Of a stretch of DNA of 64,000 nt, positions 1 to 64,000 are shown piece by piece. Each line of letters begins with the position of its first letter. Position 1 is the first letter of the stretch. Source of the DNA: Lingula anatina (taxonomy: Eukaryota > Animalia > Brachiopoda). The position numbers and the translations under genes were made by a program. The DNA is taken from assembly GCA_051362555.1 (NCBI GenBank), contig CM120648.1, positions 13,574,587 to 13,638,586 of the forward strand, read 5' to 3'. The notes beneath the pieces were generated by a model. The model saw nothing but the letters and a program-made list of their open reading frames with translations. It was not told where the DNA came from and searched no databases.

Positions 1-36
1 TCGCCGATGCCGGCGCCGTGCACTTTCAGTGTTATT
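1..36 (+). mobile_element. 3' part of a HINE/Helentron-like 5'-end insertion, cut by the window edge
   Basis: Identical to the last 36 nt of the insertions at 5820 and 8449. Confidence 0.75.
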
Positions 37-217
37 AGTTTTCTCGAATATATTGTCCGAAAAATAGTTTTGATTACACACAGTCAACTGATAATCTTAT
101 CTCAGATTTTTATTGTTATTAGGCATCATTTATACAAATTTCACAAACATTGGACCAGATTTGTGAAAATTATTAACATTTAACTATTTTATTCCATGGA
201 ATTTTCCCTTTTTCCAG

Positions 218-504
218 GTAAACCTTCCATTGCAGCCTTGTGGCTTCTTGGTTGACAGACTCTTCCTGTCTCTTTATGGCTAATGCCTATAGAAAAAACA
301 GGCATTGAAAGACAACATCAGGAGCAGTGCTCTGTCTCATCCATGTGTGCAATACGTGATATTTGGGAAGATTAAAGACATGATCAAATGGTGTGCTAAC
401 AGTCCAATTCCAGAAACCCACTGTAAGGATGAGTCTGCATCTGGTATTGGTAGTAAGGAGAAGTCTTGATTGGGTATATGTTGTATGTCAGAAGACAATA
501 ACAG
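218..504 (+). other. First copy of the 287-nt exon-like cassette (non-coding), repeated once per unit
   Basis: Upstream are TTTAAC (branch-point-like, ~35 nt before the AG), a ~58-nt AG-free zone and TTTTCCCTTTTTCCAG. The cassette ends at AACAG|GTAACT (usually AG|GTAATT). All three frames have stops. It is less AT-rich than the flanking sub-repeats. Confidence 0.55.
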
Positions 505-664
505 GTAACTTGCCACTTCCTACACAAACAAACACAAGTCATCACATCTGTTGTTTTATTTGAGATAAAATGATTTATTGGAATATTGAAATATTTGTTT
601 TTGTAAGTTTTCACTCTTCCACTATAAATGGCCATAAAATACACTTAAATTAGACACCCGTGAC

Positions 665-1184
665 GTGATAAGTTTTTGTCAGATTTTCATTGTTGTAAAG
701 CATCATTTGTACAAATTTCACAAAGATTGGACAACATATATCAAAATTATTAACGTTTAACTATTTTGATCCATGGAATTGGCCATTGTTTTCAACGTAA
801 TTTTTAGTTTTCTTGAATATATTATGCGAAAAAATCCATTTCATTAGACACAGGCAATTGATAATTTTATCTCAGAGTATTACAGTTGTTACGGTAAGCA
901 TCATTTGTACAAATATCACAAACATTAGACCACATTTGTCAAAACTATTAACATTTAACTATTTTTATCCATGGGATTTGCCATTGTTTTCAAGGTAATT
1001 TTTAGTTTTCTGAAATATATTGTCCGAAAAATAGTTTTGATTACACGCAGTTAACTGATAATGTTATCTCAGATTTTTATTGTTATTAGGCATCATTTAT
1101 ACAAATTTCACAAACATTGGACAAGATTTGTGAAAATTATTAACATTTAACTATTTTATTCCATGGAATTTTCCCTTTTTCCAG
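665..1184. repeat. Example tract of ~192-bp AT-rich sub-repeats (2 or 3 anchors per unit)
   Basis: The anchor CATCATTT(G/A)TACAAAT recurs at ~701, ~899 and 1091, and at 1668 and 1860 (192 bp apart). Many monomers contain the inverted repeat TTTCACAAA-N12-TTTGTGAAA and TCCATG(G/T)A. Confidence 0.95.
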
Positions 1185-4100
1185 GTAAGCCTTCCCTTGC
1201 AGCCTTGTGGCTTCTTGGTTGACAGACTCTACCTGTCTCTTCATTGCTAATGTCTATAGAAAAAACAGGCATTGAAAGACAACATGGAGAGCAGTAATAT
1301 ATCTCATCCATGTTTGCAATACATGATATGTGGCAAGATTAAGGACATGGTCAAATGGTGTGCTAACAGTCCTATTCCAGAAACCCACTGTAAGGATGAG
1401 TCTGCATCTGGTATTGGTAGTAAGGAGAAGTCTTGCTTGGTTATATGTTGTTTTTCAGAGAACAATAATAGGTAATTTGCCATTTCCTACACAAACAAAC
1501 ACAAGTCATCACATTTGTTGTTTTATTTGAGATAAAATGATTTATTGGAATATTGAAATATTTGTTTTTGTAAGTTCTCACTCCTCTGATATGAGTTGGC
1601 CATAAAATACACTTAAATTAAACACAGGGATGTGATAATCTTTTCTCAGATTTTTATTGTTGTAAACCATCATTTGTACAAATTTCACAAAGATTGGACC
1701 ACATTTGTCAAAATTATTAACGTTTAACTATTTTGATCCATGTAATTTGTCATTGTTTTCAATGTAATTTTTAGTTTTCTTGAATATAATGTCCGAAAAA
1801 TAGTTTTGATTACACACAGTTAACTGATAATCTTATCTCAGATTTTTATTGTTATTAGGCATCATTTATACAAATTTCACAAACATTGGACCAGATTTGT
1901 GAAAATTATTAACATTTAACTATTTTATTCCATGGAATTTTCCTTTTTCCAGGTAAGCCTTCCATTGCAGCCTTGTGGCTTCTTGGTTGACAGACTCTTC
2001 CTGTCTCGTTATGGCTAATGCCTATAGAAATGACAGGCATTGAAAGACAACATCAGGAGCAGCTGTGCTCTGTCTCATCCATGTGTGCAATACATGATAT
2101 GTGGCAAGATTAAATACATGGTCAAATGGTGTGCTAACAGTCCGATTCCAGAAACCCACTGTAAGGATGAGTCTGCATCTGGTATTGGTAGTAAGGAGAA
2201 GTCTTGATTGGGTATATGTTGTTTTTCAGAAGACAATAACAGGTAATTTGCCACTTTCTACACAAACCAACACAAGTCATCACATAAGTTGTTTTATTTG
2301 AGATAAAATGATTTATTGAAATATTGAAATATTTGTTTTTCGTAAGTTCTCACTCTTCTGATATAAATTATCAATAAAATACACTTAAATTAAACACAGG
2401 GATGTGATAACCTTTTCTCAGATTTTTATTGTTGTAAAGCATCATTTGTACAAATTTCACAAAGATTAGACCAGATTTGTGAAAATTATTAACGTTTAAC
2501 TATTTTGATCCATGTAATTTGCCATTGTTTTCAATGTAATTTTTAGTTTTCTCGAATATATTGTCCGAAAAATAGTTTTGATTACACACAGTCAACTGAT
2601 AATCTTATCTCAGATTTTTATTGTTATTAGGCATCATTTATACAAATTTCACAAACATTGGACCAGATTTGTGAAAATTATTAACATTTAACTATTTTAT
2701 TCCATGGAATTTTCCCTTTTTCCAGGTAAACCTTCCATTGCAGCCTTGTGGCTTCTTGGTTGACAGACTCTTCCTGTCTCTTTATGGCTAATGCCTATAG
2801 AAAAAACAGGCATTGAAAGACAACATGGAGAGCAGTGTTATATCTCATCCATGTGTGCAATACATGATATCTGGCAAGATTAAGGACATGGTCAAATGGT
2901 GTGCTAACAGTCCGATTCCAGAAACCCACTATAAGGATGAGTCTGCATCTGGAATTGGTAGTAAGGAGAAGTCTTGCTTGGTTATATGTTGTTTTTCAGA
3001 GAACAATAATAGGTAATTTGCCATTTCCTACACAAACAAACACAAGTCATCACATATGTTGTTTTATTTGAGATAAAATGATTTATTGGAATATTGAAAT
3101 ATTTGTTTTTCGTAAGTTCTCACTCTTCTGATATGAATTGACAGTAAAATACACTTAAATTAAACACAGGGATGTGATAATTTTTTCTCAGATTTTTATT
3201 GTTGTAAACCATCATTTGTACATATTACACAAAGATTGGACCACAATTGTCAACATTATTAACGTTTAACTATTTTGATCCATGTAATTTGCCATTGGTT
3301 CAATGTAATTTTTAGTTTTCTCGAATATATTGTCCGAAAAATAGTTTTGATTACACACAGTCAACTGATAATCGTATCTCAGATTTTTATTGTTATTAGG
3401 CATTATTTACACAAATTTCACAAACATTGGACCAGATTTGTGAAAATTATTAACATTTAACTATTTTATTCCATGGAATTTGCCCTTTTTCCAGGTAAAC
3501 CTTCCATTGCAGTCTTGTGGCTTCTTGGTTGACAGACTCTTCCTGTCTCTTTATGGCTAATGCCTATAGAAAAAACAGGCATTGAAAGACAACATCAGGA
3601 GCAGTGCTCTGTCTCATCCATGTGTCCAATACGTGATATTTGGGAAGATTAAAGACATGATCAAATGGTGTGCTAACAGTCCAATTCCAGAAACCCACTG
3701 TAAGGATGAGTCTGCATCTGGTATTGGTAGTAAGGAGAAGTATTGATTGGGTATATGTTGTATGTCAGAAGACAATAACAGGTAATTTGCCACTTCCTAC
3801 ACAAACAAACACAAGTCATCACATCTGTTGTTTTATTTGAGATAAAATGATTTATTGGAATATTGAAATATTTGTTTTTGTAAGTTTTCACTCTTCCACT
3901 ATAAATGGCCATAAAATACACTTAAATTAGACACCCGTGACGTGATAAGTTTTTGTCAGATTTTCATTGTTGTAAAGCATCATTTGTACAAATTTCACAA
4001 AGATTGGACAACATATATCAAAATTATTAACGTTTAACTATTTTGATCCATGGAATTGGCCATTGTTTTCAACGTAATTTTTTAGTTTTCTTGAATATAT

Positions 4101-5819
4101 TATGCGAAAAAATCCATTTCATTAGACACAGGCAATTGATAATCTTATCTCAGAGTATTACAGTTGTTACGGTAAGCATCATTTGTACAAATATCACAAA
4201 CATTAGACCACATTTGTCAAAACTATTAACATTTAACTATTTTTATCCATGGGATTTGCCATTGTTTTCAAGGTAATTTTTAGTTTTCTGAAATATATTG
4301 TCCAAAAAATAGTTTTGATTACACGCAGTTAACTGATAATGTTATCTCAGATTTTTATTGTTATTAGTCATCATTTATACAAATTTCACAAACATTGGAC
4401 AAGATTTGTGAAAATTATTAACATTTAACTATTTTATTCCATGGAATTTTCCCTTTTTCCAGGTAAGCCTTCCCTTGCAGCCTTGTGGCTTCTTGGTTGA
4501 CAGACTCTACCTGTCTCTTCATTGCTAATGTCTATAGAAAAAACAGGCATTGAAAGACAACATGGAGAGCAGTAATATATCTCATCCATGTTTGCAATAC
4601 ATGATATGTGGCAAGATTAAGGACATGGTCAAATGGTGTGCTAACAGTCCTATTCCAGAAACCCACTGTAAGGATGAGTCTGCATCTGGTATTGGTAGTA
4701 AGAAGTCTTGCTTGGTTATATGTTGTTTTTCAGAGAACAATAATAGGTAATTTGCCATTTCCTACACAAACAAACACAAGTCATCACATTTGTTGTTTTA
4801 TTTGAGATAAAATGATTTATTGGAATATTGAAATATTTGTTTTTGTAAGTTCTCACTCCTCTGATATGAGTTGGCCATAAAATACACTTAAATTAAACAC
4901 AGGGATGTGATAATCTTTTCTCAGATTTTTATTGTTGTAAACCATCATTTGTACAAATTTCACAAAGATTGGACCACAATTGTCAACATTATTAACGTTT
5001 AACTATTTTGATCCATGTAATTTGCCATTGGTTCAATGTAATTTTTAGTTTTCTCGAATATATTGTCCGAAAAATAGTTTTGATTACACACAGTCAACTG
5101 ATAATCGTATCTCAGATTTTTATTGTTATTAGGCATTATTTATACAAATTTCACAAACATTGGACCAGATTTGTGAAAATTATTAACATTTAACTATTTT
5201 ATTCCATGGAATTTGCCCTTTTTCCAGGTAAACCTTCCATTGCAGTCTTGTGGCTTCTTGGTTGACAGACTCTTCCTGTCTCGTTATGGCTAATGCCTAT
5301 AGAAATGACAGGCATTGAAAGACAACATCAGGAGCAGCTGTGCTCTGTCTCATCCATGTGTGCAATACATGATATGTGGCAAGATTAAATACATGGTCAA
5401 ATGGTGTGCTAACAGTCCGATTCCAGAAACCCACTGTAAGGATGAGTCTGCATCTGGTATTGGTAGTAAGGAGAAGTCTTGATTGGGTATATGTTGTTTT
5501 TCAGAAGACAATAACAGGTAATTTGCCACTTTCTACACAAACCAACACAAGTCATCACCTAAGTTGTTTTATTTGAGATAAAATGATTTATTGAAATATT
5601 GAAATATTTGTTTTTCGTAAGTTCTCACTCTTCTGATATAAATTATCAATAAAATACACTTAAATTAAACACAGGGATGTGATAACCTTTTCTCAGATTT
5701 TTATTGTTGTAAAGCATCATTTGTACAAATTTCACAAAGATTAGACCAGATTTGTGAAAATTATTAACGTTTAACTATTTTGATCCATGTAATTTGCCAT
5801 TGTTTTCAATGTAATTTTT

Positions 5820-5866
5820 ATGTACAGACACAGATGTGTCTGTACATATTGCCATCACCTGCGTCT

Positions 5867-5897
<31 letters not shown>

Positions 5898-5948
5898 CCG
5901 ATGCCGATGCCGTCGCCGATGCCGGCGCCGTGCACTTTCAGTGTTATT
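5820..5948 (+). mobile_element. 129-bp truncated 5' end of a non-autonomous Helentron (HINE/DINE-1/pearl-like architecture)
   Basis: The empty site in other units is GTAATTTTT|AGTTTTCTC, a T-run target. The insert is the palindrome ATGTACAGACACA-GA-TGTGTCTGTACAT, then ATTGCCATCAC, then a GTC/GCC microsatellite. This T-run, IR hairpin, short core, microsatellite order is the known HINE left-end layout. Confidence 0.75.
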
Positions 5949-8448
5949 AGTTTTCTCGAATATATTGTCCGAAAAATAGTTTTGATTACACACAGTCAAC
6001 TGATAATCTTATCTCAGATTTTTATTGTTATTAGGCATCATTTATACAAATTTCACAAACATTGGACCAGATTTGTGAAAATTATTAACATTTAACTATT
6101 TTATTCCATGGAATTTTCCCTTTTTCCAGGTAAACCTTCCATTGCAGCCTTGTGGCTTCTTGGTTGACAGACTCTTCCTGTCTCTTTATGGCTAATGCCT
6201 ATAGAAAAAACAGGCATTGAAAGACAACATGGAGAGCAGTGTTATATCTCATCCATGTGTGCAATACATGATATGTGGCAAGATTAAGGACATGGTCAAA
6301 TGGTGTGCTAACAGTCCGATTCCAGAAACCCACTATAAGGATGAGTCTGCATCTGGAATTGGTAGTAAGGAGAAGTCTTGCTTGGTTATATGTTGTTTTT
6401 CAGAGAACAATAATAGGTAATTTACCATTTCCTACACAAACAAACACAAGTCATCACATATGTTGTTTTATTTGAGATAAAATGATTTATTGGAATATTG
6501 AAATATTTGTTTTTCGTAAGTTCTCACTCTTCTGATATGAATTGACAATAAAATACACTTAAATTAAACACAGGGATGTGATAATTTTTTCTCAGATTTT
6601 TATTGTTGTAAAGCATCATTTGTACATATTACACAAAGATTGGACCACAATTGTCAACATTATTAACGTTTAACTATTTTGATCCATGTAATTTGCCATT
6701 GGTTCAATGTAATTTTTAGTTTTCTCGAATATATTGTCCGAAAAATAGTTTTGATTACACACAGTCAACTGATAATCGTATCTCAGATTTTTATTGTTAT
6801 TAGGCATTATTTACACAAATTTCACAAACATTGGACCAGATTTGTGAAAATTATTAACATTTAACTATTTTATTCCATGGAATTTGCCCTTTTTCCAGGT
6901 AAACCTTCCATTGCAGTCTTGTGGCTTCTTGGTTGACAGACTCTTCCTGTCTCTTTATGGCTAATGCCTATAGAAAAAACAGGCATTGAAAGACAACATC
7001 AGGAGCAGTGCTCTGTCTCATCCATGTGTCCAATACGTGATATTTGGGAAGATTAAAGACATGATCAAATGGTGTGCTAACAGTCCAATTCCAGAAACCC
7101 ACTGTAAGGATGAGTCTGCATCTGGTATTGGTAGTAAGGAGAAGTATTGATTGGGTATATGTTGTATGTCAGAAGACAATAACAGGTAATTTGCCACTTC
7201 CTACACAAACAAACACAAGTCATCACATTTGTTGTTTTATTTGAGATAAAATGATTTATTGGAATATTGAAATATTTGTTTTTGTAAGTTTTCACTCTTC
7301 CACTATAAATGGCCATAAAATACACTTAAATTAGACACCCGTGACGTGATAAGTTTTTGTCAGATTTTCATTGTTGTAAAGCATCATTTGTACAAATTTC
7401 ACAAAGATTGGACAACATATATCAAAATTATTAACGTTTAACTATTTTGATCCATGGAATTGGCCATTGTTTTCAACGTAATTTTTAGTTTTCTTCAATA
7501 TATTATGCGAAAAAATCCATTTCATTAGACACAGGCAATTGATAATCTTATCTCAGAGTATTACAGTTGTTACAGTAAGCATCATTTGTACAAATATCAC
7601 AAACATTAGACCACATTTGTCAAAACTATTAACATTTAACTATTTTTATCCATGGGATTTGCCATTGTTTTCAAGGTAATTTTTAGTTTTCTGAAATATA
7701 TTGTCCGAAAAATAGTTTTGATTACACACAGTTAACTGATAATCTTATCTCAGATTTTTATTGTTATTAGGCATCATTTATACAAATTTCACAAACATTG
7801 GACCAGATTTGTGAAAATTATTAACATTTAACTATTTTATTCCATGGAATTTTCCTTTTTCCAGGTAAGCCTTCCATTGCAGCCTTGTGGCTTCTTGGTT
7901 GACAGACTCTTCCTGTCTCGTTATGGCTAATGCCTATAGAAATGACAGGCATTGAAAGACAACATCAGGAGCAGCTGTGCTCTGTCTCATCCATGTGTGC
8001 AATACATGATATGTGGCAAGATGAAATACATGGTCAAATGGTGTGCTAACAGTCCGAATCCAGAATCCCACTGTAAGGATGAGTCTGCATCTGGTATTGG
8101 TAGTAAGGAGAAGTCTTGATTGGGTATATGTTGTTTTTCAGAAGACAATAACAGGTAATTTGCCACTTTCTACACAAACCAACACAAGTCATCACCTAAG
8201 TTGTTTTATTTGAGATAAAATGATTTATTGAAATATTTGTTTTTCGTAAGTTCTCACTCTTCTGATATAAATTATCAATAAAATACACTTAAATTAAACA
8301 CAGGGATGTGATAACCTTTTCTCAGATTTTTATTGTTGTAAAGCATCATTTGTACAAATTTCACAAAGATTAGACCAGATTTGTGAAAATTATTAACGTT
8401 TAACTATTTTGATCCATGTAATTTGCCATTGTTTTCAATGTAATTTTT

Positions 8449-8568
8449 ATGTACAGACACAGATGTGTCTGTACATATTGCCATCACCTGCGTCTGTCGT
8501 CGCCGTCGTCGCCGTCGCCGATGCCGATGCCGTCGCCGATGCCGGCGCCGTGCACTTTCAGTGTTATT
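8449..8568 (+). mobile_element. 120-bp copy of the same HINE-like insertion
   Basis: Same site and sequence, with one GTCGTCGCC 9-mer fewer. Confidence 0.75.
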
Positions 8569-11500
8569 AGTTTTCTCGAATATATTGTCCGAAAAATAGT
8601 TTTGATTACACACAGTCAACTGATAATCTTATCTCAGATTTTTATTGTTATTAGGCATCATTTATACAAATTTCACAAACATTGGACCAGATTTGTGAAA
8701 ATTATTAACATTTAACTATTTTATTCCATGGAATTTTCCCTTTTTCCAGGTAAACCTTCCATTGCAGCCTTGTGGCTTCTTGGTTGACAGACTCTTCCTG
8801 TCTCTTTATGGCTAATGCCTATAGAAAAAACAGGCATTGAAAGACAACATGGAGAGCAGTGTTATATCTCATCCATGTGTGCAATACATGATATGTGGCA
8901 AGATTAAGGACATGGTCAAATGGTGTGCTAACAGTCCGATTCCAGAAACCCACTATAAGGATGAGTCTGCATCTGGAATTGGTAGTAAGGAGAAGTCTTG
9001 CTTGGTTATATGTTGTTTTTCAGAGAACAATAATAGGTAATTTGCCATTTCCTACACAAACAAACACAAGTCATCACATATGTTGTTTTATTTGAGATAA
9101 AATGATTTATTGGAATATTGAAATATTTGTTTTTCGTAAGTTCTCACTCTTCTGATATGAATTGACAATAAAATACACTTAAATTAAACACAGGGATGTG
9201 ATAATTTTTTCTCAGATTTTTATTGTTGTAAAGCATCATTTGTACATATTACACAAAGATTGGACCACAATTGTCAACATTATTAACGTTTAACTATTTT
9301 GATCCATGTAATTTGCCATTGGTTCAATGTAATTTTTAGTTTTCTCGAATATATTGTCCGAAAAATAGTTTTGATTACACACAGTCAACTGATAATCGTA
9401 TCTCAGATTTTTATTGTTATTAGGCATTATTTACACAAATTTCACAAACATTGGACCAGATTTGTGAAAATTATTAACATTTAACTATTTTATTCCATGG
9501 AATTTGCCCTTTTTCCAGGTAAACCTTCCATTGCAGTCTTGTGGCTTCTTGGTTGACAGACTCTTCCTGTCTCTTTATGGCTAATGCCTATAGAAAAAAC
9601 AGGCATTGAAAGACAACATCAGGAGCAGTGCTCTGTCTCATCCATGTGTCCAATACGTGATATTTGGGAAGATTAAAGACATGATCAAATGGTGTGCTAA
9701 CAGTCCAATTCCAGAAACCCACTGTAAGGATGAGTCTGCATCTGGTATTGGTAGTAAGGAGAAGTATTGATTGGGTATATGTTGTATGTCAGAAGACAAT
9801 AACAGGTAATTTGCCACTTCCTACACAAACAAACACAAGTCATCACATTTGTTGTTTTATTTGAGATAAAATGATTTATTGGAATATTGAAATATTTGTT
9901 TTTGTAAGTTTTCACTCTTCCACTATAAATGGCCATAAAATACACTTAAATTAGACACCCGTGACGTGATAAGTTTTTGTCAGATTTTCATTGTTGTAAA
10001 GCATCATTTGTACAAATTTCACACAAAGATTGGACAACATATATCAAAATTATTAACGTTTAACTATTTTGATCCATGGAATTGGCCATTGTTTTCAACG
10101 TAATTTTTAGTTTTCTTCAATATATTATGCGAAAAAATCCATTTCATTAGACACAGGCAATTGATAATCTTATCTCAGAGTATTACAGTTGTTACAGTAA
10201 GCATCATTTGTACAAATATCACAAACATTAGACCACATTTGTCAAAACTATTAACATTTAACTATTTTTATCCATGGGATTTGCCATTGTTTTCAAGGTA
10301 ATTTTTAGTTTTCTGAAATATATTGTCCGAAAAATAGTTTTGATTACACACAGTTAACTGATAATGTTATCTCAGATTTTTATTGTTATTAGGCATCATT
10401 TATACAAATTTCACAAACATTGGACAAGATTTGTGAAAATTATTAACATTTAACTATTTTATTCCATGGAATTTTCCCTTTTTCCAGGTAAGCCTTCCCT
10501 TGCAGCCTTGTGGCTTCTTGGTTGACAGACTCTACCTGTCTCTTCATTGCTAATGTCTATAGAAAAAACAGGCATTGAAAGACAACATGGAGAGCAGTAA
10601 TATATCTCATCCATGTTTGCAATACATGATATGTGGCAAGATTAAGGACATGGTCAAATGGTGTGCTAACAGTCCTATTCCAGAAACCCACTGTAAGGAT
10701 GAGTCTGCATCTGGTATTGGTAGTAAGGAGAAGTCTTGATTGGGTATATGTTGTTTTTCAGAGAACAATAATAGGTTATTTACCACTTCCTACACAAACC
10801 AACACAAGTCATCACATTTGTTGTTTTATTAGAGATAAAATGATTTATTGAAATATTGAAATATTTGTTTTTCGTAAGTTTCCACTCTTCTGATATGAAT
10901 TGGCAATAAAATACACTTAAATTAAACACAGGGATGTGATAAGCTTTTCTCAGATTTTTATTGTTGTAAAGCATCATTTGTACAAATTTCACAAAGATTG
11001 GACCACAGTTGTCACAATTATTAATGTTTAACTATTTTGATCCATGGAATTTGCCATTGTTTTCAAGGTAATTTTTAGTTTTCTCGAATATATTATCCGA
11101 AAAATAGTTTTGATTACACACAGTCAACTGATAATCGTATCTCAAATTTTTACATTTATTAGGCATCATTTACACAAATTTCACAAAGATTGGATCAGAT
11201 TTGTGAAAATTATTAACATTTAACTATTTTATTCCATGGAATTTTTCCTTTTTCCAGGTAAACCTTCCATTGCAGCCTTGTGGCTTCTTGGTTGACAGAC
11301 TCTTCCTGTCTCTTTATGGCTAATGCCTATAGAAAAAAATAGGCATTGAAAGACAACATCAGGAGCAGTGCTCTGCCTCATCCATGTGTGCAATACATGA
11401 TATGTGGCAAGATGAAGGACATGGTCAAATGGTGTGCTAACAGTCCGAATCCAGAAACCCTCTGTAAGGAGGAATCTGCATCTTCCATCTGCATCTGGTA

Positions 11501-13899
11501 TTGGTAGTAAGGAGAAGTCTTGATTGGGTATATGTTGTTTTTCAGAAGACAATAAGAGGTAATTTGCCACTTCCTACACAAACAAACACAAGTCAGCACA
11601 TTTGTTTTATTTGAGATAAAATGATTTATTGGAATATTGAAATATTTGTTTTTGTAAGTTCTCACTCTTCCACTATAAAATGGCCTTAAAAATACACTTT
11701 AATTAAACACAGGGATGTGATAATCTTTTCTCAGATTTTTATTGTTGTAAAGCATCATTTGTACAAATTTCACAAAGATTGGACCACGTTTGTCCAAATT
11801 ATTAACGTTTAACTATTTTGATCCATGGAATTTGCCATTGTTTTCAATGTAATTTTTAGTTTTCTCGAATATATTGTCCGAAAAATGGTTTTGATTACAC
11901 ACAGTCAACTGATAACCTTATCTGAGATTTTTATTGTTATTAGGCATCATTTATACCAATTTCACAAAGATTGGACCAGATTTGTGAAAATTATTAACAT
12001 TTAACTATTTTATTCCATGGAATTTGCCCTTTTTCCAGGTAAACCTTCCATTGCAGCCTTGTGGCTTCTTGGTTGACAGACTCTTCCTGTCTCTTTATGG
12101 CTAATGTCTATAGAAAAAAACAGGCATTGAAAGACAACATCAGGAGCAGTGGTCTGTATCATCCATGTGTGCAATACATGATATGTGGCAAGATTAAGGA
12201 CATGGTCAAATGGTGTGCTAACAGTCCGATTCCAGAAACCCACTGTAAGGATGAGTCTGCATCTGGTATTGGTAGTAAGGAGAAGTCTTGATTGGGTATA
12301 TGTTGTTTTTCAGAGAACAATAATAGGTAATTTGCCACTTCCTACACAAACAAACACAAGTCATCACATATATTGTTTTATTTGAGATAAAATGATTTAT
12401 TGGAATATTGAAATATTTGTTTTCATAAGTTCCCACTCTTCTGATATGAATTGGCAATAAAATACATTTAAATTAAACACAGGGATGTTATAACCTTTTC
12501 TCAGATTTTTATTGTTGTAAAGCATCATTTGTACAAATTTCACAAAGATTGGACCACATTTGTCAAAATTATTAACGTTTAACTATTTTGATCCATGGAA
12601 TTTGTCATTGTTTTCAATGTAATTTTTAGTTTTCTCGAATATATTGTCCAAAAAATGGTTTTGATTACACACAGTCAATTGATAATCTTATCTCAGATTT
12701 TTATTGTTATTAGGCATCATTTTTACCAATTTCACAAACATTGGACCAGATTTGTGAAAATTATTAACATTTAACTATTTTATTCCATGGAATTTTTCCT
12801 TTTTCCAGGTAAACCTTCCATTGCAGCCTTGTGGCTTCTTGGTTGACAGACTCTTCCTGTCTCTTTATGGCTAATGTCTATAGAAAAAAAAGGCATTGAA
12901 AGACAACATCAGGAGCAGTGCTCTTTCTCATCCATGTGTGCAATTCATGATATGTGGCAAGATTAAGGACATGGTCAAATGGTGTGCTAACAGTCCGATT
13001 CCAGAAACCCACTGTAAGGATGAGTTTGCATCTGGTATTGGTAGTAAGGAGAAGTCTTGATTGGGTATATGTTGTTTTTCAGAGAACAATAATAGGTAAT
13101 TTGCCACTTCTTACATAAACAAACACAAGTCATCACATATGTTGTTTTATTTGAGATAAAATGATTTATTGGAATATTGAAATATTTGTTTTTGTAAGTT
13201 CTCACTCTTCCACTATAAAATGGCCTTAAAAATACACTTTAATTAAACACAGGGATGTGATAATCTTTTCTCAGATTTTTATTGTTGTAAAGCATCATTT
13301 GTACAAATTTCACAAAGATTGGACCACGTTTGTCCAAATTATTAACGTTTAACTATTTTGATCCATGGAATTTGCCATTGTTTTCAATGTAATTTTTAGT
13401 TTTCTCGAATATATTGTCCGAAAAATGGTTTTGATTACACACAGTCAACTGATAACCTTATCTGAGATTTTTATTGTTATTAGGCATCATTTATACCAAT
13501 TTCACAAAGATTGGACCAGATTTGTGAAAATTATTAACATTTAACTATTTTATTCCATGGAATTTGCCCTTTTTCCAGGTAAACCTTCCATTGCAGCCTT
13601 GTGGCTTCTTGGTTGACAGACTCTTCCTGTCTCTTTATGGCTAATGTCTATAGAAAAAAACAGGCATTGAAAGACAACATCAGGAGCAGTGGTCTGTATC
13701 ATCCATGTGTGCAATACATGATATGTGGCAAGATTAAGGACATGGTCAAATGGTGTGCTAACAGTCCGATTCCAGAAACCCACTGTAAGGATGAGTCTGC
13801 ATCTGGTATTGGTAGTAAGGAGAAGTCTTGATTGGGTATATGTTGTTTTTCAGAGAACAATAATAGGTAATTTGCCACTTCCTACACAAACCAACACAA

Positions 13900-16800
13900 G
13901 TCATCACATTTGTTGTTTTATTAGAGATAAAATGATTTATTGAAATATTGAAATATTTGTTTTTGTAAGTTTTCACTCTTCCACTATAAATGGCCATAAA
14001 ATACACTTAAATTAGACACCCGTGACGTGATAAGTTTTTGTCAGATTTTCATTGTTGTAAAGCATCATTTGTACAAATTTCACAAAGATTGGACCACATT
14101 TGTCAAAATTATTAACGTTTAACAATTTTGATCCATGGAATTGGCCATTGTTTTCAACGTAATTTTAAGTTTTCTTGAATATATTATGCGAAAAAATCCA
14201 TTTCATTAGACACAGGCAATTGATAATCTTATCTCAGATTATTACAGTTGTTAAGCATCATTTGTACAAATATCACAAACATAAGACCACATTTGTCAAA
14301 ACTATTAACATTAAACTATTTTTATCCATGGGATTTGCCATTGTTTTCAAGGTAATTTTTAGTTTTCTGAAATATATTGTCCGAAAAATAGTTTTGATTA
14401 CACACAGTTAACTGATAATGTTATCTCAGATTTTTATTGTTATTAGGCATCATTTATACAAATTTCACAAACATTGGACAAGATTTGTGAAAATTATTAA
14501 CATTTAACTATTTTATTCCATGGAATTTTCCCTTTTTCCAGGTAAGCCTTCCCTTGCAGCCTTGTGGCTTCTTGGTTGACAGACTCTACCTGTCTCTTCA
14601 TTGCTAATGTCTATAGAAATAACAGGCATTGAAAGACAACATGGAGAGCAGTGTTATATCTCATCCATGTGTGCAATACATGATATGTGGCAAGATTAAG
14701 GACATGGTCAAATGGTGTGCTAACAGTCCTATTCCAGAAACCCACTGTAAGGATGAGTCTGCATCTGGTATTGGTAGTAAGGAGAAGTCTTGCTTGGTTA
14801 TATGTTGTTTTTTAGAGAACAATAATAGGTAATTTGCCATTTCCTACACAAACAAACACAAGTCATCACATTTGTTGTTTTATTTGAGATAAAATGATTT
14901 ATTGGAATATTGAAATATTTGTTTTTGTAAGTTCTCACTCCTCTGATATGAGTTGGCCATAAAATACACTTAAATTAAACACAGGGATGTGATAATCTTT
15001 TCTCAGATTTTTATTGTTGTAAACCATCATTTGTACAAATTTCACAAAGATTGGACCACATTTGTCAAAATTATTAACGTTTAACTATTTTGATCCATGT
15101 AATTTGCCATTGTTTTCAATGTAATTTTTAGTTTTCTCGAATATATTCTCCGAAAAACAGTTTTGATTACACACAGTCAACTGATAATCTTATCTCAGAT
15201 TTTTATTGTTATTAGGCATCATTTATACAAATTTCACAAAGATTAGACCAGATTTGTGAAAATTATTAACGTTTAACTATTTTGATCCATGTAATTTGCC
15301 ATTGTTTTCAATGTAATTTTTAGTTTTCTCGAATATATTGTCCGAAAAATAGTTTTGATTACACACAGTCAACTGATAATCTTATCTCAGATTTTTATTG
15401 TTATTAGGCATCATTTATACAAATTTCACAAAGATTGGACCAGATTTGTGAAAATTATTAACATTTAACTATTTTATTCCATGGAATTTTCCCTTTTTCC
15501 AGGTAAACCTTCCATTGCAGCCTTGTGGCTTCTTGGTTGACAGACTCTTCCTGTCTCTTTATGGCTAATGCCTATAGAAAAAACAGGCATTGAAAGACAA
15601 CATCAGGAGCAGTGCTCTGTCTCATCCATATGTACAATTCATGATATTTGGGAAGATTTAAGACATGGTCAAACGGTGTGCTAAGAGTCCGATTCCAGAA
15701 ACCCACTGTAAGGAGGAATCTGCATCTTCCATCTGCATCTGGTATTGGTAGTAAGGAGAAGTCTTGATTGGGTATATGTTGTTTTTCAGAAGACAATAAT
15801 AGGTAATTTGCCACTTCCTACACAAACAAACACAAGTCATCACATTTGTTGTTTTATTTGAGATAAAATGATTTATTGGAATATTGAAATATTTGTTTTT
15901 GTCAGTTCTCACTCTTCCACTATAAATGGCCATAAAATACATTTAAATTAGACACCCATGACGTGATAAGTTTTTGTCAGATTTTAATTGTTGTAAAGCA
16001 TCATTTGTACAAATTTCACAAAGATTGGACAACATTTATCAAAATTATTAACGTTTAACTATTTTGATCCATGGAATTTGCCATTGTTTTCAACGTAATT
16101 TTTGTTTTTCTTCAATATATTATGCGAAAAAATCCATTTCATTAGACACAGGCAATTGATAATCTTATCTCAGATTATTACAGTTTTTAAGCATCATTTG
16201 TACAAATATCACAAACATTAGACCACATTTGTCAAAACTATTAACATTTAACTATTTTTATCCATGGGATTTGCCATTGTTTTCAAGGTAATTTTTAGTT
16301 TTCTGAAATATATTGTCCGAAAAATAGTTTTGATTACACACAGTTCAATGATAATGTTATCTCAGATTTTTATTGTTATTAGGTATCATTTATACAAATT
16401 TCACAAACATTGGACCAGATTTGTGAAAATTATCAACATTTAACTATTTCATTCCATGGAATTTTCCCTTTTTCCAGGTAAACCTTCCATTGCAGCCTTG
16501 TGGCTTCTTGGTTGACAGACTCTTCCTGTCTCTTTATTGCTAATGTCTATATAAAAAAACAGGCATTGAAAGACAACATGAAGAGCAGTGCTATGTCTCA
16601 TCCATGTGTGCAATACGTGATATTTGGGAAGATTTAGGACATGATCAAAGGGTTTGCTAACAGTCTAATTCCAGAAACCCACTGAAGGATGAGTCTGCAT
16701 CTGGTATTGGTAGTAAGGAGAAGTCTTGATTGGGTATATGTTGTATGTCAGAAGACAATAAAAGGTAATTTGCCACTTCCTACACAAACAAACACAAGTC

Positions 16801-19800
16801 ATCACATTTGTTGTTTTATTTGAGATAAAATGATTTATTGGAATATTGAAATATTTATTTTTGTAAGTTTTCACTCTTCCACTATAAATGGCCATAAAAT
16901 ACACTTAAATTAGACACCCGTGACGTGATAAGTTTTTCTCAGATTTTTATTGTTGTAAAGCATCATTTGATCAAATTTCACAAAGATTGGGCTAGATTTG
17001 TTAAAATTATTAATGTTTAACTATTTTAAGTTTTGCAATTTGCCATTGTTTTCAATGTAAGTTTTAGTTTTCTGGAATATATTGTGTGAAAAAGTCCATT
17101 TCATTAGACACAGGAAACTGATAATGTTTTCTCAGATTTTTACAGTTGTTAAGCATCATTTGTCCAAATTTCACAAACATTAGACCACATTTGTCAAAAT
17201 TATTAACATTTAACTATTTTAATCCATGTAATTTGCCATTGTTTTCAACATAATTTTTTGGTTTTCTCGAATATGTTGTGCAAAAAATCACTTTCATTAC
17301 ACGCAGTCAATTGATAATTTTATCTCAAATTTTTACATTTATTAGGCATCATTTACACAAATTTCACAAACATTGGACAAGATTTGTGAAAATTATTAAC
17401 ATTTAACTATTTTATTCCATGGAATTTTCCCTTTTTCCAGGTAAGCCTTCCCTTGCAGCCTTGTGGCTTCTTGGTTGACAGACTCTACCTGTCTCTTCAT
17501 TGCTAATGTCAATAGAAAAAACAGGCATTGAAAGACAACATGGAGAGCAGTGTTATATCTCATCCATGTGTGCAATACATGATATGTGGCAAGATTAAGG
17601 ACATGGTCAAATGGTGTGCTAACAGTCCGATTCCAGAAACCCACTATAAGGATGAGTCTGCATCTGGAATTGGTAGTAAGGAGAAGTCTTGCTTGGTTAT
17701 ATGTTGTTTTTCAGAGAACAATAACAGGTAATTTGCCATTTCCTACACAAACAAACACAAGTCATCACATATGTTGTTTTATTTGAGATAAAATGATTTA
17801 TTGGAATATTGAAATATTTGTTTTTCGTAAGTTCTCACTCTTCTGATATGAATTGACAATAAAATACACTTAAATTAAACACAGGGATGTGATAATTTTT
17901 TCTCAGATTTTTATTGTTGTAAAGCATCATTAGTACATATTTCACAAAGATTGGACCACAGTTGTCACAATAATTAATGTTTAACTATTTTGATCCATGG
18001 AATTTGCCATTGTTTTCAATGTAATTTTTAGTTTTCTTGAATATAATGTCCGAAAAATAGTTTTGATTACACACAGTTAACTGATAATCTTATCTCAGAT
18101 TTTTATTGTTATTAGGCATCATTTATACAAATTTCACAAACATTGGACCAGATTTGTGAAAATTATTAACATTTAACTATTTTATTCCATGGAATTTTCC
18201 TTTTTCCAGGTAAGCCTTCCATTGCAGCCTTGTGGCTTCTTGGTTGACAGACTCTTCCTGTCTCGTTATGGCTAATGCCTATAGAAATGACAAGCATTGA
18301 AAGACAACATCAGGAGCAGCTGTGCTCCGTCTCATCCATGTGTGCAATACATGATATGTGGCAAGATTAAATACATGGTCAAATGGTGTGCTAACAGTCC
18401 GATTCCAGAAACCCACTGTAAGGATGAGTCTGCATCTGGTATTGGTAGTAAGGAGAAGTCTTGATTGGGTATATGTTGTTTTTCAGAAGACAATAACAGG
18501 TAATTTGCCACTTTCTACACAAACCAACACAAGTCATCACATATGTTGTTTTATTTGAGATAAAATGATTTATTGAAATATTGAAATATTTGTTTTTCGT
18601 AAGTTCTCACTCTTCTGATATAAATTATCAATAAAATACACTTAAATTAAACACAGGGATGTGATAACCTTTTCTCAGATTTTTATTGTTGTAAAGCATC
18701 ATTTGTACAAATTTCACAAAGATTAGACCAGATTTGTGAAAATTATTAACGTTTAACTATTTTGATCCATGTAATTTGCCATTGTTTTCAATGTAATTTT
18801 TAGTTTTCTCGAATATATTGTCCGAAAAATAGTTTTGATTACACACAGTCAACTGATAATCTTATCTCAGATTTTTATTGTTATAAGGCATCATTTATAC
18901 AAATTTCACAAACATTGGACCAGATTTGTGAAAATTATTAATGTTTAACTATTTTGATCCATGGATTTTGCCCTTTTTCCAGGTAAACCTTCCATTGCAG
19001 CCTTGTGGCTTCTTGGTTGACAGACTCTTCCTGTCTCTTTATGGCTAATGCCTATAGAAAAAAACAGGCATTGAAAGACAACATCAGGAGTAGTGCTCTG
19101 TCTCATCCATGTTTGCAATACATGATATGTGGCAAGATTAAGGACATGGTCAAATGGTGTGCTAACAGTCCGATTCCAGAAACCCACAGTAAGGATGTGT
19201 CTGCATCTGGTATTGGTAGTAAGGAGAAGTCTTGATTGGGTATATGTTGTATTTCAGAGAACAATAATAGGTTATTTACCACTTCCTACACAAACCAACA
19301 CAAGTCATCACATTTGTTGTTTTATTAGAGATAAAATGATTTATTGAAATATTGAAATATTTGTTTTTTGTAAGTTTCCACTTTTCTGATATGAACTGGC
19401 AGTAAAAAACACTTAAATTAAACACAGGGATGTGATAAGCTTTTCTCAGATTTTTATTGTTGTAAAGCATCATTTGTACAAATTTCACAAAGATTGGACC
19501 ACAGTTGTCACAATAATTAATGTTTAACTATTTTGATCCATGGAATTTGTCATTGTTTTCAATGTAATTTTTAGTTTTTTCAAATATATTGTCCGAAAAA
19601 TAGTTTTGATTACACACAGTCAACTGATAATCTTATCTCAGATTTTTACATTTATTAGGCATCATTTACACAAATTTCACAAAGATTGGACCAGATTTGT
19701 GAAAATTATTAACATTTAACTATTTTATTCCATGGAATTTGCCCTTTTTCCAGGTAAACCTTCCATTGCAGCCTTGTGGCTTCTTGGTTGACAGACTCTT

Positions 19801-22800
19801 CCTGTCTCTTCATGGCTAATGTCTATAGAAAAAAACAGGCATTGAAAGACAACATGAAGAGCAGTGCTCTGTCTCATCCATGTGTGCAATACATGATATG
19901 TGGCAAGATTAAGGACATGATCAAATGGTGTGCTAACAGTCCGATTCCAGAAACCCACTGAAAGGATGAGTCTGCATCTGGTATTGGTAGTAAGGAGAAG
20001 TCTTGATTGGGTATATGTTGTTTTTCAGAGAACAATAATAGGTTATTTACAACTTCCTACACAAACCAACACAAGTCATCACATTTGTTGTTTTATTAGA
20101 GATAAAATGATTTATTGAAATATTGAAATATTTGTTTTTGTAAGTTTTCACTCTTCCACTATAAATGGCCATAAAATACACTTAAATTAGACACCCGTGA
20201 CGTGATAAGTTTTTGTCAGATTTTCATTGTTGTAAAGCATCATTTGTACAAATTTCACAAAGATTGGACCACATTTGTCAAAATTATTAACGTTTAACAA
20301 TTTTGATCCATGGAATTGGCCATTGTTTTCAACGTAATTTTAAGTTTTCTTGAATATATTATGCGAAAAAATCCATTTCATTAGACACAGGCAATTGATA
20401 ATCTTATCTCAGATTATTACAGTTGTTAAGCATCATTTGTACAAATATCACAAACATAAGACCACATTTGTCAAAACTATTAACATTAAACTATTTTTAT
20501 CCATGGGATTTGCCATTGTTTTCAAGGTAATTTTTAGTTTTCTGAAATATATTGTCCGAAAAATAGTTTTGATTACACACAGTTAACTGATAATGTTATC
20601 TCAGATTTTTATTGTTATTAGGCATCATTTATACAAATTTCACAAACATTGGACAAGATTTGTGAAAATTATTAACATTTAACTATTTTATTCCATGGAA
20701 TTTTCCCTTTTTCCAGGTAAGCCTTCCCTTGCAGCCTTGTGGCTTCTTGGTTGACAGACTCTACCTGTCTCTTCATTGCTAATGTCTATAGAAAAAACAG
20801 GCATTGAAAGACAACATGGAGAGCAGTGTTATATCTCATCCATGTGTGCAATACATGATATGTGGCAAGATTAAGGACATGGTCAAATGGTGTGCTAACA
20901 GTCCTATTCCAGAAACCCACTGTAAGGATGAGTCTGCATCTGGTATTGGTAGTAAGGAGAAGTCTTGCTTGGTTATATGTTGTTTTTTAGAGAACAATAA
21001 TAGGTAATTTGCCATTTCCTACACAAACAAACACAAGTCATCACATTTGTTGTTTTATTTGAGATAAAATGATTTATTGGAATATTGAAATATTTGTTTT
21101 TGTAAGTTCTCACTCCTCTGATATGAGTTGGCCATAAAATACACTTAAATTAAACACAGGGATGTGATAATCTTTTCTCAGATTTTTATTGTTGTAAACC
21201 ATCATTTGTACAAATTTCACAAAGATTGGACCACATTTGTCAAAATTATTAACGTTTAACTATTTTGATCCATGTAATTTGCCATTGTTTTCAATGTAAT
21301 TTTTAGTTTTCTCGAATATATTCTCCGAAAAACAGTTTTGATTACACACAGTCAACTGATAATCTTATCTCAGATTTTTATTGTTATTAGGCATCATTTA
21401 TACAAATTTCACAAAGATTAGACCAGATTTGTGAAAATTATTAACGTTTAACTATTTTGATCCATGTAATTTGCCATTGTTTTCAATGTAATTTTTAGTT
21501 TTCTCGAATATATTGTCCGAAAAATAGTTTTGATTACACACAGTCAACTGATAATCTTATCTCAGATTTTTATTGTTATTAGGCATCATTTATACAAATT
21601 TCACAAAGATTGGACCAGATTTGTGAAAATTATTAACATTTAACTATTTTATTCCATGGAATTTTCCCTTTTTCCAGGTAAACCTTCCATTGCAGCCTTG
21701 TGGCTTCTTGGTTGACAGACTCTTCCTGTCTCTTTATGGCTAATGCCTATAGAAAAAACAGGCATTGAAAGACAACATCAGGAGCAGTGCTCTGTCTCAT
21801 CCATATGTACAATTCATGATATTTGGGAAGATTTAAGACATGGTCAAACGGTGTGCTAAGAGTCCGATTCCAGAAACCCACTGTAAGGAGGAATCTGCAT
21901 CTTCCATCTGCATCTGGTATTGGTAGTAAGGAGAAGTCTTGATTGGGTATATGTTGTTTTTCAGAAGACAATAATAGGTAATTTGCCACTTCCTACACAA
22001 ACAAACACAAGTCATCACATTTGTTGTTTTATTTGAGATAAAATGATTTATTGGAATATTGAAATATTTGTTTTTGTCAGTTCTCACTCTTCCACTATAA
22101 ATGGCCATAAAATACATTTAAATTAGACACCCATGACGTGATAAGTTTTTGTCAGATTTTAATTGTTGTAAAGCATCATTTGTACAAATTTCACAAAGAT
22201 TGGACAACATTTATCAAAATTATTAACGTTTAACTATTTTGATCCATGGAATTTGCCATTGTTTTCAACGTAATTTTTGTTTTTCTTCAATATATTATGC
22301 GAAAAAATCCATTTCATTAGACACAGGCAATTGATAATCTTATCTCAGATTATTACAGTTTTTAAGCATCATTTGTACAAATATCACAAACATTAGACCA
22401 CATTTGTCAAAACTATTAACATTTAACTATTTTTATCCATGGGATTTGCCATTGTTTTCAAGGTAATTTTTAGTTTTCTGAAATATATTGTCCGAAAAAT
22501 AGTTTTGATTACACACAGTTCAATGATAATGTTATCTCAGATTTTTATTGTTATTAGGTATCATTTATACAAATTTCACAAACATTGGACCAGATTTGTG
22601 AAAATTATCAACATTTAACTATTTCATTCCATGGAATTTTCCCTTTTTCCAGGTAAACCTTCCATTGCAGCCTTGTGGCTTCTTGGTTGACAGACTCTTC
22701 CTGTCTCTTTATTGCTAATGTCTATATAAAAAAACAGGCATTGAAAGACAACATGAAGAGCAGTGCTATGTCTCATCCATGTGTGCAATACGTGATATTT

Positions 22801-25800
22801 GGGAAGATTTAGGACATGATCAAAGGGTTTGCTAACAGTCTAATTCCAGAAACCCACTGAAGGATGAGTCTGCATCTGGTATTGGTAGTAAGGAGAAGTC
22901 TTGATTGGGTATATGTTGTATGTCAGAAGACAATAAAAGGTAATTTGCCACTTCCTACACAAACAAACACAAGTCATCACATTTGTTGTTTTATTTGAGA
23001 TAAAATGATTTATTGGAATATTGAAATATTTATTTTTGTAAGTTTTCACTCTTCCACTATAAATGGCCATAAAATACACTTAAATTAGACACCCGTGACG
23101 TGATAAGTTTTTCTCAGATTTTTATTGTTGTAAAGCATCATTTGATCAAATTTCACAAAGATTGGGCTAGATTTGTTAAAATTATTAATGTTTAACTATT
23201 TTAAGTTTTGCAATTTGCCATTGTTTTCAATGTAAGTTTTAGTTTTCTGGAATATATTGTGTGAAAAAGTCCATTTCATTAGACACAGGAAACTGATAAT
23301 GTTTTCTCAGATTTTTACAGTTGTTAAGCATCATTTGTCCAAATTTCACAAACATTAGACCACATTTGTCAAAATTATTAACATTTAACTATTTTAATCC
23401 ATGTAATTTGCCATTGTTTTCAACATAATTTTTTGGTTTTCTCGAATATGTTGTGCAAAAAATCACTTTCATTACACGCAGTCAATTGATAATTTTATCT
23501 CAAATTTTTACATTTATTAGGCATCATTTACACAAATTTCACAAAGATTGGACAAGATTTGTCAAAACTATTAACATTTAACTATTTTTATCCATGGAAT
23601 TTTCCCTTTTTCCAGGTAAGCCTTCCCTTGCAGCCTTGTGGCTTCTTGGTTGACAGACTCTACCTGTCTCTTCATTGCTAATGTCAATAGAAAAAACAGG
23701 CATTGAAAGACAACATGGAGAGCAGTGTTATATCTCATCCATGTGTGCAATACATGATATGTGGCAAGATTAAGGACATGGTCAAATGGTGTGCTAACAG
23801 TCCGATTCCAGAAACCCACTATAAGGATGAGTCTGCATCTGGAATTGGTAGTAAGGAGAAGTCTTGCTTGGTTATATGTTGTTTTTCAGAGAACAATAAC
23901 AGGTAATTTGCCATTTCCTACACAAACAAACACAAGTCATCACATATGTTGTTTTATTTGAGATAAAATGATTTATTGGAATATTGAAATATTTGTTTTT
24001 CGTAAGTTCTCACTCTTCTGATATGAATTGACAATAAAATACACTTAAATTAAACACAGGGATGTGATAATTTTTTCTCAGATTTTTATTGTTGTAAAGC
24101 ATCATTAGTACATATTTCACAAAGATTGGACCACAGTTGTCACAATAATTAATGTTTAACTATTTTGATCCATGGAATTTGCCATTGTTTTCAATGTAAT
24201 TTTTAGTTTTCTTGAATATAATGTCCGAAAAATAGTTTTGATTACACACAGTTAACTGATAATCTTATCTCAGATTTTTATTGTTATTAGGCATCATTTA
24301 TACAAATTTCACAAACATTGGACCAGATTTGTGAAAATTATTAACATTTAACTATTTTATTCCATGGAATTTTCCTTTTTCCAGGTAAGCCTTCCATTGC
24401 AGCCTTGTGGCTTCTTGGTTGACAGACTCTTCCTGTCTCGTTATGGCTAATGCCTATAGAAATGACAAGCATTGAAAGACAACATCAGGAGCAGCTGTGC
24501 TCCGTCTCATCCATGTGTGCAATACATGATATGTGGCAAGATTAAATACATGGTCAAATGGTGTGCTAACAGTCCGATTCCAGAAACCCACTGTAAGGAT
24601 GAGTCTGCATCTGGTATTGGTAGTAAGGAGAAGTCTTGATTGGGTATATGTTGTTTTTCAGAAGACAATAACAGGTAATTTGCCACTTTCTACACAAACC
24701 AACACAAGTCATCACATATGTTGTTTTATTTGAGATAAAATGATTTATTGAAATATTGAAATATTTGTTTTTCGTAAGTTCTCACTCTTCTGATATAAAT
24801 TATCAATAAAATACACTTAAATTAAACACAGGGATGTGATAACCTTTTCTCAGATTTTTATTGTTGTAAAGCATCATTTGTACAAATTTCACAAAGATTA
24901 GACCAGATTTGTGAAAATTATTAACGTTTAACTATTTTGATCCATGTAATTTGCCATTGTTTTCAATGTAATTTTTAGTTTTCTCGAATATATTGTCCGA
25001 AAAATAGTTTTGATTACACACAGTCAACTGATAATCTTATCTCAGATTTTTATTGTTATAAGGCATCATTTATACAAATTTCACAAACATTGGACCAGAT
25101 TTGTGAAAATTATTAATGTTTAACTATTTTGATCCATGGATTTTGCCCTTTTTCCAGGTAAACCTTCCATTGCAGCCTTGTGGCTTCTTGGTTGACAGAC
25201 TCTTCCTGTCTCTTTATGGCTAATGCCTATAGAAAAAAACAGGCATTGAAAGACAACATCAGGAGTAGTGCTCTGTCTCATCCATGTTTGCAATACATGA
25301 TATGTGGCAAGATTAAGGACATGGTCAAATGGTGTGCTAACAGTCCGATTCCAGAAACCCACAGTAAGGATGTGTCTGCATCTGGTATTGGTAGTAAGGA
25401 GAAGTCTTGATTGGGTATATGTTGTATTTCAGAGAACAATAATAGGTTATTTACCACTTCCTACACAAACCAACACAAGTCATCACATTTGTTGTTTTAT
25501 TAGAGATAAAATGATTTATTGAAATATTGAAATATTTGTTTTTTGTAAGTTTCCACTTTTCTGATATGAACTGGCAGTAAAAAACACTTAAATTAAACAC
25601 AGGGATGTGATAAGCTTTTCTCAGATTTTTATTGTTGTAAAGCATCATTTGTACAAATTTCACAAAGATTGGACCACAGTTGTCACAATAATTAATGTTT
25701 AACTATTTTGATCCATGGAATTTGTCATTGTTTTCAATGTAATTTTTAGTTTTTTCAAATATATTGTCCGAAAAATAGTTTTGATTACACACAGTCAACT

Positions 25801-28408
25801 GATAATCTTATCTCAGATTTTTACATTTATTAGGCATCATTTACACAAATTTCACAAAGATTGGACCAGATTTGTGAAAATTATTAACATTTAACTATTT
25901 TATTCCATGGAATTTGCCCTTTTTCCAGGTAAACCTTCCATTGCAGCCTTGTGGCTTCTTGGTTGACAGACTCTTCCTGTCTCTTCATGGCTAATGTCTA
26001 TAGAAAAAAACAGGCATTGAAAGACAACATGAAGAGCAGTGCTCTGTCTCATCCATGTGTGCAATACATGATATGTGGCAAGATTAAGGACATGATCAAA
26101 TGGTGTGCTAACAGTCCGATTCCAGAAACCCACTGTAAGGATGAGTCTGCATCTGGTATTGGTAGTAAGGAGAAGTCTTGATTGGGTATATGTTGTTTTT
26201 CAGAGAACAATAATAGGTTATTTACAACTTCCTACACAAACCAACACAAGTCATCACATTTGTTGTTTTATTAGAGATAAAATGATTTATTGAAATATTG
26301 AAATATTTGTTTTTGTAAGTTTTCACTCTTCCACTATAAATGGCCATAAAATACACTTAAATTAGACACCCGTGACGTGATAAGTTTTTGTCAGATTTTC
26401 ATTGTTGTAAAGCATCATTTGTACAAATTTCACAAAGATTGGACCACATTTGTCAAAATTATTAACGTTTAACAATTTTGATCCATGGAATTGGCCATTG
26501 TTTTCAACGTAATTTTAAGTTTTCTTGAATATATTATGCGAAAAAATCCATTTCATTAGACACAGGCAATTGATAATCTTATCTCAGATTATTACAGTTG
26601 TTAAGCATCATTTGTACAAATATCACAAACATAAGACCACATTTGTCAAAACTATTAACATTAAACTATTTTTATCCATGGGATTTGCCATTGTTTTCAA
26701 GGTAATTTTTAGTTTTCTGAAATATATTGTCCGAAAAATAGTTTTGATTACACACAGTTAACTGATAATGTTATCTCAGATTTTTATTGTTATTAGGCAT
26801 CATTTATACAAATTTCACAAACATTGGACAAGATTTGTGAAAATTATTAACATTTAACTATTTTATTCCATGGAATTTTCCCTTTTTCCAGGTAAGCCTT
26901 CCCTTGCAGCCTTGTGGCTTCTTGGTTGACAGACTCTACCTGTCTCTTCATTGCTAATGTCTATAGAAAAAACAGGCATTGAAAGACAACATGGAGAGCA
27001 GTGTTATATCTCATCCATGTGTGCAATACATGATATGTGGCAAGATTAAGGACATGGTCAAATGGTGTGCTAACAGTCCTATTCCAGAAACCCACTGTAA
27101 GGATGAGTCTGCATCTGGTATTGGTAGTAAGGAGAAGTCTTGCTTGGTTATATGTTGTTTTTTAGAGAACAATAATAGGTAATTTGCCATTTCCTACACA
27201 AACAAACACAAGTCATCACATTTGTTGTTTTATTTGAGATAAAATGATTTATTGGAATATTGAAATATTTGTTTTTGTAAGTTCTCACTCCTCTGATATG
27301 AGTTGGCCATAAAATACACTTAAATTAAACACAGGGATGTGATAATCTTTTCTCAGATTTTTATTGTTGTAAACCATCATTTGTACAAATTTCACAAAGA
27401 TTGGACCACATTTGTCAAAATTATTAACGTTTAACTATTTTGATCCATGTAATTTGCCATTGTTTTCAATGTAATTTTTAGTTTTCTCGAATATATTCTC
27501 CGAAAAACAGTTTTGATTACACACAGTCAACTGATAATCTTATCTCAGATTTTTATTGTTATTAGGCATCATTTATACAAATTTCACAAAGATTAGACCA
27601 GATTTGTGAAAATTATTAACGTTTAACTATTTTGATCCATGTAATTTGCCATTGTTTTCAATGTAATTTTTAGTTTTCTCGAATATATTGTCCGAAAAAT
27701 AGTTTTGATTACACACAGTCAACTGATAATCTTATCTCAAATTTTTATTGTTATTAGGCATCATTTATACAAATTTCACAAACATTGGACCAGATTTGTG
27801 AAAATTATTAACATTTAACTATTTTATTCCATGGAATTTTCCCTTTTTCCAGGTAAACCTTCCATTGCAGCCTTGTGGCTTCTTGGTTGACAGACTCTTC
27901 CTGTCTCTTTATGGCTAATGCCTATAGAAAAAACAGGCATTGAAAGACAACATCAGGAGCAGTGCTCTGTCTCATCCATATGTACAATTCATGATATTTG
28001 GGAAGATTTAAGACATGGTCAAACGGTGTGCTAAGAGTCCGATTCCAGAAACCCACTGTAAGGAGGAATCTGCATCTTCCATCTGCATCTGGTATTGGTA
28101 GTAAGGAGAAGTCTTGATTGGGTATATGTTGTTTTTCAGAAGACAATAATAGGTAATTTGCCACTTCCTACACAAACAAACACAAGTCATCACATTTGTT
28201 GTTTTATTTGAGATAAAATGATTTATTGGAATATTGAAATATTTGTTTTTGTCAGTTCTCACTCTTCCACTATAAATGGCCATAAAATACATTTAAATTA
28301 GACACCCATGACGTGATAAGTTTTTGTCAGATTTTAATTGTTGTAAAGCATCATTTGTACAAATTTCACAAAGATTGGACAACATTTATCAAAATTATTA
28401 ACGTTTAA
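13900..28408 (+). repeat. 6,175-bp higher-order repeat (7 units), ~2.3 near-identical copies, with rearranged further copies to ~37,200
   Basis: Identical ORFs at 14175/20350/26525, 14629/20804/26979, 15572/21747/27922, 16665/22840 and 18945/25120 are all exactly 6,175 apart. Confidence 0.95.
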
Positions 28409-31400
28409 TTTGCCATTGTTTTCAATGTAATTTTTAGTTTTCTCGAATATATTGTCCGAAAAATAGTTTTGATTACACACAGTCAACTGATAATCTTATC
28501 TCAGATTTTTATTGTTATTAGGCATCATTTATACAAATTTCACAAACATTGGACCAGATTTGTGAAAATTATTAACATTTAACTATTTTATTCCATGGAA
28601 TTTTCCCTTTTTCCAGGTAAACCTTCCATTGCAGCCTTGTGGCTTCTTGGTTGACAGACTCTTCCTGTCTCTTTATGGCTAATGCCTATAGAAAAAACAG
28701 GCATTGAAAGACAACATCAGGAGCAGTGCTCTGTCTCATCCATATGTACAATTCATGATATTTGGGAAGATTTAAGACATGGTCAAACGGTGTGCTAAGA
28801 GTCCGATTCCAGAAACCCACTGTAAGGAGGAATCTGCATCTTCCATCTGCATCTGGTATTGGTAGTAAGGAGAAGTCTTGATTGGGTATATGTTGTTTTT
28901 CAGAAGACAATAATAGGTAATTTGCCACTTCCTACACAAACAAACACAAGTCATCACATTTGTTGTTTTATTTGAGATAAAATGATTTATTGGAATATTG
29001 AAATATTTGTTTTTGTCAGTTCTCACTCTTCCACTATAAATGGCCATAAAATACATTTAAATTAGACACCCATGATGTGATAAGTTTTTGTCAGATTTTA
29101 ATTGTTGTAAAGCATCATTTGTACAAATTTCACAAAGATTGGACAACATTTATCAAAATTATTAACGTTTAACTATTTTGATCCATGGAATTTGCCATTG
29201 TTTTCAACGTAATTTTTGTTTTTCTTCAATATATTATGCGAAAAAATCCATTTCATTAGACACAGGCAATTGATAATCTTATCTCAGATTATTACAGTTT
29301 TTAAGCATCATTTGTACAAATATCACAAACATTAGACCACATTTGTCAAAACTATTAACATTTAACTATTTTGATCCATGGAATTTGCCATTGTTTTCAA
29401 TGTAATTTTTAGTTTTCTTGAATATAATGTCCGAAAAATAGTTTTGATTACACACAGTTAACTGATAATCTTATCTCAGATTTTTATTGTTATTAGGTAT
29501 CATTTATACAAATTTCACAAACATTGGACCAGATTTGTGAAAATTATCAACATTTAACTATTTCATTCCATGGAATTTTCCCTTTTTCCAGGTAAACCTT
29601 CCATTGCAGCCTTGTGGCTTCTTGGTTGACAGACTCTTCCTGTCTCTTTATTGCTAATGTCTATATAAAAAAACAGGCATTGAAAGACAACATCAGGAGC
29701 AGCTGTGCTCCGTCTCATCCATGTGTGCAATACATGATATGTGGCAAGATTAAATACATGGTCAAATGGTGTGCTAACAGTCCGATTCCAGAAACCCACT
29801 GTAAGGATGAGTCTGCATCTGGTATTGGTAGTAAGGAGAAGTCTTGATTGGGTATATGTTGTTTTTCAGAAGACAATAACAGGTAATTTGCCACTTTCTA
29901 CACAAACCAACACAAGTCATCACATATGTTGTTTTATTTGAGATAAAATGATTTATTGAAATATTGAAATATTTGTTTTTCGTAAGTTCTCACTCTTCTG
30001 ATATAAATTATCAATAAAATACACTTAAATTAAACACAGGGATGTGATAACCTTTTCTCAGATTTTTATTGTTGTAAAGCATCATTTGTACAAATTTCAC
30101 AAAGATTAGACCAGATTTGTGAAAATTATTAACGTTTAACTATTTTGATCCATGTAATTTGCCATTGTTTTCAATGTAATTTTTAGTTTTCTCGAATATA
30201 TTGTCCGAAAAATAGTTTTGATTACACACAGTCAACTGATAATCTTATCTCAGATTTTTATTGTTATAAGGCATCATTTATACAAATTTCACAAACATTG
30301 GACCAGATTTGTGAAAATTATCAACATTTAACTATTTCATTCCATGGAATTTTCCCTTTTTCCAGGTAAACCTTCCCTTGCAGCCTTGTGGCTTCTTGGT
30401 TGACAGACTCTACCTGTCTCTTTATTGCTAATGTCTATATAAAAAAACAGGCATTGAAAGACAACATGAAGAGCAGTGCTATGTCTCATCCATGTGTGCA
30501 ATACGTGATATTTGGGAAGATTTAGGACATGATCAAAGGGTGTGCTAACAGTCTAATTCCAGAAACCCACTGAAGGATGAGTCTGCATCTGGTATTGGTA
30601 GTAAGGAGAAGTCTTGATTGGGTATATGTTGTATGTCAGAAGACAATAAAAGGTAATTTGCCACTTCCTACACAAACAAACACAAGTCATCACATTTGTT
30701 GTTTTATTTGAGATAAAATGATTTATTGGAATATTGAAATATTTATTTTTGTAAGTTTTCACTCTTCCACTATAAATGGCCATAAAATACACTTAAATTA
30801 GACACCCGTGACGTGATAAGTTTTTCTCAGATTTTTATTGTTGTAAAGCATCATTTGATCAAATTTCACAAAGATTGGGCTAGATTTGTTAAAATTATTA
30901 ATGTTTAACTATTTTAAGTTTTGCAATTTGCCATTGTTTTCAATGTAAGTTTTATTTTTCTGGAATATATTGTGTGAAAAAGTCCATTTCATTAGACACA
31001 GGAAACTGATAATGTTTTCTCAGATTTTTACAGTTGTTAAGCATCATTTGTCCAAATTTCACAAACATTAGACCACATTTGTCAAAATTATTAACATTTA
31101 ACTATTTTAATCCATGTAATTTGCCATTGTTTTCAACATAATTTTTTGGTTTTCTCGAATATGTTGTGCAAAAAATCACTTTCATTACACGCAGTCAATT
31201 GATAATTTTATCTCAAATTTTTACATTTATTAGGCATCATTTACACAAATTTCACAAAGATTGGACAAGATTTGTCAAAACTATTAACATTTAACTATTT
31301 TTATCCATGGAATTTTCCCTTTTTCCAGGTAAGCCTTCCCTTGCAGCCTTGTGGCTTCTTGGTTGACAGACTCTACCTGTCTCTTCATTGCTAATGTCAA

Positions 31401-34400
31401 TAGAAAAAACAGGCATTGAAAGACAACATGGAGAGCAGTGTTATATCTCATCCATGTGTGCAATACATGATATGTGGCAAGATTAAGGACATGGTCAAAT
31501 GGTGTGCTAACAGTCCGATTCCAGAAACCCACTATAAGGATGAGTCTGCATCTGGAATTGGTAGTAAGGAGAAGTCTTGCTTGGTTATATGTTGTTTTTC
31601 AGAGAACAATAACAGGTAATTTGCCATTTCCTACACAAACAAACACAAGTCATCACATATGTTGTTTTATTTGAGATAAAATGATTTATTGGAATATTGA
31701 AATATTTGTTTTTCGTAAGTTCTCACTCTTCTGATATGAATTGACAATAAAATACACTTAAATTAAACACAGGGATGTGATAATTTTTTCTCAGATTTTT
31801 ATTGTTGTAAAGCATCATTAGTACATATTTCACAAAGATTGGACCCCAGTTGTCACAATAATTAATGTTTAACTATTTTGATCCATGGAATTTGCCATTG
31901 TTTTCAATGTAATTTTTAGTTTTCTTGAATATAATGTCCGAAAAATAGTTTTGATTACACACAGTTAACTGATAATCTTATCTCAGATTTTTATTGTTAT
32001 TAGGCATCATTTATACAAATTTCACAAACATTGGACCAGATTTGTGAAAATTATTAACATTTAACTATTTTATTCCATGGAATTTTCCTTTTTCCAGGTA
32101 AGCCTTCCATTGCAGCCTTGTGGCTTCTTGGTTGACAGACTCTTCCTGTCTCGTTATGGCTAATGCCTATAGAAATGACAAGCATTGAAAGACAACATCA
32201 GGAGCAGCTGTGCTCCGTCTCATCCATGTGTGCAATACATGATATGTGGCAAGATTAAATACATGGTCAAATGGTGTGCTAACAGTCCGATTCCAGAAAC
32301 CCACTGTAAGGATGAGTCTGCATCTGGTATTGGTAGTAAGGAGAAGTCTTGATTGGGTATATGTTGTTTTTCAGAAGACAATAACAGGTAATTTGCCACT
32401 TTCTACACAAACCAACACAAGTCATCACATATGTTGTTTTATTTGAGATAAAATGATTTATTGAAATATTGAAATATTTGTTTTTCGTAAGTTCTCACTC
32501 TTCTGATATAAATTATCAATAAAATACACTTAAATTAAACACAGGGATGTGATAACCTTTTCTCAGATTTTTATTGTTGTAAAGCATCATTTGTACAAAT
32601 TTCACAAAGATTAGACCAGATTTGTGAAAATTATTAACGTTTAACTATTTTGATCCATGTAATTTGCCATTGTTTTCATCCATGTTTGCAATACATGATA
32701 TGTGGCAAGATTAAGGACATGGTCAAATGGTGTGCTAACAGTCCGATTCCAGAAACCCACAGTAAGGATGTGTCTGCATCTGGTATTGGTAGTAAGGAGA
32801 AGTCTTGATTGGGTATATGTTGTATTTCAGAGAACAATAATAGGTTTTTACCACTTCCTACACAAACCAACACAAGTCATCACATTTGTTGTTTTATTAG
32901 AGATAAAATGATTTATTGAAATATTGAAATATTTGTTTTTTGTAAGTTTCCACTTTTCTGATATGAATTGGCAGTAAAAAACACTTAAATTAAACACAGG
33001 GATGTGATAAGCTTTTCTCAGATTTTTATTGTTGTAAAGCATCATTTGTACAAATTTCACAAAGATTGGACCACAGTTGTCACAATAATTAATGTTTAAC
33101 TATTTTGATCCATGGAATTTGTCATTGTTTTCAATGTAATTTTTAGTTTTTTCAAATATATTGTCCGAAAAATAGTTTTGATTACACACAGTCAACTGAT
33201 AATCTTATCTCAGATTTTTACATTTATTAGGCATCATTTACACAAATTTCACAAAGATTGGACCAGATTTGTGAAAATTATTAACATTTAACTATTTTAT
33301 TCCATGGAATTTGCCCTTTTTCCAGGTAAACCTTCCATTGCAGCCTTGTGGCTTCTTGGTTGACAGACTCTTCCTGTCTCTTCATGGCTAATGTCTATAG
33401 AAAAAAACAGGCATTGAAAGACAACATGAAGAGCAGTGCTCTGTCTCATCCATGTGTGCAATACATGATATGTGGCAAGATTAAGGACATGATCAAATGG
33501 TGTGCTAACAGTCCGATTCCAGAAACCCACTGTAAGGATGAGTCTGCATCTGGTATTGGTAGTAAGGAGAAGTCTTGATTGGGTATATGTTGTTTTTCAG
33601 AGAACAATAATAGGTTATTTACAACTTCCTACACAAACCAACACAAGTCATCACATTTGTTGTTTTATTAGAGATAAAATGATTTATTGAAATATTGAAA
33701 TATTTGTTTTTGTAAGTTTTCACTCTTCCACTATAAATGGCCATAAAATACACTTAAATTAGACACCCGTGACGTGATAAGTTTTTGTCAGATTTTTATT
33801 GTTGTAAAGCATCATTTGTACAAATTTCACAAAGATTGGACCACATTTGTCAAAATTATTAACGTTTAACAATTTTGATCCATGGAATTGGCCATTGTTT
33901 TCAACGTAATTTTAAGTTTTCTTGAATATATTATGCGAAAAAATCCATTTCATTAGACACAGGCAATTGATAATCTTATCTCAGATTATTACAGTTGTTA
34001 AGCATCATTTGTACAAATATCACAAACATAAGACCACATTTGTCAAAACTATTAACATTAAACTATTTTTATCCATGGGATTTGCCATTGTTTTCAAGGT
34101 AATTTTTAGTTTTCTGAAATATATTGTCCGAAAAATAGTTTTGATTACACACAGTTAACTGATAATGTTATCTCAGATTTTTATTGTTATTAGGCATCAT
34201 TTATACAAATTTCACAAACATTGGACAAGATTTGTGAAAATTATTAACATTTAACTATTTTATTCCATGGAATTTTCCCTTTTTCCAGGTAAGCCTTCCC
34301 TTGCAGCCTTGTGGCTTCTTGGTTGACAGACTCTTCCTGTCTCTTCATTGCTAATGTCTATAGAAAAAGCAGGCATTGAAAGACAACATGGAGAGCAGTG

Positions 34401-37400
34401 TTATATCTCATCCATGTGTGCAATACATGATATGTGGCAAGATTAAGGACATGGTCAAATGGTGTGCTAACAGTCCTATTCCAGAAACCCACTGTAAGGA
34501 TGAGTCTGCATCTGGTATTGGTAGTAAGGAGAAGTCTTGCTTGGTTATATGTTGTTTTTTAGAGAACAATAATATGTAATTTGCCATTTCCTACACAAAC
34601 AAACACAAGTCATCACATTTGTTGTTTTATTTGAGATAAAATGATTTATTGGAATATTGAAATATTTGTTTTTGTAAGTTCTCACTCCTCTGATATGAGT
34701 TGGCCATAAAATACACTTAAATTAAACACAGGGATGTGATAATCTTTTCTCAGATTTTTATTGTTGTAAACCATCATTTGTACAAATTTCACAAAGATTG
34801 GACCACATTTGTCAAAATTATTAACGTTTAACTATTTTGATCCATGTAATTTGCCATTGTTTTCAATGTAATTTTTAGTTTTCTCGAATATATTCTCCGA
34901 AAAATGGTTTTGATTACACACAGTCAACTGATAATCTTATCTCAGATTTTTATTGTTATTAGGCATCATTTATACCAATTTCACAAACATTGGACCAGAT
35001 TTGTGAAAATTATTAACATTTAACTATTTTATTCCATGGAATTTGCCCTCTTTCCAGGTAAACCTTCCATTGCAACCTTGTGGCTTCTTGGTTGACAGAC
35101 TCTTCCTGTCTCGTTATGGCTAATGCCTATAGAAAAAAACAGGCATATTGTGTGCAATACATGATATGTGGCAAGATTAATGACATGGTCAAATGGTGTG
35201 CTAACAGTCCGATTCCAGAAACCCACTGAAAGGATGAGTCTGCATCTGGTATTGGTAGTAAGGAGAAGTCTTGATTGGGTATATGTTGTTTTTCAGAGAA
35301 CAATAATAGGTTATTTACCACTTCCTACACAAACCAACACAAGTCATTACATTTGTTGTTTTATTAGAGATAAAATGATTTATTGAAATATTGAAATATT
35401 TGTTTTTGTAAGTTTTCACTCTTCCACTATAAATGGCCATAAAACACACTTAAATTAGACTCCCGTGACGTGATAAGTTTTTGTCAGATTTTCATTGTTG
35501 TAAAGCATCATTTGTACAAATTTCACAAAGATTTTACCACATTTGTCAAAATTATTAACGTTTAACAATTTTGATCCATGGAATTTGCCATTGTTTTCAA
35601 CGTAATTTTAAGTTTTCTTGAATATATTATGCGAAAAAATCAATTTCATTAGACACAGGCAATTGATAATCTTATCTCAGATTATTACAGTTGTTAAGCA
35701 TCATTTGTACAAATATCACAAACATAAGACCACATTTGTCAAAACTATTAACATTAAACTATTTTTATCCATGGGATTTGCCATTGTTTTCAAGGTAATT
35801 TTTAGTTTTCTGAAATATATTGTCCGAAAAATAGTTTTGATTACACACAGTTAACTGATAATGTTATCTCAGATTTTTATTGTTATTAGGTATCATTTAT
35901 ACAAATTTCACAAACATTGGACCAGATTTGTGAAAATTATCAACATTTAACTATTTCATTGCATGGAATTTTCCCTTTTTCCAGGTAAACCTTCCATTGC
36001 AGCCTTGTGGCTTCTTGGTTGACAGACTCTTCCTGTCTCTTTATTGCTAATGTCTATAGAAAAAAACAGGCATTGAAAGACAACATGAAGAGCAGTGCTA
36101 TGTCTCATCCATGTGTGCAATACGTGATATTCGGGAAGATTTAGGACATGATCAAAGGGTGTGCTAACAGTCTAATTCCAGAAACCCACTGAAGGATGAG
36201 TCTGCATCTGGTATTGGTAGTAAGGAGAAGTCTTGATTGGGTATATGTTGTATGTCAGAAGACAATAAAAGGTAATTTGCCACTTCCTACACAAACAAAC
36301 ACAAGTCATCACATTTGTTGTTTTATTTGAGATAAAATGATTTATTGGAATATTGAAATATTTATTTTTGTAAGTTTTCACTCTTCCACTATAAATGGCC
36401 ATAAAATACACTTAAATTAGACACCCGTGACGTGATAAGTTTTTCTCAGATTTTTATTGTTGTAAAGCATCATTTGTTCAAATTTCACAAAGATTGGGCT
36501 AGATTTGTCAAAATTATTAATGTTTAACTATTTTAAGTTGTGCAATTTGCCATTGTTTTCAATGTAAGTTTTAGTTTTCTGGAATATATTGTGTGAAAAA
36601 GTCCATTTCATTAGACACAGGAAACTGATAATGTTATCTCAGATTTTTACAGTTGTTAAGCATCATTTGTCCAAATTTCACAAACATTAGACCACATTTG
36701 TCAAAATTATTAACATTTAACTATTTTAATCCATGTAATTTGCCATTGTTTTCAACATAATTTTTTGGTTTTCTCGAATATGTTGTGCAAAAAATCACTT
36801 TCATTACACGCAGTCAATTGATAATTTTATCTCAAATTTTTACATTTATTAGGCATCATTTACACAAATTTCACAAAGATTGGACAAGATTTGTCAAAAC
36901 TATTAACATTTAACTATTTTTATCCATGGAATTTTCCCTTTTTCCAGGTAAGCCTTCCCTTGCAGCCTTGTGGCTTCTTGGTTGACAGACTCTACCTGGC
37001 TCTTCATTGCTAATGTCAATAGAAAAAACAGGCATTGAAAGACAACATGGAGAGCAGTGTTATATCTCATCCATGTGTGCAATACATGATATGTGGCAAG
37101 ATTAAGGACATGGTCAAATGGTGTGCTAACAGTCCGATTCCAGAAACCCACTATAAGGATGAGTCTGCATCTGGAATTGGTAGTAAGGAGAAGTCTTGCT
37201 TGGTTATATGTTGTTTTTCAGAGAACAATAATAGGTAATTTGCCATTTCCTACACAAACAAACACAAGTCATCACATATGTTGTTTTATTTGAGATAAAA
37301 TGATTTATTGGAATATTGAAATATTTGTATTTCGTAAGTTCTCACTCTTCTGATATGAATTGACAATAAAATACACTTAAATTAAACACAGGGATGTGAT

Positions 37401-37529
37401 AATTTTTTCTCAGATTTTTATTGTTGTAAACCATCATTTGTACGTATTACACAAAGATTGGACCACAATTGTCAACATTATTAACGTTTAACTATTTTGA
37501 TCCATGTAATTTGCCATTGGTTCAATGTA

Positions 37530-40500
37530 ATTTTTAGTTTTCTCGAATATATTGTCCGAAAAATAGTTTTGATTACACACAGTCAACTGATAATCGTATC
37601 TCAGATTTTTATTGTTATTAGGCATTATTTATACAAATTTCACAAACATTGGACCAGATTTGTGAAAATTATTAACATTTAACTATTTTATTCCATGGAA
37701 TTTGCCCTTTTTCCAGGTAAACCTTCCATTGCAGTCTTGTGGCTTCTTGGTTGACAGACTCTTCCTGTCTCTTTATGGCTAATGCCTATAGAAAAAACAG
37801 GCATTGAAAGACAACATCAGGAGCAGTGCTCTGTCTCATCCATGTGTGCAATACGTGATATTTGGGAAGATTAAAGACATGATCAAATGGTGTGCTAACA
37901 GTCCAATTCCAGAAACCCACTGTAAGGATGAGTCTGCATCTGGTATTGGTAGTAAGGAGAAGTCTTGATTGGGTATATGTTGTATGTCAGAAGACAATAA
38001 CAGGTAACTTGCCACTTCCTACACAAACAAACACAAGTCATCACATCTGTTGTTTTATTTGAGATAAAATGATTTATTGGAATATTGAAATATTTGTTTT
38101 TGTAAGTTTTCACTCTTCCACTATAAATGGCCATAAAATACACTTAAATTAGACACCCGTGACGTGATAAGTTTTTGTCAGATTTTCATTGTTGTAAAGC
38201 ATCATTTGTACAAATTTCACAAAGATTGGACAACATATATCAAAATTATTAACGTTTAACTATTTTGATCCATGGAATTGGCCATTGTTTTCAACGTAAT
38301 TTTTAGTTTTCTTGAATATATTATGCGAAAAAATCCATTTCATTAGACACAGGCAATTGATAATTTTATCTCAGAGTATTACAGTTGTTACGGTAAGCAT
38401 CATTTGTACAAATATCACAAACATTAGACCACATTTGTCAAAACTATTAACATTTAACTATTTTTATCCATGGGATTTGCCATTGTTTTCAAGGTAATTT
38501 TTAGTTTTCTGAAATATATTGTCCGAAAAATAGTTTTGATTACACGCAGTTAACTGATAATGTTATCTCAGATTTTTATTGTTATTAGGCATCATTTATA
38601 CAAATTTCACAAACATTGGACAAGATTTGTGAAAATTATTAACATTTAACTATTTTATTCCATGGAATTTTCCCTTTTTCCAGGTAAGCCTTCCCTTGCA
38701 GCCTTGTGGCTTCTTGGTTGACAGACTCTACCTGTCTCTTCATTGCTAATGTCTATAGAAAAAACAGGCATTGAAAGACAACATGGAGAGCAGTAATATA
38801 TCTCATCCATGTTTGCAATACATGATATGTGGCAAGATTAAGGACATGGTCAAATGGTGTGCTAACAGTCCTATTCCAGAAACCCACTGTAAGGATGAGT
38901 CTGCATCTGGTATTGGTAGTAAGGAGAAGTCTTGCTTGGTTATATGTTGTTTTTCAGAGAACAATAATAGGTAATTTGCCATTTCCTACACAAACAAACA
39001 CAAGTCATCACATTTGTTGTTTTATTTGAGATAAAATGATTTATTGGAATATTGAAATATTTGTTTTTGTAAGTTCTCACTCCTCTGATATGAGTTGGCC
39101 ATAAAATACACTTAAATTAAACACAGGGATGTGATAATCTTTTCTCAGATTTTTATTGTTGTAAACCATCATTTGTACAAATTTCACAAAGATTGGACCA
39201 CATTTGTCAAAATTATTAACGTTTAACTATTTTGATCCATGTAATTTGTCATTGTTTTCAATGTAATTTTTAGTTTTCTTGAATATAATGTCCGAAAAAT
39301 AGTTTTGATTACACACAGTTAACTGATAATCTTATCTCAGATTTTTATTGTTATTAGGCATCATTTATACAAATTTCACAAACATTGGACCAGATTTGTG
39401 AAAATTATTAACATTTAACTATTTTATTCCATGGAATTTTCCTTTTTCCAGGTAAGCCTTCCATTGCAGCCTTGTGGCTTCTTGGTTGACAGACTCTTCC
39501 TGTCTCGTTATGGCTAATGCCTATAGAAATGACAGGCATTGAAAGACAACATCAGGAGCAGCTGTGCTCTGTCTCATCCATGTGTGCAATACATGATATG
39601 TGGCAAGATTAAATACATGGTCAAATGGTGTGCTAACAGTCCGATTCCAGAAACCCACTGTAAGGATGAGTCTGCATCTGGTATTGGTAGTAAGGAGAAG
39701 TCTTGATTGGGTATATGTTGTTTTTCAGAAGACAATAACAGGTAATTTGCCACTTTCTACACAAACCAACACAAGTCATCACATAAGTTGTTTTATTTGA
39801 GATAAAATGATTTATTGAAATATTGAAATATTTGTTTTTCGTAAGTTCTCACTCTTCTGATATAAATTATCAATAAAATACACTTAAATTAAACACAGGG
39901 ATGTGATAACCTTTTCTCAGATTTTTATTGTTGTAAAGCATCATTTGTACAAATTTCACAAAGATTAGACCAGATTTGTGAAAATTATTAACGTTTAACT
40001 ATTTTGATCCATGTAATTTGCCATTGTTTTCAATGTAATTTTTAGTTTTCTCGAATATATTGTCCGAAAAATAGTTTTGATTACACACAGTCAACTGATA
40101 ATCGTATCTCAGATTTTTATTGTTATTAGGCATTATTTATACAAATTTCACAAACATTGGACCAGATTTGTGAAAATTATTAACATTTAACTATTTTATT
40201 CCATGGAATTTGCCATTTTTCCAGGTAAACCTTCCATTGCAGTCTTGTGGCTTCTTGGTTGACAGACTCTTCCTGTCTCTTTATGGCTAATGCCTATAGA
40301 AAAAACAGGCATTGAAAGACAACATCAGGAGCAGTGCTCTGTCTCATCCATGTGTGCAATACGTGATATTTGGGAAGATTAAAGACATGATCAAATGGTG
40401 TGCTAACAGTCCAATTCCAGAAACCCACTGTAAGGATGAGTCTGCATCTGGTATTGGTAGTAAGGAGAAGTCTTGATTGGGTATATGTTGTATGTCAGAA

Positions 40501-42600
40501 GACAATAACAGGTAACTTGCCACTTCCTACACAAACAAACACAAGTCATCACATCTGTTGTTTTATTTGAGATAAAATGATTTATTGGAATATTGAAATA
40601 TTTGTTTTTGTAAGTTTTCACTCTTCCACTATAAATGGCCATAAAATACACTTAAATTAGACACCCGTGACGTGATAAGTTTTTGTCAGATTTTCATTGT
40701 TGTAAAGCATCATTTGTACAAATTTCACAAAGATTGGACAACATATATCAAAATTATTAACGTTTAACTATTTTGATCCATGGAATTGGCCATTGTTTTC
40801 AACGTAATTTTTAGTTTTCTTGAATATATTATGCGAAAAAATCCATTTCATTAGACACAGGCAATTGATAATTTTATCTCAGAGTATTACAGTTGTTACG
40901 GTAAGCATCATTTGTACAAATATCACAAACATTAGACCACATTTGTCAAAACTATTAACATTTAACTATTTTTATCCATGGGATTTGCCATTGTTTTCAA
41001 GGTAATTTTTAGTTTTCTGAAATATATTGTCCGAAAAATAGTTTTGATTACACGCAGTTAACTGATAATGTTATCTCAGATTTTTATTGTTATTAGGCAT
41101 CATTTATACAAATTTCACAAACATTGGACAAGATTTGTGAAAATTATTAACATTTAACTATTTTATTCCATGGAATTTTCCCTTTTTCCAGGTAAGCCTT
41201 CCCTTGCAGCCTTGTGGCTTCTTGGTTGACAGACTCTACCTGTCTCTTCATTGCTAATGTCTATAGAAAAAACAGGCATTGAAAGACAACATGGAGAGCA
41301 GTAATATATCTCATCCATGTTTGCAATACATGATATGTGGCAAGATTAAGGACATGGTCAAATGGTGTGCTAACAGTCCTATTCCAGAAACCCACTGTAA
41401 GGATGAGTCTGCATCTGGTATTGGTAGTAAGGAGAAGTCTTGCTTGGTTATATGTTGTTTTTCAGAGAACAATAATAGGTAATTTGCCATTTCCTACACA
41501 AACAAACACAAGTCATCACATTTGTTGTTTTATTTGAGATAAAATGATTTATTGGAATATTGAAATATTTGTTTTTGTAAGTTCTCACTCCTCTGATATG
41601 AGTTGGCCATAAAATACACTTAAATTAAACACAGGGATGTGATAATCTTTTCTCAGATTTTTATTGTTGTAAACCATCATTTGTACAAATTTCACAAAGA
41701 TTGGACCACATTTGTCAAAATTATTAACGTTTAACTATTTTGATCCATGTAATTTGTCATTGTTTTCAATGTAATTTTTAGTTTTCTTGAATATAATGTC
41801 CGAAAAATAGTTTTGATTACACACAGTTAACTGATAATCTTATCTCAGATTTTTATTGTTATTAGGCATCATTTATACAAATTTCACAAACATTGGACCA
41901 GATTTGTGAAAATTATTAACATTTAACTATTTTATTCCATGGAATTTTCCTTTTTCCAGGTAAGCCTTCCATTGCAGCCTTGTGGCTTCTTGGTTGACAG
42001 ACTCTTCCTGTCTCGTTATGGCTAATGCCTATAGAAATGACAGGCATTGAAAGACAACATCAGGAGCAGCTGTGCTCTGTCTCATCCATGTGTGCAATAC
42101 ATGATATGTGGCAAGATTAAATACATGGTCAAATGGTGTGCTAACAGTCCGATTCCAGAAACCCACTGTAAGGATGAGTCTGCATCTGGTATTGGTAGTA
42201 AGGAGAAGTCTTGATTGGGTATATGTTGTTTTTCAGAAGACAATAACAGGTAATTTGCCACTTTCTACACAAACCAACACAAGTCATCACATAAGTTGTT
42301 TTATTTGAGATAAAATGATTTATTGAAATATTGAAATATTTGTTTTTCGTAAGTTCTCACTCTTCTGATATAAATTATCAATAAAATACACTTAAATTAA
42401 ACACAGGGATGTGATAACCTTTTCTCAGATTTTTATTGTTGTAAAGCATCATTTGTACAAATTTCACAAAGATTAGACCAGATTTGTGAAAATTATTAAC
42501 GTTTAACTATTTTGATCCATGTAATTTGCCATTGTTTTCAATGTAATTTTTAGTTTTCTCGAATATATTGTCCGAAAAATAGTTTTGATTACACACAGTC
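37530..42600 (+). repeat. 2,508-bp three-unit higher-order repeat, 2 copies
   Basis: ORFs 37895/40403, 38771/41279 and 39600/42108 are 2,508 apart. Boundaries are approximate. Confidence 0.9.
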
Positions 42601-45600
42601 AACTGATAATCTTATCTCAGATTTTTATTGTTATTAGGCATCATTTATACAAATTTCACAAACATTGGACCAGATTTGTGAAAATTATTAACATTTAACT
42701 ATTTTATTCCATGGAATTTTCCCTTTTTCCAGGTAAACCTTCCATTGCAGCCTTGTGGCTTCTTGGTTGACAGACTCTTCCTGTCTCTTTATGGCTAATG
42801 CCTATAGAAAAAACAGGCATTGAAAGACAACATGGAGAGCAGTGTTATATCTCATCCATGTGTGCAATACATGATATCTGGCAAGATTAAGGACATGGTC
42901 AAATGGTGTGCTAACAGTCCGATTCCAGAAACCCACTATAAGGATGAGTCTGCATCTGGAATTGGTAGTAAGGAGAAGTCTTGCTTGGTTATATGTTGTT
43001 TTTCAGAGAACAATAATAGGTAATTTGCCATTTCCTACACAAACAAACACAAGTCATCACATATGTTGTTTTATTTGAGATAAAATGATTTATTGGAATA
43101 TTGAAATATTTGTTTTTCGTAAGTTCTCACTCTTCTGATATGAATTGACAGTAAAATACACTTAAATTAAACACAGGGATGTGATAATTTTTTCTCAGAT
43201 TTTTATTGTTGTAAACCATCATTTGTACATATTACACAAAGATTGGACCACAATTGTCAACATTATTAACGTTTAACTATTTTGATCCATGTAATTTGCC
43301 ATTGGTTCAATGTAATTTTTAGTTTTCTCGAATATATTGTCCGAAAAATAGTTTTGATTACACACAGTCAACTGATAATCGTATCTCAGATTTTTATTGT
43401 TATTAGGCATTATTTATACAAATTTCACAAACATTGGACCAGATTTGTGAAAATTATTAACATTTAACTATTTTATTCCATGGAATTTGCCCTTTTTCCA
43501 GGTAAACCTTCCATTGCAGTCTTGTGGCTTCTTGGTTGACAGACTCTTCCTGTCTCTTTATGGCTAATGCCTATAGAAAAAACAGGCATTGAAAGACAAC
43601 ATCAGGAGCAGTGCTCTGTCTCATCCATGTGTGCAATACGTGATATTTGGGAAGATTAAAGACATGATCAAATGGTGTGCTAACAGTCCAATTCCAGAAA
43701 CCCACTGTAAGGAGGAATCTGCATCTTCCATCTGCATCTGGTATTGGTAGTAAGGAGAAGTATTGATTGGGTATATGTTGTATGTCAGAAGACAATAACA
43801 GGTAATTTGCCACTTCCTACACAAACAAACACAAGTCATCACATCTGTTGTTTTATTTGAGATAAAATGATTTATTGGAATATTGAAATATTTGTTTTTG
43901 TAAGTTTTCACTCTTCCACTATAAATGGCCATAAAATACACTTAAATTAGACACCCGTGACGTGATAAGTTTTTGTCAGATTTTCATTGTTGTAAAGCAT
44001 CATTTGTACAAATTTCACAAAGATTGGACAACATATATCAAAATTATTAACGTTTAACTATTTTGATCCATGGAATTGGCCATTGTTTTCAACGTAATTT
44101 TTTAGTTTTCTTGAATATATTATGCGAAAAAATCCATTTCATTAGACACAGGCAATTGATAATCTTATCTCAGAGTATTACAGTTGTTACGGTAAGCATC
44201 ATTTGTACAAATATCACAAACATTAGACCACATTTGTCAAAACTATTAACATTTAACTATTTTTATCCATGGGATTTGCCATTGTTTTCAAGGTAATTTT
44301 TAGTTTTCTGAAATATATTGTCCAAAAAATAGTTTTGATTACACGCAGTTAACTGATAATGTTATCTCAGATTTTTATTGTTATTAGTCATCATTTATAC
44401 AAATTTCACAAACATTGGACAAGATTTGTGAAAATTATTAACATTTAACTATTTTATTCCATGGAATTTTCCCTTTTTCCAGGTAAGCCTTCCCTTGCAG
44501 CCTTGTGGCTTCTTGGTTGACAGACTCTACCTGTCTCTTCATTGCTAATGTCTATAGAAAAAACAGGCATTGAAAGACAACATGGAGAGCAGTAATATAT
44601 CTCATCCATGTTTGCAATACATGATATGTGGCAAGATTAAGGACATGGTCAAATGGTGTGCTAACAGTCCTATTCCAGAAACCCACTGTAAGGATGAGTC
44701 TGCATCTGGTATTGGTAGTAAGAAGTCTTGCTTGGTTATATGTTGTTTTTCAGAGAACAATAATAGGTAATTTGCCATTTCCTACACAAACAAACACAAG
44801 TCATCACATTTGTTGTTTTATTTGAGATAAAATGATTTATTGGAATATTGAAATATTTGTTTTTGTAAGTTCTCACTCCTCTGATATGAGTTGGCCATAA
44901 AATACACTTAAATTAAACACAGGGATGTGATAATCTTTTCTCAGATTTTTATTGTTGTAAACCATCATTTGTACAAATTTCACAAAGATTGGACCACAAT
45001 TGTCAACATTATTAATGTTTAACTATTTTGATCCATGTAATTTGCCATTGGTTCAATGTAATTTTTAGTTTTCTCGAATATATTGTCCGAAAAATAGTTT
45101 TGATTACACACAGTCAACTGATAATCGTATCTCAGATTTTTATTGTTATTAGGCATTATTTATACAAATTTCACAAACATTGGACCAGATTTGTGAAAAT
45201 TATTAACATTTAACTATTTTATTCCATGGAATTTGCCCTTTTTCCAGGTAAACCTTCCATTGCAGTCTTGTGGCTTCTTGGTTGACAGACTCTTCCTGTC
45301 TCGTTATGGCTAATGCCTATAGAAATGACAGGCATTGAAAGACAACATCAGGAGCAGCTGTGCTCTGTCTCATCCATGTGTGCAATACATGATATGTGGC
45401 AAGATTAAATACATGGTCAAATGGTGTGCTAACAGTCCGATTCCAGAAACCCACTGTAAGGATGAGTCTGCATCTGGTATTGGTAGTAAGGAGAAGTCTT
45501 GATTGGGTATATGTTGTTTTTCAGAAGACAATAACAGGTAATTTGCCACTTTCTACACAAACCAACACAAGTCATCACCTAAGTTGTTTTATTTGAGATA

Positions 45601-45839
45601 AAATGATTTATTGAAATATTGAAATATTTGTTTTTCGTAAGTTCTCACTCTTCTGATATAAATTATCAATAAAATACACTTAAATTAAACACAGGGATGT
45701 GATAACCTTTTCTCAGATTTTTATTGTTGTAAAGCATCATTTGTACAAATTTCACAAAGATTAGACCAGATTTGTGAAAATTATTAACGTTTAACTATTT
45801 TGATCCATGTAATTTGCCATTGTTTTCAATGTAATTTTT

Positions 45840-45886
45840 ATGTACAGACACAGATGTGTCTGTACATATTGCCATCACCTGCGTCT

Positions 45887-45917
<31 letters not shown>

Positions 45918-45968
45918 CCGATGCCGATGCCGTCGCCGATGCCGGCGCCGTGCACTTTCAGTGTTATT
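45840..45968 (+). mobile_element. 129-bp copy of the HINE-like insertion
   Basis: Paralog of 5820-5948 at offset 40,020. Confidence 0.75.
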
Positions 45969-48468
45969 AGTTTTCTCGAATATATTGTCCGAAAAATAGT
46001 TTTGATTACACACAGTCAACTGATAATCTTATCTCAGATTTTTATTGTTATTAGGCATCATTTATACAAATTTCACAAACATTGGACCAGATTTGTGAAA
46101 ATTATTAACATTTAACTATTTTATTCCATGGAATTTTCCCTTTTTCCAGGTAAACCTTCCATTGCAGCCTTGTGGCTTCTTGGTTGACAGACTCTTCCTG
46201 TCTCTTTATGGCTAATGCCTATAGAAAAAACAGGCATTGAAAGACAACATGGAGAGCAGTGTTATATCTCATCCATGTGTGCAATACATGATATGTGGCA
46301 AGATTAAGGACATGGTCAAATGGTGTGCTAACAGTCCGATTCCAGAAACCCACTATAAGGATGAGTCTGCATCTGGAATTGGTAGTAAGGAGAAGTCTTG
46401 CTTGGTTATATGTTGTTTTTCAGAGAACAATAATAGGTAATTTACCATTTCCTACACAAACAAACACAAGTCATCACATATGTTGTTTTATTTGAGATAA
46501 AATGATTTATTGGAATATTGAAATATTTGTTTTTCGTAAGTTCTCACTCTTCTGATATGAATTGACAATAAAATACACTTAAATTAAACACAGGGATGTG
46601 ATAATTTTTTCTCAGATTTTTATTGTTGTAAAGCATCATTTGTACATATTACACAAAGATTGGACCACAATTGTCAACATTATTAACGTTTAACTATTTT
46701 GATCCATGTAATTTGCCATTGGTTCAATGTAATTTTTAGTTTTCTCGAATATATTGTCCGAAAAATAGTTTTGATTACACACAGTCAACTGATAATCGTA
46801 TCTCAGATTTTTATTGTTATTAGGCATTATTTACACAAATTTCACAAACATTGGACCAGATTTGTGAAAATTATTAACATTTAACTATTTTATTCCATGG
46901 AATTTGCCCTTTTTCCAGGTAAACCTTCCATTGCAGTCTTGTGGCTTCTTGGTTGACAGACTCTTCCTGTCTCTTTATGGCTAATGCCTATAGAAAAAAC
47001 AGGCATTGAAAGACAACATCAGGAGCAGTGCTCTGTCTCATCCATGTGTCCAATACGTGATATTTGGGAAGATTAAAGACATGATCAAATGGTGTGCTAA
47101 CAGTCCAATTCCAGAAACCCACTGTAAGGATGAGTCTGCATCTGGTATTGGTAGTAAGGAGAAGTATTGATTGGGTATATGTTGTATGTCAGAAGACAAT
47201 AACAGGTAATTTGCCACTTCCTACACAAACAAACACAAGTCATCACATTTGTTGTTTTATTTGAGATAAAATGATTTATTGGAATATTGAAATATTTGTT
47301 TTTGTAAGTTTTCACTCTTCCACTATAAATGGCCATAAAATACACTTAAATTAGACACCCGTGACGTGATAAGTTTTTGTCAGATTTTCATTGTTGTAAA
47401 GCATCATTTGTACAAATTTCACAAAGATTGGACAACATATATCAAAATTATTAACGTTTAACTATTTTGATCCATGGAATTGGCCATTGTTTTCAACGTA
47501 ATTTTTAGTTTTCTTCAATATATTATGCGAAAAAATCCATTTCATTAGACACAGGCAATTGATAATCTTATCTCAGAGTATTACAGTTGTTACAGTAAGC
47601 ATCATTTGTACAAATATCACAAACATTAGACCACATTTGTCAAAACTATTAACATTTAACTATTTTTATCCATGGGATTTGCCATTGTTTTCAAGGTAAT
47701 TTTTAGTTTTCTGAAATATATTGTCCGAAAAATAGTTTTGATTACACACAGTTAACTGATAATCTTATCTCAGATTTTTATTGTTATTAGGCATCATTTA
47801 TACAAATTTCACAAACATTGGACCAGATTTGTGAAAATTATTAACATTTAACTATTTTATTCCATGGAATTTTCCTTTTTCCAGGTAAGCCTTCCATTGC
47901 AGCCTTGTGGCTTCTTGGTTGACAGACTCTTCCTGTCTCGTTATGGCTAATGCCTATAGAAATGACAGGCATTGAAAGACAACATCAGGAGCAGCTGTGC
48001 TCTGTCTCATCCATGTGTGCAATACATGATATGTGGCAAGATGAAATACATGGTCAAATGGTGTGCTAACAGTCCGAATCCAGAATCCCACTGTAAGGAT
48101 GAGTCTGCATCTGGTATTGGTAGTAAGGAGAAGTCTTGATTGGGTATATGTTGTTTTTCAGAAGACAATAACAGGTAATTTGCCACTTTCTACACAAACC
48201 AACACAAGTCATCACCTAAGTTGTTTTATTTGAGATAAAATGATTTATTGAAATATTTGTTTTTCGTAAGTTCTCACTCTTCTGATATAAATTATCAATA
48301 AAATACACTTAAATTAAACACAGGGATGTGATAACCTTTTCTCAGATTTTTATTGTTGTAAAGCATCATTTGTACAAATTTCACAAAGATTAGACCAGAT
48401 TTGTGAAAATTATTAACGTTTAACTATTTTGATCCATGTAATTTGCCATTGTTTTCAATGTAATTTTT

Positions 48469-48588
48469 ATGTACAGACACAGATGTGTCTGTACATATTG
48501 CCATCACCTGCGTCTGTCGTCGCCGTCGTCGCCGTCGCCGATGCCGATGCCGTCGCCGATGCCGGCGCCGTGCACTTTCAGTGTTATT
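48469..48588 (+). mobile_element. 120-bp copy of the HINE-like insertion
   Basis: Paralog of 8449-8568 at offset 40,020. Confidence 0.75.
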
Positions 48589-51500
48589 AGTTTTCTCGAA
48601 TATATTGTCCGAAAAATAGTTTTGATTACACACAGTCAACTGATAATCTTATCTCAGATTTTTATTGTTATTAGGCATCATTTATACAAATTTCACAAAC
48701 ATTGGACCAGATTTGTGAAAATTATTAACATTTAACTATTTTATTCCATGGAATTTTCCCTTTTTCCAGGTAAACCTTCCATTGCAGCCTTGTGGCTTCT
48801 TGGTTGACAGACTCTTCCTGTCTCTTTATGGCTAATGCCTATAGAAAAAACAGGCATTGAAAGACAACATGGAGAGCAGTGTTATATCTCATCCATGTGT
48901 GCAATACATGATATGTGGCAAGATTAAGGACATGGTCAAATGGTGTGCTAACAGTCCGATTCCAGAAACCCACTATAAGGATGAGTCTGCATCTGGAATT
49001 GGTAGTAAGGAGAAGTCTTGCTTGGTTATATGTTGTTTTTCAGAGAACAATAATAGGTAATTTGCCATTTCCTACACAAACAAACACAAGTCATCACATA
49101 TGTTGTTTTATTTGAGATAAAATGATTTATTGGAATATTGAAATATTTGTTTTTCGTAAGTTCTCACTCTTCTGATATGAATTGACAATAAAATACACTT
49201 AAATTAAACACAGGGATGTGATAATTTTTTCTCAGATTTTTATTGTTGTAAACCATCATTTGTACATATTACACAAAGATTGGACCACAATTGTCAACAT
49301 TATTAACGTTTAACTATTTTGATCCATGTAATTTGCCATTGGTTCAATGTAATTTTTAGTTTTCTCGAATATATTGTCCGAAAAATAGTTTTGATTACAC
49401 ACAGTCAACTGATAATCGTATCTCAGATTTTTATTGTTATTAGGCATTATTTACACAAATTTCACAAACATTGGACCAGATTTGTGAAAATTATTAACAT
49501 TTAACTATTTTATTCCATGGAATTTGCCCTTTTTCCAGGTAAACCTTCCATTGCAGTCTTGTGGCTTCTTGGTTGACAGACTCTTCCTGTCTCTTTATGG
49601 CTAATGCCTATAGAAAAAACAGGCATTGAAAGACAACATCAGGAGCAGTGCTCTGTCTCATCCATGTGTCCAATACGTGATATTTGGGAAGATTAAAGAC
49701 ATGATCAAATGGTGTGCTAACAGTCCAATTCCAGAAACCCACTGTAAGGATGAGTCTGCATCTGGTATTGGTAGTAAGGAGAAGTATTGATTGGGTATAT
49801 GTTGTATGTCAGAAGACAATAACAGGTAATTTGCCACTTCCTACACAAACAAACACAAGTCATCACATTTGTTGTTTTATTTGAGATAAAATGATTTATT
49901 GGAATATTGAAATATTTGTTTTTGTAAGTTTTCACTCTTCCACTATAAATGGCCATAAAATACACTTAAATTAGACACCCGTGACGTGATAAGTTTTTGT
50001 CAGATTTTCATTGTTGTAAAGCATCATTTGTACAAATTTCACACAAAGATTGGACAACATATATCAAAATTATTAACGTTTAACTATTTTGATCCATGGA
50101 ATTGGCCATTGTTTTCAACGTAATTTTTAGTTTTCTTCAATATATTATGCGAAAAAATCCATTTCATTAGACACAGGCAATTGATAATCTTATCTCAGAG
50201 TATTACAGTTGTTACAGTAAGCATCATTTGTACAAATATCACAAACATTAGACCACATTTGTCAAAACTATTAACATTTAACTATTTTTATCCATGGGAT
50301 TTGCCATTGTTTTCAAGGTAATTTTTAGTTTTCTGAAATATATTGTCCGAAAAATAGTTTTGATTACACACAGTTAACTGATAATGTTATCTCAGATTTT
50401 TATTGTTATTAGGCATCATTTATACAAATTTCACAAACATTGGACAAGATTTGTGAAAATTATTAACATTTAACTATTTTATTCCATGGAATTTTCCCTT
50501 TTTCCAGGTAAGCCTTCCCTTGCAGCCTTGTGGCTTCTTGGTTGACAGACTCTACCTGTCTCTTCATTGCTAATGTCTATAGAAAAAACAGGCATTGAAA
50601 GACAACATGGAGAGCAGTAATATATCTCATCCATGTTTGCAATACATGATATGTGGCAAGATTAAGGACATGGTCAAATGGTGTGCTAACAGTCCTATTC
50701 CAGAAACCCACTGTAAGGATGAGTCTGCATCTGGTATTGGTAGTAAGAAGTCTTGCTTGGTTATATGTTGTTTTTCAGAGAACAATAATAGGTAATTTGC
50801 CATTTCCTACACAAACAAACACAAGTCATCACATTTGTTGTTTTATTTGAGATAAAATGATTTATTGGAATATTGAAATATTTGTTTTTGTAAGTTCTCA
50901 CTCCTCTGATATGAGTTGGCCATAAAATACACTTAAATTAAACACAGGGATGTGATAATCTTTTCTCAGATTTTTATTGTTGTAAACCATCATTTGTACA
51001 AATTTCACAAAGATTGGACCACATTTGTCAAAATTATTAACGTTTAACTATTTTGATCCATGTAATTTGTCATTGTTTTCAATGTAATTTTTAGTTTTCT
51101 TGAATATAATGTCCGAAAAATAGTTTTGATTACACACAGTTAACTGATAATCTTATCTCAGATTTTTATTGTTATTAGGCATCATTTATACAAATTTCAC
51201 AAACATTGGACCAGATTTGTGAAAATTATTAACATTTAACTATTTTATTCCATGGAATTTTCCTTTTTCCAGGTAAGCCTTCCATTGCAGCCTTGTGGCT
51301 TCTTGGTTGACAGACTCTTCCTGTCTCGTTATGGCTAATGCCTATAGAAATGACAGGCATTGAAAGACAACATCAGGAGCAGCTGTGCTCTGTCTCATCC
51401 ATGTGTGCAATACATGATATGTGGCAAGATTAAATACATGGTCAAATGGTGTGCTAACAGTCCGATTCCAGAAACCCACTGTAAGGATGAGTCTGCATCT

Positions 51501-51864
51501 GGTATTGGTAGTAAGGAGAAGTCTTGATTGGGTATATGTTGTTTTTCAGAAGACAATAACAGGTAATTTGCCACTTTCTACACAAACCAACACAAGTCAT
51601 CACCTAAGTTGTTTTATTTGAGATAAAATGATTTATTGAAATATTGAAATATTTGTTTTTCGTAACTTCTCACTCTTCTGATATAAATTATCAATAAAAT
51701 ACACTTAAATTAAACACAGGGATGTGATAACCTTTTCTCAGATTTTTATTGTTGTAAAGCATCATTTGTACAAATTTCACAAAGATTAGACCAGATTTGT
51801 GAAAATTATTAACGTTTAACTATTTTGATCCATGTAATTTGCCATTGTTTTCAATGTAATTTTT

Positions 51865-51984
51865 ATGTACAGACACAGATGTGTCTGTACATATTGCCAT
51901 CACCTGCGTCTGTCGTCGCCGTCGTCGCCGTCGCCGATGCCGATGCCGTCGCCGATGCCGGCGCCGTGCACTTTCAGTGTTATT
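51865..51984 (+). mobile_element. 120-bp copy of the HINE-like insertion
   Basis: Same sequence and insertion site as the other copies. Confidence 0.75.
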
Positions 51985-52934
51985 AGTTTTCTCGAATATA
52001 TTGTCCGAAAAATAGTTTTGATTACACACAGTCAACTGATAATCTTATCTCAGATTTTTATTGTTATTAGGCATCATTTATACAAATTTCACAAACATTG
52101 GACCAGATTTGTGAAAATTATTAACATTTAACTATTTTATTCCATGGAATTTTCCCTTTTTCCAGGTAAACCTTCCATTGCAGCCTTGTGGCTTCTTGGT
52201 TGACAGACTCTTCCTGTCTCTTTATGGCTAATGCCTATAGAAAAAACAGGCATTGAAAGACAACATGGAGAGCAGTGTTATATCTCATCCATGTGTGCAA
52301 TACATGATATGTGGCAAGATTAAGGACATGGTCAAATGGTGTGCTAACAGTCCGATTCCAGAAACCCACTATAAGGATGAGTCTGCATCTGGAATTGGTA
52401 GTAAGGAGAAGTCTTGCTTGGTTATATGTTGTTTTTCAGAGAACAATAATAGGTAATTTACCATTTCCTACACAAACAAACACAAGTCATCACATATGTT
52501 GTTTTATTTGAGATAAAATGATTTATTGGAATATTGAAATATTTGTTTTTCGTAAGTTCTCACTCTTCTGATATGAATTGACAATAAAATACACTTAAAT
52601 TAAACACAGGGATGTGATAATTTTTTCTCAGATTTTTATTGTTGTAAACCATCATTTGTACATATTACACAAAGATTGGACCACAATTGTCAACATTATT
52701 AACGTTTAACTATTTTGATCCATGTAATTTGCCATTGGTTCAATGTAATTTTTAGTTTTCTCGAATATATTGTCCGAAAAATAGTTTTGATTACACACAG
52801 TCAACTGATAATCGTATCTCAGATTTTTATTGTTATTAGGCATTATTTACACAAATTTCACAAACATTGGACCAGATTTGTGAAAATTATTAACATTTAA
52901 CTATTTTATTCCATGGAATTTGCCCTTTTTCCAG

Positions 52935-53221
52935 GTAAACCTTCCATTGCAGTCTTGTGGCTTCTTGGTTGACAGACTCTTCCTGTCTCTTTATGGCTAA
53001 TGCCTATAGAAAAAACAGGCATTGAAAGACAACATCAGGAGCAGTGCTCTGTCTCATCCATGTGTCCAATACGTGATATTTGGGAAGATTAAAGACATGA
53101 TCAAATGGTGTGCTAACAGTCCAATTCCAGAAACCCACTGTAAGGATGAGTCTGCATCTGGTATTGGTAGTAAGGAGAAGTATTGATTGGGTATATGTTG
53201 TATGTCAGAAGACAATAACAG
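52935..53221 (+). other. Last copy of the 287-nt exon-like cassette
   Basis: TTTGCCCTTTTTCCAG|GTAAAC ... AACAG|GTAATT. Sequence ~90 nt downstream starts to diverge from the array consensus. Confidence 0.55.
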
Positions 53222-53329
53222 GTAATTTGCCACTTCCTACACAAACAAACACAAGTCATCACATCTGTTGTTTTATTTGAGATAAAATGATTTATTGGAA
53301 TATTGAAATAATTGTTTTTGTAAATTCTT

Positions 53330-54545
53330 ACTCCTCAGGTATCAGTTGCTAATAAAATACACTTAAAATTAAAAACAGTAAACTAATACATTTTTTTCAG
53401 ATTTTTACTGTTGTGAAGCATCATTTGTACAAATTTTACAAACATTTGACCACATTTGTCAAAATTATTAATTTTTAACTATTTTAATCAATTGAATTTG
53501 CCTTTGTTTTCAGTGTAATTTTCAGTTACTCAAATATATTGTCTGAAAAATCCTTTTCATTAGACACAGGCAGCTGATAAGTTGTACTCAAATTATTATC
53601 GTGTTTAAGTTCAAGCTGTTCAAATTTCATGAAATTTGGAGTAGATTTGTCAAAATTATCAATGTTTCAACTTTTTTTTATCCATGAAAATTGCCAGTCT
53701 TTTTAACATAATTTTAAGTTTTTGTTTGAAAAATAACTTTCATTACACACAGTCTACTGATAATCTTATATCAGATTTTTTTTAAGCTTCATTTATTCAA
53801 ATTTGACAAACACTAGACCAGATTTGTCAAAATTATTAATGTTTAGCTGTTTTAAGCCTTGGAATTTGCCACTTTTTTAATGTAATTTTCAGTTTTCTTG
53901 AATATATTGTCAAAAAAAAAAACAAAAAACTTTTCATTAGACACAGGCAGCTGATGAGCTTATTTCAGATTATTTCATTTGTTAAGCTACAGTTGTAAGT
54001 TTCACAAACATCCAAGTCCAAGTAACATCCAAGTTCATTGCACAGAGCTAACGTCTAACTATTTAAATCTGGGGATTTTGCCTGTTAAAAAAATACGTTT
54101 TGATTAATCACAGTCAACTGATAAGGTCATCACAGATTTTTTTGTTTGTAAGCCTCATTTGTACAAATTTCACAAACATTGGACTAGATTTGTCTAAATT
54201 ATTAACGCCAAACTTTCTTAAGCTATGGTTTTTCAAAGTAATGTTAAGTTTTTATCAAATATACTGACGGTAAATGAAAACACATCAGAAAACTTTCTTG
54301 TACTTTTTTATCGAGAACCGATACCAACCATATAAATGAGTACAAATGCACTTGTTTGGTCATCTTGTTTGACTGAATAATAGGCCATTTTTCACACGAA
54401 AACTGCTATTTTCTTAATGTTCCAAAGGAACTAAAAATATTATTTGATAAATAAGTAATGCATTTTCATTGACTGTTAGTATATATTGTCCAAAAATACA
54501 AATTCATTAGACACAGTCAACTGATAAACTTATCCCAGTCTCTTT
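53330..54545 (+). repeat. Degenerate core-less ~190-bp monomers (about 5 plus a partial) at the array edge
   Basis: Decayed anchors (TTCATTAGACACAG..CTGATAA, CAAATTTCACAAACATT..AGATTTGTCAAAATTATTAA) recur at ~53.42, 53.62, 53.79, 54.0, 54.16 and 54.51 kb. Confidence 0.9.
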
Positions 54546-55321
54546 TAACTGTAAATTCTGCAGTGAATAGCAATATCATGTAGAACCTGGGTAGTAAATA
54601 ACACTGATATCCACAACACATGCATACAAACTGGTATTGAAGGGTACTGAATAAATGAAATTATCCCAGTTTTTCACTGCTAATAAGTCACTGATACACT
54701 GACTGTTACGTTTTAGATATTTACTCACATCAACCCATCAAGGTAATGCAATGTTTTAAAAGAGAACATTGACTATTTCTTCAACAGCACAGTCTTAGTG
54801 GGAATGATAGTTGTGTCTTTAGTTTCACTAGAGTTACTCAAAAGGAAAGCACTTAACAGTGAACTCATCACATACAGCAGTTAGAGAGAGGGTACACTTT
54901 TAATGGCAGCAACCTCAAGCCTCAGCTGTTTGAGACTATATTTTTATATAAAATATAAACACAGTACAGATGAATTTCCATGGGAACATGATTACATGTA
55001 CAAAATGTATTGTTCTAATTTATATAAATATTGTTTATTTGATTCATTGAAAATGACATTTAAAAAGTCTTAAGACATTCCAGTTTTTGTTATTGTGTAC
55101 CTGATCTTTTAAGTAAACGTATAATTTTATCACATATTTATTGGTTTCAATTTTATCATAGTTCTTGAAAATGTATTTCAGATGTTTTGATGACTTTTAT
55201 GGCTTAGAATTATCATTTACGTATTATAAATGTAGCAACATAAAGATTTGAAAAATAATAGTTAAAACTGCATGAAATGGATATTACCAATAAAAACACA
55301 TTGATTAATAAGAAAGGAATA

Positions 55322-55389
55322 TTGTTTTTATTTTAATTATTTATTTATTTATTTTATTTTATTTATTTATTTTTTTTTTGGGGGGGGGG
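55322..55389. repeat. (TTTA)n-like microsatellite followed by poly-T and poly-G runs
   Basis: Read directly from the sequence. Confidence 0.9.
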
Positions 55390-55625
55390 CACCTTAGTTG
55401 GATTTAAAGAAATTCTAACCAATTATTCTTTCAACACTGTTTTGAAAATGAAATAAAGAAAGTACCAGCACAGTATTAGTTTCCAAGTCCAGGTAACTTA
55501 GTGTACCCAAGAGTGCTGTAATTATACTGTTAATCCAACAGGTTTGGTGAAAGTTTACCATCGAAAAATTCAAATATAATAACTGAAGTCACTTGATACA
55601 AGTATAACAGGACCTTTCCCGTAAC

Positions 55626-55995
55626 TTTTTATGTACAGACACAGATGTATCAGAACATAAAATTGTCACCTACATCTGCCATTGCCTTCACTGTGCGCTT
55701 TCAGTGATAACACATTAAGTGGGAAGCCATTTTACTTGTTATCTTCAAACTTGGGGAGCAGATGTATATTCATAAAATACAGGTTGAGTTCAAAAATCTG
55801 CATGATCAAGCGATTTTGTCAAAAGTAAAGCTGTTTTTCGCTTTTTACAGCATATTTTATGCACCGTAATACAGATATCATGAAAACTGTAATATTTTGC
55901 TTTAAAACGTGACTGGTTAAAAGGACAAATATACAGATCAAGTTCAAAAATAAGCTTGATCGGTTAAGTTTTGATGATGTTATGCCTTTTTTATA
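55626..55995 (+). mobile_element. Diverged HINE/Helentron-like element of the same family as the array insertions
   Basis: TTTTTATGTACAGACACAGATGT..TGTCACCTACATCTG..GTGCGCTTTCAGTG aligns with the insert (TTTTTATGTACAGACACAGATGT..CATCACCTGCGTCTG..GTGCACTTTCAGTG). It continues into two diverged internal repeats sharing ATACAG..AGTTCAAAAAT..TGATC (~55.78 and ~55.93 kb). The right boundary is uncertain. Confidence 0.7.
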
Positions 55996-56379
55996 TATGT
56001 GGTTTTTCCTTAGATTCAGTTCTTAGGCATGTTAACAGTCTCATTATAGATACGTAAAATTGTTCTTGACATTTTCTGCATCTTGCTAATATTGTTGGTT
56101 GATTGTATAAAAATGAGGTAAACCTGTTATCGTGTATTGTTTAATAAAGTGTTAAAAATGGAAATAAACTCTTATCATTGCAGTTTGTCAGATTCAATCA
56201 TTCACTAATTTCAGAATATCAGAATGGAACAAATTGGACATTTAAAATTGTTCTATTGATATTTTTCCCCATCTCAAGAATTTTCTCAGTTGATCATGTA
56301 AAAATGAAAGTAAATGGGTTATTTTGTTTTATGTAAAAAGTTTAAAATGGGGGGACAGACTCATTTTAGTACAGTTATG

Positions 56380-57345
56380 TCTTGTTTACATATTGGTGTT
56401 TTCAAGGTGCGACTTTAAAATTCCATGGGCCTGAAGAATTGCTAATCACGTTTTCTAAGTGTCCATGTTACCCGCAGTGCTTTATTAAAGATTGGTAATG
56501 ATTATGCTGTTAAGCATTATGTAATATTGCATCAAAGTTGAAGAAAACCCTACCTTGGGCACTTCTAAAGGGAAACTATGCCACTTATTCTCCTCAAATT
56601 TACAGGAAAGAAACGGGACTAAAATAAAGTTTCAGTTGGAAAACCAGCCAGATTGGTCAATTTTTTTTAAAGTTATACATGATGACCATTAAGGGAAAAC
56701 CATGTTACTTATGATTTTCAAACTTGCAAAACAGAAACACAGGACTGAAATGCAGCCTGAGTTGGAAAAGCAGTCTAATTGCCTTTTTTATCTGAAAGTC
56801 AAACATTTTTGTGAAATTTTCATTTTTCACATATTGGCATTTTCATTGTGGAACTTAGAACTCCCACGGGCATGAAGCCGAAAGGTAATCAAAATTTCTT
56901 AATGTCCAAGTTATTTATAGAAGATAATTAAAAATTGGTGGTAATTAAACTGTTAATCATCATGCAATGCTGCATCAAAATAGACAAAAAACCTATTTGG
57001 TGCACTGCCTCCACAAACATCATGAAATAAAAACTGTGCTACTTATCATTTTTTAACTTACAAGAATGATTTTTAGGATTGACATACAGCTCAAATTATA
57101 AAAACAGCCCCATTGGGTCATACTTTTTAAATTAATTTTATGCAATTATTTGTGAAATTTCAATTTTTCTCATTCTGCCATTTACAAAGTGTGAACTTGA
57201 TCTCTCATGGGCCTGAAGCCTTATTACACATTTTACTAACATTGGGATTACTTGTTGTGGATAACTAAAATTTGATGTTGACTTTGCAGTTTAGCATAAA
57301 ATATTATTACTTCAAAATTGCCAGTGGCCTATTTTGTGCATTATT
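56380..57345. repeat. Old diverged tandem repeat, ~3 copies of ~340-440 bp, with an internal ~125-bp duplication
   Basis: CATGGGCCTGAAG at 56424, CACGGGCATGAAG at 56865 and CATGGGCCTGAAG at 57206 have collinear flanks. The block AAGGGAAA..GTTGGAAAA is repeated at ~56567 and ~56691. Confidence 0.75.
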
Positions 57346-57445
57346 ATTTTCTGCTTTTTGGCTGTATTTTTGACAGCTTTGTTGCCTTGTTTTGAAATGT
57401 ACCTCAATCCAAATTTCAGAGTCCATACAAGAGCAAATCGCATAG

Positions 57446-57655
57446 TTACAGTACTACACCGGCGCCAACAACTCTATCATTTCGGAGGGAGATGCTGAAG
57501 AAAGTGACGAAGATGGTTCTTATATTGCTACTGTTACTGAGACTGAAATGGATTCTGAGACTAAGGGCAGGACTATGAATTACAGAGAGAAAAGCTTGTT
57601 CGCTTGTATAAGAAAACTGGAAAGCGTTCTCATTAATAAACGGGTCATATATTAA
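57446..57655 (+). pseudogene. Coding-like remnant: 69 open codons, acidic, unidentified
   Basis: Stop-to-stop frame LQYYTGANNSIISEGDAEESDEDGSYIATVTETEMDSETKGRTMNYREKSLFACIRKLESVLINKRVIY. It is purine-rich and less AT-rich than its flanks. I recognise no family. Confidence 0.2.
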
Positions 57656-58055
57656 CTTGAGAATACGAACATTGCAGTGGATAACCCAAACGGATTCCGG
57701 TGAATCCGATCACATAAATGTGTATATTTTTATTAAAATAGTCTCATTAATAATAGCGACAGACTTCTTAGCTTTTAAAGACCTAGAAACCCTTTGATTT
57801 CATTGGCAAAGATTTAATTGGCACCTATTCACCTAATCCATCAACGCCTTGGCGCTGGAAATGAGCACCTTAAACCTAGGAGTGCAACTGGTTGACCAAA
57901 ATCTGCAGTGGACTTGTGCTTGGAAAAAGTATATCTAAGACCCACTCTTATAAAACACGAGTACTTGGATTATCAGCGTTATATCCGTTCTTGACTATGT
58001 TTCGGGAGTCTGTGGATTCTCATAGTGAAAGCGCCCAAAATAAAGCGATTTGTTA

Positions 58056-58278
58056 TACCCCCTTTACACTGGACGGCGTCCTTTCTGCGTCCCTTCTGCT
58101 ACCATGAAATTTGGCATCGCTGTGTTCTTAATATGGAGGCAGGAGCATTGGTTTTGTATCAGAATGAATGCTCAATGATCGGCCAGATGTCGGCACGTAA
58201 AGTATTATAATTTTTTTACTCTCAAATGGGGCCGTACTGCTGGACGCAGAAAGGACGCCGTCCAGTGTAAAGGGGGCC
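58056..58278. mobile_element. PIF/Harbinger-type MITE (223 bp)
   Basis: Perfect 35-bp inverted repeats CCCCCTTTACACTGGACGGCGTCCTTTCTGCGTCC at 58058-58092 and 58242-58276. TTA flanks both sides (58053-55 and 58279-81), matching the 3-bp TWA target duplication of PIF/Harbinger. The two outermost left bases do not match the right end. Confidence 0.88.
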
Positions 58279-61200
58279 TTACTGACGAGTCCACGGGACC
58301 CGGACTGGCTATCATGTCAGCACTGCAGATGGTTAAGCACGGTGCAAAACTGGAAGAGAGTGTTGTTCTTTGAGCAAACTCGTGTCACAAAACGTGTGCT
58401 TTATAGAGATTACCAGCGTCGCGTAAAAAATTGGTGCAAGCTTTCGAAAAAAGAAAATGTGATGATTATTATTTATTTAATTGATACTTAATCTGTTATT
58501 ACTATTGTCATTGTTATTTTCTATTTTATTATAAATTTTTGCCATGTGGAAACGTGCTATCTTATTAACAAATTGTTCCATAATAGGGCCGAGGTATACC
58601 CTTATGACCATAATAAAACAGTATTCTATTCTAGTTGTGCTTACTGTTTGTATACAGTTATTTGAACAGCGAATAGAATAAACTAGTAAGCATAAAAAAC
58701 GTACATTTACATGTACAAACCTTTCGGCTCCACAAATCTATGGTAAACAATATATAGTAATTGAGTAATATACGTCTGAATGTTTAAACTGCGTTGTACT
58801 GGTAATGATTATGATAATAACCTCATTCATTTGGAATTGAGATATGACCTAATGGGATTTGCCGCGAGATGTAACTTTTTAGATTGGATAAAAGTCGCAT
58901 CTTGTCTTCTCTAACACATTCGATTGATTTTTATTGGGTTCATTCACTCTACCAGCGAAATCTGATTGCTGCCACTGGTCACTTGATATAATGTTTGATA
59001 TCTGATAAAGCGTGATTGTTTTGCCGTTATAATTTTAGTTAAGCCGAATCGCCTTCCCGAGATCGAAATTTATAATAGTGCCCTATGACATAACAAAGAC
59101 CAATGCCTAAATCGAGGCCTCTGTACGGAGGGTGGTCAACTATACATTATTATGTAAACCAGGTGAGCACGTCACTTTGCTGAGAGGTATTCAGATGGAA
59201 CCAAGGTCAGTTGGAAAAGAAAGGAGCCAACAATTTTCACACGTAAGCCAAAATTCTGACACCGAAACTTCAGTAACCTGTTGTAAGTACCGTAGAGATA
59301 ATATAAGATTACACTTCTAATTATGTGTGGACGACATTTTTACAAAACGGTACATTTTCTGTTGAGGTCGTATTGACCATGGGGCACTTGTAACTGACAT
59401 GAAAGCCATTTTCTCCTAGATGTCCAAAATGAGCTTGTAAAAAAGCTTATTTTCTGTTATTATTTTCTAAAGGGAACTCATTTGCCAATATAGAAGCAAG
59501 GAAATTATTCCAGTTGTCCACAAACATGTTATTCCATCCAAACAAAGCAAGACGACAAGGCAGGTGACTGTATACGTAGCTCTTTATTGGGTGCCCTTTG
59601 ATTCCTAACCATAGCAATTTGTTTTTCAAAGAATCGGGTGCCTCCTGTTTCTATAGAGTAAACTAAAATAGAAATAATGTCACTGTAAATTAAGTTCGTG
59701 GTTGCATAGAATGTGTTGGTTTAATATATTTATTCATATAATTTGGATTTTATAGATCGTCATGAACTCCGAAGTGAATTGGTGTAATAGTTATAGTCTT
59801 CTTTATAGAACCCTTAGATACTGTCTCGCGAATCTGAATTTTGTTTAATTTCATTTCATTTTCATTTAATTCCAGTGACTCTTTAACTGCCGTTTATGAG
59901 ATTGGATTCGCCCCCAACAAAGATATCAACCTCGTGTTCGACAGCACCCGCACCCATGTCAAGATTAAAATTGTCTCGCTTGCTGAAGTTTGTCTTATAG
60001 TTAATTTGCAGGGTTGACATTTGATTTGGTTTAAATGTAATGTTTGCATTGGGTTGTAATATTCTGCATCAAAGCGTGTGCCAAATGAAGTACAGCGTGT
60101 AGCGAGTGTTTTTTTCATGGAACTTCTGGTAAAAATGGACTAAATCCAAGCGTCAACCCTGCACGTCACTAGTTTATTTCTTGAGATATGTTACTAAGTT
60201 GTAGCACACCTCTCTACTCACATCCGATGTTCTTATTGTAATTTGTTTATATTTTTGTTTATACCTAAACGAACCTGAAACGACACTTTTGGGGTACTCT
60301 TCAAACAGAAATAACGTCGTTGAAATCTTTTTCTTGCTGAAAAGATGCATACAAACGAAAAATTATGAAAAAATATTGTAGAATTATTACTTTAGGTGAT
60401 GGCCAGGTAGAACACTATGCTGGCACGACTGGTTTTCTGTTTGACTGTAAAATATGTGTGGACAAATATGTAATAAGACAATTTGTTGTGCACTCATATT
60501 CATATCAAATTGGATACAATTATTTATTTTAATGAAGTTAACTTTTGAAAAGGAAAAAACTCCATTACGTTAAATGCATACAGGAATCTTTTATTGTGGT
60601 TTCATTTAAAGAAGTGAGCAAGATGTAAATATTCAATAAACTGTTAACGCTCTAATACAAATTATTACACTTACAAAAAACAACAGCAGTATGAAATTGT
60701 AAATTTTGCTCAAGTTATTGCAGAAATGTACACACGTACTGAAACGGATTTTTATAAAATTGTGAATATGCTGTTATGACGCATGCTAAGAATGAGTGGT
60801 TTCCGGTGTTTTGATATAGTTTGTCTGATCAGTGACACACCCATAGTTTTATGTTTTATTGCTGGGAGGGGGTAGAAATGTTTGTGTTTTCATGAAATCA
60901 AACAAGGGGATGGGGCAGATTTTTCGAAATTATTACAGAAGGAAAACTGACCTTTCGCCTGCAAAACAAAGAGGAAATGTTTAATGTTCACAAAGGAAAA
61001 AATGGATTGTAGAAACATTTTCCTTTTGACATCTTTTGTCAGTAAAAATGTAGGGCCTATATGTAGGATTGGCATTTATCGCATCCTTCTGCAACTCAAA
61101 ATTTTGAGAAATTCTCATCAAATTCGTATCGATAACTAGTTGTCGCGTGTTTCTTTTTATGTTGTTCTTGTACCTGGTACTTTTTAAATTCTATTTTTCG

Positions 61201-61717
61201 GTCGGGATCAAGGGGTGATTGCGAAGATTATGGAAGATTAGATGCCAGTCCTGCACGTTCTGTTGGATTATTTTTGCTGAATGTTTCTTGATCACTGAAC
61301 ACCGGAGACCGTTGATGTTTATTAGCATTTTCTGAGTAAATGTGCTTAGTTACTTTAGGTAAACTATTTTTTCCATAACCTTTAAATTTTATTTAGATAT
61401 TATTATAATTTTTTAAAAATCACCATGCCTGGGATAAGGTTTTAAACTTACTATGTCTTCATGCTGTTCTTGATTTGCACGACGCGTAAATTTAAGTGTT
61501 CACTCAAACCTAAATCCTATTTTAAGATTTAAAGAGGGCAAAAATGATGAAAAATATAAGGTTCATATTCATTTATCTATGAGAAATGCATTCATCAAAT
61601 TTACAAAATTGAATAATGTTCGACTGCTGTTTGGTGTTGTGTGCTATCATCAGCATGGCGACATAGAGTAAGGTGTGGTGTCGTGAGTGTGTACCCCCGT
61701 GGAGGGGGTAACGTTTA

Positions 61718-61879
61718 CATCCCTGTAGCCAGCAATTTCAAAGGGGGGGGGGAGTCTATTTCTGAAAAAGTGGACCTTTTACCATAAAATCCTCATGTAC
61801 CTAGATTAAATTTTACCCAGCAAAAAGGGTGGTTCTTTTGATCCCCACGACCCCCCCCCCCCCCTCGGCTACAGGCCTG
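61718..61879. mobile_element. Small non-autonomous DNA transposon (MITE, possibly hAT-like)
   Basis: Terminal IRs CATCCCTGTAGCC and GGCTACAGGCCTG match at 11/13, with subterminal poly-G and poly-C. An imperfect flanking duplication GTTTACAT/GCTTACAT overlaps the left end. Confidence 0.65.
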
Positions 61880-62486
61880 GCTTACATGAGATCCTATGCA
61901 TTTTGGATGTCGTTACTATTATCTTGAATTTGGATAAAAATGTCCCTCGGTGAAATTTTCGATCAGTCATAAGACAAATACACCAATTTCATTCAAATTA
62001 CTGTTTTTCTTTTTATCAAGAGCTTGTAAAATATGTGGGTATTACCTCCAATATTTCTGTGACTGTCAGTCACCATCATCAGGGAGTAAATGACTAGGGT
62101 CATAATTTGAATTTATACATACAGAGCTAATGAAACTGTTCTCTCACACCAATTTCAACTTTGAATGGTAGTTGTGAAATATATCACGTCCAATCTTCAA
62201 CCACAATGATTTATCTTGAGCGACAATTTTCAAAATGCATAGAACATACAACACATTTAGCCATGGATAGTTGTATTTAAGCTTGATTTACACCTCGAAA
62301 TGCGAAGTCGTTATGAAAATTGCTTTTTTATGTAGAGCCAAAATGTAATGTTTAGGTTTTTGTATACATCTGTGTGGTGCAATCGCTTGTATTTGTTATA
62401 AGAAGTGTACATAAAAGTTGTAATAGATGGAGTTTCGAAATGTGAAAAATTTCACATGTTCATTCCTGACTTTCTTTTCTTCATCT

Positions 62487-62517
62487 CGACTCGAACCTTA
62501 GGTTATCCACTCAGCCA
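62487..62517 (-). promoter_or_regulatory. Compressed Pol III A box + B box pair
   Basis: Minus strand TGGCTGAGTGG-ATAACCTAA-GGTTCGAGTCG. Confidence 0.45.
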
Positions 62518-62659
62518 ATCGTCATTTTCTCTTTTTTGATCTGTCGCCTTGCCTATTGAGCCACTCCCTCAACTTGCTTTTCGTCATTGTCACGATCCTC
62601 TTGTAGTTGTTCAAATTGTTGGTTTGGGTTTATTTTTGAAAAAGGTTATTTGCTGGGAC

Positions 62660-62735
62660 CTAGAAGCGCCAGGAATCGAACTGGGGAACTTCTGTCTCAG
62701 AGGCAAGCGCGTTACCTACTTCTCTAAGTGTTCCC
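62660..62735 (-). pseudogene. Degenerate tRNA-like sequence (tRNA pseudogene or SINE head), CTG in the anticodon position
   Basis: Minus strand reads GGGAACACTTAGAGAAGTAGGTAACGCGCTTGCCTCTGAGACAGAAGTTCCCCAGTTCGATTCCTGGCGCTTCTA. It has tRNA length, a decayed A box, B box AGTTCGATTCC and a T5 run shortly downstream. The stems are mismatched. Confidence 0.6.
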
Positions 62736-62812
62736 ACCCACCCTCCCCGGGTAGACTTTCTTCTTATAGTAACCAAAGGAAAATTTTAATAGCAACCCTT
62801 TGTAATTCCAAA

Positions 62813-62868
62813 GTGCCCGAGCCAGGAATCGAACCCCAAACCCAGGCTACCACTAAGCCATGTGGTCG
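62813..62868 (-). pseudogene. Internally deleted tRNA-like remnant
   Basis: Minus strand has A box TGGCTTAGTGG (62860-62850), B box GGTTCGATTCC (62835-62825) and 3' CTCGGGCA. The anticodon arm is missing. Confidence 0.55.
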
Positions 62869-64000
62869 TCAGTAAAAACACTAACACATTTTGTATATTC
62901 AATAAGTGTTTTATTAAGAGCAAAACAAATTGCTATTTATTCGATTATTTATAAGACATGTATCTTTAAAACATCATTGTCTTGGGGTTTTTTTTATTAC
63001 TGCAAGTTTAAAAGGGTTAGAGTATCTGAAAGAATATGATTGATGTCTGCATTTAAACTCACTTACAGGTGTAACAGACCTAACATTTTTATCTATACGA
63101 TTTGACAAATAAACTATCTACCGCACTAATTGTCTTATGTTTTATTTTAATGACACAAACAAAATATTTCAACTGAAAAAACATTGGTGGATCTAGTCTC
63201 CCCCCTTCCCCCTCCCCCGAGGAGAGCGACCCTTTCTGGACTCACGTGATCAAGTCCTCCAAATACTCTATCTCGTCCCAAAGGTCAACATATGACCCCA
63301 TTCAAATGTCCTTGATCCACCAGTGTTTTTTTTTCTATATAACAAAAAAATTAGATATTTATAAAATGCTCTGTATAAAATTGAACGCCTTTTATTTAGT
63401 CGGACGCGTATCGTTGAGAAGAAAAAAATGAACACACTTTCGTTATGTTTGGCAAAAAACGTTTCAAAAGCCCAGCTATTAACAAAATTGAAAGAATAAT
63501 CAACAATAGATTGTAAAGGGAAAAATATCCCTTATATAGAAAACTATATAGAAAACAAACCACATATTCATCTATGAAATCTGGATTAAAATCCAAGGAA
63601 GAGATCTCGATGTTTCTTACATTTCCTATTTCCATTTTCATTGTAAGAACTACATTCAGAGATAAATACTAAAACAAGAAAGAAGTTTCTTTTCCATCCT
63701 GTGAATAGTATTTACATGCATCAAAACAGCTTTTTAAGGAGGGAATTTTCGCAAATGGAAATCGAAATTTGTAAATTCTACATACTTCACTAGTAAAACA
63801 AAATAATCGAAATTGATTCGTAAAATTACATCTCTTACTCAACAAGACAGCAAAAACTCAAATTGTAAAACACGATATGCCTTTTTTCTCATCTGAACAT
63901 TAAAAGAAAGACACGCAATGAGCGTCAGTCTAGATTTCAGTCCAATTGTAGAATGAGACTGAAGAATATAGTCACGCCGGTAAAAAACAGAAATTAAGAA

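Follow-up and report, generated by a model that had tools for sequence, protein, structure and literature searches.

Organization of the array and its spacer repeat

The window analysed here, a 64,000-nt stretch of Lingula anatina contig CM120648.1 (assembly GCA_051362555.1), harbors a macrosatellite that crosses the left window edge and runs on beyond it (Table 1). The initial annotation described it as 63 same-strand, exon-like cassettes, and blastn with the first core as query indeed finds 63 core copies, all on the + strand, spanning 218 to 53,221 and displaying 82-99.7% identity to the first core, in an array whose repeat likeness is 94.6%. Core lengths are 287 nt in 33 copies, 290 in 11, 288 in seven, 300 in five and 284 in three, with one copy each of 301, 291, 252 and 168 nt, and sum to 18,041 nt; their GC content is 41%, vs 27.5% for the spacer. 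Only 31 of the 63 cores are distinct, and the array contains duplicated blocks of 7.0 and 8.5 kb with 99% identity or more, hence the 63 splice signals should not be regarded as independent. No further core was found right of the array by a core profile search. Unit 39 has no acceptor, since its deletion runs from a subunit end into core position 120.

Table 1. Features of the array and its surroundings (window coordinates; a slash marks the splice position).
Feature	Position	Strand	Remarks
Macrosatellite, 63 units	1..53221	+	units of ~770, 965 or 900 nt; open at left window edge
HINE-like left end	5815..5945	+	T run, 12-bp inverted repeat, 4-nt loop, (GTC)n/(GCCGAT)n microsatellite
Other HINE-like left ends	8,449; 45,840; 48,469; 51,865; plus one cut by window start	+	copies of the above
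Unit 39	32676..32843	+	first 119 nt of core missing
192-nt AT-rich spacer subunit	52721..52911	+	~2-3 per unit; likely central repeat of a HINE-type element
Main 3' splice site	52897..52934	+	TTAAC branch-point-like motif, pyrimidine tract, CAG; end of 192-nt subunit
Core exon, last copy (unit 63)	52935..53221	+	reference for read placement; 62 other copies from 218 on
Exon-start GTAAAC/GTAAGC	52935..52940	+	donor would be regenerated upon splicing (RS-exon anatomy, use putative)
Alternative acceptor TTGCAG/ (+18)	52948..52953	+	11 X8 reads; 40 more in same register, with variant letters absent from window
Alternative acceptor CTATAG/	53004..53010	+	3 X8 reads
Alternative donor GTAAGG	53140..53145	+	6 X8 reads; 3 X1 reads (1 start)
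Alternative donor GTAAGG	53170..53175	+	8 X8 reads
Main donor GTAATT	53222..53227	+	92 X8 junction reads across four acceptors
Older core-less subunit tail	53319..54555	+	74-87% identical to array subunit; neither 3' subTIR nor palindrome recognised
Single-copy flank	54919..54938	+	matched by an X8 read end
Decayed HINE-like left end beyond array	55626..55700	+	further copy

The spacer is made of 192-nt subunits, of which 150 ends were counted up to 54,300. Five whole left ends carry, after a T run, a 5' subTIR with an inverted repeat (12-bp arms, 4-nt loop), followed by a (GTC)n/(GCCGAT)n microsatellite and directly by the 192-nt subunits, in agreement with the central tandem repeats of HINE elements. 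A search allowing up to 3 mismatches together with a hairpin scan gave no convincing 3' subTIR or palindrome pair right of the array, which should hence be considered HINE-derived rather than an intact element. In metagenome scans neither the left-end hairpin nor the core had any match. The idea that the core itself is a decayed subunit was rejected, the subunit profile giving no match on it.

Splice signals and their use in RNA

Concerning the splice signals, the canonical 3' splice site announced for 62 of the 63 units is there: the core starts read CAG/GTAAAC (38 units) or CAG/GTAAGC (24), an AG-free run of 56-57 nt precedes the acceptor in all 62 full units, and TTAAC lies at -38 to -34 in most of them. 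The 5' splice site that had been proposed for most units is also found, with GTAATT just 3' of the core in 52 units, GTTATT in seven, GTAACT in three and GTTTTT in one, and AG preceding this donor position in 62 of 63. These signals can be traced into the spacer. AG/GTAATT with an AG-free run of 57-64 nt is also present in 17 of the 87 spacer subunits not followed by a core, and TTAAC occurs 306 times in the whole window, hence acceptor-type signals belong to the spacer repeat. Judged by its sequence, the branch point together with the AG-free zone comes from the 192-nt Helentron/HINE-type repeat, and so, probably, does the AG of the acceptor. The initial annotation had overlooked this Helentron/HINE-like origin of spacer and acceptor signals, as well as the donor that opens every exon.

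RNA evidence comes from four of the nine RNA runs available under the same species label, all with short (150-nt) reads, X8 being an oligo-dT, unstranded library and X1, X4 and X6 stranded ones. Core-to-core junctions, which had been predicted, are present in X8, one of the four runs, in 106 reads, with 46 reads from 31 starts at the predicted main junction. These joints use three donors, all GT, and four acceptors, three of which were checked as AG; one donor is used with all four acceptors, and one acceptor register is common to two donors. X8 depth is 271 in the core, 108 upstream and 113 downstream, and about 40% of the depth continues, unspliced, into the spacer. In the stranded runs the first mate is '-' for nearly all depth, which under the usual protocol corresponds to + strand RNA and bears out the expected direction of transcription. 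Levels of array-related RNA differ more than 50-fold between samples.

Two further observations come from the stranded runs. Five X1 reads join a foreign upstream exon at the main acceptor, and 26 X6 reads pass from a donor position into the start of a diverged core, which aligns at 52,942-52,966 (none of 500 shuffles reaches an equal score). The exon start of this X6 relative matches at about 20 of 25 aligned letters and appears to begin with GT. As such a diverged relative shows the same splicing, the head-to-tail layout would be older than the present array. A loose end in X1 (8 reads, behind 53,160) was tried as a third diverged core start and rejected, 312 of 500 shuffles scoring equally.

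It should be noted that none of 956 X8 reads reaches 99% likeness to unit 63, and that the best window unit shares at most 16 of 23 X8 majority alleles. By these sequence comparisons the reads derive from a sister haplotype or array (88-99% alike), not from these exact copies. The expressed copies are tied to this neighbourhood by an X8 read end (18 reads) that fits the single-copy flank at 20 of 20 letters.

Each short read joins two cores at most, and reads of this kind, compared among RNA runs only, cannot tell whether exon n is joined to exon n+1 or to itself in a circle. The joints might therefore be back-splices of single cores, or artefacts of DNA deletion or template switching. Six letters fit both sides of the main joint, so that this joint, taken alone, could have arisen by deletion in DNA or by template switching; a second joint shows a microhomology of 4 letters, and two of 15 joints among those listed match neither splicing nor the subunit register. 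The oligo-dT nature of the X8 library, the several donor-acceptor combinations, all GT-AG, and the foreign X1 exon joined at the same acceptor argue against circles and artefacts, and we consider them very unlikely.

A different view arises from the start of the exon. In all 62 full units an acceptor and a donor lie side by side, with another donor downstream, which is the anatomy of RS-exons as given in the available parts of PMC8605326. The units could then be RS-exons within a long intron, mostly removed via the regenerated donor, the reads being intermediates or leaky inclusion. GTAA(A/G)C opens 62 of 62 exons, the X6 relative apparently begins with GT too, and by a simple match count the regenerated donor equals or exceeds the downstream donor in agreement with the U1 consensus in 20 of 24 GTAAGC units and 12 of 37 GTAAAC units. 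However, inclusion is abundant in oligo-dT reads, whereas intronic ratchet exons are described, in the parts of the literature available, as nearly always skipped. The spacers (0.5-0.7 kb) are too short for long introns, and plain subunits have GTAA at the same place, hence that of the exon start may simply be inherited. A recursive ladder of this kind is very unlikely.

Within the array, all 40 distinct units keep AG and GT, yet 66-77% of the neighbouring columns are equally invariant. The splice sites of these units thus show no significantly higher conservation than the bases around them, and the proposed test of stronger conservation there had a negative outcome within the array. Donor +3 is T in five of the 40, and 34% of core columns are variable vs 23-40% in the flanks. 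These figures suit a neutral by-product, in which a satellite driven by a transposon copied an exon together with its splice signals, lies where transcription occurs and undergoes passive splicing, its RNA being idle. The acceptor signals inherited from the subunit, the loose and partial splicing and a core without structure (see below) point the same way, and according to PMC12628747, in the parts available, Helitron-type elements take up host DNA and build arrays that have many 5' ends. On the other hand, GT and AG are both retained in all 62 full cores, the tract before cores is richer in pyrimidine than that before AG-bearing plain subunits (0.76 vs 0.67), and head-to-tail splicing persists in a relative as diverged as that of X6. 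Overall, an idle by-product is a serious contender, if a somewhat unlikely one.

Coding potential and structure of the core

The initial annotation saw no coding constraint on the cassette, and the data agree. Stops are present in all six frames of every distinct core among those listed, none of the 62 full units yields a stop-free exon with a length multiple of 3 using any of the three read-supported acceptors, pN/pS is 0.70-1.41 over the six frames (p=0.18 for the lowest ratio), and in a virtual chain of spliced cores no ATG frame exceeds 64 aa. Pfam gave no family match for five core frames and no protein homologues of the longest core frame were found, both blanks being weak evidence. The core thus holds no coding frame, as expected of a repeat-exon lncRNA. 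Regarding structured RNAs, a snoRNA, miRNA, hammerhead or tRNA cluster was rejected, as Rfam gives 0 matches at gathering score, there are 0 tRNAs, and the core fold is no better than chance (z -0.15; -1.5 to +1.1 in seven cores).

Some observations nevertheless recall a coding gene, in which the units would be decayed repeat-protein exons, or else exons of a protein gene that carry a stop or belong to the 3' UTR, the upstream exons lying left of the window. Seven A's and the +18 acceptor give a symmetric 270-nt exon, which in 7 of 62 units has a single stop, and shuffles of this exon have at most one stop in 4.1% of cases and none in 0.6%; in 21 of the 63 units the stop site of this near-open frame reads as a sense codon, and the foreign X1 exon (5 reads) shows, by eye, an ATG in GCCATGG context that is in the near-open frame. 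Yet no unit of the 62 is open, the near-open frame has a pN/pS of 0.78 (p=0.22), and the allele in 229 of 229 X8 reads places a stop in precisely this frame, while the common X6 alleles give a stop by eye. With no homologues found, and with frame, acceptor and allele picked after the fact, both coding readings are improbable.

A probable repeat-exon RNA compared with known systems

Taken together, we favour, with a probability of roughly one half, that the satellite is the source of a spliced non-coding RNA of repeated 200-290-nt exons, likely a multivalent protein-binding scaffold. That it makes a long repeat-module RNA is likely because reads from close relatives join core to core at splice signals. 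The repeat-exon lncRNA proposed initially thus stands as regards core-to-core splicing and strand, in sister copies, and falls short as regards splice-site conservation.

The proposed route starts from the spacer, formed by 192-nt subunits with HINE-like left ends. A T-rich subunit end would have become a 3' splice site before a foreign 287-nt segment, and the unit would then have been amplified through unequal exchange, perhaps also rolling-circle copying, as the block duplications and the repeated left ends suggest. For sister copies, transcription gives + strand RNA with GT-AG joints between cores, at levels that vary widely among samples. These four steps very probably hold jointly. Variable donor and acceptor choice combined with incomplete splicing may yield RNAs differing in module number. 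Finally, by analogy with the FIRRE RRD only, the modules might bind many nuclear proteins at once, for which, given the first four steps, we see slightly less than even chances. A bolder version, speculative and rather unlikely, makes the central satellite of a transposon an exon factory, giving an invertebrate ncRNA family with at least 60 near-identical exons. Module number would there be set by competition among donors, the regenerated one among them, so that splicing would tune scaffold valency per sample.

Most of what is known of repeat-module lncRNAs comes from mammals. The locus offers a plausible route of origin in progress, in which a rolling-circle transposon repeat gives the acceptor, the unit amplifies and transcription turns the satellite into an RNA of many exons. 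Because diverged relatives are spliced alike, constraint can be tested through comparison, and 62 natural RS-exon variants are available for donor-competition tests. More generally, masked satellite DNA can conceal a spliced gene. The literature covered (few subscription papers, most matches judged from their listing) gave no account of this array, nor of unit-to-unit splicing in a Helentron satellite.

The comparisons with known systems concern layout; nothing in the sequence suggests homology of the array to FIRRE, Xist or Rsx, and we claim none. Xist and Rsx carry their repeats in tandem inside large exons, whereas each module here is a separate exon. All are, or would be, long spliced RNAs with tandem repeats, those of Xist and Rsx having many protein-binding motifs (bioRxiv 10.1101/630475, as far as available).

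Among transposons, Cg_HINE of oyster and non-autonomous Helentrons, in the parts available of PMC7492417, PMC4067079 and PMC12628747, have monomers of 138-181 nt, with up to 29 monomers per array in oyster. They share with the array the T run, the 12-bp subTIR with inverted repeat, the microsatellite, the AT-rich central repeats and several 5' ends per array, and differ in that the monomer here has 192 nt, no 3' subTIR or palindrome was found, and each unit holds a spliced exon, a feature absent from the HINE descriptions compared. The RS-exons of PMC8605326, in the portions seen, are likewise frame-breaking cryptic exons with adjoining acceptor and donor and a downstream donor; here there are 62 tandem copies with short spacers, included in oligo-dT RNA, and recursive use is putative. 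Amphioxus 'mirage' minisatellites (PMC3087553, in part) are also tandem copies with splice signals under concerted evolution, but copy one exon edge (10-160 bp), reportedly without disturbing splicing. The array was rejected as a mirage, since its copies span whole exons and the reads show splicing at both sites.

The closest layout is that of FIRRE, a spliced ncRNA whose local repeat RRD occurs in several of its exons, its introns holding other repeats; according to the parts available of PMC4820808 and PMC9074896, RRD copies are 91-93% alike within species, human isoforms carry 0-6 RRD exons, and RRD acts in nuclear localisation and hnRNPU binding. Both would thus be spliced ncRNAs with the repeat in exons and isoforms varying in repeat-exon number, the difference being the 63 or more units here and an exon-intron unit that is itself a macrosatellite on a transposon repeat. 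The locus likely represents a FIRRE-like repeat-exon non-coding RNA that is based on a transposon satellite and has roughly tenfold as many exons.

Composition and origin of the array

The 287-nt exon-like core is present in 63 copies on one strand, from window position 218 to 53,221. CAG/GTAAAC opens 38 cores and CAG/GTAAGC 24 (together 62/63), unit 39 has lost the first 119 nt of its core, and a GT directly follows all 63 (GTAATT in 52, GTTATT in 7, GTAACT in 3 and GTTTTT in 1), which upholds the 63 same-strand exon-like cassettes of the initial annotation. GC content is 41% in the cores and 27.5% in the spacers, which mostly measure about 480 or 680 nt. Mean identity between units is 94.6%, with only 31 distinct cores among the 63 copies. 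Two blocks within the array are duplicated at no less than 99% identity, one of 7,031 nt (3,705-10,735 and 43,725-50,755, 40,020 nt apart) and one of 8,541 nt (repeated at offset 6,175), which stem either from recent duplication over a long range or from the assembly itself. As the few distinct cores and these blocks indicate that all units descend from one, the 63 splice signals are not independent evidence.

The spacers are built from 192-nt subunits, and 87 of 150 subunit ends lack a core. The TTAAC motifs of the core acceptors are also found at these core-less ends, 17 of which (17/87) carry TTTTCAAG/GTAATT together with an AG-free run of 57-64 nt; the position in the subunit is identical, and the pyrimidine tract reaches 0.76 before cores vs 0.67 at core-less ends. 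Since the same signals occur at the same place, we infer that the branch point and AG-free zone of the core acceptor come from the repeat, AG/GTAA probably having the same source. The subunit profile, compared with the core, gave no match.

Left ends resembling those of non-autonomous Helentrons (HINEs) occur as five whole copies in the array, with one more cut by the window start, in the order T run, 12-bp inverted repeat (4-nt loop), (GTC)n/(GCCGAT)n microsatellite and subunit. This order is that of the HINE left end as described in PMC7492417 and PMC4067079, and PMC12628747 puts many 5' ends per array down to faulty rolling-circle copying. A 3' subTIR with palindrome was looked for and not found, hence the array is termed HINE-derived and not an intact element. 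Outside the array, a decayed HINE-like left end lies at 55,626-55,700, without the 192-nt subunit after it.

Transcription and splicing

Four of nine RNA runs with the same species label were aligned to unit 63, the last of the array, at a likeness threshold of 88%, sampling 6-26% of each run. The unstranded oligo-dT run X8 gave 956 reads; the stranded runs X1, X4 and X6 gave 56, 19 and 55, most of them partial. First mates are '-' in nearly all X1, X4 and X6 reads, so that, assuming the usual protocol, the RNA derives from the + strand, in line with the initially proposed transcription. Normalised to 1,000 million letters, the depth at 52,966-53,105 is 148 in X8, 2.6 in X1, 1.2 in X6 and 0 in X4.

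Predicted core-to-core junctions were found in X8, in 106 reads overall. Of 18 joints, the 15 listed comprise 6 core-to-core joints, 7 that shift register from one subunit to another and 2 without explanation; one further core-to-core joint, the seventh, lies outside those 15. The window has GT at all three donors and AG at three of the four acceptors; the fourth, the variant, is not present in the window. Six letters fit both sides of the main joint, which is ambiguous if taken alone, and splicing is therefore argued from the donor-acceptor combinations. The joints 52,847 to 53,192 (8 reads) and 53,170 to 53,495 (4 reads) follow neither GT-AG nor the subunit register.

Core-to-core joints in run X8, in unit 63 coordinates
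Donor	Donor position	Acceptor	Acceptor position	Reads	Starts
main (GTAATT)	53,222	main (CAG)	ends 52,934	46	31
main (GTAATT)	53,222	+18 (TTGCAG)	52,948-52,953	11	
main (GTAATT)	53,222	variant, at +18 register		32	
main (GTAATT)	53,222	CTATAG		3	
53,140	53,140	main (CAG)	ends 52,934	6	
53,170	53,170	variant		8	

X1 uses donor 53,140 in 3 reads (1 start), and in 5 of its reads the main acceptor is joined to sequence that the window lacks. By eye in those 5 reads (read ends at 52,932), this foreign upstream exon is purine-rich and has at its end an ATG within GCCATGG; with the main acceptor, a stop follows just inside the core. In X6, 26 reads exit near 53,191, where there is a GT, and enter a diverged core start (0/500 shuffles score as well). 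Reading an X1 loose end as another such start was rejected, 312/500 shuffles scoring as well.

None of the 956 X8 reads is at least 99% like unit 63, and 64 fall between 95 and 99%. Of 23 X8 majority alleles, 22 are present in some window unit, but any single unit has at most 16. The end of 18 reads matches the single-copy flank at 54,919 in 20/20 letters. From this allele sharing and flank match, the X8 transcripts likely come from the orthologous array, or from a duplicate including the flank. X8 reads skip about 1.3 kb, from 53,574 to about 54,910, between two GGCAGC motifs; the skip lacks GT-AG ends and is likely a deletion in the DNA of that allele or duplicate. Mean X8 depth is 271 in the core and 108 and 113 in the flanks. 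With 63 copies in total, a flank depth near 110 would take a large DNA share (the whole run, as DNA of an assumed 450-Mb genome, would be 225-fold), but the total copy number may differ, and the depth may come partly from DNA. The +13 variant (units 14, 19, 26, 33, 34, 52) retains, at 53,147 and 53,150, the two letters nearly fixed among X8, X1 and X6 reads, and thus likely preserves the older core state.

Coding potential and function

The view that the cassette is free of coding constraint is supported: whichever of three acceptors is used, none of the 62 units yields an exon both symmetric and free of stops; across six frames, distinct units show pN/pS values of 0.70-1.41 (lowest at p=0.18); and neither a Pfam search of five frames nor two homologue searches with the longest core frame gave a match. 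Descent from a coding sequence is possible but unsupported. In 7/62 units, seven A's combined with the +18 acceptor produce an exon of 90 codons interrupted by one stop, which 4.1% of shuffles equal, and the stop site is a sense codon in 21/63 units; yet this frame has a pN/pS of 0.78 (p=0.22), and another stop is present in 229/229 reads of the expressed X8 copies.

Splice positions were expected to be better conserved than their neighbours, which was not borne out: all 40 distinct units share AG and GT, but 66-77% of adjacent columns are invariant too. Moreover, variability is equal in the core and its flanks, and the core has no fold beyond that of shuffled sequence and is spliced loosely and partially, all of which counts against function. 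We conclude that the array belongs to a genuine family of spliced non-coding RNAs with repeat exons. By analogy, a scaffold role would be its likeliest function, the main rival being that the RNA is a neutral by-product. At 57,396-57,655, a TTTCAG is followed by short open frames of 60-69 aa (one of them acidic) with higher GC content and no Pfam match, possibly an exon or transposon fragment.

Comparison with known systems

A literature search with limited library coverage found no description of such a locus. A GTAA(A/G)C resembling a donor opens every exon with a full core, a feature absent from the initial annotation, and the exons share this anatomy with the recursive-splicing exons (RS-exons) described in PMC8605326. 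In a plain count of U1 matches, this candidate regenerated donor is on a par with or better than the downstream one in 20/24 GTAAGC and 12/37 GTAAAC units; the exon-start GTAA may simply come from the repeat.

In the lncRNA FIRRE, PMC4820808 and PMC9074896 report the exonic repeat RRD in 0-6 exons per isoform, with nuclear localisation and hnRNPU binding demonstrated. The present array is not a member of the FIRRE family but is built alike, with about ten times as many repeat exons, on a transposon satellite. It also differs from mirages, as PMC3087553 presents them, in copying and using whole exons.
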